From the IMG/VR virus record IMGVR_UViG_3300037193_000639, positions 11,557 to 75,556 of that record: a stretch of 64,000 nucleotides of DNA; one strand, given 5' to 3'. The stretch is from a virus. Of the stretch, positions 1-64,000 are shown in pieces. Within the stretch, counting starts at the first letter, position 1; every line of letters starts with the position of its first letter. The position numbers and the translations under genes are program-made. The notes under the pieces are model-generated. The model saw only the letters and a list, made by a program, of their open reading frames with translations, was not told the DNA's origin and did no database searches.

Positions 1-540
1 AAAATTTATGAGGACGGGAAGAGAACACGAGGCTACTCTGTGTGGCACAGTATGTTAAATAGGGCCTATAACTTGAAACGGACTGCGGGTAAGAAGGCTT
101 ATGAAGGCGTCGCCGTTTGCGATGAGTGGTTGTCAGGGGATGTGTTTATTGATTGGTGTGAGAAACAAGTTGGATTTTCTGACCCATTGTTTCAACTTGA
201 CAAAGATATCTTAGTGAAATGGAATAAGATTTACTCACCAAAGACATGCGTGTTTGTACCTCGTGAGATTAACTTAGCAATTACTAGAAGTGACTCTAGC
301 AGGGGTGAATTTCCTATAGGTGTTTCTTGGAGTCATAAATCGGAAAAGTTTGGGGCCTATTTAAGTGAGTTTGGTAAACTTAGATACCTCGGAATGTTTC
401 CAACACCAGAGGAAGCTTTCTACACATATAAGTCAGCTAAAGAGAAGTATTTAAAAGTTCTTGCTGACAAATATAAAGATGTCATAGACCGCAGATGTTA
501 TGAAGCTCTTTGTGCGTATCAGGTGGAGATAACGGATTAA
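1..540 (+). CDS. Free-standing homing endonuclease-like protein (HNH-related nuclease plus AP2-like C-terminus); 5' end lies outside the window
   Basis: Frame is open from base 1 (KIYEDGKRTRGYSVWHSML...). Motifs W.SML.R, QLDKDIL...YSP.TCVFVP..IN and PIGVSW...YLGMF.T.EEAF..Y are typical of phage HNH/AP2 endonucleases. Confidence 0.75.
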   Translation, partial: KIYEDGKRTRGYSVWHSMLNRAYNLKRTAGKKAYEGVAVCDEWLSGDVFIDWCEKQVGFSDPLFQLDKDILVKWNKIYSPKTCVFVPREINLAITRSDSSRGEFPIGVSWSHKSEKFGAYLSEFGKLRYLGMFPTPEEAFYTYKSAKEKYLKVLADKYKDVIDRRCYEALCAYQVEITD

Positions 541-542
541 AT

Positions 543-2286
543 ATGAGCAAACGAATTTACGGCCCCTGTAGTGAACGTCAACGTCTATTTCTAATGGACA
601 CAACAACAGACGTAATTTTGCTTGGTGGTAAACAATCTGCCTCCAAGGGTAAAAAACAACTCTCTAATTGCTGGAAAATCTCGATGAGACAATCAGCAGC
701 GAAGGTTCTCAATGATGAGAACAACGTTCAACGACTAGCCGAAAGGCGTACACCTAAGCGGGTGGAAACGGGAGTCTCCTTGACAGGATGAAGATATAGT
801 CTGAACTGCATGGCGACATGCAGCAGCTTTGCAAAAGCGGGGTAGTAGTAGCGATACTACCTGAACATATTTGGGCGCTGGAGGAGGCAAATCATTCACC
901 TGTCTTACAAAAAACCTAGACGGCTTAGACGATCCATATTTCCGCTGCACTATCTTTCGTCGCACATACCCAGAGCTTAAACGTCAGGGTGGTTTGATTG
1001 ACGAAAGCAAGCAAGTATACAGAGATTTTGGTGGTGTCTACAAATCACAGGCAATGAAGTGGATTTTCCCAAGTGGCGCAGAAGTTTCGTTTTCTGCTAT
1101 CTCTTGTGACGATGATCTAGGCTCTTGGCAAGGCTCACAGTTGGTTCGTGCACTAGTGGACGAAGCTGCAGATAAGTGGACAGAGAAGCAGGTTTTGTTT
1201 CTGTTGTCTCGTTTGCGGTCAGCACATTCTAAAATTCATCCTCAACTAATTTTGACATGTAACCCAGACATTAATTCGTTCTTGAAGTCTTGGGTGGATT
1301 TCTGTTTAGATCCAGACACAGGGGTTCCTGTCGAGGGGACAGAAAATCGGGTTAGGTGGTTCATTGTTATTGACAATAAGGCACACTGGGCTGATTCCCC
1401 TGAAGAGGTGTTTGAGAAGTATGGTAAGCCGCGCAACATGATTTATGCACACGGGCTTACTGAGGAAGAAATGAATAGTTACTCTCCTCAAGAACGCCTC
1501 CGCTTGTGCATGCCTAAGTCTTTCCGGTTTCTGCCTACCGGAGTGTTTGACAATCCTTACCTGCTCCCGCCAAGGAACAATAGCTATCTGCCAAACTTGC
1601 TGGCACAGCCGTATGTCAACCAGCTTAAGTACCTCCATGGATCATGGACGGCTAAGGAAGCTGCAGGAGGCTACTTCAAACGTGAATGGACTCCTATCGT
1701 AGATTATCCTCCTGAGAATCCTATCTCCCGTGTTCGCTCTTGGGACTTTGCAGCCTCTGAAGAAAGCGTTGCCAATCCCAACCCTGACTGGACTGCAGGG
1801 GTGAAGATGTCACGGGATAAGTATGGAATCTATTACATTGAACACGTCGAACGCTTCCGTGCAAGAACTGACAAGGTATTGAAAGAGGTTATTGACGTAG
1901 CTAAGTCGGATGGTTTGGACGAATGTGGTGTGACCATCCCTAAAGACCCCGGTGCAGCAGGAGCTACAGCAAATGCCTTCTATATTAGGACGCTTGCAGA
2001 AGCAGGGGTAGCAGCTAAATCATGTACGATTTCTGGGCACAGTGGCAAGGTAACACGTTTCAAGCCATTTGCTGCATTAGCAGAGAGCGGTTCTGTTAGG
2101 GTGGTTAGAGGTGATTGGAATGATGCTTTCTTTAATGAGCTAGAAGAATTCGATGGCTCAAGGGGTAAGAAGGACGACCAGGTGGATGCTGTGTCGGATG
2201 CTTTTGCTACTTTGGCAAGACAGTTGCAGATGCCGACGATTGTGATCCCTTCTCTGGAACAACCCTCCCCAATTCCAACAGTTTAA
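543..2286 (+). CDS. terL: Terminase large subunit, two exons (543-629 and 874-2286)
   Basis: Joining the exons restores Walker A VILLGG|GAGGGKS. Also Walker B ALVDEA, motif III LTCNP, and nuclease residues WDFAAS and DDQVDA. Confidence 0.93.
630..873 (+). ncRNA. Group I self-splicing intron (IA2-like, no ORF, 244 nt) in terL
   Basis: 5' exon ends in U629 and pairs U.G with IGS GCCUCCAAG (P1). Core elements: P AAUUGCUGGAAA 666-677, Q AAUCAGCAG 691-699, R UUCAACGACUA 727-737, S AAGAUAUAGUC 791-801. P7 is GACUA/UAGUC; P7.1, P7.2, P8 and P9-9.2 hairpins are present; terminal G873. Confidence 0.95.
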
Positions 2287-2320
2287 AAATTGTCAAGACT
2301 TGACATTTTGAAATAACCTA

Positions 2321-2349
2321 TTGACAAATTACCTTCAGGAATGTATAAT
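2321..2349 (+). promoter_or_regulatory. Consensus sigma70 promoter upstream of portal
   Basis: TTGACA-17 nt-TATAAT. Confidence 0.8.
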
Positions 2350-2377
2350 AGTATTAAACATAAGGAGTAAATTCAAT

Positions 2378-3886
2378 ATGCCTGATGCGCAGAACACGCC
2401 GACAGGCGTAGAATCTGCTCTGCAGCCAGACAAAGACTCTGTAATCCCCCGAATCTCCCTCGGTGAGCAAGGAATAATTGGCCTTCGAATCCGCGCAAAG
2501 CAGATCGTAGAAGAAACCAACGCAGCCTTCCGCTATCCAAATTTCATCCGTACTGTAAACGAAATGCGCCACAACACCACTGTTGGCTCGGCTATGAACG
2601 TCTACAGAATGATGATGGGCAGGGTGAAGTGGGACGTAGAGCCTCCTGTCGGTGCAACAGAACAAGATAAAGCACGTACTGCTGCTGTCCGTACAATGAT
2701 GGATGACATGGAGCACTCGTGGGCCTCGTTCATCGAAAGTGTTATACCCTCCCTCGAATATGGTTTTGCAATCAACGAGAAAGTATTTCGTAGACGTTTG
2801 AAGCGAAACGGCTCTAAATACAATGACGGTATCGTTGGTTTGCGTAAACTTCCAACTCGAAACCAAGATACGATTTGTGGGTGGGGGTTTTCAGAAGATG
2901 GTTCAGATCTCCTCCATGTGGAGCAGTCTCTACAAAACCTAGAAAATTCTTATAGGTTCCAAAACCGCACGAACGTCAACGGTAAGATAGAAATCCCACG
3001 AAGCAAGTTTCTTCTATTTTCTGCTTCCGCCAATAAAGGCAATCCAGAAGGTAACTCGATATACAAGAACGTATATCTCGCTTACAAAAGGCTTGAGCTT
3101 CTACAAGACCAAGAACTCCTTGGAATTGCGAAGGACGTACAAGGGATTTTGAAAATCGAAATCCCTGTCAAGTATCTTGACCCTAACGCATCAGCAGAAG
3201 ATCAAGCTGTTAAGGAAGCGTTTCAAAAGATCATCGATAACTACAATGCCGGAACCCAGAGAGGTTTGCTGCTGCCGAGAATTCTAGATGAAAAGGGTAT
3301 TTCGTTATTTGATTACTCTCTCATGGAAAGCAAGGGCGGTGCCAAATACGATACCGAATCAGTTATCCGCAGACTCCAACAAGACATCCTCTCAGCACTA
3401 AACGTTGACATCTTGAAAATGGGTGCAGAGGGCACTGGCAGTTTCTCTCTCGCTCAGACCAAAACATCTGTTTTAGCTCTCGCTATTGATTATCGTCTGC
3501 GAGAAATCCAAGAAGTTCTCAACTCCGATTTGATGCGCTCAATCTTTGAGTTGAATGGTTGGGGTTGTGAAAACCTTCCTAAATTCGTTTACGCAGATGT
3601 TGAAGAGATCGATTTGGAAACATTTAGTAAGGCTTGCCAGCGCCTGTTCTCCACAAGTGCAATTGAAGTGGATCGTAAAGTCATGAATAGGATTCGTGAA
3701 GCTATTGGCGTTGACGCGAAGCCTGATGATGAAGAGGTGGATGTAGATAACCTCCCCGGAAATCTAGTAGGAATGTCTTCTCGATCTGGCGATGGGATGG
3801 AAGTCGGTACGACTGGGAACGGTACATCTAAGGGTGGGGGTTCTGGTCAAAACTCTTCAGACAATAATTCAGATAATGCAGCATAA
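2378..3886 (+). CDS. Portal protein
   Basis: Follows terL; about 500 aa. YGFAINEKVF, GNPEGNSI and GSFSLA motifs resemble DUF935-type portals. Start reassigned to ATG 2378 after RBS AAGGAG. Confidence 0.85.
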   Translation: MPDAQNTPTGVESALQPDKDSVIPRISLGEQGIIGLRIRAKQIVEETNAAFRYPNFIRTVNEMRHNTTVGSAMNVYRMMMGRVKWDVEPPVGATEQDKARTAAVRTMMDDMEHSWASFIESVIPSLEYGFAINEKVFRRRLKRNGSKYNDGIVGLRKLPTRNQDTICGWGFSEDGSDLLHVEQSLQNLENSYRFQNRTNVNGKIEIPRSKFLLFSASANKGNPEGNSIYKNVYLAYKRLELLQDQELLGIAKDVQGILKIEIPVKYLDPNASAEDQAVKEAFQKIIDNYNAGTQRGLLLPRILDEKGISLFDYSLMESKGGAKYDTESVIRRLQQDILSALNVDILKMGAEGTGSFSLAQTKTSVLALAIDYRLREIQEVLNSDLMRSIFELNGWGCENLPKFVYADVEEIDLETFSKACQRLFSTSAIEVDRKVMNRIREAIGVDAKPDDEEVDVDNLPGNLVGMSSRSGDGMEVGTTGNGTSKGGGSGQNSSDNNSDNAA

Positions 3887-3901
3887 ATAAGGAGGCTGAA
3901 C

Positions 3902-4765
3902 ATGCCAAAATCGCACAGTCTCTTTAGGCTGTATTCAAAAATTCACAATGTCCCCCATCTTATCACACCAGAAGCTTTCACCGTAATTCTAGACTATCTT
4001 GATAGCAGAAATCAAGCTGGAATCATCAAAGCAGATATCTACGAAGAAGACTATGAATCTCTGGAAGAAGACCAACCGAAAATGTACAAGGATGGTCTTG
4101 GTGTTCTTCGTGTTGATGGCTCTTTGACCTACAAGCCAGTGATGACAATGTGTGGCTCTGTCGGAACAAGCTACACACAACTCGTAGAGCAAGTTGAAGA
4201 GATGGCTGAAGCAGGTGTTCGGACAATTGTCATGGAAGTAACTTCCGGTGGTGGTGAAGCATCTCACGTTTTCCAAGCTTGTGAAGACATCCGTGCAATC
4301 TGTGATGAACATAACATCAAAATGATTGGCTACGCAGATACCGTTGCAGCTAGTGCGGCTTATGCGTTGATTTGCGTCTGCGATGAAGTGATTGCAAATC
4401 CGTCAGCTTCGCTAGGCTCTATTGGCTGTGTTGTAGCCCTTCTAGATGCTTCGGAAGCAATGAAGAAAGAAGGATACAGACGAATCTTCGTAACTTCAGG
4501 CGAGAACAAAGTGCCCTTCAATGAAGACGGATTCTCCTTCAAAAAAGAATTTCTAGAAGAGATTCAAGAAGACGTTGACAAGCTTAATGTGGAATTCTCA
4601 GAGCATGTAAGCCGTTATACCGGTCTTTCCGCAGACACGATCATGGGTTTTGAAGCTAAGTGCTTCAATGCAGACGAGGCGTTAGAACGTGGCCTGTGCA
4701 ACAAGATTATGACTAACCGAGAGTTTGCTGCTTATGTGGCTGACTTGCATAAGAGGAGCATTTAA
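3902..4765 (+). CDS. Prohead maturation protease, S49 family
   Basis: SGGGEA, AASAAYALICVCDEV and GSIGCV motifs; position after portal. Confidence 0.9.
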   Translation: MPKSHSLFRLYSKIHNVPHLITPEAFTVILDYLDSRNQAGIIKADIYEEDYESLEEDQPKMYKDGLGVLRVDGSLTYKPVMTMCGSVGTSYTQLVEQVEEMAEAGVRTIVMEVTSGGGEASHVFQACEDIRAICDEHNIKMIGYADTVAASAAYALICVCDEVIANPSASLGSIGCVVALLDASEAMKKEGYRRIFVTSGENKVPFNEDGFSFKKEFLEEIQEDVDKLNVEFSEHVSRYTGLSADTIMGFEAKCFNADEALERGLCNKIMTNREFAAYVADLHKRSI

Positions 4766-5334
4766 TGCTTAAGGAAAACCAAATGTTGAGGAGCATTACA
4801 AAGCTCTTCACTGGTGAGAAAGAAAGTGAAGAAATGAAAAAAGATGAGGCGCAAGCTTCTGAAACTAGTCTGACAATCACTGGCCAAGTGGTTGCAGATC
4901 TCACAGCAGGGATGGAAAAACTGCAAGCGGACTTTGAGGCATTTAAGACAGAAGCTAACGCATTGATTGCTCAAGCAGATGCGGAAAAAGCTGAACTGAA
5001 AAAACAGGTTGAAACACTCGTTGTAGAAAAAGCCGCAATGATTGCCGATGCTGCTGCTAAAAAACTTGCAACTCGCAAAGCGAAAGTTGAGGCAGCAATT
5101 GGCGAGAATGAACGTGCAGCAAAACTGCTTACTGCTACTGAACAAATGGAAGACGCAGCGTTTGAAGCCATTGTAGCTGCTCTTGAAACTTCAATTGATG
5201 CTGAAGCCAAATCGCAAATGTTTACTGAAGCCGGTGTCGCTGCTTCTGCCGATGTGACGAAAGTTGCTGAAGGTTCTGGCACCAAAAAACTGCAGGCTCT
5301 TATTGAGGCTGAACTTGGAATTACTGCGCAATAA
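4765..5334 (+). CDS. Putative capsid scaffolding protein
   Basis: Ala/Glu/Lys-rich coiled coil between protease and decoration genes. Confidence 0.6.
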   Translation: MLKENQMLRSITKLFTGEKESEEMKKDEAQASETSLTITGQVVADLTAGMEKLQADFEAFKTEANALIAQADAEKAELKKQVETLVVEKAAMIADAAAKKLATRKAKVEAAIGENERAAKLLTATEQMEDAAFEAIVAALETSIDAEAKSQMFTEAGVAASADVTKVAEGSGTKKLQALIEAELGITAQ

Positions 5335-5371
5335 GTAGCGCACATTCAATTAATATTTTAAAGGAAATCAA

Positions 5372-6073
5372 ATGACTGTTGTTGCTACAGATACCCGCCG
5401 GTATTCGAACCTAGTCAAGCGCGAAATGTGGGCCGAATGGGGCTACTGCAAGAAGCTTGTCACCGTATATCAAGGTGCTGCTACTCTCGCTATTGGTGCC
5501 GTTCTCGGCAAATTTATTGCTTCTCCTACTGGCACTGCTTCCGCTGCTGCTGGTAACACTGGTAATGGAGCTATGGGTGCTGTTACCGTCACTTCTAACA
5601 AAAATCTTCAACTCGGCACTTACAAAGTAACGATTGTTAAGGCTGCTGCAAACGCTGGTGACTTCGTTGTTACTGATCCTGCTGGTGATGTTGCAGGTTT
5701 TGGTACGGTTGCCGTCGCGTACAGCCAAGGCGGTATTGCTTTCACCCTTGCTGACGGTGCTACTGACTTTGTGGTTGGTGACTCTTTCAATATCGTTGTA
5801 GCTGGCACTGAGAAATACAAGCTTGTCGAAGCTACTGCAACTGATGGGACTGAGGTAGCTAGTGTTGTGGTGGTTGGTAATGCAACCGGCAACGCTGTAT
5901 CTACTGCTGTCACTGCAAACACTGATACGTCGTTCCTCGTGCTATATCGCGGCCCTTGCGCTGTTGCTGATACCGCTCTCTCGTACGGCACTTCTGTCAA
6001 CACCGATGACGAGAAAACTGCACTGTACAACCAGCTTCGTGCTGTTGGTATTGACGTACTGACTCAGATCTAA
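5372..6073 (+). CDS. Head decoration protein (gpD-like) with inserted beta-rich domain
   Basis: Directly before MCP; LAIGAVLGK N-terminal and LRAVGIDV C-terminal motifs. Confidence 0.75.
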   Translation: MTVVATDTRRYSNLVKREMWAEWGYCKKLVTVYQGAATLAIGAVLGKFIASPTGTASAAAGNTGNGAMGAVTVTSNKNLQLGTYKVTIVKAAANAGDFVVTDPAGDVAGFGTVAVAYSQGGIAFTLADGATDFVVGDSFNIVVAGTEKYKLVEATATDGTEVASVVVVGNATGNAVSTAVTANTDTSFLVLYRGPCAVADTALSYGTSVNTDDEKTALYNQLRAVGIDVLTQI

Positions 6074-6091
6074 TTTTAAAGGAAACAAATA

Positions 6092-7123
6092 ATGCTAGTT
6101 CGTAGCCCAACTAATAATTTTGAACTTGTCGATCTGACAGATGCAGTACGCAACCTGCCGATTCAGTATGGTACGTTCAACCAACTTGGCATCTTCACTG
6201 AAGAGGGTGTTGCAAGCGATGCAGTGATGTTTGAAGAGCTGACTCAAGATGGTGCACTGATTGTTGACCGCGTTCGTGGTGAAAAGAATCTGGTGTCGAA
6301 AGATGGTACTCGCAAATTGCATACCTTTGCAGTTCCGCATTTCCCGCTGGATGACTATATCTCTCCGAAGGATCTGCAGAACGTCTCTGCTTACGAGAAG
6401 CTTGACGAAGCAGAGAAACTCGAACTTGTCCGTGCACGGAAGATTGCACGCCTGCGTCAGAACCATGACTGGACTCTGAACAAGGCTCGTGCTCAGGCCC
6501 TGTTCTCTGGTACGGCTTATGCCCCTAACGGCACTGTGACCCAAGACTGGAATACCGAGTTTAGCGTAACTCGTACTGAAGTGGACTTCCTGTTTGGTAC
6601 TTCCACCACTGAAGTTCTGTCGAAGATTGAACTGGTTATTCAGGCAGTGCATGACGGCATGGCTGGCGAAGCTGGCTTCACTGGTATCGTTGCCCCGGTA
6701 TCTACTGGCTTCTTCAACAAGCTGATCACTCACGCTTCTGTGCAGAACGCCTACAAGTATTTCACCTCGATCCAGTCGCAAGATCCGATGCGTACTCGCC
6801 TTGCAGGTAACAATTCCCCGATGCCTAACGGTCGTGAGTTCTTCTTCGGTGGTATCACCTTCCGTGAAATTCGGGACTCTTATAGCGGCACCAGCATTGT
6901 AACTGCAAACGAAGGTATTGCAGTTCCGACTGGCTCTGATAAGTTTAAAACGTTCTTCAGCCCATGCGAAAGGTTCGGATTGGTAAACACGCTTGGAGAA
7001 AAAATGTATTTGTTCGAGCAAGCTGCATCTAATGGGACGAAGATCGAATTGGAGTCCGAATCTAACCATATCTCGGCTTTGCTCCGTCCTCAAGCTGTGA
7101 TTCGGTTGTACACAAGCAACTAA
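6092..7123 (+). CDS. Major capsid protein (lambda gpE-like)
   Basis: 343 aa; VPHFPLDDYISPKDLQ and terminal ESESN....LRPQAVI motifs; strongly biased codon usage. Confidence 0.9.
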   Translation: MLVRSPTNNFELVDLTDAVRNLPIQYGTFNQLGIFTEEGVASDAVMFEELTQDGALIVDRVRGEKNLVSKDGTRKLHTFAVPHFPLDDYISPKDLQNVSAYEKLDEAEKLELVRARKIARLRQNHDWTLNKARAQALFSGTAYAPNGTVTQDWNTEFSVTRTEVDFLFGTSTTEVLSKIELVIQAVHDGMAGEAGFTGIVAPVSTGFFNKLITHASVQNAYKYFTSIQSQDPMRTRLAGNNSPMPNGREFFFGGITFREIRDSYSGTSIVTANEGIAVPTGSDKFKTFFSPCERFGLVNTLGEKMYLFEQAASNGTKIELESESNHISALLRPQAVIRLYTSN

Positions 7124-7158
7124 TTAGAAATTTTGTCAGATAATTACTGACCAATTTC

Positions 7159-7201
7159 TTGATCAAAAGCAACTGTCTATGTTATAATGCGCAGTTGCTT
7201 T
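7159..7201 (+). promoter_or_regulatory. Extended -10 promoter enclosed in an inverted repeat, upstream of endonuclease gene
   Basis: TTGATC...TGtTATAAT (-10 at 7183-7188), flanked by AAAGCAACTG and CAGTTGCTTT. Confidence 0.6.
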
Positions 7202-7203
7202 GA

Positions 7204-8172
7204 ATGAGGGAATTGATGACTAAAAAATTAACATTAGAAGAGTTTAAAGAAAAGAGTGTTGCTGTACATGGCGAAGTATATGATTACTCAAACGTAGTCT
7301 ACCACAATAATGCAGTTAAGGTCGAAATTTTCTGCTTGCGCCACAATAAATTTTTCTCACAGTCTCCTAAGAAACACCTTGCAGGGCAAGGTTGTCCAAT
7401 ATGTCGGTATGAAAAGTCCTCCTCAAAACTCACTAAAACCACGGAAAAGTTCATAGAGGGTGCTGTGGAAGTGCATGGGGATAAATATACCTACGACAAG
7501 GTTGTTTACACAGGAAGCCACACTTGCGTAGAGATATTCTGCAATAGTCATGGGGAGTATTTTAAACAAGTTCCAACTGACCATTTGTGCGGAAAAGGTT
7601 GCCCCAAGTGTGGCCTTGAAAAAGTGAAAGAGTACGTAAACAGCTTAACATCTAATACACAAGAATTTGTGGAGAAAGCTAGAAAAGTTCACGGTGACTT
7701 GTATTCGTACCACGCAGTGGATTACAAAAGAAGCTCAGAAAAGGTCAAGATCTGGTGCAACAGGCATGGAGGATACTTTGAGCAGACTCCTAACAGTCAT
7801 TTAGCTGGTATTGGTTGTGCCTCTTGCGCAAAGACAGGTTATAGCACAGAGAAGCCCGGAAAACTTTATGTGCTTCGTTGTGACAACATAACTAAAGTCG
7901 GAATCACAAATTTTCTACCTGAAGACAGGGCGAAGGCAGTTTCTAAGAGTTCTAAGCTGAAATTCTCTGTAGTCAAAGTTTATAGCTTTGCAGACGGCGC
8001 TGAGGCAGACAAAGTTGAAACAAACGTTCTGCGCACACTAAGACAAATTTACAACCGACCAAGTAAGAGGTTTGAAGGAAGTTCAGAATGCTTTATTGAC
8101 GTTAGTTACGAACACCTTCTTTCAATAATTGACAGAGAACTAGAGAATTTAATGGAGAAGGAAGATGGCTAA
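7204..8172 (+). CDS. Free-standing endonuclease-like protein: 3 zinc-binding DUF723-like repeats plus GIY-YIG/T5orf172-like C-terminus
   Basis: Three repeats of HG..Y.Y..V.Y....KV.I.C..H..F.Q.P..HL.G.GCP.C, then LYVLRC..TKVGITN...EG.SECF. Confidence 0.75.
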   Translation: MRELMTKKLTLEEFKEKSVAVHGEVYDYSNVVYHNNAVKVEIFCLRHNKFFSQSPKKHLAGQGCPICRYEKSSSKLTKTTEKFIEGAVEVHGDKYTYDKVVYTGSHTCVEIFCNSHGEYFKQVPTDHLCGKGCPKCGLEKVKEYVNSLTSNTQEFVEKARKVHGDLYSYHAVDYKRSSEKVKIWCNRHGGYFEQTPNSHLAGIGCASCAKTGYSTEKPGKLYVLRCDNITKVGITNFLPEDRAKAVSKSSKLKFSVVKVYSFADGAEADKVETNVLRTLRQIYNRPSKRFEGSSECFIDVSYEHLLSIIDRELENLMEKEDG

Positions 8173-8647
8173 CGTAATCGATCCGACTACAAACGTAGGT
8201 AAACTGAGATTGAGGGTGGGTGACGTGTCCGATATTCCCTTCTTTCCTGATAGTGTGTACGAAGCTACTTTGACTGATGAAGATGACAATCTTCCTCGTG
8301 CAGCACGGAGGATGGCTCAATACATTCTAGGAACACTATCTGCAAAGACCCATCGTAAGCTTGCACAGTTAGAAGTCTGGGGGCAGGAGTACTTTGACAA
8401 CTATGTGAAGTTCATCAAGCTCACAATTCTGAATCCGATGTTTATGGATATCAGCCCAGTACCTTATGGCAGTGGCTCTGAAGAACAAGTTCATCCACTG
8501 ATTCAGTTTCAGCAAGATTGGAACAAGAATTACGCCATTACACAATCGAATCAGATGGCTCTCGACGCTGACAACAGCCCTAACGATGGCTCACGTCTCG
8601 GCGCACTAGGCACCACAGGTCTAACTTCTGGGTGGCAATTGGTATGA
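8165..8647 (+). CDS. Head-tail adaptor protein
   Basis: N-terminal GKLRLRVGD motif; position after capsid. Confidence 0.6.
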   Translation: MANVIDPTTNVGKLRLRVGDVSDIPFFPDSVYEATLTDEDDNLPRAARRMAQYILGTLSAKTHRKLAQLEVWGQEYFDNYVKFIKLTILNPMFMDISPVPYGSGSEEQVHPLIQFQQDWNKNYAITQSNQMALDADNSPNDGSRLGALGTTGLTSGWQLV

Positions 8648-9042
8648 CGGCTTTTGCAGATTTTGATGGCGCGATTGGTGAGTTCTTTGATGATTTTGGC
8701 TTTGAAGCTACGCTTCTGAAAATTAACAGCGTCACCCACAATACAACAACTAGAGGAAGTACACCAGTTGTTGTAGAAATTCCTGTGGAGGCAATCCTAA
8801 TGGACTTGACGCTGCAGAGTAATGGTTTGAGCGTTAAGTTCGGAACGTTGGTGCAAGCGGGTGATAAAGAGCTTTACGTAAGACCGCCCAACAAGGTTGA
8901 TCCGGTATTATTGCCCTTAACGATTACTCCACAGAAAGATAGAGTGAGAGTGAATGGGGTTGAATACAGTGTTGTAACTATGAAAGAAGTAAACACAACT
9001 GGTTCGGAAGCTTTGCTATACGATTTGTATATAAGGCGTTGA
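8644..9042 (+). CDS. Head closure / head-tail joining protein
   Basis: Synteny; GTLVQAGDK...DRVRVNGVEY...LYDLYIRR pattern. Confidence 0.6.
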   Translation: MTAFADFDGAIGEFFDDFGFEATLLKINSVTHNTTTRGSTPVVVEIPVEAILMDLTLQSNGLSVKFGTLVQAGDKELYVRPPNKVDPVLLPLTITPQKDRVRVNGVEYSVVTMKEVNTTGSEALLYDLYIRR

Positions 9043-9043
9043 T

Positions 9044-9454
9044 ATGGGCAGTTTTGCAGATTCTGTTAAAGTGAATTGCCAAAGGGTTCTAGAGCACGTA
9101 AACAAAAAGTGTTATTCAATCACTTGGCAGTTATTCACTTCAGTAGTGTACAAGACCCCTATACTGAAAGGTGAGTTGATCAATTCTTGGTATCCAAAAG
9201 TAGGCCCAGATTTTTCATCTGAGAAGACTACTGTGTACAACAAAAGTGGAGCTGGAAGCTTGTCACGCATTAACGCCATTATGAATGGGAATGTATTCTT
9301 AGGTAAAGATGGCGTGATTACGATGGCTAATAATGAAGATTATAGCGTCAGAGCTGAGTATTTAGGATGGCCCTCACCACAATGGTCTGGACGAGTTGGC
9401 CCTTATAGAATGGTTGCACTGAGTATTCAGAAGGTGGCCGCCGACAATAAGTGA
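9044..9454 (+). CDS. Neck/tail completion protein (HK97 gp10-like)
   Basis: TPILKGELINSW and NNEDYSVRAEY motifs. Confidence 0.65.
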   Translation: MGSFADSVKVNCQRVLEHVNKKCYSITWQLFTSVVYKTPILKGELINSWYPKVGPDFSSEKTTVYNKSGAGSLSRINAIMNGNVFLGKDGVITMANNEDYSVRAEYLGWPSPQWSGRVGPYRMVALSIQKVAADNK

Positions 9455-9463
9455 TGAGGTTAA

Positions 9464-9865
9464 ATGAGTACATCTACAATCGGAGCGTTTTTTGAGAGTG
9501 CTCTTAAAAATTGGGCTGATTCCCAATCTCCTGTAATACCAATCGCATTTGAAAACGAACACTTTGAAAAGCCCTCTACGGGCAATTTTATAGAGTGCTT
9601 CTTACTCCCTAACGAAACTATTAATCCCACGGTGAACGGGCTTAGGAAGCGTGAAATAGGTATCTTCCAAGTAAATGTCTGGACTAGGCAAGGTTATGGT
9701 ACGCAAGCTGCAATGAGTATCGCACAAGGAATCATCGATCTTTTCCCACTAGTGCCTAAAGGCGCTGTTTCAATCGAAAAAACACCATCTATTGAGAAGG
9801 GTTTGAACGACCCGTCAGGGTGGTATGTACTGCCTGTAACTATCTACTACAGGCTCGAATCATAA
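9464..9865 (+). CDS. Tail terminator protein (DUF4128-like)
   Basis: IAFENEHF.KP, GIFQVNV and PVTIYYR motifs. Confidence 0.7.
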   Translation: MSTSTIGAFFESALKNWADSQSPVIPIAFENEHFEKPSTGNFIECFLLPNETINPTVNGLRKREIGIFQVNVWTRQGYGTQAAMSIAQGIIDLFPLVPKGAVSIEKTPSIEKGLNDPSGWYVLPVTIYYRLES

Positions 9866-9883
9866 TCATGAAGGAATAATTTA

Positions 9884-10231
9884 ATGGCAGCTATCACGCA
9901 AACTACTGTGTCAGGTGTTAATGGCCCAGTTAATGTAACTCGCACAACTTTGGGCGCAAGCGATACACTCACTTACTCCAGCGGTACACGTCAAATGCTT
10001 GATCTGGTGAACACTACTGGCTCTCCTGTTGTAGTGACTATTACCGGTTCTACTGCAACCACGATCTCTCCGACTGGGTATGGGGGTACGGTATCAGTGG
10101 CGAGTGGCAAAGCAATTACAGTACCGGCGAATGGGCAGACGATAATCTCGCTAGATACTATTTCAGCATACCTAGCCGGGAGTATCACTGTAACAGGTGG
10201 CACAGGTGTTATTGCTGCGCTGTACGTCTAA
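9884..10231 (+). CDS. Small Thr/Gly-rich virion protein
   Basis: Beta-rich composition, RBS AAGGAA, located in the tail module. Confidence 0.55.
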   Translation: MAAITQTTVSGVNGPVNVTRTTLGASDTLTYSSGTRQMLDLVNTTGSPVVVTITGSTATTISPTGYGGTVSVASGKAITVPANGQTIISLDTISAYLAGSITVTGGTGVIAALYV

Positions 10232-10256
10232 TTAATACAATTTTAAAGGAATAAAC

Positions 10257-10691
10257 ATGGCTGTTCAAACATCCGCCGGATCGACTATTGCAATGGGTAG
10301 TGCACCAGCAACTTACGACGCCGCTGGCTATGGTGCAGTATCGTACACCACTATTGGTGAAGTAACTGATATCGGAGAATTTGGTGCTGCGTACAATCTG
10401 GTAACGCACAACCCTGTAGGAAATCGTCAAACCAAAAAGTTCAAAGGGTCTTATAACAACGGCTCTATTCAGCTTCAAATGGCATTTGATAAAGCTGATG
10501 CTGGTCAAGACGCTCTTGCATCTGCTCGTGATTCTGATGCTTCGAAAGCATTCAAAGTAACTTTGCAGGATGGCACGATTCTCTACTTCGCAGGTAAGGT
10601 GATGAGCTTCATTATCCAAGTCGGCTCTGTGGATCAAATCCTCTCTGCGACTGCAACGATAGAATTGGACCAGAACGTGATTGAAGTGTGA
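10257..10691 (+). CDS. Major tail (tube) protein
   Basis: IGEVTDIGEFG...KKFKGSYNNGS...DAGQ..L motif of siphovirus tube proteins. Confidence 0.85.
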   Translation: MAVQTSAGSTIAMGSAPATYDAAGYGAVSYTTIGEVTDIGEFGAAYNLVTHNPVGNRQTKKFKGSYNNGSIQLQMAFDKADAGQDALASARDSDASKAFKVTLQDGTILYFAGKVMSFIIQVGSVDQILSATATIELDQNVIEV

Positions 10692-10725
10692 AATAGTTGA
10701 GAATCATTCTCATCTATAGTTGATT

Positions 10726-10751
10726 AATAGGGTGTACGTACACCCTATTTT
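10726..10751 (+). terminator. Probable intrinsic terminator (perfect 24-bp palindrome)
   Basis: AATAGGGTGTAC-GTACACCCTATT followed by TT. Confidence 0.6.
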
Positions 10752-10764
10752 AAAATAAAGTAAG

Positions 10765-11709
10765 ATGGCAAGAAAACGAACCAAAGAAGATTTTTTGATT
10801 GAAGCAAGAGAAATTCATGGCGATAAGTATAATTACGACAACGTGGATTTCACATTTAGTAATACAAAAGTAGAGATAGTTTGTAACAAGGGGCATGGCA
10901 GTTTCTGGCAAACCCCATCGAATCATATAATTTGTAAGGCTGGTTGTCCCGCTTGTGGAGGCTGTGAACGTCCAACAACTGAAAAATTTATCCGGCAAGC
11001 CAAAGAAAAGCATGGTGATAAATACGACTACAGCAAATCAGTGTACGTTAAGGCGCACCAAAAATTGCTAGTGACTTGTCCAAAAGAAGGACATGGAGAT
11101 TGGGAAGTAACCCCAGACGCGCACAAGCGCGGAAATGGTTGCCCGAAATGTGGCGATGAAAGAACTGCGGCATCCCACAGATTAACACAGGAAGAGTTCA
11201 TTCAAAAAGCTACAGATGTCCATGGCACAAAGTATGACTACAGTAAAGTAGAATACAAGTGCGACACAGTGAAAGTTTTAATTGGATGCCCAGAACACGG
11301 GGACTTTCCATGTACTCCATCTAACCATAAGAAAGGTCGGGGTTGCCCTAAGTGTGCCAAGAACGGATACAAACGAAGCCAACCCGGAACCTTCTACATC
11401 TTAACCTGTGGCAATCTCACAAAGATTGGTATCACAAACCGTAAAGTACAAGACCGCATTAGGTCTATCAACAAAAGCTCTGGCAAGAAATTTAAAGAGC
11501 GTTTTAGCATCTTTCTAACAGACGGCGAAGTTCCATACCAAATGGAGCAAATTCTTCTACAAGAACTTCGAAGCAAGTACAAACCTGTTGATGAAATATT
11601 CGATGGCTCAACTGAATGTTTTCAGGATGTTGATAACGCCTTACTTATCGTCAAAGCTGTAACACTCTTCGGAGATCAAAAACTTCTCAGTAATGAGAAC
11701 AAGCCGTAA
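10765..11709 (+). CDS. Free-standing endonuclease-like protein, paralog of 7204-8172
   Basis: Same three Zn repeats (HGDKY.Y...GCPKC) plus FYILTC..TKIGITN...DGSTECF. Confidence 0.75.
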   Translation: MARKRTKEDFLIEAREIHGDKYNYDNVDFTFSNTKVEIVCNKGHGSFWQTPSNHIICKAGCPACGGCERPTTEKFIRQAKEKHGDKYDYSKSVYVKAHQKLLVTCPKEGHGDWEVTPDAHKRGNGCPKCGDERTAASHRLTQEEFIQKATDVHGTKYDYSKVEYKCDTVKVLIGCPEHGDFPCTPSNHKKGRGCPKCAKNGYKRSQPGTFYILTCGNLTKIGITNRKVQDRIRSINKSSGKKFKERFSIFLTDGEVPYQMEQILLQELRSKYKPVDEIFDGSTECFQDVDNALLIVKAVTLFGDQKLLSNENKP

Positions 11710-11778
11710 ATGCTGCAAAGACAGCATCCAAATAATATCAAATATTTCTGTCAAAACAAATAGCTAAAAGGATTTAAT

Positions 11779-12174
11779 ATGTCTTTCAATCTCAACTCTC
11801 TTGCATTGCGCGATACGACTGCACTCAAACTCCGTCACCCTGTGACTGATGAAGTTCTCGCAGACGATGAAGGTAATGAAGTTATTGTACACCTGTATGG
11901 CCCAGCAAGCAAGCAATATCGCAACACTATTGCAGCTATGCAGAATCGTGCCATCAAACGTGGTGGTAAAAAAGCTACTGCACAGGAGCTGCGTGACGAA
12001 GCAATCAATCTGCTTGTCGCATGCTCTGACCGCATCGACAACCTTGAGTACAACGGTAAGCCTGTAGATACAGAAGCTGCTTTCCGTACTCTCTACAGTG
12101 ACCCCTCCATGGAATGGATTAAAGGTCAGGTAGATGCAGCTCTCGGGGATGTCGCAGCTTTTTTGGAACAATAA
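11779..12174 (+). CDS. Tail assembly chaperone (gpG-like)
   Basis: Between tube and tape measure genes; L.HP.T and LYGP.S..YR motifs. Confidence 0.8.
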   Translation: MSFNLNSLALRDTTALKLRHPVTDEVLADDEGNEVIVHLYGPASKQYRNTIAAMQNRAIKRGGKKATAQELRDEAINLLVACSDRIDNLEYNGKPVDTEAAFRTLYSDPSMEWIKGQVDAALGDVAAFLEQ

Positions 12175-12611
12175 CTGAGAGGCTTACCCTCCATGTAAAA
12201 CACCTTGCGTGGCTCCATGCAGTCCCGCAAGGCTCCAAAAAATCTCGTCTAGCAAAATACAAAGAGCTAGACGAAGAGTCTAATTTCCTAAAGCTGCCCG
12301 AGTGTGAGGGAGCAGAGTACCTTGTGAATCTGCTCCATGAAGCTGGCCTAGTTTCTCAAACAGGCATGGGTGTAGCTCCTTTAGAGTGGAAAGAAATCTG
12401 TGCTTGGCTAGATGCCACAGAACTCTCACTCTCTGTCTGGGAAAAATTAACTATTAAAACTTTGTCTGAAGCTTACGCTGCTGAATACAACCAAGCGTCA
12501 GATCCTAACAGAGCAGCACCGTTCGTCTATGTTGACGAAGACATTCAAGCAAAACGTGACGTTGTTGCTTCGAAGATTGGAAGTATTTTGCGTGCACGAA
12601 AGAAGTCATAA
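12159..12611 (+). CDS. Tail chaperone gpGT extension via -1 programmed frameshift
   Basis: Slippery T TTT TTG at 12159-12165. The -1 frame is open from there (FGTITERLTLHVKHLAWLHAVP...) through ORF 12324-12611. Confidence 0.8.
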   Translation, partial: FFGTITERLTLHVKHLAWLHAVPQGSKKSRLAKYKELDEESNFLKLPECEGAEYLVNLLHEAGLVSQTGMGVAPLEWKEICAWLDATELSLSVWEKLTIKTLSEAYAAEYNQASDPNRAAPFVYVDEDIQAKRDVVASKIGSILRARKKS

Positions 12612-12622
12612 AGGATTTGTAG

Positions 12623-15600
12623 ATGAGTGTTGATATTAGCAGACTTGGAATCGAAGTTAAATCGACTGGTATCAAGGAAGCCTCTCAAGGGCTTTCTGGT
12701 CTAGGCACGTCTGCTGCAAACGCAGAGCGTAGGGTACAGAAGCTTACTGACACAATTGATAAGCTGATTGGTTCGATGACTAATCTAGCTAAGTTGCAAG
12801 GCACTGCTACGCAAGCTGCTGCAGCTCATATTCAGATGATTCAAGGTGGTACTGCAGCTATGCAGGGTATGCAATCGTCTGCACACGCTACAACAAAGAC
12901 ATTGCAGCAACTACAGCAGCAAGCAACGCAGACAGGCAACGCTTTTGGTCACGCACATCACAAAGGAAACATCCTTAACAACACCTTGAAAAGCATGATG
13001 GTGGCAATGTCTGCATATGTGGGCATCAACTTCATTAAAGGTATTGTTGAAGCCGGTGATGCTTGGCAAATGATGACTGCAAAGTTGAATATTTCGACAG
13101 GCAGTATGTCAAATGCAGTAATTATGCAAGAGCGTCTGTTCAAGCTTGCCCAAGAGATTCGTGTACCACTTGAGGAAGTCGGTAAGCTGTATAACCGTAT
13201 GGCTGTTCCAATGGCAGAGCTGGGCAAGACTAGTGGTGAAACCATTGAGATGGTTAAAGGGGTGGCTCTTGCGCTTCAACTGGGCGGATCTACTGCGGCT
13301 GAAGCATCTTCAGCTATTTTACAATTCTCTCAGGCGATTAACGCAGGTCGCTTGAACGGTGCCGAGTTTAATGCGGTATCTGAAGCCGCACCCCTCTTGA
13401 TTCGTGCCATCAGGGATGAATTGGAGAAGACTGAGAAAAAGGCCCTTACTCTTGGTGCGGTAAAGAAGTTAGGTTCAGACGGGAAAATCTCTGTTGAGAT
13501 TATGCAGCGTGCAATCTCTAAAGCTGTTCCTGAGTGGGAGAAGCTATTCAACGATTTACCTGTCACAGTTGGTAGTGCTGTAACTCGTGTGAAAAACGCT
13601 TGGCTCAAAGCGATGGGAGAGATGAGTCAGCAATCAGGCTTGAACAAAGGCTTGGTTGAAGCACTTGGCACTATTGAAAGCATTATTCCGGCAATCCGTG
13701 ATGAGATGGTTGGAGCAGTTGTTGGTGTAGGTAAATGGATTAAAGAAAACCGTGATGCCTTAGCAGACTCTTGGACTCAAGTTAAAGGTCTTGTAGGAGA
13801 TATGGTAGATCTGGCATCAAAACTTTCTTATGCAGCCGGTGCTGCTGCAGGGATGGGAAATGAGCTCAGTGCATTTGGTTTTACTCTTTATTCTGTACGC
13901 TTGTTTGTAGCTGGTATTCAAGATGGCTTTGTTGCAATTGGTAGCGTAGTTCTAAAGCTTGGTCAACTCATTAGTAACGTCCTGATTGGACCGATTAACC
14001 TTCTTATCACTACAATGCTTGGTGTGCTGTCTGAGCATATTGGCTTCATTATGAGAGGGATTGGAAAAAGCTTTTCTGCCATTGGATTAGATACGCTAGG
14101 TACAAATATCAAAAATGCTGGCGACTCCATGAAGCAGCTTTCCCTCACTTTCCAAGAAGCCAAGGGGGCAGGTTTTGATCTGGCAGCAGTGATGGGATCA
14201 GTGGCAGATAACTCCTTCAATATGCTCGCCAACGGTGAAGGGGCAGTGCAAAGAGTCCTGAAAGGTGAACAGCAAATCTCCGCAGAGATGGTCAAGCAAG
14301 GAAAGTACCAAGAAGGTTTGACCAAAACTCGCAAAGCTAGTGCAGAGTTGGATGAGAAGGCTGCTAAAGCTCTTGAGAAAATTGTAAAAGCTGCCAACTC
14401 CGAATTGGATAAATCAATTGATGCATACAGAGAGCAAGCAGTTTCATTGGAAGCTTTGCGAAAGTTTGGCCTTGATGGCGATAAAAGGACAAAAGCACAG
14501 AAAGAGCAGATCACTTTAGAGCGAGCTTTAGCTGAAGCAACAAATTCAAAAGTTAAGGCAATCTTACAAGATGCTATTGCAACCAATCGTGCAACTCAAG
14601 AAATGGAAAAGCATGAGAAGGTTATAAAAGACGCTCTGACTCGCCAGAAGGAAAACGAGGAGCAAGTTCAGAAGTCGATTGAAAGTGCTATTGATGAAGC
14701 CCAGAAGAACGAAGACTTAGTTCGCACGTTTGGAATGGCAAAAGGCGCACTTGAGGAGTTAGAGCTAGCCAGAGTTTCTGAACAACTTGCTCGTGCCAAA
14801 TCCCTTGCTGACAATGATCATGAAATAGAGCAATTACAAAAGTTGTACGATGCTCTTCAACGTAATACGACAGCAAGAAAGCAGCTCGGCGTACTGGAAG
14901 AACAACAGAAGACCTTTGAAGCAGCTCAACGTGAGTGGGAAAAAACTGTCGAAAAAATCGATGATGTTTTCCGTGAAGGTTTCGCGGACATGCTAAATCA
15001 TGGAGTATCTTCTTGGAAAAGCTTCACTAAATCTCTTGCCACCACGTTTAAAACAATTGTTGCTGATGCTATCTACAAGACTTTTATCCGCAAGTATGTT
15101 GTTAATATTGTTGGCAATTTCGTAGGTAAGATGGGCGGAGGAATAGGGGTGATGGGAGGCTCCCCTGATCTGATGGGGTTGTTTAATACAGGGAGCACCC
15201 TCTGGAACGCTGGTTCAACTGTAGCCGGATGGTTAGGCTTGGGCGGCGCTACATCTATGGGTGTTGCCGGTGCAACTGGAATTACTGCAAGCGCAGCCTC
15301 TACTGGTTTAGGATTTACTGCAGGAGGTGGGATGGGCCTTTCTGCAGGAGCTGGCGGAGCCACTGGGATTACAGCAGGAAGTGCGGGAGCTTCATCTATT
15401 GGTAGTGGACTAGTAAGCGCTGGGCAGTCAGGTGCGGCAGCCGGGAGTAGTATTGGCTCTGCCTTATCTGCAGCAGGTCCATACTTGGCTGCTGCTGCCA
15501 TTGGATATGCAGTCTGGAAATCGTTAGACGACAGTGGAACGATTCATTCTGGTGGAGCTGCAAGAGCCAATGCTCTAGGTTCACAAACAATGGACGCCCG

Positions 15601-17698
15601 TTCACTTGGTTTTATGAAGATCAACACTACCAAGGAAGCTGAAACTGCCGCATCTAGTATTGCTTCAGGTATTGTAAACATTCTAAACAGTACAGCAACA
15701 ACTTTTGGGAAAGAGGCTGGGTATTCTGCTGCTACTGCGTTTGCCGATGATACATCTAAAGATGGTGCATGGGGTGCTTTGGTCATTGAGAATATGGGCA
15801 AGGTGCTTGTTGACTGGGATGCCAACAGGCAAAGCCGTTGGGCACCAAGAGAGTTCAACGATGGTGAAGCAGGGCGTAATGAATACCTTGCAGAGCTGAG
15901 TAAGTCTGTTCGCAGTGCATTGGATACGATTGGTCTTCCGTCTTGGGCGCAGCAGATGTTGGACAGTCTTGGTGAAGCCCCTTCGATTCAGGAGCTTGGT
16001 TCGGTTGTTGAAAAAATCAATGCTGCCCAAAATGCCTTGGTTGCAATTGGTAGTACGATTAAGAATTTTGCACAATTGACTGACGCAGCAACTTCAGCAA
16101 TCATCAATGCATCTGGTGGTATTGATGCTTTCACGGCAAACATTAACGCATTTTATGACGGGTACTATTCTGAATCTGAAAAGATTGAGAACGTATCTAA
16201 ACAGGTATCTTCAGCTCTGGTAGCAGTTGGTCTTGAGATGCCAACCACTCGGAAGGAATTCCGTCAACTTGTAGAGGCTCAGCTTGCTCTTGGTGAATCA
16301 GGTGCAACTGCTGTAGCTACGTTGTTGAAGGTTTCCGGTGCGTTTGGACAGGTTGCCGACTACACAGCCAGTAGTGCAGAGGAAGTCATCTCCAAAGCTA
16401 GAGAATTATCGCGTCAGCGAAGTGACCTAGAGATAGAAATTATGGAGTTGACGGGAGACACGGCCAAGGCTTTGGCAGCTCGACGTGCAATTGAGCTAGC
16501 TGGAATGGAGGAGTCGTTAAGGCCATTGCAAGAGCGTATTTATCTCTTGCAAGATGAAGCTCAAGTTGCAGAGGCTAAAAGGCAAAAAGATGCACAAGTT
16601 GCAGAGGATAGAAAGAAGATAGAGCTAGAGGTTGCTGAAGCTATAAATCAGGCTCGTTCGAAATTATCTGAGGCTTACGAAAGAGAGTCATCTGCCTTGC
16701 AGGCCACCATTGATAAATTCAAAGATTTCAGCAAGTCTTTGAGGACTTTCCGGGACTCTTTACTGGTTGGAAATTTGTCTAACCTCTCTCCTGAGGCAAA
16801 GTATCTTGAGCTTAGAAATAGGTTTGAGAAAACAGCGTCTCTTGCAGCATCAGGGAATGAAGAGGCACTGACATCATTGCAAAGCATTTCTGAGCAGTTC
16901 TTAGAAGCTTCTAAAGGCTACTTTGCAAGTTCAATGGGTTATACGCAGGATTTCGAGCGTGTACGTGCGGCGTTAGAACAAGCTTCGCTTGCATCTGATG
17001 TACAGGTAGATATAGGTACGCAGCAACTAAGCGCACTTCAAGCATCCGTGCAAGAGCTTATCGACATCAATCAGTCAGTTCTCTCCGTTAAAGATGCAAT
17101 CCTCGCTCTGAAATCACTAACACCTGAAAAGGTTATTACTGGTGGTCCGGGAGCTGGAAAAGTTGTAAATGGAGTTTACACAGATGCGCTAGGCAACACT
17201 GCTCTTTCAAAAAATCTTCCTACTAACCGTGACTTAGTGAAAATGTGGTATTCGAGTCATCCATATATCACAGAGTCTCCTACTGAAGATGCAATTGATT
17301 ACTGGACTAACCAACTCAGTAGGCGTGATGTTAGCCAGTACGATGTTAAGAAAACGTTCGCAGACAGTGCTGCATATGTGACAGGAACTAATCCTGTAGA
17401 CATTAAAGCATTTGCTAACGGTGGTAATGCGGAAGGTTGGTCTTGGGTTGGCGAACAAGGTAAGGAGCTTGCTTATTTTGGAGATAAAGCACACATCTAC
17501 ACAGCAAGGGAGTCTCAGCAGATTGTAGGGGGTTCTGATGAGGAATCTAAGCAGTTGTTGAGAGATGTGCTTGTGGAGCTGCAAGCAGCAAATGCTCAAC
17601 GTGGAGCCGCAACAGAGGCTCAGCTAATTTCGCAAAGAACATTAGCTGAAAAGTTGGACGCACAGCGAAGGGTTATGGCTGCTGCCAGTGCCGAATGA
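12623..17698 (+). CDS. Tape measure protein
   Basis: 1691 aa, helical; QFSQAINAGRLNGAEFNAV tape-measure motif; C-terminal FANGG..WVGEQGKEL. Confidence 0.93.
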   Translation: MSVDISRLGIEVKSTGIKEASQGLSGLGTSAANAERRVQKLTDTIDKLIGSMTNLAKLQGTATQAAAAHIQMIQGGTAAMQGMQSSAHATTKTLQQLQQQATQTGNAFGHAHHKGNILNNTLKSMMVAMSAYVGINFIKGIVEAGDAWQMMTAKLNISTGSMSNAVIMQERLFKLAQEIRVPLEEVGKLYNRMAVPMAELGKTSGETIEMVKGVALALQLGGSTAAEASSAILQFSQAINAGRLNGAEFNAVSEAAPLLIRAIRDELEKTEKKALTLGAVKKLGSDGKISVEIMQRAISKAVPEWEKLFNDLPVTVGSAVTRVKNAWLKAMGEMSQQSGLNKGLVEALGTIESIIPAIRDEMVGAVVGVGKWIKENRDALADSWTQVKGLVGDMVDLASKLSYAAGAAAGMGNELSAFGFTLYSVRLFVAGIQDGFVAIGSVVLKLGQLISNVLIGPINLLITTMLGVLSEHIGFIMRGIGKSFSAIGLDTLGTNIKNAGDSMKQLSLTFQEAKGAGFDLAAVMGSVADNSFNMLANGEGAVQRVLKGEQQISAEMVKQGKYQEGLTKTRKASAELDEKAAKALEKIVKAANSELDKSIDAYREQAVSLEALRKFGLDGDKRTKAQKEQITLERALAEATNSKVKAILQDAIATNRATQEMEKHEKVIKDALTRQKENEEQVQKSIESAIDEAQKNEDLVRTFGMAKGALEELELARVSEQLARAKSLADNDHEIEQLQKLYDALQRNTTARKQLGVLEEQQKTFEAAQREWEKTVEKIDDVFREGFADMLNHGVSSWKSFTKSLATTFKTIVADAIYKTFIRKYVVNIVGNFVGKMGGGIGVMGGSPDLMGLFNTGSTLWNAGSTVAGWLGLGGATSMGVAGATGITASAASTGLGFTAGGGMGLSAGAGGATGITAGSAGASSIGSGLVSAGQSGAAAGSSIGSALSAAGPYLAAAAIGYAVWKSLDDSGTIHSGGAARANALGSQTMDARSLGFMKINTTKEAETAASSIASGIVNILNSTATTFGKEAGYSAATAFADDTSKDGAWGALVIENMGKVLVDWDANRQSRWAPREFNDGEAGRNEYLAELSKSVRSALDTIGLPSWAQQMLDSLGEAPSIQELGSVVEKINAAQNALVAIGSTIKNFAQLTDAATSAIINASGGIDAFTANINAFYDGYYSESEKIENVSKQVSSALVAVGLEMPTTRKEFRQLVEAQLALGESGATAVATLLKVSGAFGQVADYTASSAEEVISKARELSRQRSDLEIEIMELTGDTAKALAARRAIELAGMEESLRPLQERIYLLQDEAQVAEAKRQKDAQVAEDRKKIELEVAEAINQARSKLSEAYERESSALQATIDKFKDFSKSLRTFRDSLLVGNLSNLSPEAKYLELRNRFEKTASLAASGNEEALTSLQSISEQFLEASKGYFASSMGYTQDFERVRAALEQASLASDVQVDIGTQQLSALQASVQELIDINQSVLSVKDAILALKSLTPEKVITGGPGAGKVVNGVYTDALGNTALSKNLPTNRDLVKMWYSSHPYITESPTEDAIDYWTNQLSRRDVSQYDVKKTFADSAAYVTGTNPVDIKAFANGGNAEGWSWVGEQGKELAYFGDKAHIYTARESQQIVGGSDEESKQLLRDVLVELQAANAQRGAATEAQLISQRTLAEKLDAQRRVMAAASAE

Positions 17699-17719
17699 TA
17701 AAGAAAGGAGAGAGCAGTA

Positions 17720-19246
17720 GTGTTGCTCATTACATTGACGGCAGCAATCGACTCTGCCGGAACACAGCAAAATTTTTATGTTTCGACGGATCGATTCGTA
17801 ACGTCACCTAGTGACACACCAGCAAACACTGCTTTCGATCCTCGTGTCATTCAGCCGGGTTCTATCGGCTTTCATGTTTACTCCGATGGCCGGACAGGTG
17901 GGCAGTCGAAACTAGAGCTTGGTGAAATCATACTTGCCAACGCAGATGGTGAGCTAGATGCATGGGCCAATTATAGTTTCGACGGTAGGGCTGTAGTGAT
18001 TCGTGGCGGAGAGACAGGGGTGTACCCATCTGCTTTTCCTGCAGTTCTTACTGCGACAGTTGAAAGTATTGATCTGACGTGGGATCGTGCAATCATTCGA
18101 CTCCGTGATAAACAATGGATGCTACGCCTTCCAGCGCTAACAACGACTTATGCTGGCAACAACAGCATGCCAAACGGTTTAGAAGGCACTCCAGACGATT
18201 TAAAAGGGAAGGTGAAGCCGAAGGTATACGGTAAGGTATTAAACGTCTCCCCGCCTTGTGTAAACACGTCCAAACTCACTTATCAAGTGAATAGCGGTGC
18301 TGTAGCCTCAATTGACGCTGTTTACGATAACGGTGTAGCTCTGACTCCCGGCACTAACCATGCAAACTCAGCAGCTTTACAAGCAGCTGCAGTTACTGCA
18401 AGCACGTTTGATACATGTATTGCAGAAGGCTACTTCAGACTTGGTACAAGTCCTGTGGGAGAAATCACAGTAGATGTTACACAAGGGGCTGCAGCAAGTA
18501 ATCGCACAGTGGCCCAGATCATAAAACAGCTTGCATTGGATGCAGGGGTTGCAAGCGGGGACATTAGCAGTACAGATGTCACTAATCTTGACACAGATAA
18601 TAGCAGTGTGGTGGGTATTTGGATAAATGATGGCTCCACGACATTCTCTGCTGCAATGGATATGGTTGCTTCAAGTATTGGAGCATGGTATGGCTTTGAC
18701 GCTGCGGGGAGTTTGAGGATGGGTAGACTTACTTCCCCTTCAGGTTCTCCTGTGGCTACTCTCTATGACTACGATATTTACGACAACATAGAGAGACGTG
18801 CTGCAAGAGACTCTGGTGTACCAATCTGGAAGGTGACAGTAAATCATTCGAAGATTTGGACAACACAAGCGAGTGGTATTGCTGCGTCAGTTACAGCAGC
18901 ACGAAGAGCATATCTTGCTGAGGAGTATAGAGGGTCCACCAGCACAGACGCTACGGTGAAAACGCAATGGCTACTTGCAGGGACGTTGGAGGTGGATGGG
19001 TTACTTACATCTACAGCGAATGCAGATACAGAGTCTTCTCGACTGCTTACGTTGTTTAAAGTAAGGCGAGATATTTTCGATGTGACAGTGAACCTTGACG
19101 TGGTGACGAGTAATAGCCTGAAGATGATGGATGTCGTGAGGGTAGAGCTTGATAGGTTTGGTATGGGGTCTGGTAAAGACTTTCGAATTATTGGTATGGC
19201 GTATGACTTGGAAAGAAGCTCTGTGCGCTTAAGTTTGTGGGGGTAA
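17720..19246 (+). CDS. Tail tip / hub protein
   Basis: Follows tape measure; GKVKPKVYGKVLNVSP motif. Confidence 0.7.
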   Translation: MLLITLTAAIDSAGTQQNFYVSTDRFVTSPSDTPANTAFDPRVIQPGSIGFHVYSDGRTGGQSKLELGEIILANADGELDAWANYSFDGRAVVIRGGETGVYPSAFPAVLTATVESIDLTWDRAIIRLRDKQWMLRLPALTTTYAGNNSMPNGLEGTPDDLKGKVKPKVYGKVLNVSPPCVNTSKLTYQVNSGAVASIDAVYDNGVALTPGTNHANSAALQAAAVTASTFDTCIAEGYFRLGTSPVGEITVDVTQGAAASNRTVAQIIKQLALDAGVASGDISSTDVTNLDTDNSSVVGIWINDGSTTFSAAMDMVASSIGAWYGFDAAGSLRMGRLTSPSGSPVATLYDYDIYDNIERRAARDSGVPIWKVTVNHSKIWTTQASGIAASVTAARRAYLAEEYRGSTSTDATVKTQWLLAGTLEVDGLLTSTANADTESSRLLTLFKVRRDIFDVTVNLDVVTSNSLKMMDVVRVELDRFGMGSGKDFRIIGMAYDLERSSVRLSLWG

Positions 19247-19252
19247 CTAGTT

Positions 19253-20113
19253 GTGTCAAATATGCTTTTAGGCTACCCGAATAGAGCGGATGGCTGCACA
19301 TTAAGTAGCGGGTCATGGGAAGCAACACTCCCCTTGAATAATTTGAAAAATCGTACGTTGGGCAAAGTAGCTAGAACAACAAACGATTCGTTGTCTAGTA
19401 CGAAGTTTGATATTGACATGACTTCTGCAAAATTAGTGAACGTTCTAGCACTCGTAAACCACAACCTCTCATTGGATGCTCAGTTTCGAATTAGAGGGTC
19501 TACAGCCAGTGACTTCTCTGTAAACAGTTATGACTCAGGCTGGCTAGAGGTATGGCCTAGTGTGTATCCGGTAGAAAGCCTTGATTGGCTAGATCCTCGT
19601 TTCTGGGATGGGAAATATTCTGAAGAAGAAATCTCTGGTTACACTACGGCACTAATCCATGTCCTACCTTCTACAAAAGTCTTAAGGTATTGGCGTGTCG
19701 AATTTGATGATACTGCGAATGCTGCAGGGTATGTGCAAGTTGGACGACTTTTTATCGGCCCGACTTGGGAGCCAGAAGAAAATGCAGCCACAGGTGCTGC
19801 AAGTATTGGGTGGGAGACTAAGACGGATATACAGGAAGCTTTAGGTGGTTCTGAATTTTTCCAACGCAGAGCACCTTTCCGTGTATCACGTTTCACGCTA
19901 GATATTCTAAGTGAGTCAGAAGCATTTTCTAATGTATTTGAAATTCAACGTCAAGCAGGCGTCGATCAAGAGGTGCTGTGGATTCACAATTCAGATGACG
20001 ACATACACCAACTGAGGAGACGATTTCTTGGCCGACTCAGGCAACTTAGTGCAATCGAATATCCATATGGAAATTTGAACAAAACAGCTTTTGAAGTGAA
20101 AGAACTTTTATGA
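19253..20113 (+). CDS. Tail tip protein (distal-tail-like)
   Basis: Synteny; NHNLS...RYWRVEFDD...YVQVGRLFIG motif. Confidence 0.65.
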   Translation: MSNMLLGYPNRADGCTLSSGSWEATLPLNNLKNRTLGKVARTTNDSLSSTKFDIDMTSAKLVNVLALVNHNLSLDAQFRIRGSTASDFSVNSYDSGWLEVWPSVYPVESLDWLDPRFWDGKYSEEEISGYTTALIHVLPSTKVLRYWRVEFDDTANAAGYVQVGRLFIGPTWEPEENAATGAASIGWETKTDIQEALGGSEFFQRRAPFRVSRFTLDILSESEAFSNVFEIQRQAGVDQEVLWIHNSDDDIHQLRRRFLGRLRQLSAIEYPYGNLNKTAFEVKELL

Positions 20114-22374
20114 CGCAAGTAACGGTAAACGGTAATACTTACTCTGATGACGGCAGTGCAGCAAGGGATATGCTTGACGGGGGACATCGCGATTGGTTTT
20201 TCCCCCTCATCTCTGATACCATGACGGATACAGCGTCTAAAGTCACATCTGCAGCAAACTCTGCTTCTGCAGCCGCATCTAGCGCATCTGCTGCTGCGAC
20301 AAGTGCATCTACGGCAGCAAGTGCACCCGGCACAAGTGCAACATCTACTACGTCTTTGACAATTGGCACAGGAAGTAAATCCCTCACAATTCAGACTGGT
20401 AAAAGCATTGTCGTAGGGATGACAGTTAAGATAGCTTACACAACAAGCCCGACTAATTGGATGGTAGGAGATGTAACTGCGTATAACAGTTCTACTGGTG
20501 TACTCGATGTGAATGTTACGCACACAAATGGCAGTGGTACTCAGGCTGCTTGGACAGTTAGTCTGTCTGGTGTACCGGGGACAAATGCTGCTAGCGTTAG
20601 TGTCTCAGGATCGACAATTACTGACAACTTCACTATTACAGGATCTACCAAAACATATTTTCCCGTTGTAACTACAGCTATAGGGAAAAGTTTAACAGCC
20701 CCTGATGCAACAACATTAGAGGAAGGTCTGATGTATGTCATTGACAATCGAGATGGAGGTTATCCTGTAGGCTTCCGTGACTCTACTGGGGTATTAGTTG
20801 GAGCCTGCGTTGCCGCTGGTGGTATTGCTGAAGTATGGCTGAAGGATAATTCTACAGCCGCAGGATCATGGGAAGTTTCAGGTAATAACCTCGAACCCGG
20901 CCTGATCACCATCGACAACACGTTCAGCAGCACATATAGCGCGACGGTTCACAAGCCATTTGTTGCGCTGGATGATAACAAGTCAATCCACTTTCTGACG
21001 ATTGCTTCTAACGGTTTTGCCGCTGTTGCAGTGGATAAGACGACTGGGGCTGTCGGTACGCCACTAACTATTACAACCACTGCAAGCTCAGTACCAAAAG
21101 CAGCTTTCAGAGTCACTGCAACAACAGCAGTTGTTTTCTTTGGGGAGAGCAACAACGTTTTGCGTGCTGCCGTTATTACTCTGTCAGGGGCAACTACTTT
21201 AGCTGTCGGAACATCACTAGATTCAACAGGGACTAACAGAGCTGTAGAAGATTGGAGCGGTCCTCCTAAAATAGCCCAGCTTGATAGCACACATTACTTA
21301 GTATCCGCTGCATCAGCCACAGGGGCAGGGGTTACAGAAGTATTCGCTATGGAGATTACAGCAGGCACAACTATTAATTGGGGGTCGGCTGTAAATATCA
21401 TTGCAGCTAATAACGTAGTCAATAGCACCACAACCTACGCTCTGACGGCGACGACAGGGCTGGTGCTATTTGCAGAAGGAACGAATCAGCCTCGCGCAGT
21501 AGTTGTTAGTGTTAGCGGCACTACTTGTACAGTTGGAGCTAAAGCAAGCTCTCCAATAGCAGGCGGGAACGCAGCAGGCCCAGCCTTAAGTTGCTTACTA
21601 AGCTCTACAAAATGCTTAATTGTGCAGAGTAACAATAGTGATCACCCAAACGCCGTGGTGTTCACTATAAGTGGTACTTCTGTAACAGCAGGGGCGCAAT
21701 TACTCATTGAAAGTATCGACCCCGGAGCACCGTATTGGACTTATACGTTACAGTCTGCTACTCGACACAATCCGCATCTATGGCGTATTGACAATAACAC
21801 CGCTGGCCTGTGGTATCTGGACAGCAGCAACGTGTCTCGTGCGTTAGTTCTATCTGAAAGCGGCGGCACGGTAACTGCTGGTACAAAGCTACACAACAGC
21901 ATTAGCGCAGCAGCAGCAAACAATGTGAAAGGGGGCCTGCCCCTCCCTCAAGGCACCGGCAGTTTCTTGTCAGTGCGAAAAGCAAACGTGTCAGCAAGTG
22001 GGCATGCTGGAAGTATAAGCCTAGTACCGCACAAGATCAGCGGGACAACAATTACAGCAGGGCCAGCGAAGATTGCCGCTGCGCTTGGAACCCCAACAAG
22101 TTCTGCGTTTGTAGTCGCCGCACTGCTTTCATCAGGGGATTATTGCATCATGCCTCCCGGCTACGGCGGTGAAATGATGGTGGTAAGGACTAATGGTGAT
22201 GCTATCAACATCAAAGGTAGCCTTCCCATTCCCATTGCCGACGCTGACCCTGCGTATCCAGTGCAGGCCGTAAGTAGTAACAGAATTGTCTTCCTTTTGA
22301 AGACGACAGACTCGACAATTAACGCGAATAGTACCTTCCAGCTTCGTCTTCTCTCTGTGGAGATCGCACAATGA
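20110..22374 (+). CDS. Tail fibre / receptor-binding protein
   Basis: Ala/Ser/Thr-rich SAAS repeats, then repeated beta-blade-like units ending in SGT(T).T.G. Confidence 0.75.
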   Translation: MTQVTVNGNTYSDDGSAARDMLDGGHRDWFFPLISDTMTDTASKVTSAANSASAAASSASAAATSASTAASAPGTSATSTTSLTIGTGSKSLTIQTGKSIVVGMTVKIAYTTSPTNWMVGDVTAYNSSTGVLDVNVTHTNGSGTQAAWTVSLSGVPGTNAASVSVSGSTITDNFTITGSTKTYFPVVTTAIGKSLTAPDATTLEEGLMYVIDNRDGGYPVGFRDSTGVLVGACVAAGGIAEVWLKDNSTAAGSWEVSGNNLEPGLITIDNTFSSTYSATVHKPFVALDDNKSIHFLTIASNGFAAVAVDKTTGAVGTPLTITTTASSVPKAAFRVTATTAVVFFGESNNVLRAAVITLSGATTLAVGTSLDSTGTNRAVEDWSGPPKIAQLDSTHYLVSAASATGAGVTEVFAMEITAGTTINWGSAVNIIAANNVVNSTTTYALTATTGLVLFAEGTNQPRAVVVSVSGTTCTVGAKASSPIAGGNAAGPALSCLLSSTKCLIVQSNNSDHPNAVVFTISGTSVTAGAQLLIESIDPGAPYWTYTLQSATRHNPHLWRIDNNTAGLWYLDSSNVSRALVLSESGGTVTAGTKLHNSISAAAANNVKGGLPLPQGTGSFLSVRKANVSASGHAGSISLVPHKISGTTITAGPAKIAAALGTPTSSAFVVAALLSSGDYCIMPPGYGGEMMVVRTNGDAINIKGSLPIPIADADPAYPVQAVSSNRIVFLLKTTDSTINANSTFQLRLLSVEIAQ

Positions 22375-22838
22375 CCAAACTCTTAGTACAGGGCGAGGTA
22401 ATTCTCGCTAAAGATGTGATTGATGTTGGGGATGAGATTCACTCCGCTGACGCAATCTGCCCGAAACACGTTATCGAAGGCTGGCAGATCGTGGATGCCG
22501 AAGTGCCAAATAGCTTCACGCCTGCTGAATATACGTGGGATGGATCTTCTGTAGTTAAAAAGCCTACCACTCCTTCAGAAAAAACAAGAGAACAGTTGAA
22601 GGAAGAACGTGCTGCTGCAGTGGCCGCTATTAAAGTGACTGTAAACGGCAAAGTATTTGATGGAGACGAAACTTCTCAAGAACGAATGCAACGTGCTTTG
22701 AAAGTTGCAGAAATCACTGGGCTCAATACAACAACGTGGATACTTGCTGACAATACAGTGTCAGAAGTAACTATCGCAGAGATTTCTGAAGCTCTTGCCA
22801 AAGCCGCTCTTGCGCAATCGGAATTGTGGATAATTTAA
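22371..22838 (+). CDS. Tail fibre assembly-like protein (DUF4376-like)
   Basis: FDGDETSQERM...WILADN motif; follows fibre gene. Confidence 0.7.
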   Translation: MTKLLVQGEVILAKDVIDVGDEIHSADAICPKHVIEGWQIVDAEVPNSFTPAEYTWDGSSVVKKPTTPSEKTREQLKEERAAAVAAIKVTVNGKVFDGDETSQERMQRALKVAEITGLNTTTWILADNTVSEVTIAEISEALAKAALAQSELWII

Positions 22839-22839
22839 A

Positions 22840-24138
22840 ATGATTTACCTTTCAAACTTAAAGCCATCTCCGTATGACTCAAGAGACTATCTCTACCCAG
22901 AAGCATTTGCTACTGCCACACTTCCTCCTAGAGTAGATTTGAGGGCATATGCAGGGGAGATTGAAGATCAAGGAGTAATTGGAAGTTGTACTGCCAACAG
23001 CACAGTATCCGCTCTTGAACTAATACTTAAGCGAGCAGGTAAATATGAAAACTTGTCTCGCTTGTTTCTCTACTACACCACTCGTGAGTATGAGAACCGT
23101 ATTGGACAAGATGGAGCTGTTCTTCGAGATGCCTTGAAAATGGCAAACAAGAGGGGACTACCACTTGAATCATCGTACCAGTATAACATCAGTGCTGTAG
23201 ACAAGAAACCGTCTCCCTTTGTGTACAAAGAGGCTAAACAGCGTCTTGTAAGCTCGTATGAGGCTGTAAGAGTTGTTCGTGGCGAAAGGGCATCTACGAT
23301 TAACAACATTAAGGCTGCACTTGCCGCAGGACATCCTGTGGTTATAGCTTTGAGAGTGTTCAACTACATATTCTCTATTAAAGGCCCACTAGAAACCCAC
23401 GGCAGGATCGACACAACTAAGCCGGGAAATCTCGACTACGTTGGGAATCATGCCGCCACCATCGTTGGCTACGACACTGCTGTATTTGGGGGTATGTTCA
23501 TCGTAGAAAACTCATGGGGAGCCTCTTGGGGAGACAATGGCTACTGGGGAATGCCCTTTACAGGTGTTGACAACATCTATGAGGCTTGGGTAATTAAAGG
23601 CTTCAATGAAATTGGTGAAGACTACTCGCCTGCAAAGGTACGTGTGAATCAGTTGTACGCTGCTTTATTCGGGCGTGGTGCAGAAAAAGGAGGACTAGAT
23701 TATTGGGTAAACCAACTTTCATCCATGTCTGCACCAGAAGTAGCACAGATAATGTACGGGGTTGAGCCAGCCAGAGTGTACTACCCGACAGGAATCACTA
23801 ACCAACAATTGATCGAAAAATTTTACATCAATGTTCTTGGCAGATATCCAGATGACGGGGGACTTGCTTTCTGGGCTAATCGACTTGACAGTGGGCAATC
23901 AGTGGGGCAAGTCGTTGTAGATATTGTCGATGTCCTTGCAACATACACAGGAGATAATCCTTTATCCAAAGCATCACAAGACTTGTTTAACAACAAGGTG
24001 AGAATGGGTCTATACACAAGCGTATCTCTTGCCTCCGACAACATTGATGTCGCTTCTGTTGCTTTCAACGGGCTAACACGGGATGAGCAATCAGTATATA
24101 CAGCCAAGTCAAACGTCATAGACGTTATTGGATACTGA
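22840..24138 (+). CDS. Papain-like (C1) cysteine protease fused to C-terminal DUF4214-like repeats
   Basis: LPPRVDLR, DQGVIGSCTAN, GNHA and ENSWGASWGDNGY; C-terminal LYAALFGRGAEKGGLDYWVNQL and FYINVLGRYPDDGGLAFWANRL. Confidence 0.85.
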   Translation: MIYLSNLKPSPYDSRDYLYPEAFATATLPPRVDLRAYAGEIEDQGVIGSCTANSTVSALELILKRAGKYENLSRLFLYYTTREYENRIGQDGAVLRDALKMANKRGLPLESSYQYNISAVDKKPSPFVYKEAKQRLVSSYEAVRVVRGERASTINNIKAALAAGHPVVIALRVFNYIFSIKGPLETHGRIDTTKPGNLDYVGNHAATIVGYDTAVFGGMFIVENSWGASWGDNGYWGMPFTGVDNIYEAWVIKGFNEIGEDYSPAKVRVNQLYAALFGRGAEKGGLDYWVNQLSSMSAPEVAQIMYGVEPARVYYPTGITNQQLIEKFYINVLGRYPDDGGLAFWANRLDSGQSVGQVVVDIVDVLATYTGDNPLSKASQDLFNNKVRMGLYTSVSLASDNIDVASVAFNGLTRDEQSVYTAKSNVIDVIGY

Positions 24139-24180
24139 TTGCCATATTATCTACGAATTCCAATAATACGAAAGAAAAAC

Positions 24181-24468
24181 ATGGGTTGGGAACTAGGAAT
24201 TACTATAGCGATGACTATTATCGGTGGACTGGCTGGATGGGTGTACAACTCCCTTAAAGGGGAAATTAAAGCCCTTCGTGAAGAAAAGAATGCATTAGCA
24301 GAGAAGGTTCAAGAGCATGAGATTCGTGTAGCTCGCGATTATGCTCTGCGAGATGATCTGGAAAAGCTTGCCAAGGCTTACAAGGAAGATTTGGACAAAT
24401 TGATGACAGCAATGTTTGCAAAGCTTGACAGGATTGAGAGCAAGCTAGACAACAAGGTGGATAAATGA
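24181..24468 (+). CDS. Putative holin/antiholin-like membrane protein
   Basis: One N-terminal TM helix plus coiled coil, directly before endolysin. Confidence 0.6.
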   Translation: MGWELGITIAMTIIGGLAGWVYNSLKGEIKALREEKNALAEKVQEHEIRVARDYALRDDLEKLAKAYKEDLDKLMTAMFAKLDRIESKLDNKVDK

Positions 24469-25034
24469 GTAAAGAAGAGATTGTGTTAGATGAGATGGCT
24501 GTGAAAGTAGCCATCAAAATTATCAAGATGTTTGAAGGCTGTGAACTTCGTGCATACCCAGACCCTGCATCAGACTTGTATAAGGTGATGGCTGCACAGG
24601 GGATCTTGAAGAAATATCTGAAAGGTTTGTGCGACATCCCCAAAGAAATGCTGAAGGATTTTGATGGCAAGCCTTGGACGGCAATGTGGGGTGAGACAGA
24701 AGGTATCAAGTGCGGGGATGTGTTCACACAAGAGCAAGCTGATGAGCGTCTTGAGAAGCGTGTGCGCGAGTTTATGAAGGGTGTGCTGAAGGCATGTCCA
24801 CAGCTTAAGAAAGAGCCATATACTCGTGCAGCTGCTTGTACATCATTTGCTTACAATATCGGACTCGGAAATTTTGCTAAGTCCACTGTCTGTAAGAAAA
24901 CGATGGAAAAGGAATACTTGACAGCAGCGCAATCTTTCCATATGTGGAACAAAGCCAAGGGTGCGGTCTTAGATGGCCTCGTAAAACGAAGGAAGCTTGA
25001 AGCTGACCTGTACATGTCGGAGATTCACAAATGA
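24465..25034 (+). CDS. Endolysin, GH24 lysozyme
   Basis: FEGC.LRAYPD...WT..WGET; SFAYNIG.G.F..ST; W.KA.G.VL.GLV.RR..E. Confidence 0.92.
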   Translation: MSKEEIVLDEMAVKVAIKIIKMFEGCELRAYPDPASDLYKVMAAQGILKKYLKGLCDIPKEMLKDFDGKPWTAMWGETEGIKCGDVFTQEQADERLEKRVREFMKGVLKACPQLKKEPYTRAAACTSFAYNIGLGNFAKSTVCKKTMEKEYLTAAQSFHMWNKAKGAVLDGLVKRRKLEADLYMSEIHK

Positions 25035-25165
25035 AGAAGACTGTTGCAGCAATTCTTTTATGTCTTGCTCTTACTGGCTGTGCCAACCTGAAATTCCAAT
25101 TCAGCATGAGCTATGCCACCGACAATCTTCTTGAAGACCTGAAGAAGACGGAGCAAACAAAATGA
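25031..25165 (+). CDS. Small lipoprotein (44 aa), spanin candidate; absent from ORF track
   Basis: MKKTVAAILLCLALTGC lipobox; ATGA overlaps at both ends. Confidence 0.7.
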   Translation: MKKTVAAILLCLALTGCANLKFQFSMSYATDNLLEDLKKTEQTK

Positions 25166-25572
25166 GCGATTTCTTAAGTACACTAGACATCAGGTACGTT
25201 GGAAAGAATGACGAAGAGAAGTGGGAACTGCTTCAACCTTTTGTGTACCAGTCTGATGTTGCTGGCATCACTATTACAGTCCCCGCAGGTTATATCACCG
25301 ACCTTGCCAGTGTTCCTCGATTTCCTCTTGCATATTGGTTGACAGGAGGGAAAGCAAAGCTTGCATCTGTTCCTCATGACTTCCTTTGTGAAACCAAACT
25401 TGTAAGCCGAGAAATGGCTGATAAGGTGTTCCTAGAGGCTGCTGAATTGGCAGGAGTACCGGGATGGCGTAGGAGTGTGATGTGGACGGCTGTGAGGGCC
25501 TATGGAGCACTGTCCGGTAAGGATACTCCAGAACAAAAGCCCATCAAACCTGAAGACTTTTACATCGGCTGA
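25162..25572 (+). CDS. DUF1353-like protein
   Basis: VPAGYITDLASVPR...HDFL...AD.VF.EA...AVR..G motif. Confidence 0.8.
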   Translation: MSDFLSTLDIRYVGKNDEEKWELLQPFVYQSDVAGITITVPAGYITDLASVPRFPLAYWLTGGKAKLASVPHDFLCETKLVSREMADKVFLEAAELAGVPGWRRSVMWTAVRAYGALSGKDTPEQKPIKPEDFYIG

Positions 25573-25626
25573 TGGGCAGTAATTTTACAGAATAATTTCT
25601 AGCTCGTTATGACAGAGAGCTTTCTA

Positions 25627-25660
25627 GGGCGCTGCTTCGGAAGGGGCAGCGTCCTTTTTC
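25627..25660 (+). terminator. Intrinsic terminator at the convergence of late and replication operons
   Basis: GGGCGCTGCTTC-GGAA-GGGGCAGCGTCC then TTTTT. Confidence 0.85.
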
Positions 25661-25663
25661 GTT

Positions 25664-25960
25664 TTAGGCACCCACAATCTCATCAAACGCCCCAAACAGC
25701 TCTGCCATCTCTTGAGCTTCTTTAGTGGCTTCCTTATAGCTTGCCTTGAAGTATTTGGTAAGAATCTTCTTCAACACCTTTCCTTCAACCGTAGTGCTCT
25801 CCACGCCAGCTACAGCAGCTTCTACTTCATCTTTGAAGTCTTGCTTCGCAATTGTTTCATCGTCCAATGCTGCAAAAGCTCGCTTGCGATACTCCTTCAG
25901 CATGTCTGCGTCGATAGTGATGTTACCTTCTTTGGTTTGGATAGTGATTTTGTTGCTCAT
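25664..25960 (-). CDS. Small helical protein, possibly dsDNA-binding (T4 DsbA/GapR-like)
   Basis: 98 aa helical charged pattern; weak resemblance only. Confidence 0.4.
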   Translation of the reverse strand: MSNKITIQTKEGNITIDADMLKEYRKRAFAALDDETIAKQDFKDEVEAAVAGVESTTVEGKVLKKILTKYFKASYKEATKEAQEMAELFGAFDEIVGA

Positions 25961-25974
25961 TAAATTTCCTCTGG

Positions 25975-26345
25975 CTATTTAAATAGAATGTTGTATGTTG
26001 CTCGTGTAAGCAGTAATGCAAGAAACAGCATCAGTAGCACATTACAAACAGTGATGGTGACTGCTGCAACAAGAATGCCAAGCGGCAGTCCAAGAGCAAC
26101 GAACAGCATGCGTAGTAGAATGTCATATAATTTATTCATGGTTGAAAATGGAGGCTTGGTAGTGAATCAGAGTGAACTTTCTGCTCTAAGTAGTAATACA
26201 ATTCATTGCCATCGACTTTGAACATATTGTCAATCTTATCCGATGTTGCAGCCACTAGAGCATACAAATAGTTTGCTTCTTCTTGTGTCTCTACGGTAAT
26301 TTTGAAAGGCTTGAAACCATGTTCTGCGTTTTCTTCAAATCTCAT
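25975..26345 (-). CDS. Two small hypothetical genes: membrane protein 25975-26139 and 26136-26345
   Basis: MNKLYDILLRMLFVALGLPLGIL... is hydrophobic; MRFEENAEHGFKPF... follows RBS AAGGAG. Confidence 0.55.
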
Positions 26346-26383
26346 ATTGTCTCCTTTTGGCGGGAGAAATCCCGCCGTGTTGT

Positions 26384-28108
26384 TTACATGCAAGCAGTGC
26401 ATTCACCTTTGGAAGCTGTCACTCCTGCCTTGCTGTAACAGTAATACAAGCCAAGAATCAAGGGGTTCTTAAACGCTTCCGTGTGCACCTCGGCAATATA
26501 CTCTTCGTCTTCTTCAGCACTAAAGAAAAGGTTTAAGCTTTGTCCTTGGCACAGATAACGTTGCCTTCCTGCGGCAAGTCGCAGGATAGCTTTCTGATCA
26601 ATTTCAAAAGCGGTTTTAAATACCTTCTTTTCATCCTCAGTTAACCAGCTAACATTTTGTACGCTACCTTGCGCATCAGTTAACTCCTGCATGTGCTTTT
26701 TATCATACACACCACGGTCTTTCATCAACTCAAGAAGAACTGGGTTTGCACGATCCACTTCTCCTGCTGGCGTTAACTGTGTGAACGTCATAGCAGGGTC
26801 AGGATTAATTCCTTCACTCACCCCCGCCATCAGCAAAGCGCTGCTCTTAGTCGGAGCAACAGCAGTCCTGTGAGTATTCCTTACACCAAAACCCTTGCAC
26901 CACTCCGGTTCACCAAACTCCTTTGCAAGCCATTGAGAAGCTTCTAGCGTCTGGTCGTGTATGTGCTTAAACAGCTCATTGTTCCACATGTGAGCTTCGA
27001 AACTTTCAAAAGGAATTCTCTTCTTTTGTAAGTATGTATGGAACCCACACACACCTAACCCAAGCGGTCTTCCAAGTTCAGTAAACTGTACAGCTTTCTC
27101 TAGTCCCGGAACACCTCCAGCATTCTTAATGAAGTCTTCAGCTACGCAGTCCAAGAACACATGAGCTATGAATACCGCTTTCGTAGTCTTCCACTCATCC
27201 CATCTCGCAGCGTTCATGCTGGAGAGGACACAAGTGTATGTCAGATTTTCGTTGCTGTGCAGATGAATTTCGTTGCACAATTGCGCCGCAATGATTTTCA
27301 ACCCAAGTTTCTTATACATCTCAGGGGAACGCTCATTCACCTTGTCTTGGAAGAAGAAGTAACCCTTCCCTGTCTTCATTTTTACAACAAGAGCAGTCTG
27401 GAATCTGTTGTTAGCATCTTCGTCTCCGTTCTCAAGTCGCTTCACGAAATCATCAGAAATGTTCCAACCAATATTCAAGCCATCTGGAGCTTCTTCTAAG
27501 TAGCTTGACACTTCATAGAAGTCTCCGTGCTCGATTGGAAGATAGCCAGCCCAAGCTCCACGCCTATTGCTGCCCTGAGCAACATACTGCATATCCTCCA
27601 CAAAACCTTTAATAACTGGCAGCACACCTGTACTTACAACACCTTTGCTTGTAACACTCCCGCGAGGTTGGATGCCTCCAAGGTAGGATGCCGTCCCAAA
27701 GGCATTCTTAGTAAGTACAGCCACTTCGTGCTTTGCTTTGTAGATGCCATCAATACTGTTCGGGACTACGTTGCCAGAGCATGACACACTGTATCCACGA
27801 TTTGTCCCAGTATTGCCAATAACAGGTGTAGAGCCAGAAAGATTCCCAACCCACATCTGATCAAAGAAAGCATCTTTCCAAGTATACTCTGATCCAAACT
27901 CATTCTCCCACCAATCAGGGTAATACCCTTCCACGTATTGTGCGAGAGTGTTTGCAATTCGCTGGTACTGCTCTTTTGGTGTTGAGGCATCATACATATA
28001 TTTGGCTTTGAACAGTTGCCATGCACCTGTACTCCACCAATCTTGCATCTCCTCTTTTGCTTGCAATTCTTTACGTTCTTTACTTAGCTTCTCGTACAAA
28101 CTATCCAT
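26384..28108 (-). CDS. nrdA: Ribonucleotide reductase class Ia alpha subunit (no ATP cone)
   Basis: SCSG, QGSNRRGAWA, QLCNEI, TCVLSS, AVAPTKSS, QGQSLN, GLYY and terminal C..C. Confidence 0.93.
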   Translation of the reverse strand: MDSLYEKLSKERKELQAKEEMQDWWSTGAWQLFKAKYMYDASTPKEQYQRIANTLAQYVEGYYPDWWENEFGSEYTWKDAFFDQMWVGNLSGSTPVIGNTGTNRGYSVSCSGNVVPNSIDGIYKAKHEVAVLTKNAFGTASYLGGIQPRGSVTSKGVVSTGVLPVIKGFVEDMQYVAQGSNRRGAWAGYLPIEHGDFYEVSSYLEEAPDGLNIGWNISDDFVKRLENGDEDANNRFQTALVVKMKTGKGYFFFQDKVNERSPEMYKKLGLKIIAAQLCNEIHLHSNENLTYTCVLSSMNAARWDEWKTTKAVFIAHVFLDCVAEDFIKNAGGVPGLEKAVQFTELGRPLGLGVCGFHTYLQKKRIPFESFEAHMWNNELFKHIHDQTLEASQWLAKEFGEPEWCKGFGVRNTHRTAVAPTKSSALLMAGVSEGINPDPAMTFTQLTPAGEVDRANPVLLELMKDRGVYDKKHMQELTDAQGSVQNVSWLTEDEKKVFKTAFEIDQKAILRLAAGRQRYLCQGQSLNLFFSAEEDEEYIAEVHTEAFKNPLILGLYYCYSKAGVTASKGECTACM

Positions 28109-29089
28109 TCAATCCTTTTTCCACACAAAACGGTTTTTAACCCAATCTCTTTGATATTCTCGGCCTACACCTTGAAAGAAGTCGTTCATTTGGTAGTCAT
28201 TGATGCCTTTATAGAACCAATCTGAAATGGGGTTGTACTCAACAATGTAGTTTCGGTCTACACCCAGATAGTCCAAACACAGGTTAATACGGCTTTGCAC
28301 AAAACGTTTTAGCTGCAAATCTGTGACGCCTTCGATTTTACCGTGCTCAAAAATCTTATCAATAATTTGACATTCATGCAGATAAATCTGATCAGCAGCT
28401 TCTTTTACAGCCTGTGAAAACTCTTTCAACTCTTGGTCGGTACGTTCTTGTTCTTTCAAGGCAACACGTACAATTCCGCTCCCTCCGATTGCATGAAGAT
28501 TCTCGTCCCGTGCGCTCATGTTGATGCCACGATTGATGTTTTGAACCTTGTTTTTCCCTTGACTTTGGAAATGCTTAAGGAATGCAAAAGCGCTGTACAA
28601 TACAGCCCCCTCTACAATACTAAACACCGCAGTAGAAAGCTCATCATCCTTACTTTCAATCACTTCTTCAATGAACTTCATTCGAGAAGACAGGGTAGGG
28701 TCATCTAGATATGACGTGTAAAACTCATAATTTGCCAGACCAAGCTCTTTATTAATTTCATTGTAAAAAGGTGCATGGCTATTTAGTTCAACATGTGCAA
28801 AAGCAGCAGACATCCGTTGGATACCCACATGTGGGTAGGCTTTGGCAATTCTACTCCCCCAATGTTCACTCCCGACAAACAGCTCGTACTTAGTGAACAG
28901 CTTCAACGTAGAGATTGTGCCGTGCTTCTCTGCCTCAGTCATACCAACCAAAAGGTCTTGCTTATCTTTTGCTACATTAATTTCGTTCCAAGGCCAGAAG
29001 ATTTTGATTTGGTCATCTGCAAGCTTTGAAAATTCAGGGTACATGTCTACATACCCATCCTTCCATATCTTAATACTGGCTTCCTTCAT
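28109..29089 (-). CDS. nrdB: Ribonucleotide reductase beta subunit
   Basis: FWPWNE, E.NSH..FY, VEGAVLYSAF, RDENLH, DFF....EY. Confidence 0.93.
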   Translation of the reverse strand: MKEASIKIWKDGYVDMYPEFSKLADDQIKIFWPWNEINVAKDKQDLLVGMTEAEKHGTISTLKLFTKYELFVGSEHWGSRIAKAYPHVGIQRMSAAFAHVELNSHAPFYNEINKELGLANYEFYTSYLDDPTLSSRMKFIEEVIESKDDELSTAVFSIVEGAVLYSAFAFLKHFQSQGKNKVQNINRGINMSARDENLHAIGGSGIVRVALKEQERTDQELKEFSQAVKEAADQIYLHECQIIDKIFEHGKIEGVTDLQLKRFVQSRINLCLDYLGVDRNYIVEYNPISDWFYKGINDYQMNDFFQGVGREYQRDWVKNRFVWKKD

Positions 29090-29123
29090 TAAACCCTTTC
29101 TTGTAATTATAGCCTACCAATTC

Positions 29124-30211
29124 TCAAGAATGAGAATTGCCATTACCACGAATCATATCATGCACTGCCTGCAACTGCATAATCTGCTGCACAGTCCATT
29201 CATAATCTTCTTCAACAGGTTCTTCGTTATTTTCGTCCTCTACAACACCCTCAGCCTCCAGCAAGGCTTTGTAGTTGATTGTATTGCCCATCATGCTTGC
29301 AAGCTCTCTTGTGAGAGATGGATCTGTGTATGCTGCTGCACACATTCGATCAGTAATGTCTGACACGCAGGAGTTAAGGAGCTTCCTGCTTGTACATACG
29401 CTGCCGATAGCCTGAAACCCAATTGCAACCTTACCTTGCATGTCCCTATGTTTTGATGGGACATACTCGATTTCTTTAGCAGGGTCAAATCCGCATTGCC
29501 ACAACACTTCATGCATCAGTGCGTCATTTTCGGGAAACAGCATCTCCACTTCATTCAGATGTTTTAGCTCATCCGCAAGCTTTAGATCACGGAAGGAGAT
29601 AACCTTCATTCGAAGCCTCCTTTGGCTTTCTTGTTTAATTGATTCACCACTTCCTTCATCTCCTCCAACCGCACCTCATAGCACACTGGATTACTGCAAA
29701 TAGGGAAGGATGTCTTATACCGAGTTGCAGGTTCTCCGCATACAAGGCACTGGTCCTCTTCATTTTCTTCAATCATTTGTAGATTTGCTTCAGTAATGCT
29801 TTTAACAATTGCCAACATGTCTTCCTCAGAAGTTGCTATATATCGGACAGACTTCCCTTTGACAGTGCCTGATACGATATAGCCGTTCAATACTTTCTCT
29901 ATGTTTATCAATTTGTCTCCTTACACAATCTGTGGCAGCACCATACCTTGTCGCTCCAACCATTCCAACATCTCTGGGATTTCCTTGTACTCATATGCAT
30001 GATTGTAGTCATACTCTTCGTCACCAATCTTGAATCCGTCCATATCAAAGATTGCACAAATGGTGTGTTTTCCATCTTTCTCTGACAAGTCAATGATGGT
30101 TGCGAACTGACGGGTTTTGATAAATACTACAGCTCCACGCTGTCCATCAGTCAGGAGGACAAGACTGATTGGGAGGGTTTCTCCGATAGCTGTTTGAAGT
30201 TGGTATGGCAT
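29124..30211 (-). CDS. Three hypothetical genes (29124-29609, 29606-29911, 29921-30211)
   Basis: Tightly packed co-directional ORFs; the middle one has a CxxC...CxxxxC Zn motif. Confidence 0.6.
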
Positions 30212-30213
30212 AA

Positions 30214-30795
30214 TTAATTCGCTCTTTCTGAACCGTGTAGTTCTGTATAGCCAGCACCTTGGCTGTTTAACTTCTTAATCATGAGTTCTCTAAACTCTAT
30301 AGCAAGATATTTAGCTTTTTCTTCCCCGTACTTTAAAACGGAGAATTGCTTTATACCATTTTCATCACTGTTTAGAGGACTCCACCTTACTACCCAATAA
30401 GCGTAAACCCTGCCACATGATTCTTTTTCAGCTCTAAATACTCCGACCACCCCTGAACTGTTTCTTTTGGATTTCTTCATATTTCTGCGGTTAATTTCTT
30501 TAGAAACACACCGGAGGTTTTGTATCTTATTGTCTTTCGTGTTTTGATTAATGTGGTCGATTACCATTCCATCCGGTATTGGGCCGTTATGTATTTCCCA
30601 GATGATCCTGTGACATCTGTACCGAACTTTACAGACATCTACTAGGAAGTAATTCAACGTACTATTAAATCTTCCAGCAACATCCCCTTTACAGATAACT
30701 TTTACATTTCTGTAACAGCCATTAAATCTATCTGTATTCCATCTAAGGCACGATGGTGAAGTCTCGTCGTAATAAAACAAACTGCTCCATTCCAC
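30214..30795 (-). CDS. HNH homing endonuclease with AP2-like C-terminus
   Basis: HRIIW...VIDHINQN..DN.I.NLR; FSV.KYG; GYTELHG. Confidence 0.88.
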   Translation of the reverse strand: MEWSSLFYYDETSPSCLRWNTDRFNGCYRNVKVICKGDVAGRFNSTLNYFLVDVCKVRYRCHRIIWEIHNGPIPDGMVIDHINQNTKDNKIQNLRCVSKEINRRNMKKSKRNSSGVVGVFRAEKESCGRVYAYWVVRWSPLNSDENGIKQFSVLKYGEEKAKYLAIEFRELMIKKLNSQGAGYTELHGSERAN

Positions 30796-30969
30796 ACCTA
30801 ATTCACCTCATGCAAGAGTTGGACGAAGTATTCTGCAGACACTCGGGCAGCTTCTTCATCGTATGCAGCGTCCGGCCTGAACTCTTCAGGCGTTTCCAAA
30901 TAGCGTCGATTCCATTCTGCGAAAACTTTCTGAATCTGCTCTTTGGTTGTGATGATCGTATTATTCATA

Positions 30970-31917
30970 CTATTTCCCTGTATTAGTCAAAAGGTTCTCC
31001 CGCCTCACTTCAGCCTTCCTTGTTCGATTCGTTTTACCACAGTCATTGCAAACAAGTACATTGTACTCAGACACGGTTGTAAAGTATGACTTATCAGAGG
31101 GAGTTAGATTATCACTCCCACAGCAAACACAACGCGCCTTGTCATCCGGTTGGTGCAGTGCTACGTTAGGGTGTGTTTTGCTCCATGCGCGAAGACGAAG
31201 GTAAAGCTGCTCAAGAATGATAACGTCTTGGATGTTGTAGTCAAGCATTTCTTCAAAAGCTTTGTCGTCCATTCCCATGCAACGAATCCATAAATCGAAT
31301 CCGCTGTGTTGCTTCTTCCGTTCAAGTCCAAGGTAAGCTGCAATACTGTCAAGACTGTTGCTAGGAAACCTGAACTCAGCTTTTGCAATCCGTAAAGTAT
31401 CGACAATCTTGGACGGCAAGAGCGGATCAAGCCCAAGAGCAAGCATTCGTGTTTTAATCAACGGAATATCGAACTTATGAGCATTATGCGCCACGATAAG
31501 ATCTGCACGGTTCATAAGCTCTGCAAGCTCGATTACAAGCTGATCATCATTCTCCTTCTCAAGAATCCGATTGGAGATGATTGTAGGCTCCCCTAGCCAC
31601 TTTGCAGAGTAGGTCAGAAGATAGCCTTCCTTCACTACTTGGTTCTGCGATACATTCTGATCAAAACGCCCCCACACATAGGCAGTTGTGGGAGCTGTCT
31701 CAACGTCAAGCAAAAGAATCTTGATATTCTTTGGAATCGAATATTCTGTTGGTTCAACTCCCTGATTAAGTGTTTTGTAATATTTGCGAAGACAATCACT
31801 TACAGTGCTGCGGGGTACTCCTATAGTTTTCGCAATCCCTCTCCAACTCATTACTCTACTGTTAGCTAGACGGATTGCATCTAGCCTCCAGTCATAGTTG
31901 TTATTATTCTCCAACAA
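30970..31917 (-). CDS. DnaQ/RNase H-like 3'-5' exonuclease with N-terminal HTH and C-terminal Zn ribbon
   Basis: LLDVET, AHNAHKFDIP, YNIQDV; SWRGIAKTIGVPRSTVSD; CVCC...CNDC. Start moved to TTG after AGGAG. Confidence 0.85.
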   Translation of the reverse strand: MLENNNNYDWRLDAIRLANSRVMSWRGIAKTIGVPRSTVSDCLRKYYKTLNQGVEPTEYSIPKNIKILLLDVETAPTTAYVWGRFDQNVSQNQVVKEGYLLTYSAKWLGEPTIISNRILEKENDDQLVIELAELMNRADLIVAHNAHKFDIPLIKTRMLALGLDPLLPSKIVDTLRIAKAEFRFPSNSLDSIAAYLGLERKKQHSGFDLWIRCMGMDDKAFEEMLDYNIQDVIILEQLYLRLRAWSKTHPNVALHQPDDKARCVCCGSDNLTPSDKSYFTTVSEYNVLVCNDCGKTNRTRKAEVRRENLLTNTGK

Positions 31918-31924
31918 TGTTCTC

Positions 31925-32982
31925 CTATACTTTCTCAGCCTCAACCTGCAGCTTGGCGTACTCGTCTTGCAAGGCTTTGATTTGATCACCCACAGCTTCC
32001 AACTGCTTTTGCATCTCACTCTTTTGTATTTGCTTTGCTGGTTCTACGTAGCGCCAGATAAGTTTGCCTTTGCTGTTCGGGTCCATCAGACTTTGATTTA
32101 GTTCAGGAGCTTCGTAGACTTCCTTGATGCTATATTTGTCTCGATTATTAAAGTAAAGTTGCAACCAACAACCAGCACGTACACCGATAAAATCTCCGAT
32201 AGCCGTCTCGCTCAAGTATTTATTTGAGGCAGGTGCAACAATGTAGGTGCATCCACTCTCTGTAGCCACCCTCATAAACGGCTTGAGCATGTCTTTCGTG
32301 AAATGAAACGGCTTTCCTTCTGCATCTACGCCATTTGCTTCGTAAGGCACCATGCCGTACCATCTCCAAATGTCCAAGTATTCTGCTTCATAGCTGTACA
32401 CTTGACCTTTATACTCTGTATCATATAGGCCAGTTGCTTTATTGAATACAAATTCGTAATCAATCCCACCTGTGGTGGACTTCATCGTAAAACGTTCTGG
32501 GTATTCTCGCACTGTCAGATCCTCCTTGATTTTAAAAATACTACTGGAAAGCCATTCCTGTACTACTGACTTTCTATATGGGGGATGTTTTACCCCAACA
32601 GATACGCCCTTGGTTACAACACATGAATACATTCCATCTGCCTGTATCTCCATTAGCCACTCGTTCTTAGTTGCCTCACAGAGCATAATAAACTTGTCAG
32701 GAATACTCATTAAATTTTCTCCAATGCGCTAAGAGGGTATGCATACCATGTGATAGGTGAGTGCTCGGGTTCTGCAAAATGTACGCCTTGTTCATCAATA
32801 TCATCTATTTCGAATACCAGCCCTACGGCTCTGTCCATTTCACTGGGCCAAGAGTTATGCCATATAGTACCTTCCCCCATCCCATTGGGAGCCTCATCTT
32901 CTTCAATTCGTACTACACGAACTTTGTCACCGGGGCGGAAGAGTGTTCCGTAGTAGTTCCATACGTTACCATCATTTTGCAT
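31925..32982 (-). CDS. Two hypothetical genes (31925-32710, 32710-32982)
   Basis: Co-directional packed ORFs. Confidence 0.55.
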
Positions 32983-33538
32983 TAGAGGAGTCCTTTCTGA
33001 TAATTTCTTCAACTGCTGCTCTGCGTTTATTAGCATTCGTCAGCGTAGAAACATTGTAGTCATTTTCCTCACAGTAAGCAAGGATTTCCTGCTTAGGTTT
33101 TTTCATTAGTTCGATCACCCTTTTCTGAATCAAAGCCTCCTCGAAAGAGATTCCCTTACGTTCTGCAAGGGACTTGCACTTATGACACGGTTTACAGGCC
33201 AATACCCAGTTATCATTACAGTCAAGAAGCTTATACATAAACTCCGAAGCTGTCTCCCAAGAGTTGCACTGTCCGGCCATATCTACGTGGTCAACTTCTA
33301 GTTTACTTGCAGGGAACATCTCAGAGCAGTAGTGACACTGTCCAAGCTTCTTTGCACGTCCTGTATAGCCCTTTGGAGGCTCTACAAGCTGTTTTTTCTT
33401 CCACTCAATTTTTGGTGGATAAAAGTTCCATATCTTCCTTATAGCACCTCGTAGGTACGTGAAAAAGGCTGTTTTGTTCTTCCAGATGGTTGGGTAGAGT
33501 TCCCAAGGCGTTTTCAATTCTTTCTTTTGCAATTTCAA
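32972..33538 (-). CDS. HNH/Zn-finger endonuclease (replication-module type)
   Basis: CHYC...LEVDH...LACKPCH..K. Confidence 0.8.
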   Translation of the reverse strand: MKLQKKELKTPWELYPTIWKNKTAFFTYLRGAIRKIWNFYPPKIEWKKKQLVEPPKGYTGRAKKLGQCHYCSEMFPASKLEVDHVDMAGQCNSWETASEFMYKLLDCNDNWVLACKPCHKCKSLAERKGISFEEALIQKRVIELMKKPKQEILAYCEENDYNVSTLTNANKRRAAVEEIIRKDSSNAK

Positions 33539-34370
33539 AATACTTTTTGTCTTTCTCTATTCCGATAAAGTTTCTCCCCTTGTTAATACAAGCTACTCCT
33601 GTAGTTCCACTACCCATGAATGGGTCAAGCACAGTTTGTCCGTCTAGGGTAAAGCATCTAACTAATGTTTCCATCAACATCAAAGGTTTTTGTGTGTCAT
33701 GTACCTTCTCTTCCCTAAGTCTTCCACTAACACTCACAATGTTTGATTTAATAACTTGTGAATCAAACAAGCCAACACCGTCTGCCAAAAATGCATCAGT
33801 AATTGTTGTACCAACTTTATAAGGTTTGAAACACCACACTATTGGCTCAAATTGCGGCGCAAACGAGCCAAGCCTAAGTGACGAAGAAACCGATTCAAGA
33901 TTCCTCTTCTCTAGTACCTTATTGACACTTTGAGCACGAAACGGGGCATGTTGTTTATCCCAAGCAACTGTGTCTTTGTACACAAGACCTGCATTTTCAG
34001 CAGCAATCGTGAATCTGTGTTGCATTTGCCGACCTGTTAGACAAACAATACTTCCTGCTGGTTTTAAAACTCTAAGGCCCTCTGCCAACCATTTTTCACA
34101 GAAGTCTTGAAACTGCTTAGGGCGTTGTCTATCTGCTTCACTCCAACCGTTTTTCGGCTTACCCCTTGTCTTGAAAAGGGATGATTTTTGTTGTGCTGGG
34201 GAACTCCCTAGTAGAGCTTTATTGGAGTTGTTGTGGATAACATCCCATTCAGCAAAATCAATACCGTAGGGTATATCGCTTATGATGCAATGAACGGAAT
34301 TGTCAGGAAGATCCTTCATTCTGTCTATACAATCACCTTGCATCAAGTGACTTGAGTTGAAAAGTTTCAA
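33405..34370 (-). CDS. N6-adenine DNA methyltransferase, beta class, M.HindIII-like
   Basis: Catalytic SDIPYG and SAM-binding DPFMGSGTTG. Segment F.TRGKP.NGWSEAD closely resembles M.HindIII as recalled (not aligned). Confidence 0.88.
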   Translation of the reverse strand: MKLFNSSHLMQGDCIDRMKDLPDNSVHCIISDIPYGIDFAEWDVIHNNSNKALLGSSPAQQKSSLFKTRGKPKNGWSEADRQRPKQFQDFCEKWLAEGLRVLKPAGSIVCLTGRQMQHRFTIAAENAGLVYKDTVAWDKQHAPFRAQSVNKVLEKRNLESVSSSLRLGSFAPQFEPIVWCFKPYKVGTTITDAFLADGVGLFDSQVIKSNIVSVSGRLREEKVHDTQKPLMLMETLVRCFTLDGQTVLDPFMGSGTTGVACINKGRNFIGIEKDKKYFEIAKERIENALGTLPNHLEEQNSLFHVPTRCYKEDMELLSTKN

Positions 34371-35440
34371 TACTCCACTCCCAACTTATCCAACACATAT
34401 CTCACATCCGTCAACTTTTCATCCTGTGTACGCATCATCTTAGCAAGATTGAAATTCTCATTAAGCACATACAGCCAATCAATTTCGATTTCGAAGTCTT
34501 TGTGATTCGGCAGTAGAATACCTTTTTTAAAGTCTTCATAACCTCTCCAACCGATTATTTTCTTCTTGGAGGGGTAGAGTGTCTTATACCCTTTTACAAG
34601 GGCTTCAAACGCCTCCTTGTCGTTCTGGCAGTCCTTTAAGAGATTGTAAGACTTCTTCTCACCCCATTTCATGTCCGTAGCAGAGTTTGCAGCGTAGTTG
34701 TCTGAATCGTCAGAACTAAGGACTTGATGATAGAGCCACACCCTTCCACGACCTTTTACTTCACCCTTCTCGTTCTCTTTCAGCCAGCCAAACCCATCAT
34801 AAGTACAGATCGGTGCACAAGTGTTGGTGTTGAAGATGTGTCCTGCACATTGATAATAATCTTTGTCTACTACGGCGAGAACTAGCTTATCTTTATCGGA
34901 CTTGGTTTTAGACCACCTTTTATACGCAGTATGGCTGTCAATAGAGACTTGGTCATCAGCTTCGATGCCTTCTACGACTTCACATGCATGGTGTTTCACA
35001 AGGTACTCTTTTAACTCTTCCAAATGAATTGGACGCATCATGCCAACCCGATTACCTTTATAGCGTAGGATTGTTGAAACATCCTCACGGAAGACTTTCC
35101 CTTTACCGCTGTAGCCATAATACGTAGACACACCCACTGCCTCACATGTTGACTTAATCATTGTCTTAACAATCTGCAGGCAATTTTCTAATGGCTCAGG
35201 TGTTTGAATGTCGGTGATGTCAAACTCTTCAGGAAGTCTTGGTGTTTCTCGATCCTTGTTATACTCGGCAAGCCATCCAGCTTTCTTGGTCTTCCAGTGG
35301 CCCCAGAACTGGGTTCGTGTGTCAAACTCGTACTCATCCCCTGATTCTCGGTGTACTACTTTAATTGTTCGTTTCTCTCCTACACTTCCTGCTGCATACA
35401 AAATTGGATCATAATCGAATAATAGAGTTGTCAATCTCAC
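34367..35440 (-). CDS. 5'-3' exonuclease (T5 D15/T7 gp6-like)
   Basis: D.D..LY, YKGNR, EADD, DKD, D.SDNY, GEKK. Confidence 0.88.
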   Translation of the reverse strand: MRLTTLLFDYDPILYAAGSVGEKRTIKVVHRESGDEYEFDTRTQFWGHWKTKKAGWLAEYNKDRETPRLPEEFDITDIQTPEPLENCLQIVKTMIKSTCEAVGVSTYYGYSGKGKVFREDVSTILRYKGNRVGMMRPIHLEELKEYLVKHHACEVVEGIEADDQVSIDSHTAYKRWSKTKSDKDKLVLAVVDKDYYQCAGHIFNTNTCAPICTYDGFGWLKENEKGEVKGRGRVWLYHQVLSSDDSDNYAANSATDMKWGEKKSYNLLKDCQNDKEAFEALVKGYKTLYPSKKKIIGWRGYEDFKKGILLPNHKDFEIEIDWLYVLNENFNLAKMMRTQDEKLTDVRYVLDKLGVEY

Positions 35441-35443
35441 TCC

Positions 35444-36190
35444 TTACCACTCAAGATCTTCTTCTGTTCGGTTATGCTCTACACCAATCTTTGCAAGCAG
35501 ATCATAAGCGTTCCCCGGCATTTCTTCAGATTGATTACTAACTATGAATTCAGATTCTTTAAATAAATCAACAGCAGCAGCCATAGAGAAAGGTACGTCA
35601 GTCTCAATTTTTGCTTTTTCACCGTATTGCCCTCCGACAGCATTAGCCAAATCTTCCCAACTATTTAGAGGTACGTTTTGCAAACACAGACCGATACGAA
35701 GGAGATCGCCTTTCCCAATTGTATAGCCACGCTGTTGGTACTTCAAAACCCGCATCAACGAGCCATAGGGGTAACGAGTGCCACTGTGAAAACGAAGATA
35801 ACGTTGTGCAGAGTGCTTCATAAAGTCATCATGGAAGACAAACTCTTTCTTATCCAAATCATACGCTGCCATGCACACGGTATAATCGAAGGCATCAAAG
35901 ATTGCCTCTGCTGTTTCAAAGAAGTCGAAATGCATCAACTGAATGATATTATCACCTTCTGCAAATGTGACAGCTCGATCTGTTGCTGCAACACACCACA
36001 GACGTTCAGAATAAGCTAGAGTTATTGCATCAATGAAATGATCTTTAGATTTAAAGTAAAAATCTACATCGTTAATTGTCTGGTTTGTGAAGGCACTTGT
36101 CAGAGCACCACCAGCAATGAAAGCACCTTCTGGACTGAAGTGCGAGGACGCTGCTTGAATTTTTTGCAGTTCTTTGTTGTGTTGTGTCAT
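35444..36190 (-). CDS. Nucleotidyltransferase-like protein (CCA/poly(A) polymerase head-like)
   Basis: FIAGGA......NDVDFYF; FDYTVC; RVLKYQQRGY. Confidence 0.65.
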   Translation of the reverse strand: MTQHNKELQKIQAASSHFSPEGAFIAGGALTSAFTNQTINDVDFYFKSKDHFIDAITLAYSERLWCVAATDRAVTFAEGDNIIQLMHFDFFETAEAIFDAFDYTVCMAAYDLDKKEFVFHDDFMKHSAQRYLRFHSGTRYPYGSLMRVLKYQQRGYTIGKGDLLRIGLCLQNVPLNSWEDLANAVGGQYGEKAKIETDVPFSMAAAVDLFKESEFIVSNQSEEMPGNAYDLLAKIGVEHNRTEEDLEW

Positions 36191-36203
36191 GTTTTCCAAA
36201 ATT

Positions 36204-36237
36204 AAAAGCCCCACACCCTGTTAAGAGTGCAGGGGCT
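36204..36237 (-). terminator. Intrinsic terminator after SSB gene
   Basis: On - strand AGCCCCTGCACTC-TTAAC-AGGGTGTGGGGCT then TTT. Confidence 0.75.
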
Positions 36238-36260
36238 GAGTTACTTAATGTTGCAACGCA

Positions 36261-37322
36261 TCAAAAAGGCACATCGTCGTCCATGTCGCTGAAGTCAACA
36301 GGAGGAGTCTCCTCTTGCTTCGGCTTAGTAGGCTTCGCAGCTTTTGGCTTCTCTTCCTTCTTCTCTGCAGGAGCATTACCATCACGCAGAGCAAGCTGTT
36401 CAAGAACTTCAGCATACTCCTTATCGTTGTCAATGATAGCTTTGGCAACCTCCTTAGCTTTCTTGATCAACTCACCTTCATCTTCACGCTGACGAACAGC
36501 TTCCTGAATCTTCGAGCCTTCATAATCTTCAGCAAGAACAATCTTGCGAAGATCAGCTTGACGCAGCAAATCCATCTTGCAAACACCACCAAGCTCATCC
36601 TTTTCTTCCAGAAGATCCTCATCATCAAAGTTGATGGAGATCGCAGGAATCAAAGCAGCTTCAGGTTTGATACCCTTCATCAATGGAACAGGAGACTTCA
36701 GTTTCGTGTTGACGTACGTGTTACCGTCTTTCTCAGTCTTCTTAACCTCCACGTTCATCATGAAAGGCTTGCCAAGCAGTTCACCAATGTCGTTCAGTTT
36801 CGGGTTCTTGTAATTGGCTTCGAAGATGACATCAGAGACTTTCTTACCATCATCATACTTCGCAACTCCAGCAATTTTGTAGAGTGTGGAGTTCGAGGCA
36901 AGCAACCAAGGCTTACCTTTGATGTAATTGCCCTGCGGGTCACGAGGAGCCACAGTGGTGAGGTTCACTCCTTCACTCATGCCACGAGAAACAGGGTGCA
37001 AAGGAAGGCGGATGTTTTTCACTCCAATTTCTTCCCCATAGTCGTGCGTCTGGGAGAGCAAATCAACATACACTGCAACCTTCTGCTCAAGATCTTTGCC
37101 TTCTTGCGGAACGATGATTTTGTCTTGACCGTTCTCATCTTGTTCACGCTTACCTGCGGAGTCTTTTGCGAACTTCGGTAGCTTTTTATGAACACCAAGA
37201 TTGACGAGCAAGCCAATCTGCACAGCTTCCAAACCCTCTTCAGGGACAATAGGTACAAAGTCTTTCTTATCGCCATTCTGGGAGTTGGCGTTTTGATTCA
37301 ATTGTTTTGGTTTAAATCCCAC
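36261..37322 (-). CDS. Putative ssDNA-binding / recombination protein
   Basis: Acidic C-terminal tail DFSDMDDDVPF; optimised codons; replication module. Confidence 0.7.
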   Translation of the reverse strand: MGFKPKQLNQNANSQNGDKKDFVPIVPEEGLEAVQIGLLVNLGVHKKLPKFAKDSAGKREQDENGQDKIIVPQEGKDLEQKVAVYVDLLSQTHDYGEEIGVKNIRLPLHPVSRGMSEGVNLTTVAPRDPQGNYIKGKPWLLASNSTLYKIAGVAKYDDGKKVSDVIFEANYKNPKLNDIGELLGKPFMMNVEVKKTEKDGNTYVNTKLKSPVPLMKGIKPEAALIPAISINFDDEDLLEEKDELGGVCKMDLLRQADLRKIVLAEDYEGSKIQEAVRQREDEGELIKKAKEVAKAIIDNDKEYAEVLEQLALRDGNAPAEKKEEKPKAAKPTKPKQEETPPVDFSDMDDDVPF

Positions 37323-37392
37323 TTCTTTTCCTTTTAAACAAATAAATTGTGCATTACATGCACGTTAAACTTCTCATTGCTGAGAATTACTG

Positions 37393-38932
37393 TTAGCCTT
37401 TATTGGCCTTATCTTTTGCTGTCTTTCCGGGACGTGCTTTCCCAGTCAGTTTAATACAATTCTGGTGTGTGCGAGGGAATTTACCCATCGCTTTCTTATC
37501 TGCTTCAGTCATGTAATCTGCACGTTGTTTGCTCATCTTTTCTCCTTATTTGTTCTCATGGTTGAGAATTGTTTTAATCACTTCCCAAGAACACCAAACC
37601 TTCGTCTGGGTATTCTGTGTGATATGCATACAACCCCTCTGGTCCTTGCAGGTTAGGGTAGTTTTCACTTCTTACGAGCACGTAAGTATGTTCTTCTGGA
37701 TTGTCTTCGCACTCAAAGCATTCTACAAGCTTTTTAGCTTGCTTAAATGTAATTACCATTTTACTCCTTTTAGTGGCACATGTCAACAACTTTGTTGCTA
37801 ATCATCCACACGAACATAGCGGGTGCTCATTGTCTCAAAGTAGCCACCCTCTCCTACATACATGATACGCGAAACCAAGGCAGGCTCTCCATTAACAACC
37901 AATGAGGATGTATGATCAATAGGAACAACATACGTCCGTTGACCTACTACCAAATTTGTTACATAGTCAATGTGCTTGTATTGCACGATAGGTTTGTATT
38001 TGACTTCTTCAGTCATTGCACGGCTCCACATTCAGGGCACTTCCAAGCCCCGTTTTCGTAATCTTCGTCTCCGAACTGACCAGCTTCAAGTCCGTACTCT
38101 TCGCAATCTTCAGGGTCAAACCCCGGAATATCGTCGTCCGATTGTTCAAACCAAAACGTCATTGTAATAATCCTCCATCATCACTGCCAACAAATCACCT
38201 TCAATCTTCCTGTACTGGCTCTCAGACAGCTTATTCAACACACTTACACCTCCATGTGTAATATCGAGGATATCAACCTCTGGAGGTTCTGTAGGACTGT
38301 CCCAAACCATATAGCAGCGCCCCGGCCAGAAGAAAAAGAAAGCTTCAGCTTCTACAGCTTCATCTGTCTCAGGATGATTAATCGTTATCGGGAAGTTGTT
38401 GTGACGACTCATCTACAGATCACCGTAATCGTCACAGAACCACCAACCCTCATCCCAATCTTCGTTTTCTTGTGTGCCGACTGGGGAAGGGTTCTCGTCT
38501 TGAGAATAGCCCATCATTGCAGCTAGTTCACCTTCTGCCATTGCTTTGGATCTATTCACTTCTTTCCAAAACTTTTCTACAACTTTCTTATAGACTTCGT
38601 AGAGAATCGTCAATTGTGTTGGAAGCCATTGCATATCACACCTTCTTCCAAACAGTTGTCTCCACAACTTTAGTAATACGCTTCACCTCATACACATCAG
38701 GCTCATTGTAATACCAGTCTGTGTGGTAACTTCCAGACCGGCTTTCAGATAGGCAGAAGAAGTGGTCTTTATACTTGAAATACGTATCCTTGTATTGGTA
38801 CTTATGCTCTTGTGTCCAATCATCTTCCTCTACAATCTCAATACCTTCAATGTCTTCAAGGTCGTTGTAGGAATCTCCATACTTGCTGATTTCTAGCAGT
38901 GCTACAATCTCTTCGATTAGTTCTTTGCTCAT
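37393..38932 (-). CDS. Cluster of small hypothetical genes (37393-37536, 37574-37759, 37798-38016, 38146-38412, 38413-38634, 38636-38932)
   Basis: Packed co-directional ORFs, several with AGGAG RBS; 37393-37536 (47 aa, basic) is not in the ORF track. Confidence 0.55.
37758..37786 (-). promoter_or_regulatory. sigma70 promoter
   Basis: TTGACA-17-TAAAAT on - strand. Confidence 0.65.
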
Positions 38933-39639
38933 TTAGCTTCTCCTCCAAGTCCAACCAACCATTGCTTCGGACGGTCATCACCTTCCTTGTACGTGTGCGC
39001 ATAAGTCCATAGCATTACGATATTGCAGATGAAATGTCCACGATGTGGAAGACCAGATTCCTTATCATTCTCTTCATCTTGCATTACACCATACAGAATA
39101 TGTCGTGCTGCACATGCAATCGGTACACTCCAAGGCATCCCTTTAGCCCAGTTCCACTCGGCATACTTGCGCTTCCCGTATTCAAACACTGCAGCACATT
39201 CATCCCACTGAGAACCGATTGCTTGGATAGCGTCAATCAGGTTATCTACACCCCCACCTTCTTGAAATATTGCAAGTGCTTCCAAAGCATCAAGTTCTGC
39301 TTCACAGAGATTGCCAAGAGCCTTTCGACGTTCTTCCACGATCAATCGCAGGGGAATCAGTTCTAGAGGGGTCTTGCCTGCGTTGTAACGTGCCCCTGCA
39401 CCTTTAGCATTGCTTGTAACGTCTCCAATGCCGTTAGGAGGTTTTACAGAAGGTTCTGCTTGAGTATTTTCCTCACAGACACGGTAGGCAACAATGTCCC
39501 CAACACTGTTTAAATGAGTCCACCTAAGACATTCACCTCGATAACAAAACAATGGTGTACTGTCTCGAAGTTCAACATCTACCCGCACACCGTCATCTAC
39601 AGGGCACTCCCCACCTTCCCACTTAATCCATTTTGTCAT
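38929..39639 (-). CDS. dATP/dGTP diphosphohydrolase-like (DUF5664) protein with extra N-terminal domain
   Basis: GARYNAGK..LELIP; VFEYG.RKYA.WNW.KG; D.ESGLPH..H..CN. Confidence 0.8.
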   Translation of the reverse strand: MTKWIKWEGGECPVDDGVRVDVELRDSTPLFCYRGECLRWTHLNSVGDIVAYRVCEENTQAEPSVKPPNGIGDVTSNAKGAGARYNAGKTPLELIPLRLIVEERRKALGNLCEAELDALEALAIFQEGGGVDNLIDAIQAIGSQWDECAAVFEYGKRKYAEWNWAKGMPWSVPIACAARHILYGVMQDEENDKESGLPHRGHFICNIVMLWTYAHTYKEGDDRPKQWLVGLGGEAK

Positions 39640-40744
39640 TTACTCAAATACCTCGAATGAAACCACGTCGCAGCCATTGAACCAAGGCCACCACCTGTGC
39701 CAATAAAAAATACGATCCAACTTACCCCGTTTGCTGCCATCTGTGAAATCAGGAACACCTCTACAAATGCCATCAAATAGCTCGTAGGAAGAATCCACTT
39801 ATATTTCTTATGAACAACATTCAACTGTTGGGTTGATCGTAGTCCCACGAAGAGGAACGCAGCGGCAAAGGCTGCAAGATATGTAAGCAACATTATTCGT
39901 CCTCTTCGGGGTCGTCATACTCCTTTGGAAGACGCTTTCCTGTCTGCTCTACAAATTCTTCTTTGATCCAATAATCTTCATCAGTTCCACCGTCAGCGTA
40001 CCATTCAGCAGCCTTCTTTTGATAAAACCTTAAAAACTCCAACTCTGTGGCTCGTCTCATTCTTCCTCCAATTCGATATCGTAATTATACTCTTCCATAA
40101 GACTTCCGTCAAGCAATTCTTCCACCATATCCTGCCCAAGCCTGTTAAAAGCAATCATCACCTTCCTCCTGTACCAGTCAATCTCTGTAATAGGCATCTT
40201 AGCGTACCCATGCTTATACAACCACTCGTACAATTTTCTAGCATTGATTCTATAGATGTTTGTCCTTCCCTCTTCTTCAATAAGGAATTTTGCAGGGAAG
40301 TCTTTTGGGAACTTCATTGTATATGGAAAAGCAGCAAGAATGCCATCCTTCCAATAGTGGCTTTCAATCATGGCTGCAATACAGGCCCCTACAAGACGCT
40401 CCCAGTCAACCTTTTTAGGTTTCTTGAGAGTGGCTAGGTAGTCTTTTCTTGGTTGGCCTCTACGGGGGTTTCTGGGCTTATCCATACCAATTATGTGTCT
40501 CTGTCCATGCCTCACTCTTAGCACCACAACATTTACACTGATTCCAATATTCTGTATAGGCTTTGTCGTAATAACTTCCACTGAAGTAACAAGACTTCTT
40601 TTCGATTTCAAGATGAGGGCACATCTCATTACGTTTCTTGCGCAGCTCAGAAGCTTTCAATTTAGCTTCATCAGCCACTTTCATAGCATGCTCTAATTCT
40701 GCCTGTACCTGCTCAAACGGTGTAGCAAATAACTCTTGTTGCAT
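39636..40744 (-). CDS. Small hypothetical genes (membrane protein 39636-39893; 39893-40060; 40057-40485; 40478-40744)
   Basis: Packed ORFs with overlapping start/stop codons. Confidence 0.55.
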
Positions 40745-40753
40745 ATTAATCCC

Positions 40754-43700
40754 TTAGTGACATTCCGCCCAATTCCTGCCAAGAATATAATCCGCAGCTA
40801 ACGTGACATTCAATTTGTAATACTCGCTCGTCTCACGTACAGCTTCTTGAATCAACTCTCCGGCTTTGCACCAACCAACGTAATACCCTTTATCAGAATG
40901 ACCTACTTCAGACCACGTAGGATGTTCTGCCTTGAATGCTTTAGCTTCCTCTTCAGTTTCAAACAACTTCCACTTGATCAGAGATTTGTGCACTTCCATT
41001 TGTGCTTCATCATGGTAGGCAATGAGTTGCTGTACAAAAGCTTTGCTTTTCCAGTGATCCTTCCAAAAATCCACAGTAAGTCCAGCTTCACGTAATTTCT
41101 GGTCATGAAGTACCATTGCTCGCTTTGCGCAAATAACTCCCGTAGATTGGAACAAGCTGTTAATCAGAGCACTCTTGGAACGTGTCATAATCTTACGACC
41201 ATCAATGCCAAGAATAAACTTTTTCCCGCCTGTAGTCTCCCAGTAATTGGTCAACTTTTCTGCAAGTAATGCCAGAGGTTTAGCAGCATCCCAGTAGGCA
41301 CCATGAATCTTTGCACCGTCTTCTACACTGCAGCCTACAGTCTTTGCTACACGCTTAGGTTGACCACCATATGCACAGCAATTACCTGTGATCGTAATCA
41401 CATCACCTTGGCGCATCACCCAAGAGCCAAGTTCAGTAGTAATACACCAGACAGGCTGTTCGCCTAGTGAAACCATCTTACTTGTCTGAAGACCTCTATG
41501 GGGCTTCTTAGTAAGGCGTACATGCTTCATCGGACGACCCTTCCAGCCTTCCTTGTGCGTTACTTGAACAGCACCATCATGCACCAAATAGGATGCAAGC
41601 AAAGCAGCTTCTTGAATATCTCCAACGTTTTGCGCCCAGTTCCAAATGTTACCCGTGTGATGTCCATCAGCAACCATGAAGCCTTCTATAAAAGTGGTAC
41701 GCTGCTCGTGACTCATATCTAAGACACGCCGAACCCAATCTGCCCCATACTTGACATCAGTAATATAACCTGTTGCACATTGAGGAAATACATCCTCATT
41801 TGAATCCCACGGGGCATTCATGATGATGCTACTTTCAGTGTTAAGCTCCGATGTTACACGAACTTCATCTACAGAATCCCGAATAGAAAAATTTGGCTTA
41901 CCAGTAGAAAACTCTTTTCGCTGCTTTACAAACCACCTGTGTTCTGCTGTAGCTTGGAATTTAGTCCACGAATTACCAAACTCAAACACCTCCGCAGAAT
42001 CAAAGGACACCTTGTCAGTAACCCTTGTCCACTTCTTTGTCTTTGTCACAGGGTCATAACCAAGTACCAACTCTCCGACCTCAAGCTCATCAAAGTGCTT
42101 CCAACCGCTACGAGTCAAAGCCGTCGTATGCATCGGTACACAGTATTTCACATTTTTGGCAGGAGTACGCTTGAACTCTCGTCCTAATACTTCTGAAATT
42201 CTTGCAGCAGTTTTCGTGTGCACATCGTTCGGTTTTTCCATCGTCAACGAACGGCTGTAGGATTTCTCTGCATCATCATACTTCCAACAATAATGTGCTT
42301 CCACCATTGCTTCAAGACTTGCAAAGTCATACCCTAATTGATAGAAACCCTCTTCAACATCACTACCAAACAACTCCCGCATAAGTTCCCCATACAAAGA
42401 GGTGACACGGGGGACATTAGCTACAATACGATGCTTAAACCGAGTTGTTCCAGCTCCACACGTATCAGCAGGAGTAGGTATTCGTCCATCTTGTGCGATA
42501 CGTCCATTACTCAGCCAACCTTTCTCAGCCTCTTCATCCTCGTCATCAGGATCTACCCCACCACCGAGAATGCTGTTACGACGATGGCTGTACGTCAGGA
42601 AGTCAGAGATGTCTTTAGCATGTGCAAACTTATCTACAAGAGCTGCCAACGCAGGGTCAATTTCCTTCTCGACACCAACTGTCAGTGAGGGATTAGTCAA
42701 CACTTTCAGCGGACGTTTTGTGTGACTATGCTTCAGTAGTTTATTCCTGAACTCCTGCTCTGTATCCACCTCCAGATGCTCAAACCGATCCTCCTTGAAC
42801 GGACTCTCCAACGTCTGCTCAATGTATCTCATACAAGTTTCGAAATACTTCTCTGGGGTCAACTTGTGCTTCTTAAAGTCAACGGTCAAGTCTCGCTCCT
42901 TGTATGCTGTAGGCTTCCATCCAAGACCGACTAACCACTGTTTGATGTGTGTTGTATCTTTGATTGTAGCTGGCATGTGCGTGATGATCGGCTCTTGCGG
43001 AATGGGCAATGTGAAGCGTTTATTCTCATACCCTTCCTCATTAAAACTCGCCGTCCAATCGCCACCTTCATGCTGCTTAAGGGCTCCTCTATGTTTTTCT
43101 ACCCACTTCTGAATATTAGCACTAAGGCTTCCATCTTTCTTGAACTGAATCTTCGGGGGAATATACTCCTTCGCAGCAGTCTTTGTAAGTGGTTTAGGAG
43201 GAATCAAAGGCTCCACAATCTCCTTCAACTTCGCCATCTTTTCATCAAGATCCCGCACGCACTCTACAGCAAGCTTCTCATTGAACTTGAAACCACGATG
43301 CTCCTGACGAGTGATAATAAGACGCACACGTTTCTCTAGCTCATATGCTTCTCGCCAATCCCAGTCGCCCCACTCCTTCAACAGAAATTTCCACGTCTTG
43401 ATGTTTGATACAACGTCCTGCTTGTTATACACCAACATCTCGTGATGGTACACCTTAAACTCTGCCCCCGGAGGGTCATGTGGCCCGATGAGTCCAAGTT
43501 CAATTGCTTTGGCACGCCAATCAATCTTCGCTTCGCCATGCATCTTGCCGAAGTATTCAATACTGTGGCCTGTACGGTCAGGGTTCAAGGTTTTTGACAA
43601 CACCAATGTGTCAGTAATCGTAATCGGCTTTCCGCAGATCGTGTCACAAAACGTGTTGTAGAATTTATCGTTACGCCTACCTTTCGAAACTCCAATGTCA

Positions 43701-43966
43701 AAGTCCAGACCAAACTTCGCCATCATCACCATATGATCGTACGAAATCGTGTTGTGCCCAATTAGCTCAGTAGCTGTATCGAGCACGAACTCTTTCACAC
43801 GTTTGGTTTCATCCTGAACAAATACGAACTCTTCCCCAGAATCTACGTCAATGAATACTGCACAGTGTACTTCAAAACTATCTTTTAATTTGTACGGAGA
43901 GGCAGTGTAATCTACTGTAGTGTCATCCAATAGCCCATTCGCCTCAATATCCCAACACAACCTCAT
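40754..43966 (-). CDS. polA: DNA polymerase, family A (T7-like), intein-containing
   Basis: Exo I WDIEANG, GHN...YD; motif A YDFASLE; motif B AKNVKY|CCAYG; motif C YHDE. Confidence 0.93.
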   Translation of the reverse strand: MRLCWDIEANGLLDDTTVDYTASPYKLKDSFEVHCAVFIDVDSGEEFVFVQDETKRVKEFVLDTATELIGHNTISYDHMVMMAKFGLDFDIGVSKGRRNDKFYNTFCDTICGKPITITDTLVLSKTLNPDRTGHSIEYFGKMHGEAKIDWRAKAIELGLIGPHDPPGAEFKVYHHEMLVYNKQDVVSNIKTWKFLLKEWGDWDWREAYELEKRVRLIITRQEHRGFKFNEKLAVECVRDLDEKMAKLKEIVEPLIPPKPLTKTAAKEYIPPKIQFKKDGSLSANIQKWVEKHRGALKQHEGGDWTASFNEEGYENKRFTLPIPQEPIITHMPATIKDTTHIKQWLVGLGWKPTAYKERDLTVDFKKHKLTPEKYFETCMRYIEQTLESPFKEDRFEHLEVDTEQEFRNKLLKHSHTKRPLKVLTNPSLTVGVEKEIDPALAALVDKFAHAKDISDFLTYSHRRNSILGGGVDPDDEDEEAEKGWLSNGRIAQDGRIPTPADTCGAGTTRFKHRIVANVPRVTSLYGELMRELFGSDVEEGFYQLGYDFASLEAMVEAHYCWKYDDAEKSYSRSLTMEKPNDVHTKTAARISEVLGREFKRTPAKNVKYCVPMHTTALTRSGWKHFDELEVGELVLGYDPVTKTKKWTRVTDKVSFDSAEVFEFGNSWTKFQATAEHRWFVKQRKEFSTGKPNFSIRDSVDEVRVTSELNTESSIIMNAPWDSNEDVFPQCATGYITDVKYGADWVRRVLDMSHEQRTTFIEGFMVADGHHTGNIWNWAQNVGDIQEAALLASYLVHDGAVQVTHKEGWKGRPMKHVRLTKKPHRGLQTSKMVSLGEQPVWCITTELGSWVMRQGDVITITGNCCAYGGQPKRVAKTVGCSVEDGAKIHGAYWDAAKPLALLAEKLTNYWETTGGKKFILGIDGRKIMTRSKSALINSLFQSTGVICAKRAMVLHDQKLREAGLTVDFWKDHWKSKAFVQQLIAYHDEAQMEVHKSLIKWKLFETEEEAKAFKAEHPTWSEVGHSDKGYYVGWCKAGELIQEAVRETSEYYKLNVTLAADYILGRNWAECH
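41381..42142 (-). mobile_element. Intein (254 aa) in polymerase motif B
   Basis: Starts CVPMHTTALT; block B ATAEHRW; FIEGFMVADG (LAGLIDADG-like); ends VWCITT...ITGN followed by extein Cys. Confidence 0.92.
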
Positions 43967-43978
43967 CCCATCTCCTAA

Positions 43979-44701
43979 TTAACTCTCAGCCAAATATTGC
44001 ATCTGTTTAGAATACTTCATCACTCGCCTCATGTCCCGCCTGACTAGACTCTCCTGCAAATTACAGAGCGTGTCGTGCATCTTTACCGTACGTGCAAGTT
44101 CGTTCTTCTTCACACGATCTATGTAAAATTCGTAAGGCTCTCCGTCTATTTTAGTCATAGCCTTCACAGCATTGACCACATTATCCTCAAACAATTGGCA
44201 AAGTGTTTCTTCTTTGCAGTCAGTATCTTCCAAAATTTCCTTCATTCGGTCTTGGTTGCTAACAGACTTGGGACTTGGGACGTAGACCGACAGGTGGCTT
44301 CGTTGTGGTGAGACTTGGACCAATTTAAAACAACCTGCTGCATCTAAGTAGTACTCTGGCTCGAAAGCCTCTAAAAACACGCTATCATTATCTTTTGTGT
44401 GGCTACTGTTCCAACACATATACCCTTCGTCGTCAGTGTATATTGACAAAGCTCTACAATACAAATATTTAGCCTCCCCACAATACCATTTATAACCAAG
44501 ATTGAACAAAGCGTCTTGAACCTGCCTACTGTGGGAAGGGCAGGTAATTCTAATCTTCATATCTTTAAATTCACTCATTCTTTCCTCCTCGTTCACTATT
44601 TTCAAATACCCATCGTAAGTCCCATCACAATCAGGCTCTACTACATATAGCATACCAGAAGCCTTTAAGCGTTCAAAATCTTCTTTAGAAAGAATTTTCA
44701 T
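43979..44701 (-). CDS. Chimeric hypothetical protein ending in a truncated HD-domain (SpoT/Mesh1-like) fragment
   Basis: C-terminal ILEDTD...V.A.TK...Y..YI.RV..N.LA..VK..D...N lacks the preceding HD motif. Confidence 0.55.
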   Translation of the reverse strand: MKILSKEDFERLKASGMLYVVEPDCDGTYDGYLKIVNEEERMSEFKDMKIRITCPSHSRQVQDALFNLGYKWYCGEAKYLYCRALSIYTDDEGYMCWNSSHTKDNDSVFLEAFEPEYYLDAAGCFKLVQVSPQRSHLSVYVPSPKSVSNQDRMKEILEDTDCKEETLCQLFEDNVVNAVKAMTKIDGEPYEFYIDRVKKNELARTVKMHDTLCNLQESLVRRDMRRVMKYSKQMQYLAES

Positions 44702-44709
44702 GTTTGTTC

Positions 44710-44979
44710 TTAAGGTTGAGAACTTGTGCTGATGATTCCACTCGATTGCTCCTTGAACTCCCGAATTTCTTTTTGGTATCGAATGTACTCCGCTGCTTCT
44801 TGCTCTGTCCGAAAAGCCTTGATTGGTGTTACAACATTCCGTGTGAATGTGTAGCCAGTGGCAGACACATCCGACATTTCTCCTGCATACCACACCTCAA
44901 ATTTGTTCCAAATCTTTGTTGGGTTGTTGATTACAGCATAAGAGTCTTTATTCAATTGTTCTCTCCCTTGGTTGATCAA
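44710..44979 (-). CDS. Hypothetical protein
   Basis: ORF track; co-directional. Confidence 0.5.
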   Translation of the reverse strand: MINQGREQLNKDSYAVINNPTKIWNKFEVWYAGEMSDVSATGYTFTRNVVTPIKAFRTEQEAAEYIRYQKEIREFKEQSSGIISTSSQP

Positions 44980-45015
44980 TGCCTACATTTTAGTGCAGGT
45001 ATTTCGGTGTGTCAA

Positions 45016-45618
45016 CTATTTTCCGTGCCGTTCAGAGTACCCTGCTCCTTGTTTATTAAGCTCTTCAATCATCTTGGCTCGATATTCACAAGCTAGTCGG
45101 AAAGCTTCTTCTTCGCCATACTTTCTAATTGGGAAATTCTTTCTGTCTTCTGATCCATCTAGATTCTGCCACTTAGCTCTGTAGTATAAATTGCCTCTTC
45201 CACCATCACAAAGATGAACACCTGTGACACCAGAGTTATTGTTGACCCGTAATACTTGGTTATGCGTATTTACCGTTCTTTCCACCAACCTCAGATTAGT
45301 GATCGAGTTGTTTAATTTATTACCATCAACATGGTCTATATCCATGCTCAAACCCGGCTGCACATCGTTGTAGAGATACCAAATAATGCGATGTACTTGA
45401 AAGCACTTACCATTTATTCTCACAGACCAATAACCCGTGTTTAATAAATTACCAGCAACTTTACCTACAAAACGATTTACGAACTGTTTGTGCGCTCTAC
45501 CACACGAGAAATACTTCTCGCCACGATCTCTCCAACGCAATACACCTGCATTGAAGTCAACATCAAAATAATCCCTTAGCAGGGATATGCCTGGTAATTC
45601 CTTCGTTTTCAATGCCAT
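45016..45618 (-). CDS. HNH homing endonuclease with AP2-like C-terminus
   Basis: HRIIW...IDHVDGNKLNN.I.NLR; GYSERHG. Confidence 0.88.
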   Translation of the reverse strand: MALKTKELPGISLLRDYFDVDFNAGVLRWRDRGEKYFSCGRAHKQFVNRFVGKVAGNLLNTGYWSVRINGKCFQVHRIIWYLYNDVQPGLSMDIDHVDGNKLNNSITNLRLVERTVNTHNQVLRVNNNSGVTGVHLCDGGRGNLYYRAKWQNLDGSEDRKNFPIRKYGEEEAFRLACEYRAKMIEELNKQGAGYSERHGK

Positions 45619-47264
45619 TAAAAATCTGCCCCATCTTCTCCGTACGTGATAACATCCCAAGTCTCGTTGTCCAAACTAAACACATCAGCAACTCCTAATG
45701 AAGACCATGTGCGATTTTTAAGCGTCACGATCCGGCAGCGACCACGGGACCTGTCCGGCATGATTTCCGGCTCAAGTGCAAGAATATTCCAACTCAATGC
45801 TTCCAGCGAACTACTACCTCGTAAAGATTCCTTCGTAACACGTACCCAGAAAGGTTGGTCCTCTTTACCCTTCGGCGGTTTAAATGCATCAGCGTTAGTG
45901 CGGTTAATGTGACTGATCAAAATCACACATATGTCGTTAGCTGCACAAAACGCAGCAAGCGTAGTCATTGTGTTGTCCAGCTCACGGCGCTCATCTGCAA
46001 CTTCTGGGCTAGTAAGGACTGTAACGTGGTCTACAATCAGGTACTTACAACCTTCAACAAAGTGGGCGTGTTTTACCTTTGACATAAACTCAGACAGTGG
46101 CAACGATCCAAAGTGATCTAACATCACAACCCGGTTGTTATCCACAATATCTCGGTAGACAGCCTCGATTTCCTCTTTTGTCGCAACAGACGTCGGATTA
46201 TTTTTGAACTGCAAATAGTTCACCCTCAGTTGTGATGCAATCATTCGCTGAATTGTCTCGACTGGCCGTTCTTCCAGATAGAACATCCCAACCCGCTCCC
46301 CAGCACTCATAAATGCATTTGCAAACAATGCAGAAATTGTAGACTTGCCTACATTCGTGGGCGCACAAAGCAGTGTCAACTCTCTGGTTCGGAAGCCATT
46401 TATTTGAGACATTAGTTTAGGGAACTCTGGCACCACGATCCCTTTTGGACGCTCTGCAATAATCTCTTCAAATGTAACATCTGATGCTTTAAGGATCTTC
46501 TCTGCAACATAAGGCTTCGCACCAAATGCAGCAAGTTTTGCAAGTTCTTTGCTTTGCCCCGCTTGCATGTAGTCACTGGCGTCTTTTTTATCTGCAGCGT
46601 ACGGAAGATAAAATAGCGGTAGCCCTAGAAGAGCATTAGCAAGTGATTCTCGTGCCTCTTTACCACGCATCATACCTTTTAGCCGCTCTGCCGGAGTACA
46701 CTCGTCATTGTCCATGCATAAGATAACTGCATCAGTAAACGATGATACAAAGTCTTTGTTGTGCAAAACGTGCTCTACAGCATTTTTAGTGCCAAGACCA
46801 ATACTGACGACAAACGGTTTTAAGTCAGAGTATTTTGTACCAGCCACATCATCAACCAGTGCTTGGTACAAACTAGGAACCTCCCATTCACCCTCGCAAA
46901 TATACAGCTTTGTTTTCTTACGCTGATTTTTCTCAGCAATCTGCTGACCAAAGAGCATATTACTAATTGACACTGACCCAATTGCGGAAAAATGGTGTTT
47001 GTCCTCCTTGCTAACTGTTAGATCGCGGCGCTTAAACCCGCATAACTCCCCTTTTTGGTTGTAATATGGGAAGTAATTTGCAATTGGTGTAACACCATCC
47101 TCTTCACTGACAGCAGTTCGAATTTGGAACAACTCTGCTGTCTCAAGCCGAATCCCACGCTCAGGAATTGCTTTAATTGGGTATTGCAAGACTTCTTTTA
47201 CTGTCTCCTTCGACTTATACTCACTCACCTCCGAATACTCCTTAAATTTCCTGTCATACGCCAT
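45618..47264 (-). CDS. DNA primase-helicase (T7 gp4-like)
   Basis: TOPRIM ICEGE, MDND, KDASD; Walker A APTNVGKST; IVDH; LISH; LRGS. Confidence 0.9.
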   Translation of the reverse strand: MAYDRKFKEYSEVSEYKSKETVKEVLQYPIKAIPERGIRLETAELFQIRTAVSEEDGVTPIANYFPYYNQKGELCGFKRRDLTVSKEDKHHFSAIGSVSISNMLFGQQIAEKNQRKKTKLYICEGEWEVPSLYQALVDDVAGTKYSDLKPFVVSIGLGTKNAVEHVLHNKDFVSSFTDAVILCMDNDECTPAERLKGMMRGKEARESLANALLGLPLFYLPYAADKKDASDYMQAGQSKELAKLAAFGAKPYVAEKILKASDVTFEEIIAERPKGIVVPEFPKLMSQINGFRTRELTLLCAPTNVGKSTISALFANAFMSAGERVGMFYLEERPVETIQRMIASQLRVNYLQFKNNPTSVATKEEIEAVYRDIVDNNRVVMLDHFGSLPLSEFMSKVKHAHFVEGCKYLIVDHVTVLTSPEVADERRELDNTMTTLAAFCAANDICVILISHINRTNADAFKPPKGKEDQPFWVRVTKESLRGSSSLEALSWNILALEPEIMPDRSRGRCRIVTLKNRTWSSLGVADVFSLDNETWDVITYGEDGADF

Positions 47265-47582
47265 CTACACCCTTTCATACCAAAACTTCACCCTTGGAGG
47301 CTGCTTAAACACAGCGAGCCCAAGCTCTGTATCATACCTCCGCATAGCCTTCCTCAATGTCCTTCCAGACAATTCAGCAGTGTCAATCACCAAAACAGGC
47401 TTCAAATCATCTGGTACGTTTTGTCCGTAAGGTATCCACGGGATGCTTAGTTTATGTGAAGCGTACACGCTTGCAATTGCTCCACTCCTTCCCGGCCCTG
47501 TGACAGACTTAGCATCACCCCCTTGTAAAAACAAGGCAACCTCAAGCCGTTTGCTGAATTCTTGCTCAGAAACTACTTGCAT
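47265..47582 (-). CDS. Minimal phosphoribosyltransferase-like protein
   Basis: GPGRSGAIA...L.IP and VLVIDTAELSGRTL resemble the type I PRTase PRPP loop. Confidence 0.45.
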   Translation of the reverse strand: MQVVSEQEFSKRLEVALFLQGGDAKSVTGPGRSGAIASVYASHKLSIPWIPYGQNVPDDLKPVLVIDTAELSGRTLRKAMRRYDTELGLAVFKQPPRVKFWYERV

Positions 47583-47583
47583 G

Positions 47584-48223
47584 TTAACTCTCCACATACT
47601 CAAACTTGTAAGGCACGTCCTTCAAGATTGCTGCCCTGTTCAATGCCATAACAATCTTGAATCCATCCTCATTCCACCGCTTCCAGTAACTCTCTGACAT
47701 CACATCCGTCAGCTCCCATACATGGTGCCAATAGTTCAAAGCAATGATAATCTCTCGTGGAACGAAATACGAGATAAAATCTTCGTCAACGCTGATAGTA
47801 CGAAATCGCCACGGACAGTCAGGACACTCCTCGACAAGCCAAAGCCCACTACTCATGTAATCTGGAAATACTTTAATTGTTTGCATATTACCCTCAATAA
47901 TTTAGATGAAGTTCAGTAGCATCTACAGAGATCAACCCGTGAAGTTTCACAAACATCTCTTCGTAGCTTCCACGCGAGTTGTGCCAATTCCAATATTCCT
48001 TATGCTTTTGATAGTAAAGGTCACTAGATGAGCCGTAAGCCTGATGGGCAGTAATTATTTCCTTACGCTTACTCTCCCGAATTTCAGATTCTTTCTTACA
48101 AAACTCATGCCACTCTTCCTCAGTAACAGGTTTATTTGTCACATACAAACCACCTATACAATAATCTGAGGAGTATTGTCCCGCAGACATGTAGAAGAAG
48201 TACAAACCTTTTAGTTGTTCCAT
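47584..48223 (-). CDS. Two hypothetical genes (47584-47886, 47894-48223)
   Basis: Packed ORFs. Confidence 0.55.
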
Positions 48224-49291
48224 TTATTTCACCCTATGTGCTGTAAGTTCAAGAGGGTTCACCTCCATAATAGGCAATCTTCCACAATACTTATCATAGA
48301 AGTAACCAACATACCCTTCAACCAGAACAGGATTCATCTTCACGATATCCGTTTTGAAATGGCTTCCACCTTGCTCCCTCAGGTATCTCATAAATTCTCC
48401 AAGCTCCTTGCCATCAAGCTTCAACCACTCTCGTACAAGATCACCGTTGAATCGCTTACGATATTCCATCTCGAATTCCCACTCTGCTTGCACTTCGTTG
48501 TATAGAGTTTCGAAGTGGGGTATCTTTCGAAATAGGTATGGAAGCCATGCACGTTTATCCTGACCTTTTCGCCACTCAATCCAGAAGTTCTGCGCATTTG
48601 TGTGTTGATGATTTTCAATCCACTTCAAAAACTCTGTGTAAGTTTTTCGTTTCCTATCTCGCACGCGAGATGTATGGTTACGGTTATGTAGCAGGTAGAT
48701 GTCTTTGTTAAAGAATTCACTGCTGACAACAAACTCAAAAATATCTTCAAGCCTATCAAAACCTTGCTGGTATCTCTCATACGAAAGCCCCAACACTGGC
48801 AGAATCTTTGCCCAGTCTGTTTCTACAACAATTGTCCTGAAGTGCTGTGTCTCTCCGATTCTCCAGTGGTACGCGAGGCCGTCATGTCCAAGCTTCATGC
48901 CCATCATGTGCGCAATCCTGCCAATGAGGTTGCCAAGGTCATTGTAGGCAAAGTAGTTAAGAGATGTCTGGTACTCAGATGAAGGTGTAATAATCAAATC
49001 GATCTGGAACTCTTTATACTCAAATGAAAAGCAATTCCCGTTCTTAAAACACTCTTTTGGCTGAAATGCTGTAATGACTTTTTCTTGCCAATCACTCGGA
49101 AGGTAGTCTGACTCAAGCAATAGGTCCATATCTCCGAAAGAATCTTTCGAATAATAAGCAGGGACATCAGTAACTTCACTGCAGCAGTTTAAAGCATAGA
49201 TAAGTTTTGTTAGCACCTCACCTACAAGTTTTCTGTATTCGTCTGCATTGTACCGTCTCGTCTTGCAATTCTTAAGTGCATTCCCGCCCAC
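48224..49291 (-). CDS. Pol-beta-like nucleotidyltransferase family protein
   Basis: MGGNA N-terminus; SFGDMDLL; FQIDLI; LGHDGL. Confidence 0.65.
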   Translation of the reverse strand: MGGNALKNCKTRRYNADEYRKLVGEVLTKLIYALNCCSEVTDVPAYYSKDSFGDMDLLLESDYLPSDWQEKVITAFQPKECFKNGNCFSFEYKEFQIDLIITPSSEYQTSLNYFAYNDLGNLIGRIAHMMGMKLGHDGLAYHWRIGETQHFRTIVVETDWAKILPVLGLSYERYQQGFDRLEDIFEFVVSSEFFNKDIYLLHNRNHTSRVRDRKRKTYTEFLKWIENHQHTNAQNFWIEWRKGQDKRAWLPYLFRKIPHFETLYNEVQAEWEFEMEYRKRFNGDLVREWLKLDGKELGEFMRYLREQGGSHFKTDIVKMNPVLVEGYVGYFYDKYCGRLPIMEVNPLELTAHRVK

Positions 49292-49301
49292 GATATTCTC
49301 C

Positions 49302-50139
49302 TCAAAACCAGTACGGGCAATATTTACCTGTTTTATTATCTTTCAACTCACACACTTTACCACAAGTAAATAGAGCTGCCAACCAAGCTGTAAATTTGAA
49401 CCTGTAGTGTCTTGGATTCCCGTGCAAACCGGGAAACGAGTACAATGTGTAACGCTTTGTCATATTCAGCACCTCAAAACTCAAAAAACATATCGCTACT
49501 CATTTTCTCAAGACGTTTAAGTTTAGCTTTCAATTGGCTACACTCGTCTTCAAGAGACTCATAGTCAGAGTATAGCACGTAATCTCCATAGTTGCTCGGC
49601 ATCATTCCAGCAGTTTGTGAGTCAGTATTTTCACAACGAAATAACTCAGGATCATATCTTTGTACCATCTTTACTCCTCCTCCACCCACATATCTTCCAC
49701 AACAAATTTAAGACTAAGCCCTCCATCTTCACGGCTTGCCCAGAAGCCTCCAGAGGCTGCGTAGGAGTTTCCATTGAAGCACTCTTCAAGCAGCTTTCGT
49801 GCATGCTTCCTCATTTGTCCCACAGAAGGTATCTCGTAGACATTTCCTTTGTTATACCACTTCCAGTTCAGGGTGTTCATTACTCGCTGCACTTTGTAGA
49901 AGTCAAACTCATCTAGGATCTCTTCGATTTGTTCTTCTTTAGCCATTCCAATACACCTTCGAAAGAATCTGCTTATCCAGCACTTGATGATGGCGAAGCT
50001 CCCACAACAGCTCGTTAATATCTGCCAACCAAGTCCAGTCTTGCATATTCTTGGCAATCATCCTATCCATCTCAACGTTAGTAATGAGTGTGGAGCGTCT
50101 TGAGATGCGTGATTGAAGCCTACTTTGAATGCTTTTCAT
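49302..50139 (-). CDS. Four small hypothetical genes
   Basis: Packed co-directional ORFs (49302-49463, 49474-49668, 49671-~49945, 49939-50139). Confidence 0.5.
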
Positions 50140-50199
50140 GTTAGTTTCCTTCCTACTGCATAGCAGCTATATTAATAAAATCGTCTTGCTGAATATCAA

Positions 50200-50850
50200 C
50201 TATCCATGTACAGGAAAAGCTTGATTTACTTGTTCTGCTATCAGTAATGCAAGTTGCACATGTTCGAGTTGTGTAACACCTTCCTCAGTTCGGACTTCAA
50301 AATAATGAATCCAACTACGAAGAGTCCCATTCACGTACAGGCGACTCATCGTAAGACCTTCTGGCAAGACTACGCGAGCAACTTCTTTGGCGATGCCCTT
50401 CTTAAGAGACTCTTTGTACACCTCCTTTGCGCGTTGCAGAACAAGTTTTTGCTGATCTTCCCACCACAACTTCAGCTCCATGTCGTCTGTTTCTAGGCTG
50501 TTTTGGCGGTTTTTTATATCCTGCATGCGCAAATCACGAAGACAGAACGCTTGCTCAAGTTGAGACACGTCTGCATAACGTTGGCTAAACTCTTGAAAAG
50601 AAAAGCTTCTATGTCGCAAAAGCTGTCGTGCAATATCTCGCGGAGATTCCACTTCAACAACAGCATTTGCCATTTCAAACGGACTCCAATGCTTGTGTTT
50701 TTTCAGATACCCTAGTAACTTTTCTGCAGTGTCCATGTTATGTTGATTTGATGGATTGGATACCCGTGCGCAATACGCAATAAGCTCCCCAACATCTTCA
50801 ACACCATCTATAACAGGTTGTGTGACTGCGATCAATTTTGCTTTAAACAT
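50200..50850 (-). CDS. thyX: Flavin-dependent thymidylate synthase
   Basis: HWSPFE and RHRSFSFQEFSQRY signature. Confidence 0.95.
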   Translation of the reverse strand: MFKAKLIAVTQPVIDGVEDVGELIAYCARVSNPSNQHNMDTAEKLLGYLKKHKHWSPFEMANAVVEVESPRDIARQLLRHRSFSFQEFSQRYADVSQLEQAFCLRDLRMQDIKNRQNSLETDDMELKLWWEDQQKLVLQRAKEVYKESLKKGIAKEVARVVLPEGLTMSRLYVNGTLRSWIHYFEVRTEEGVTQLEHVQLALLIAEQVNQAFPVHG

Positions 50851-51289
50851 TTAGAACGACCTCTTCATAGTATTTCATCTCTGCAGATTTTCTAGCACAG
50901 CATGCTTCAAAGAAATCACGAAATCTCCCAAGAGTGATTTGACTTCCTTTGACACGTATGTACGCCTTCCAAGAACTTGTTTGCTTTTCTTTGTAAACAC
51001 CTGTTATACCTGACTTATTATCTCTACTAACACGTTGATTGAAAGATTGAATGGATTTTATTTCCCACTTACAATTTTCTTTACTATAACCCTTATTGTT
51101 ATCTTTGCGCTCTAAGGATAAATCTTCGGACGGGCGTTCTCCCATGTCTTCTAGGAAGAAGTTAAAACTTGTTAACCATCTATCACAAACGACTATTCCG
51201 CGCCCTCCATATCTTTCGTACTCTGGAGGCTCGGGATTCAAACATCGTTGTTTCATATTGATCCAAGCATTATACTCTGGAGTTGCCAC
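50843..51289 (-). CDS. HNH-like/AP2 homing endonuclease
   Basis: W..MKQRC...YGGRGI.VC.RW..F..F..DMGERP...SLER.DN..GY...NC.W. Confidence 0.85.
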   Translation of the reverse strand: MATPEYNAWINMKQRCLNPEPPEYERYGGRGIVVCDRWLTSFNFFLEDMGERPSEDLSLERKDNNKGYSKENCKWEIKSIQSFNQRVSRDNKSGITGVYKEKQTSSWKAYIRVKGSQITLGRFRDFFEACCARKSAEMKYYEEVVLNV

Positions 51290-51307
51290 ACTTACCTTCT
51301 ACTGTAA

Positions 51308-51888
51308 TCACTCCTCACCTCCAAACCGTTTATGCACTTTAATCTTGAACTCTTTCTGTTTCCCTTCCATCTTTTGCGCATAGTACGTGCATATTAGAGC
51401 CAACAATGGTACAGAAACAGGAGATGTCAGAAGCACCAATACCCCCACAGCAACATAAATGATTGCCCACAGGAATTCCTTGCCGTGTTCGTACAGCTCG
51501 CTCCAAAGATAGCAGTCACGCAGGTTCTTTAAAAGAAATATTTCAGTAGCGACCTCTTTTAAGTGTTTTATGTACAGATTCACTCTGCCACCTCTACAAT
51601 CTCATAAATACCATCACCGCCAAAAGACGAAGCAGCAAAGTTCCGTTCACCAACATCATCTAGGAAATACTCTTCTCCGTCTTCATCAAGCCCCTCGATC
51701 ACGTAAATCTTGCCGAGGGTTACATCTTCAAGTTGGAAGCGCTCCTTAGCACCTGTAAATCGTATTTTTGTGTCAATGTTCAGTGTCTCAATTCCCTCGA
51801 TACTCATCTTGTCTCTCCTTGGTAAGCTGTACAGGTTAATTGGTGGCAGCTCTAGTGTGGGCCAATCGATCACTTTACGACCTCTCAT
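51308..51888 (-). CDS. Two hypothetical genes (membrane protein 51308-51583; 51580-51888)
   Basis: ORF track. Confidence 0.5.
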
Positions 51889-52291
51889 AGCAAAACATGT
51901 GCTCCTCCAACCGCATGCAACTCATTTTCTTTGCCCACTTTGGCTTCACAATGACATGGTGGAACCATTTTACATTCTCATTCATGAGAACTACTCCAAC
52001 ACCCTCCATCCGCTTCAATAAATCTTTCATTTCGACATTATATTTCAAAATTGGCTTCTTGTCAAACCATGAAAACTGCCCCGGCTGTGCAATTACTTGA
52101 CAGACACTCTTCCCTGTTGCTTTTACGCGATTCAATATGACATCCATCACAGCCCTCTTGCCTACGTCGCTTTGTGTGTTGGCTTCGTAGTAAATTGCAG
52201 ACACCATGCAACGTTTTTCTGACAGAGCATCCTTTGCAACAGCTTGAAAGGGAATAATGGAGAGGGCTAGGATGAGAAGACGCTTTAACAT
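51875..52291 (-). CDS. SleB-like cell wall hydrolase (Hydrolase_2)
   Basis: Signal peptide; AIYYEA...V..VILNRV...VC.V..Q..QFSW; H.F. Confidence 0.85.
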   Translation of the reverse strand: MLKRLLILALSIIPFQAVAKDALSEKRCMVSAIYYEANTQSDVGKRAVMDVILNRVKATGKSVCQVIAQPGQFSWFDKKPILKYNVEMKDLLKRMEGVGVVLMNENVKWFHHVIVKPKWAKKMSCMRLEEHMFCYERS

Positions 52292-52448
52292 CGGGCTTCC
52301 TCGATCGGATAGTGCACTTCTTCGTAATCATATACGAGATTAAACAAAGCACCGAAACGATTGAACTCAGGTGATCCTGTTTCTGGTGGGTTGTCGAAGT
52401 ATACTGACAGGTCTTTCAATGCAACCTTGTACTCTTCCTCAGTAGTAA

Positions 52449-55375
52449 TCATTTTGAACCCTCCACAACAGCATCCACAGCCTCTTCAAAATGCTGCGCA
52501 ACAGAGCCTTTCATGATACTCACACCTACAGGGACTGGAATTCTTTCAATGTGGAATATTGGCCTCCAACCTCCCGAATACATGCCACCAACACGCAGCT
52601 TCACAGTTTCCCATCGTTCCGCTTGTTTGGCAATGTGTTCAATGTACTCAGCAAGCTCGTAGTAAACATCTTTCTTATGTGCATCTTTTAAAATTGCTAA
52701 AGCCTCTTCTTTAGTTATCATACAACCTCCACAGCATTCCGCTGGTTTCTCTTACACCCTTCACACTCTGTATCTACAGTATCCCTACTGTATTGGCAAT
52801 CCGTAGTCATCCTGTTTGGAGCATCCCTAAATACTGGAATGCGTGTGTAGCTCCCATCAACATAAACACATTTCCACCCTGTTTGTACTTTTAAGGATGA
52901 TTTGAAGTCATCTCTGTTGTAACATCCGTAAGTCATTCCATCCTTCCCGCTAGTTTTCCGTGTAAATAATCAATGTATTCTAGTTGTGACATTACTACAC
53001 CATTCACTGTGTAGGTGATCGTGTCTTCAGCTGCTCCAACGATCTGCGTATCTAGCTCCCACCTCTCCCCTCTTTTGACTCGCTCTGCTAGTTCCTTTGG
53101 AGTGATGGTTTCGCCGTAAGGAGCTACTACCTGCTGCGCCTTGGCCTGCGGAGGGGGCGTCAAGTTCGCGCAGCGCCTGGATTTCCTGAATAGCAGCGCC
53201 GATTGATGCAGCGTGTCTCCCGGCGCTTCGCGGTGCCACGCTGCATAGAGCATGTCCAGAGTGTCGCCGTAGCTGCTACCCTGCGGCATCTCTAACTGCG
53301 GTGGCGCGGCGTTAAGCGCCTGATCAATTGATTCGTATCCAAGGTTGCGAGCCTTGACGAGCCAACGATCAAGCGGGCACTTCGGCTTCGCCTCTTGCTG
53401 CCCAGCCTCACTAGATAGCGCGGGGGCAGCGAATACCAATGGCTCAATTCGCGTTATCAAGGCTTCGTTGACGTGCTGCGGTCCTGTTCCTTTTAGAACA
53501 GGTATGCAGTCTTCGTGCATACTGCCAACGCGGCGGAAATAAACCATTTCCGCTACCGGCTCCTGCCTTACCTGCTGCGCTGAAGAGATGGCGGATTCGA
53601 ACTGCGCTAGTAGGTCTTTTGCTGCTTCCTCACTGACCATGTGGCCTGATTCAAAGCCGCAGCCAATAAGTGTTCTCGCAATTTCCAGCGTGTCGGTGTG
53701 GTTGGTCATATCGAGCCTCACTTTCCGTACCACATGTATGCAGGACGCACGGCGCAGATTGCGGCCCACTCACCGGCAATGTGTCCCCAATCCTCGACAT
53801 ACACACGCCAGCCGAGGTCAGTATCAACATCGCCGCCGTCATATCGTTTGTCCCATCCCTCACACTTCATAGATGTCGAGTCTTCCGATTCCAGCCACCT
53901 GTGAATCATCGGCGCGAGTTCGGCCGCCCCCATAGGAGCTGGGAGTTTTTGCGCTCCATTGGAATCAGTCCAGAACAGAACGAAGCCTTTTTCAGGAATG
54001 AAGCGCCAGCACTTAGCAGCATTGAATCCACTTTGCAAAAAGGCCAGATCCAGCACCTTCGTCAAGGCATCAAGGCCGGTGCCGTTCACGTTGAAAATTC
54101 TGTTATCCATCACCCCTCCTTCTGTTCAATCTCGCCATTCGGCAGCGGTGCGGCAATAGGCCAAGAATCACCGCAGTCAATGCATGTAACCTGATTGCCA
54201 GATACAGACAGATCGAAGTGCGCATCAGGATGGTTCTTGCATTCCAGTGTGTTCGGCAGCGGTTGTCCCTGAGGGGAGGGTGCGGCGGCAATAGCGTCGT
54301 ATTGCTCTTCTGTGATAGCGCCAACGGCGGCGAGCAAGTCTTCCCACTGCCAGTCTTCCTCGGCCATAACGGACTGCATGGCGCTGTTCGGAATCATCGG
54401 CACCGCTACCCAACCATCAGGCACCTTCTGCTGCGCTGCGATGGAGAGCCGGGATTCAATGGCGCGGGCACCAAGAAATGCCTCTTTCGCTGAAACTGTG
54501 TGTTCTGCACGACTACCAAGCCAGCGATTGAATAACTGCTCATCGCTCAACCCTGCGGACACCGGCGCAAGATTTTTTCGCGGCGCTACTTCTTTCCCAT
54601 CGTTATAGCCAGCGTCATACCACTCTTGCTTAACGCCCCACGGTATTTCATCCTCCCGTTTGTTCCGGTCGGCGGCGATGGCGGAAAGAGCGTAGTCAAC
54701 TCGGGCATTAGCGTAGGCTTCCATTTGGTCAGCGGTGAAAGCTCGCAACGCCTGTGTGCCAACAACAATGACGCCTTCAGGCTCCGGCAGTTCAGGCTCA
54801 AGCTGGGTGGGTTGTGTGTACAACATGCCGCCCTCCGTGCAAACCACAGGCGCACGCTGACCTGCAGCAATCAAGTCTGCATACAACTCTTGTGCTGTCC
54901 GATATACACACTTGTCATTCCTAATAACAGCGGTCATCTCCTCTGTCAGCTTAACTGGCATAGTCACAAAATCTTTATTCATTTCTCTTCGCCTCCTTCA
55001 ACACTTCCTGAGCCTTCACAGTAACATCTAAGATACTTTTCAATATACCTGCATTCCCTTTACTGATAGGGATGTGCATATAAGCATCTTGCAGCACAGC
55101 TTCCATTTCTTTGATGAGGTCTAGTAGTTCTTTGTTTGTCATTCTCAGCTCCCTTTAAATACCTTGCACCGAAAGCATTCCACATAAGAGTCATCTTCTT
55201 CAAATTCAAAGCAAAGAAGCCCAGTAACGGGATGTATTACCTCAGCACGCTTAACTGTGTTGATCTGCTGTCCAGATTTGAATGGTTTAGGTGTAGCCTT
55301 GCCTCTCTTCTTCCACACCTTGCAACCAATCATACTTTTATAACGCTTAATATCTTCTTCAGTTTCTTTTTTCAT
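52449..55375 (-). CDS. Accessory hypothetical genes (52449-52721, 52718-52936, 52933-53709, 53718-54113, 54110-54982, 55145-55375)
   Basis: Packed ORFs; the central ones are GC-rich with prophage-type QEPVA/VPDGW..VP motifs. Confidence 0.55.
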
Positions 55376-55394
55376 GTTCAGCTCCCTAAACAAA

Positions 55395-55431
55395 ACAAGC
55401 CCAGTGTACTCTCATACAAAGGGCTTGTCAA
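55395..55431 (-). promoter_or_regulatory. sigma70 promoter embedded in a terminator-like hairpin
   Basis: TTGACA-17-TACACT on - strand; arms ACAAGCCC/GGGCTTGT followed by TTTG. Confidence 0.7.
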
Positions 55432-55444
55432 GAAGGATTTACAT

Positions 55445-56320
55445 TTAAGCTGCAAGAGGCTCTTCTCTCTCGCTCTTCTCAGCAATCTCAAGCGTTTCTG
55501 CGAATTGCAGAAGCTCAAGGCTGATACGCATGAGTTCATCCTTCGAAGCTTCAGGAGAAACCATCACCTGAACATGCTCAGAAGAAAATGTGAGCACGTC
55601 TGGGCTGTCTGTCTTTCTGCGCTTCTGTTCCCCACGCTCTGCACGTCCTTGTTCCACAGCCCTACCAATCAGCTCTGCAACAGCGGATGTCTGTTGGGCC
55701 TCTTCAGGCTTTCCTTTAGAGGTTTTCTCAGGCTGCTTGCCTTCCTCTGCCTTTGGCTGTTCAGTAGCCTTGGGAGCTTCCTTCGGAGGCGTAGGCTGCT
55801 TCACAGGCTTGCCAACAAGAGCAAGAACGCTGTTGATGCCCTTGAGGTTATACTGCTCAAGGTGCTGAACCAAAGCATTGATTGCAGCCATTTCTGCTCG
55901 GTTCTCGATAAGCTGAGAAACCTTCTCTTGCCCAATCCAATCAAAAAGCTCTGCATTTGCATCTATCCGCCTACGAACTGTCTTATAATCTGAACCATAC
56001 TGCGTCTCACAGTCATAGCCAGCTTGAGTATAGATCTTCTGCAGGGCTTGCTTGCTCTCACGAGAAATACCATCAGTTTCCGTAAAAAGAATCAAACCTG
56101 TAGCCAGCTCAAGTTGCAACGAGTAGCGGTACGAAATAGCTGCATTCGTAATAGCGCTAATCATTGTCTGAGTAGACACTGCAATACGCTTCTCCTGTGG
56201 TTTCTCAGAGGAGATTTTCTCCAGATTCTTCAGAGCACCATCAATTATTGCTGGAGCAGGCTGTGCCTCAATAGGCTTTGCAGGGCTGCGACGGGTTTTG
56301 CCGGTATTCTTGATGTTCAT
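55445..56320 (-). CDS. Hypothetical protein with its own promoter and terminator
   Basis: RBS AAGGAG, ATG 56320; optimised codons; Pro/Glu/Lys linker. Confidence 0.75.
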   Translation of the reverse strand: MNIKNTGKTRRSPAKPIEAQPAPAIIDGALKNLEKISSEKPQEKRIAVSTQTMISAITNAAISYRYSLQLELATGLILFTETDGISRESKQALQKIYTQAGYDCETQYGSDYKTVRRRIDANAELFDWIGQEKVSQLIENRAEMAAINALVQHLEQYNLKGINSVLALVGKPVKQPTPPKEAPKATEQPKAEEGKQPEKTSKGKPEEAQQTSAVAELIGRAVEQGRAERGEQKRRKTDSPDVLTFSSEHVQVMVSPEASKDELMRISLELLQFAETLEIAEKSEREEPLAA

Positions 56321-56385
56321 GTCATTCTCCTTTAAAAGTTTGGCTTTGCACAATTGCGTCTGCCATGTAAAACATCTTAAAGGAG

Positions 56386-56414
56386 AGTATAGCCTTGTCC
56401 TTGCGAAAAATCAA
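56386..56414 (-). promoter_or_regulatory. sigma70 promoter
   Basis: TTGATT-17-TATACT. Confidence 0.65.
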
Positions 56415-56417
56415 GCT

Positions 56418-56657
56418 TTATTTAGAATTCCTATCAGAATTCAATTTTGCTCCCCTCTTTTCACGCGCTGTTGCAATAATTCCATCTGCTTCAGGCCAAC
56501 TTCCATTTATGATTGCCTGAGAATAATCGAGGTCCATCTCTACATGATTTAAGTAATCAAACAATTCTTTGAAAAATTGTTGCCGATCTTCTGGTAAGCG
56601 CTCAATCTCCAGCGTTACCTTCCTGTTTCTAGTACACAAGTCGCAGTTACACATCAA
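56418..56657 (-). CDS. Hypothetical protein
   Basis: ORF track; N-terminal CxCxxC. Confidence 0.5.
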   Translation of the reverse strand: MMCNCDLCTRNRKVTLEIERLPEDRQQFFKELFDYLNHVEMDLDYSQAIINGSWPEADGIIATAREKRGAKLNSDRNSK

Positions 56658-57298
56658 AATCCCCTCGCAGCATTAAATTGCTCCCAAACACGTTCACGGC
56701 TATCTGCTTCTTCCCCGTGTCTTTCTGTGTATTCTTCACCTTGCTCGTTTAACTGTTGAATCATTTTCTTCCTATACTCTATAGCCATCTCTTTGGCAGC
56801 ATCTCCGTATTTCCTTACCGAAAACGCTTTTGATTTAGCAACACCATCTTGCCTCCAAGTTGCCACCCAGTATTCGCCACGCCAGCCATCAGGCCATTCT
56901 GTCTCTCTAAAGTAAACCCCTGTCACACCTGAAGAGTTATTTGAATACTGTCTCTGGTTCTGAGCATTACCTTTATCTGTAGTGCAACGTAGATTTGTCT
57001 TCACATTGTTTAAACCGTTGCCGTCTTTGTGGTCAACTACGTCCGTTGTACTTAAAGCATTTCCAAGTAGCACCCACACGATACGATGAACTAGAAAATG
57101 GGAACCGCAAACTCTCACCCTCCAGTAACTTCCATCTAACCCTCCTGCAACATCTCCCACTTCTCCAGACTTATACCCTGAACCTTTCCCTTTGCGCCTT
57201 TCTATTTTCCAACGCAAGCAGCTAGGAGAGGTTTCGTCATATTCAAGCAACGTATCTAGCACCTCTTTTGGGGGTATATCTTTAAACACACGCCTCAC
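56654..57298 (-). CDS. HNH homing endonuclease with AP2-like C-terminus
   Basis: YDETSPSCLRW; HRIVW...VDHKDGN..NN...NLR; YTERHG. Confidence 0.88.
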   Translation of the reverse strand: MRRVFKDIPPKEVLDTLLEYDETSPSCLRWKIERRKGKGSGYKSGEVGDVAGGLDGSYWRVRVCGSHFLVHRIVWVLLGNALSTTDVVDHKDGNGLNNVKTNLRCTTDKGNAQNQRQYSNNSSGVTGVYFRETEWPDGWRGEYWVATWRQDGVAKSKAFSVRKYGDAAKEMAIEYRKKMIQQLNEQGEEYTERHGEEADSRERVWEQFNAARGF

Positions 57299-58191
57299 AA
57301 ATCGTCCTCATCACGCCAGCCTTGGAAAATCGGGAATCGGTAACTGTCCTTCATGCCTACAGCGAAATACTTGAACTTCGCCAGCTTGCCGAGATACTTA
57401 TCTTTGTTAGCCCAAACTTCTACACGTCCTGCATCATCAAAACCGCTACCCATTGTGAAACGAATTCCGTTACATTCACAGATTAGCGCACCAAGCGTGT
57501 TCGCACCAATAAGACCGTCTTTAGAAGATGAGCGTTCGGAGTACCCGAGTTCATTAGTCTTCTTCTCGTTGGTGTTTGTCATCTTCTCTTCGAAACCGAT
57601 GACAACTGCTTCAGCGTCTTCAAAGCGTTTTACTTTGCCGATGATACCTTCCTTTGCAGTAGAGCGACCTTGCTTGTATCGGCCATTAGGGTCACGAACC
57701 ATCACACCTTCATATCCTGCATCAAGAGCCTCTGCTTCAAATTTCAGCAAATCTTCTTCGGAGAAGATAGTATGAATAGCAACCGAAACAACTTGAGGTT
57801 GATTTTCAGAAGTCTTCAAGACATGTGTGAAGAACCTTTTATCATATTGTTCGTCGGAGTGTACGTAATCAAACACAGCAAATGTAATTTGACGTTCATC
57901 AAACTCTGGTTTCAAGTCAGTTGACATGCATGCTTGTGTTGTTAGATTAAACACGTTTGGAGCGTTCCAGTCCCCGTAAAGAAGTTCGCCGTCTAGGCCG
58001 TTCAGTTCAGACCGTCCAAAAAGTTTTTGAACTGCCTTAGATCGGATTGGCTTCATCGAGCGGCTGTACACTACGCCGTCAATCACAATCGCACGAATGC
58101 CATCAAGCTTTACTGATACCATCTGAGGGTATTTCAGCTTGCTTGTGTCATCTACTGTGTATGCCAAGAGTGGCTTAAAATTTGTTGTCAT
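57295..58191 (-). CDS. ATP-dependent DNA ligase
   Basis: KLDGIR, LDGEL, VFD, EGVMVR, KVK; terminal RFP.F...R. Confidence 0.93.
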   Translation of the reverse strand: MTTNFKPLLAYTVDDTSKLKYPQMVSVKLDGIRAIVIDGVVYSRSMKPIRSKAVQKLFGRSELNGLDGELLYGDWNAPNVFNLTTQACMSTDLKPEFDERQITFAVFDYVHSDEQYDKRFFTHVLKTSENQPQVVSVAIHTIFSEEDLLKFEAEALDAGYEGVMVRDPNGRYKQGRSTAKEGIIGKVKRFEDAEAVVIGFEEKMTNTNEKKTNELGYSERSSSKDGLIGANTLGALICECNGIRFTMGSGFDDAGRVEVWANKDKYLGKLAKFKYFAVGMKDSYRFPIFQGWRDEDDL

Positions 58192-58830
58192 TTATTCTCC
58201 AATAATTCTGTCAAAATATTCTAGTACATCACGCAACATTGCTTTCCGCCCTTTCAGCCACAAAACGTGGTCGCTGAGTGAATGCGTGTCCATACTTGAA
58301 TAGTGAGTTTGAAGTTCTGCTCGAACCTCTTTCAAATCGTACAAACCTTCGCGCTCGTGGATGTTAATACTCAAACCATCCATCATCATGCCTCTTAAAA
58401 TATTCTTCCAACTGCTTCAAAACAAACTGAGCCTCTTCAGGCATTCTATATAGACTTGTATCTTTATCCACCTTCTTGATGTACTTCCAATCAAACCTGA
58501 ACACCTTCTTCGGCTTCCACCATTGTTTGAAGTGCAAAATTACCTTAGTGTAATACCCGTTGACACCTTCTACAACTTTTGTTTCGTAATAATCCACTTG
58601 GCCTAATAGACTTTTTGATAATATCATTCTTCTTCTTTCTCCATCATTTCTCTGTAGATCGCTTTACTTGCTTGCAGAGCGTTCCAAGATTCCCTATATT
58701 CACCTTCATAATACATTGTCCAGTGGTGGTATTGTCCACCATTCCTTACAGCCGTACGCCAATACTTTTTATTCATCCTACAACGTCTGGCGAGGTTCAC
58801 AAGAATAGCCAATGCAATGTCTTTATTCAT
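58192..58830 (-). CDS. Three small hypothetical genes
   Basis: 58192-58389, 58364-58627, 58624-58830. Confidence 0.5.
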
Positions 58831-58857
58831 CCTAATCTCCTCAATAAAATTTCACTC

Positions 58858-58982
58858 ATTGTATCCATTGAAAACCATTCCGTCAAGAATTATTTGTTCT
58901 TAACATTGAGAATTTAACACGTTGCGTCTTTACAAAATATTTCCACAACAATCTTGACAGGGCGAAATATTGAGAATAATCT
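58858..58982. promoter_or_regulatory. Divergent sigma70 promoter region
   Basis: - strand TTGACG-17-TACAAT (58886-58858); + strand TTGACA-17-TAATCT (58954-58982); gene orientation switches here. Confidence 0.75.
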
Positions 58983-59026
58983 ACACACATCGACAACAGA
59001 GTTGAGACATAGCTAAAGGAGGGAAC

Positions 59027-60925
59027 GTGAAAAAGTCTGAACTGCTTAAGGAAGCGAAGAAGTATTTGTGGGATGGGAAAGGTAGTAGGCTGGAATCAGG
59101 AAAAGATAGATATATTTGCTATGCAATAAGCGACGCATCTGATCGAATTGGTTGTTGGCGTACTAGTGTAGAGCATGAACTTATTAATTGGATTGATAAA
59201 CTTCTTGGGAGACGAGCGGTGTACCTTGAAGATTGGCTTCAGGAATTTCACCCAGATTTTCCTCGTCATGACAGTCGTAAAATGCAACAACTGCGCAAGA
59301 AATGGCTCAACTGGATGATCAAATATTGGCAGGAGCGCGGAGAATGAGTGACATCACAAAATGCTCTGGAGTGTTGTGGGGCGACGGTGCAGTTGAAAAT
59401 GTGGTGTATTGCCCAATGAAAGACCAATGCTATAGGTACACAGTACCGGAAAACTCATACAGACAGTCTTACTTCTGCGAACCACCTATCAAACAAGGCG
59501 AAGATGGTGTAGTTAGTTGTAGACATTTTTGGAAAGATGAAAATGAATGACGATTTCATAGAAGTAGACGGGAAGAAGTGCTTGCCTGTAAAACTTGAAG
59601 ATCCTAGCTCTGCAGTATGTGAAAACTGCGAAGAAGTCAGTGACCCTCGGCTGTGTTACAAAGTAATGCCGGACTGTGTGAAACAGCGTGGAGGATATTT
59701 TGTAACACAGGAGGTGAGTAATGAGTGATGATAAAACAATAGGTCAGAAATGCTACCAACTCTATCTCATGTCAAAGAAGAATCTTGAGGGAGACAATCC
59801 AGATCTGGCTGACGAGGTAATTGTGGCGTTATGGCAATCGTTAGACGGCCTACAGAATGAAAACAATGCCCTACAAAAACTTGTAGGAGAGCAGCAACAA
59901 CGTCTTGCTAAGTATTACCATCAGAATGAAATTCTTAGCACACGTCTAGCCAAAGCTACAGGAGATAAATCTTTGAATGTAGGAGAGTTAGATAGTGCAA
60001 CAGAATCTTAATGCTTCCTTACATAAACCTTGCAATTTGTAAAATAACTGCCATACTTTACATACTTAAATACCAGAAAGGGGTAAGATGAACAAAAAAG
60101 ATCAAGTAGTAGAAGTTTTGAATAATGCCCGTAGCCTTATTGAGCCGCGAGGGAAATGGATTAAAGGAGCAGAAGCCAAGACCCATGCAGGACGTATTGT
60201 GGGTGCAACTGACCAAAAAGCTTGTAAGTTCTGTGCAATTGGCGCGCTAAATGCCGCAGGGACCTACACAGATATGCACACCATGTCTGCTGCACAAGAT
60301 TTCCTAGACGTAGCAATGGTCACTGATATCTCTTGGGATGATATTGAACAAGTGAATGATAGAAGCACAACCAAACAACTACATGTCCTCATGGCATATG
60401 ACTTCGCCATTCTGATGGCAGAAGATGATCTGAGGAAGAAAACTAAACGAGGCACGAGAGCGTCTTAGCAAAGTTGTACAAGCACTGGAGGATTGATGGC
60501 AACCACAGATTTTCCAAACTATACTGATACCCTGCTCAGGATAAAGCAAACTGAAGTGAACATTGCAAATAGCCGCATTCTCGATATGATGAATATCCTC
60601 CTTAACGTTTGGAAAGACCTTGAGGAAGGTGACTCGGATTCAGCCTGCCGAGCAGTATTCAAACTACAGAAGTCATTGTACTGTGATTCTTCTGAAGCAT
60701 TTGAAGAAGTGGTTGAGACAATGCAGAGAATTTGGAAGGAGACAACTTAACATGAACGTAGAACGCTACACAGAGGGCTTCCGACCCATCACAATTCAAA
60801 TCACTTCTAAAGAAGAGTTGAGAGCACTTATGAGGATGGCAGACCAATATGCAGTAACAGGGGATGTTCCGAAGTATACAGAGATTGCTGAAAAGCTTTC
60901 TCAAAATTTAGCGAGTTTGGCATGA
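59027..60925 (+). CDS. Cluster of small early-type hypothetical genes (59027-59347, 59344-59550, 59537-59728, 59721-60011, 60088-60468, 60493-60750, 60752-60925)
   Basis: Packed ORFs, mostly with RBS; extra promoter TTGCAA...TGcCATACT at 60030-60057. Confidence 0.6.
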
Positions 60926-61168
60926 AGTTACTTTCAATTGCTATCATTACTGTTGTCCTACTTGGTTGTGGGAGAAAACCGTACTCTGAAGACTGGCAAC
61001 CTGATCAAAGCACTGCGAAGACAAATCTTTAACGAATGTTTGTCTAAAGTACCTCAAGGGCCACAATCAGTTCACGAGAAAGGGGACTGGGAAGGTGTTG
61101 TAGAAGAATGTGGTCAACAAGCTTACTACATGTCATTGTATGACGCAAACAAACTGAAAGAGAAATAA
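60922..61168 (+). pseudogene. Lipoprotein gene with apparent 1-nt frameshift
   Basis: MKLLSIAIITVVLLGC lipobox frame stops at 61032; removing one A at 61007-61009 joins it to ...DQALRRQIFNECL... Confidence 0.6.
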
Positions 61169-61199
61169 ATTAAAACACGATTAGAGAACTGGAGAAACA

Positions 61200-61772
61200 A
61201 TGAAAAATTTTGAACTTGGGCAAGTTGTAAAGATTGTAAACGAAGAGGTAGCAAGAGATTGGTTTATTAGTAAGTTTCTAGGGGTGGAGTTCGAAGTAGA
61301 CAACCTTTCAGGTAGATCTGATAACTTTGAGAAGTGCACGCAATACAATAATTACTTCATCCCTCCCGAAGCTTGTGAGCTTGTAAAAGATCAGTATAAC
61401 GCTTTAGTTCAAGCAGCGAACCTACTTCGTGACGCTTGCTTCAATGCCTCATTCAATGCGGGATGGTGGCATGATGCAGATGGAAAATCTACACTGGACA
61501 ACCCTCTCACAGTGAGTAACAAACTGATGCTCATTGTATCAGAGGTTGTAGAAGCTATGGAAGGTGATCGTAAAGATGCTATGGATGATAAGCTGCCACA
61601 TCGTAAGATGATTGAAGTGGAATTAGCAGATGCTGTGATCAGGATTTGTGATCTCGCCGGTGCTCTCAATCTTGATATCGGTGGAGCTATCGCGGAGAAA
61701 ATGTCTTTCAACAGCACTCGCCCAGACCACAAGAAAGAAAACCGAGCAGCTAAAGGTGGGAAAAAGTATTAG
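61200..61772 (+). CDS. MazG-like nucleotide pyrophosphohydrolase
   Basis: LIVSEVVEAMEG.RK...EVELADAVIRI.D...EKM.FN..R. Confidence 0.85.
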   Translation: MKNFELGQVVKIVNEEVARDWFISKFLGVEFEVDNLSGRSDNFEKCTQYNNYFIPPEACELVKDQYNALVQAANLLRDACFNASFNAGWWHDADGKSTLDNPLTVSNKLMLIVSEVVEAMEGDRKDAMDDKLPHRKMIEVELADAVIRICDLAGALNLDIGGAIAEKMSFNSTRPDHKKENRAAKGGKKY

Positions 61773-61889
61773 AAGCAGCATGCCCTGGATTCCACCATCG
61801 GGGCAATTCCTAAGAATTGGAAACCTCTTTGGTGGATTTCGTTATACGCTTATTTTGAATAATTAGTATAACTTTTGAAGGAGACAATC

Positions 61890-62081
61890 ATGTATACCAT
61901 AGTATTAGCACTTATTGTAGCTTATGAGCCATACCCAACATTTGCTTTTCTGGATGAGTTTGAGACACTTGCAGATTGTCAGCAAGCTATTGAGAGAGAT
62001 GTCCCGAAAGATGCTCAAGAATTTGCAGGATGTATGACACTTGTAAAACCTGAGCATGCGAAGAAGTTGAAGGGTGTTTGA
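61890..62081 (+). CDS. Small hypothetical secreted/membrane protein
   Basis: RBS AAGGAG; hydrophobic N-terminus; F.T..DC motif. Confidence 0.55.
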   Translation: MYTIVLALIVAYEPYPTFAFLDEFETLADCQQAIERDVPKDAQEFAGCMTLVKPEHAKKLKGV

Positions 62082-62094
62082 GCTGGCACTTAAG

Positions 62095-62997
62095 CTACAC
62101 TTCTTCATCTTCTTTAAATTTCCAGTAGTGGCCTTTATACAACTTTCCGTCTCTGCAACGTGCTGCAATTGTTTCTGTTGACGATGGTTTGTTAGCATTT
62201 ACGGCTTGTTGAATGGATGAGTGTTCGGCCACTAAACTCATATCTTCATCATATTGCAGGATGATTTTATTTGTATGTCTAAGGAGACGACCATCTCTGA
62301 GCTTCTTTTGCAAAGCTTCTATATCACTTATGATACCTACAATGGAATCTTTGTGGTCTTGTTTTCTCCAGTAGAATCCTTTATACAACCTGTGAGCCAT
62401 CACTGTACATTCTAGAATATTACCTCTAAACTTGACATCACCTAAAGATCTTGCCGCGTCCATTGCAGATTTGTGAATTTTTATTAATACACCATCTGAA
62501 GAAAATTGGTAAATCCTAATTGCTGTAGCGTTCCCACCCGGATTGTCTGTCTTCAACTTTGTCTTCCATTCTTCATTATGTTTATATGGTTTTCGTTTAC
62601 CGCTTTCCAAATCTTTCTTCACAATCATACTTATAAGGTTTTTAGTCTCTTCTGAGTGCTGCCTGCCTAAAGTCCCTTGACCTCCCAAAGTCAGATTGTA
62701 TCCATTCGAGTCTTCGTAACCGATGAAAGACCTGTAGACGCATATGAAGTATGACTCCATTACGTTTAAAGTATGTTTTCCGTCCTTTGACTGGTACAAG
62801 ACTTCAAATTTGAAATTTTCGAAGCCATGTTTTCGCATTGCATTGTATAGGTAGTAATTATAAGAGTTACGTTTAGGGTTATTATGATTTGATTTATGGC
62901 AGGAGAGTCTTTGTTGTGGACTTTGAGATGTATAACCTATGTAAACTTTGCCATTAACTTCATTGGTAAATTTATATATTGAATGTATTGTTGACAT
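62095..62997 (-). CDS. GIY-YIG homing endonuclease with NUMOD3/NUMOD1-like repeats
   Basis: SIYKFTN..NGKVYIG.T; GYNLT.GG; HSEETK; two IxQ[FY]...S...A...Y KG..W repeats. Confidence 0.9.
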   Translation of the reverse strand: MSTIHSIYKFTNEVNGKVYIGYTSQSPQQRLSCHKSNHNNPKRNSYNYYLYNAMRKHGFENFKFEVLYQSKDGKHTLNVMESYFICVYRSFIGYEDSNGYNLTLGGQGTLGRQHSEETKNLISMIVKKDLESGKRKPYKHNEEWKTKLKTDNPGGNATAIRIYQFSSDGVLIKIHKSAMDAARSLGDVKFRGNILECTVMAHRLYKGFYWRKQDHKDSIVGIISDIEALQKKLRDGRLLRHTNKIILQYDEDMSLVAEHSSIQQAVNANKPSSTETIAARCRDGKLYKGHYWKFKEDEEV

Positions 62998-63032
62998 GTC
63001 TCAATTACTTTGTTATAGTTATATATAACTAC

Positions 63033-63295
63033 AGTATAACACAACTTTTGCCGTTTGTCAACAATTCTTGAGTAAAATTTGTCAACTTTTTGCCCAGACC
63101 TAAAAGTTTTCCAGAAAAATTTGTCACTTTTGCAAGGATTACATATGACTGTATGTGATTACTGTATAAAATGCGGCATATTTATATACACACTCAATCG
63201 GATTTGTTATGCTAAATGTCGAAATACTGGGATATGCCTACTAGTACCTGTAATCAAAGGTGCGCTTGACATACAATACGTATTTGCATTATACT
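63033..63295. promoter_or_regulatory. AT-rich divergent promoter region with direct repeats
   Basis: - strand TTGACA-17-TATACT (63061-63033); + strand TTGACA-18-TATACT (63266-63295); repeats AAAATTTGTCA(A)CTTTT. Confidence 0.7.
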
Positions 63296-63374
63296 AAAAA
63301 CATCTGCTTTACAACCCTCCAACCCTCATACCTCTCAGCAGATACGAACATACCTTTTAACTTTACAACAACAA

Positions 63375-63893
63375 ATGAAAACAATAGAAAATACAAAATT
63401 ACCGAATGTTATCTTTTTGGATATCGATGGGCCTCTCTGTACTCCTCGTGCATGTCTTGCAGTTGGTAACACTAACATGTACTCCTACCTAGACCCCATT
63501 GCATGCCTCCTCGTGAAGAAGCTTTGTGAGGAGTGCAATGCCAAGATCGTGATAAGCAGTGCTTGGAGACAGGAGTACAACCAAGAAGCTATGAGGGCCA
63601 TCCTAAACGCTAATTGTCCACGTCTAGGTGAATATATTTGGCGCAGCAATGTGTGGTGGAAGACAAGAGACTACGTGCACACTGCTGAGTGGCAGCAAAC
63701 AACAGATCGTGGAAGAGAGATTCAAAACTGGATAACTCTTCACGAGACAGAGTTCAACAACTTTGTAATTCTGGATGATATGGCGGATATGCGTCCACTG
63801 CAAGACAGTCTGGTGAAGTGCGACTGTTACGATGGCATGGGTTGGCACCAATACTACGCTGCCAAGAAGATCTTGATGGCAGAAGCCACTTGA
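63375..63893 (+). CDS. HAD-family phosphatase (Swiss-Army-knife RNA-repair-like HAD domain)
   Basis: IFLDIDG, IVISSAWR, RG.EI..W, FVILDD. Confidence 0.85.
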   Translation: MKTIENTKLPNVIFLDIDGPLCTPRACLAVGNTNMYSYLDPIACLLVKKLCEECNAKIVISSAWRQEYNQEAMRAILNANCPRLGEYIWRSNVWWKTRDYVHTAEWQQTTDRGREIQNWITLHETEFNNFVILDDMADMRPLQDSLVKCDCYDGMGWHQYYAAKKILMAEAT

Positions 63894-64000
63894 TGTCACA
63901 CTCCTCGGTATATGTTGTTAGAGACAAATAAGATAATTAGTTGGAAAATTCTGGGAAACTAAAAAATTTTTATGCAACTTCTTGTAGTAATGACAAAATC

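Follow-up and report, generated by a model that had tools for sequence, protein, structure and literature searches.

Dispersed operator sets of phage regulators are known from mycobacteriophage L5 (the "stoperators" of gp71), from phage P1 (the C1 operators) and from phiC31 (conserved inverted repeats). The palindrome TTCTCA-N4-TGAGAA of the phage under study here (G000) resembles them in that one short sequence is repeated, 10-30 times in the known sets, mostly in short intergenic spaces, that the copies are not tied to one promoter geometry, and that there is one phage-encoded reader, for which we have a candidate. The proteins of L5, P1 and phiC31 are, however, temperate-phage repressors with HTH domains, whereas the candidate, a 291-aa early protein, shows no known fold. 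In L5 and P1 the sites lack symmetry while the G000 site is a perfect 6-4-6 palindrome, and the asymmetric sites in one orientation with a temperate-phage repressor that characterise L5-type stoperators are not found in G000; no integrase or CI-type repressor was seen among the Pfam matches of three non-structural gene sets. The commonest position also differs, being upstream of -35 boxes here and downstream of promoters in the dispersed operator sets. We estimate at about one half the probability that the palindrome is the DNA site of a phage-encoded dimeric regulator acting at transcription-unit borders, with the 291-aa protein as the best candidate.

Another likeness is to the late activators Ogr of P2 and Delta of P4, which recognise the dyad TGT-N12-ACA centred near -55. 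In both cases several phage promoters read by the host RNA polymerase have a dyad about 50-70 bp ahead of their start, and the 80-kb phages with the G000-type motif also encode a small CxxC...CxxxxC zinc protein. The sequence and spacing of the dyad are different, though, and the promoters beside G000-type sites already have consensus -35 boxes. Nor does the 101-aa zinc-ribbon protein in question (CxxC-x13-CxxxxC) have an Ogr_Delta match in Pfam, where a search with E up to 1 gave one weak unrelated match only, and it was not found in a profile search of the 50-kb carriers; a PDB profile search returned generic zinc ribbons only.

Two systems that involve hairpins should also be considered. 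The PeSL (promoter-early stem-loop) cassettes of T4-type phages are reportedly repeated units of a stem-loop and a sigma-70 promoter between small early genes, an arrangement similar to the present one; they differ in being effective terminators in which the whole cassette is conserved, while here 12 bases are conserved. In the lambda nut boxB element, which serves antitermination by N, the loop is recognised and conserved. Like boxB, the G000-type motif is a short hairpin-forming element that can be found soon after early promoters or the first small gene, but its loop is free and its stem fixed, and placement downstream of promoters is not enriched (16/77 copies versus a background of 19%).

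The window, i.e. the whole 64,000-nt stretch that was analysed, contains six perfect copies of the motif and two copies with one mismatch, all eight at the positions given in a preliminary description of this DNA (Table 1). The chance expectation of about 0.01 copies proposed there agrees with dinucleotide shuffles of the window, which gave 0.01 perfect copies, and 0.39 copies with at most one mismatch versus the eight present. The complete 75,556-bp record holds nine perfect and three near copies, the additional perfect ones being located upstream of the window (record positions 6618, 10119 and 10793) and the additional near-copy in coding sequence (record position 5891). Codon-preserving shuffles had a mean of 0.1 perfect copies and a maximum of 2, as compared with the nine of the record. 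No other palindrome with arms of 5-7 bp and a spacer of 0-12 bp exceeded three copies, and a spacer of 3 gave one near-copy only as against 12 copies with a spacer of 4. The polarity that had been described, a continuation as ...AGAACAA in the direction of the genes, is found for five copies. A literature search for the motif found no paper.

Table 1. Palindrome copies and associated features of G000 (window positions)
Feature	Position	Strand	Context
Group I intron	579..823	+	in terminase large-subunit gene; Rfam RF00028, 89.6 bits, E 1.6e-21
Perfect copy, spacer ATGA	706..721		within the group I intron, forms distal P6 hairpin
Perfect copy	11684..11699		between two tail genes, last codons of inserted HNH endonuclease gene
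Perfect copy	29121..29136		overlaps TGA stop of 161-aa gene, upstream of nrdB
Other co-occurring gene, product of 101 aa	29606-29911	-	CxxC...CxxxxC zinc ribbon; in all ~80-kb carriers
Perfect copy	37371..37386		6 nt past stop of 47-aa ORF
Perfect copy	37553..37568		5 nt past a stop codon, 6 nt ahead of AAGGAG of 47-aa ORF
One-mismatch copy (TTCTTA variant), TAAGAA in gene direction	44707..44722		includes TAA stop of 81-aa gene; ends 5 nt before ATG 44701
Perfect copy	51975..51990		inside cell-wall hydrolase gene, 100 nt from gene end
Candidate binder, 291-aa early protein	55445-56320	-	no known fold; family in 13/13 motif carriers covering the region, 0/6 motif-free relatives
Sigma-70-type promoter TTGACG-17-TACAAT	58858..58886	-	adjoins copy 58897
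One-mismatch copy (TTCTTA variant)	58897..58912		spacer of divergent early promoters, 10 nt upstream of leftward -35 box

Most of the copies are near gene borders, which is in line with the gene-junction contexts described earlier; the exceptions are those in the intron, in the last codons of the HNH gene and inside the hydrolase gene. The intron is a full-length match to the RF00028 covariance model, above the gathering score of 50. The copy inside the hydrolase gene is 100 nt from the gene end and 46 nt after a perfect TTGACA-17-TATAAT promoter, and in the related genome G012 the orthologous hydrolase gene carries one at an equal distance. G012 also has a copy in the 3' part of its orthologue of the 161-aa gene, and G011 has one in the divergent spacer syntenic with that of copy 58897. 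The gene following copy 37371 had been taken for SSB, a match that we did not obtain; it corresponds to phrog_2544, of unknown function.

Eight uncultured phage relatives (G011, G012, G013, G017 and G022-G025), whose genomes have 38-60% G+C, share the motif, each with 5-10 perfect copies. Non-coding sequence holds 41 of the 58 perfect copies although the genomes are 82-93% coding. At least eight places are common to genomes having only 30-60% protein identity, and at one of these, which is coding, the synonymous codons needed for the motif are kept in both genomes. Since it is conserved in sequence and position across diverged phages, the palindrome is clearly a functional element. The exact motif was absent or at chance level in ten relatives found via their DNA polymerase, and likewise in three cultured relatives (Limnohabitans DC31, Curvibacter P26059A and Pseudomonas 254); no close DNA relatives were found among cultured phages. 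No substitute palindrome was detected in the full genomes of four motif-free relatives or in the polymerase loci of the others, and the GGCCGC-N4-GCGGCC repeats of G004 are ordinary terminators. Two further genomes, G014 and G016, each have two perfect copies in mid-coding positions, which were treated as chance matches. The gene trees of these phages are mosaic, and the presence of the motif therefore does not simply track the polymerase or the capsid tree. The group is related to Pakpunavirus-type myoviruses and is widespread.

The preliminary description had offered a DNA operator and an RNA hairpin as alternatives, and the former seems to fit the sequences better, the latter less well. According to the hairpin reading, a 6-bp stem with a 4-nt loop would be bound by a phage protein, possibly the 291-aa protein acting as an RNA binder, and would repress translation of the next gene or direct processing or stabilisation at cistron borders. 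Such a role would be in agreement with the modelling of copy 706 as part of the intron RNA and with the overlap or contact with the upstream stop codon, which is seen for 21% of the copies versus 5% in the background. In about a dozen cases the copy ends 0-10 nt ahead of an AAGGAG-type RBS or itself supplies the sole GAG-type Shine-Dalgarno sequence, and two copies follow tRNA genes (in G012 and G013); the RBS, intron-hairpin and tRNA contexts suit an RNA element equally well. In G011, G017 and G023 the loop is conserved too, and a language model gave a weak link, to be taken as a lead only, to a cluster of T4 RegA-type translational repressors (score 0.87). The variation among the copies speaks against the hairpin, as no compensatory change was found in about 100 copies, and internal single changes in the non-coding one-mismatch copies broke the RNA pair in 9 cases and gave G.U in 4, a split that equals the expectation without selection for pairing. 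Only 1 of 33 two-mismatch sites in carriers was a palindromic double variant, which is background level, and non-carriers have similar two-mismatch counts. The copies thus do not display the compensatory or G.U-preserving stem changes of a structured RNA, and a fixed stem with a free loop, as seen in most of the genomes, is the reverse of most RNA-protein hairpin sites. The stem has two G-C pairs only, and the spacer stays at about 73% A+T in spite of the 60% G+C of some carriers. Furthermore, the copy in the divergent spacers of G000 and G011 is upstream of both -35 boxes. Taken together, we regard the hairpin reading as rather unlikely. A site on DNA for a dimeric protein is favoured because the arms do not covary, positions 2-3 (TC/GA) are invariant, changes break pairs, the spacers are A+T-rich, and copies are placed in divergent-promoter spacers and ahead of -35 boxes. 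Properties expected of an operator are present, namely the 6-4-6 two-fold symmetry with half-sites roughly one helical turn apart, a spacer that is free in sequence but A+T-rich, and one-mismatch copies at conserved non-coding places.

The position of the copies relative to promoters is in line with a DNA site. Divergent-promoter spacers contain 10 of 59 non-coding copies, and 15/77 copies are followed, at a distance of 5-26 nt, by the start of a -35-like hexamer, versus 5% of random intergenic positions, i.e. about four times chance, with -10-like hexamers piling up 30-50 nt after the site; counting against the operator reading, this distance to the -35 box is variable and most copies have no adjoining consensus promoter. 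The earlier interpretation of copy 29121 as belonging to a promoter with a -10 but no -35 box is not general, since no fixed distance from the site to a -10 box was found.

The location directly after a stop codon and before the next promoter is also terminator-like, and the copies could in principle be passive structures, either weak terminator-like stem-loops that belong to terminator-promoter cassettes and were spread by recombination, in the manner of PeSL, or leftovers of mobile elements such as the homing endonuclease genes and the intron. The identical 16-mers that recur in G011, G017 and G023 would agree with such spreading, as would the approximately nine homing endonuclease genes of G000 and the presence of two copies within mobile insertions. 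The defining features of an intrinsic terminator are, however, missing, since there is no U-tract and only two of the six stem pairs are G-C, and a terminator scan had no motif copy among its calls. Conservation is confined to the 12 bases, with unrelated flanks (CAA..., GT..., TTGG...), and the exact conservation of sequence across 38-60% G+C implies that it is the sequence that is recognised. A link to homing endonucleases was rejected because there is no consistent adjacency and because G012 has a copy in the intergenic place equivalent to 11684, between the tail genes, where the HNH gene is absent. A passive origin thus appears very improbable.

As for the protein that would bind the operator, only two of the approximately 128 G000 proteins were common to all carriers and missing from all six non-carriers. 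The 291-aa protein, named as a weak candidate in the preliminary description, is the one whose gene tracks the motif across 19 genomes, a co-occurrence that is confounded by shared ancestry; the independent lineages among the carriers may number only two or three. The profile of its family was absent from the non-carriers and was found in the positive controls; the incomplete contig G012 has only the C-terminal domain. Distant homologues are encoded by five complete 50-kb phages, each of which has 4-5 copies of TCTCAA-NN-TTGAGA with no control matches. The core common to the 80-kb and 50-kb carriers is TCTCA-N4-TGAGA, which occurs nowhere in 502 kb of genome sequence from non-carriers and nowhere in seven additional polymerase loci. 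The 291-aa protein had no Pfam or PHROG match and no recognisable DNA-binding domain, about one third of it is predicted to be disordered, and structure searches gave no significant match (Foldseek E above 0.5, best VIA Z 5.4).

The other binders suggested earlier did not withstand the comparison. The protein of 25664-25960 is not supported because homologues occur also in motif-free G003 and G004, and the HTH on the exonuclease (30970-31914) fails for the same kind of reason, with homologues in motif-free G001 and G004. A 68-aa protein with weak HTH matches (record positions 10094-10300), whose gene has a conserved motif copy in its own 3' end, was also considered as the prime binder and rejected because it is not common to all carriers and has paralogues in motif-free G002 and G003; its fold search was uninformative, and homologue and locus searches gave nothing or only G013. 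A resolvase is present in non-carriers too.

The absence of a DNA-binding fold in the 291-aa protein would also be compatible with a site bound by a host protein, for instance a global regulator or nucleoid protein exploited by the phages, the 291-aa protein then being a passenger of the lineage. The unrelated G015, a 20-kb phage fragment that is 29% complete and has a portal about 35% identical to that of Ralstonia phage phiRSP, carries the motif three times, twice in non-coding sequence and once 61 nt ahead of a gene end, and the 291-aa protein had no detectable homologue in this fragment. A host site of similar appearance is the SypG/VpsR-type enhancer of Vibrio sigma-54 promoters, given as TTCTCANNNTGMDWN with half-sites 3 bases apart (TTCTCANNNTG...) in PMC10162802 (citing Ray et al. 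2013). Its arms match those of the phage motif, the left one being TTCTCA in both, and its symmetry is similar, while the half-site spacing is different, N3 as compared with N4 in the phages. SypG/VpsR sites work only with sigma-54 promoters, and the phage carriers encode no NtrC-type protein; the -24/-12 promoter TGGCAC-N5-TTGC, scored as at least 9 of 11 bases plus the GG/GC dinucleotides, had no match in G000, G011, G012, G013, G015, G001 or G002. The carriers span 38-60% G+C and are therefore unlikely to share one host, close mosaic relatives are without any copy, and the presence of the motif matches the phage gene perfectly, all of which makes a host protein improbable. A scan of bacterial genomes with NrdA for a host gave no match; contigs of the G000 phage were seen at low depth in sequencing runs of one organism label and in a plant metatranscriptome.

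Returning to the reading as a DNA operator, the palindrome would be the double-stranded DNA target that a phage-encoded factor, sequence-specific and probably dimeric, recognises where transcription units meet. Such a site would typically start within a few bases of the upstream stop codon and be followed 5-26 bp on by the -35 box of a sigma-70-type promoter, alternative positions being the spacer between divergent promoters or just before an RBS. The factor may bind 5-20 sites in each genome and govern how active the nearby promoters of the host RNA polymerase are, whether by activating them from about -50 to -70 or by stopping read-through out of the preceding unit, and a single protein might in this way co-ordinate early, replication and some morphogenesis units. 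The 291-aa early protein would be the factor or its DNA-recognising subunit. It is tempting to speculate, at somewhat less than even odds, that it is the first member of a hitherto undescribed family of phage transcription factors whose DNA-binding fold is new. Through the core TCTCA-N4-TGAGA, these factors would act on 5-20 promoter-proximal sites as a regulon, and would do so in two or more unrelated groups of tailed phages (~80 kb and ~50 kb) whose hosts cover a wide range. At RBSs the protein might in addition read the RNA hairpin, giving dual DNA/RNA control.

Apart from a few model phages, little is understood of regulation in lytic-looking phages that depend on the host RNA polymerase. 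Comparative genomics of 14 uncultured genomes here links a 12-base signal to one orphan protein family and provides a testable candidate regulator-site pair in a widespread phage group. Should the binder be an ordinary repressor, this would be one more dispersed operator set. If confirmed, the pair would add a new one to the folds known to recognise DNA or RNA, would supply a compact and portable operator for use in synthetic control, and would offer a means to read transcription-unit borders in metagenomic phage genomes.

All eight copies of the palindrome TTCTCA-N4-TGAGAA listed in the preliminary description, six perfect and two with the arm TTCTTA, were recovered in the window, where dinucleotide shuffles give, as it had estimated, 0.01 perfect copies, and 0.39 with at most one mismatch. 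The IMG/VR virus record (75,556 bp, estimated completeness 88%), of which the window takes up bases 11557-75556, holds three further perfect copies and one near-copy in coding DNA 5' of the window, and the nine perfect copies in the record compare with a mean of 0.1 in shuffles preserving all protein sequences and codon usage, a control proposed in the same description. In the genome under study (G000), spacer lengths other than N4 occurred at noise level only, and no other palindrome was repeated in more than three copies.

Palindrome copies and other features of G000, in window (w) or whole-record (r) coordinates, with copies at matching places in related genomes
Feature	Position	Setting	Copy at matching place
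Perfect copy	w 706	Within group I intron of terminase gene; distal P6 hairpin	
Perfect copy	w 11684	Final codons of HNH endonuclease gene, itself inserted between two tail genes	G012 50368, between the tail genes
Perfect copy	w 29121	Includes upstream gene's stop codon; 3' end of 161-aa gene preceding nrdB	G012 26669
Perfect copy	w 37371	One side of 47-aa ORF	
Perfect copy	w 37553	Other side of 47-aa ORF; upstream of 353-aa gene	G012 21041
TTCTTA variant	w 44707	Includes upstream gene's stop codon	
Perfect copy	w 51975	Within cell-wall hydrolase gene, 100 nt before its end; 46 nt past perfect TTGACA-17-TATAAT promoter	G012
TTCTTA variant	w 58897	Between divergent early promoters; leftward -35 box 10 nt downstream	G011 10023, syntenic divergent promoter spacer
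Perfect copy	r 6618	Before 65-aa gene	G013 10540
Perfect copy	r 10119	3' end of 68-aa HTH gene	G013 7125
Perfect copy	r 10793	After 123-aa gene	G011 29222
Group I intron	w 579-823	Terminase large-subunit gene (terL)	
Perfect TTGACA-17-TATAAT promoters	w 2321-2349; w 52037-52065	Between terL and portal gene, structural module; inside hydrolase coding sequence	
Homing endonuclease genes	w 7216-8172, 10765-11709, 30214-30780, 45016-45618, 50843-51289, 56654-57298; r 7431-8159, 11524-12096 (the last w -32..540)	The last ends immediately 5' of terL	
tRNA-Ser(GCT) gene	r 10927-11016	119 nt past copy r 10793	
291-aa protein	w 55445-56320 (-)		
Zinc-ribbon protein, 101 aa	w 29606-29911 (-)		
68-aa protein	r 10094-10300 (-)	First gene after strong early promoter	
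PF18909 protein	w 38929-39639	dATP/dGTP diphosphohydrolase N-terminal domain	
DNA methylase	w 33405-34370	Near the PF18909 gene	
RNA-repair-like gene set	r 2321-8929	Left arm: RNA ligase domain, calcineurin-like phosphoesterase, cpYpsA SLOG protein, PhoH, ClpP-like protease	

No close cultured phage relative of G000 was found; for capsid and portal, identity is about 40-43% to the proteins of Limnohabitans phage DC31, which the DC31 record places under Pakpunavirus, and to those of phages of Curvibacter and Pseudomonas. The motif is absent from ten uncultured relatives found via the DNA polymerase, and three cultured relatives do not exceed one perfect copy each, a number expected by chance. 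Eight related carriers were gathered by an IMG/VR pattern scan and by searches with the capsid protein and the 291-aa protein, namely the partial genomes G011 and G012 (6 and 5 perfect copies), G013 (18 kb, 5 copies) and the complete genomes G017, G022, G023, G024 and G025 (10, 6, 5, 5 and 7 copies, with 15 one-mismatch copies besides in G024). Conservation in relatives, a check proposed in the preliminary description, is thus seen in these eight genomes, with several copies at syntenic places. Pooled with those of G000, the 58 perfect copies comprise 41 that are non-coding, 11 within 105 nt of a gene 3' end and 6 in mid-coding positions, in genomes with a coding fraction of 82-93%. Synteny maps place copies at matching positions across genomes with 30-60% protein identity and otherwise unalignable intergenic DNA. 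At the tail-gene place G012 has no HNH gene, so that the element is older than the HNH insertion, and in the hydrolase gene the copy lies 100 nt before the gene end in G000 and G012 alike, with identical reading frame and synonymous codons.

Genes of G000 were called by a simple codon-usage model and selected genes were annotated. Few conventional terminators are present in G000, and the copies do not overlap with any of them. Coding copies (window 11684 and 51975; record 10119; G013 7125 and 12580; G012 3610) share one frame, xTT CTC Axx xxT GAG AAx, read as L-L/x-x-x-E-N/K, and where the third frame is read the stop codon comes from the right arm (TGA; TAA in TAAGAA variants). In G011, G017 and G023 (IMG/VR 3300011994_000002, 3300037420_000470 and 3300037423_001433) the whole 16-mer is common to most copies, with an asymmetric spacer (TTCTCACATTTGAGAA in G011, TTCTCATAAATGAGAA in G017 and G023) which in G011 is mostly co-oriented with transcription; this sharing suggests a polar site or recent copy spread.

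The intron splits terL near its 5' end; in G013, the closest relative, terL is uninterrupted and a palindrome copy lies 38 nt 5' of its start. Consensus sigma-70 promoters lie between structural genes in relatives too, in many cases with a 5' hairpin after them. The homing endonuclease genes, eight of HNH or HNH-AP2 type, fall into three paralogue groups and are unusually many for a genome of 76 kb; a GIY-YIG domain match and a HAD_SAK_2 domain protein were found within window 45000-64000. The PF18909 domain occurs in MazZ of Z-genome phages, and together with the nearby ThyX, a thymidylate-synthase-like 161-aa protein and the methylase it hints at modified nucleotide metabolism. G000 shares the RNA-repair-like set mainly with G013.

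The preliminary description had proposed either the operator of a dimeric DNA-binding protein or an RNA hairpin. A functional, conserved element is upheld, and the comparison of copies favours a dimer-type DNA operator. The arm sequence is invariant across carriers, and only 1 of 33 two-mismatch sites in carriers is a compensated palindrome; since two-mismatch counts are alike in non-carriers, this lone case is noise. Among non-coding one-mismatch copies, nine internal changes break an RNA pair on the transcribed strand and another four turn a pair into G.U, about the unselected expectation. Arm positions 2 and 3 (TC, mirrored GA) are constant and positions 1, 4, 5 and 6 vary, while the spacer is about 73% A+T despite 60% G+C in some carriers. 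Divergent intergenic regions hold 10 of the 59 non-coding copies and convergent ones none, and the divergent-spacer copy of G000 and G011 lies upstream of both -35 boxes and should therefore escape transcription from those promoters. Of 77 copies, 15 have a -35-like hexamer that begins 5-26 nt past the site, as against 5% of random intergenic positions, and -10-like hexamers pile up 30-50 nt past it. In 21% of cases (background 5%) a copy starts no more than 5 nt past the stop codon of the upstream gene, as compact genomes would produce were the site to open the promoter region that follows. Arm invariance, unpaired changes, the A+T-rich spacer and the divergent, upstream-of--35 placement together favour duplex DNA recognition by a symmetric protein. 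Action as an RNA hairpin retains a chance of about one in four, as about a dozen copies end 0-10 nt 5' of a Shine-Dalgarno sequence, copy 706 is an intron hairpin, tRNA genes directly precede two copies (one each in G012 and G013) and the loop is conserved as well in G011, G017 and G023. These contexts suit a hairpin equally, whereas compensatory changes at noise level and the excess of broken pairs over G.U pairs speak against it.

The motif might also, with low probability, be bound by a host protein. The unrelated 20-kb fragment G015 has three copies among its structural genes, two of them outside coding sequence and the third 61 nt short of the end of a gene, and the arms are those of the SypG enhancer, a Vibrio sigma-54 enhancer quoted in PMC10162802; however, the spacing differs from that enhancer, no sigma-54 promoter is present, and the carrier G+C range of 38% to 60% argues against a single common host. 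In G015 (L163:39-2201) an HNH-AP2 endonuclease gene interrupts the terminase large subunit, and it belongs to the family found in G000.

Within G000, a Pfam search of three non-structural gene sets bore out the earlier remark that no obvious repressor is encoded, as no classical repressor was found. The 68-aa protein, three-helix with weak Sigma70_r4, HTH_23 and HTH_28 matches, has a conserved copy in its own gene; it was set aside as the prime binder, since paralogues occur in motif-free genomes and it is not in every carrier. Each of G002, G003 and G011 has 2-3 paralogues from its family, and its putative recognition helix ISRQRISQI is shared only with G013. In a phyletic profile of all G000 proteins over eight carriers, five of them complete and three partial, and six non-carriers, two gave a perfect fit, the 291-aa protein and the 101-aa protein with a CxxC...CxxxxC zinc ribbon. 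G000, G022 and G023 cluster with non-carriers in the polymerase tree, and carriers and non-carriers are interleaved in the capsid tree; as the portal, polymerase and capsid gene trees are mosaic, the association between protein and motif is not explained simply by clade membership.

Further homologues of the 291-aa family exist, and a locus search with its alignment returned four of the eight carriers and five phages whose complete genomes measure 50 kb (about 60% G+C) and encode distant homologues. The 16-bp pattern is absent from these five phages, each of which has 4-5 copies of TCTCAA-NN-TTGAGA (0 control matches), sharing with the 16-bp motif the core TCTCA-N4-TGAGA. This core has no occurrence in 502 kb of non-carrier genomes and seven further polymerase loci. 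No match to the zinc-ribbon profile was found in the five 50-kb phages; G001, G002, G018, G019 and the G015 fragment lack the 291-aa profile, all positive controls being found. Family and core motif occur together in 13 of 13 genomes covering the region, and 6 of 6 genomes lack both, which strengthens what had been named a weak candidate, though no known DNA-binding fold was recognised in it. Neither Pfam nor PHROG gave a match for the protein. In its AlphaFold2 model the N-terminus is disordered, residues 58-185 form a helical core predicted with confidence (pLDDT >90), and a charged linker, again disordered, leads to a small C-terminal beta-beta-alpha unit. Structure searches with Foldseek and VIA-align gave no significant match (best Z 5.4), so that its proposed role as binder is argued solely from co-occurrence.

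In kind, the motif is like the operator sets dispersed over the genomes of L5, P1 and phiC31 and like the dyads that lie upstream in P2/P4 late promoters, but it differs from these systems in sequence, symmetry, genome type and candidate protein, and no published paper reporting it was found. Overall, our sequence comparisons indicate that the motif is a real, conserved regulatory element and most likely a DNA operator, for which the 291-aa protein is a specific candidate binder.
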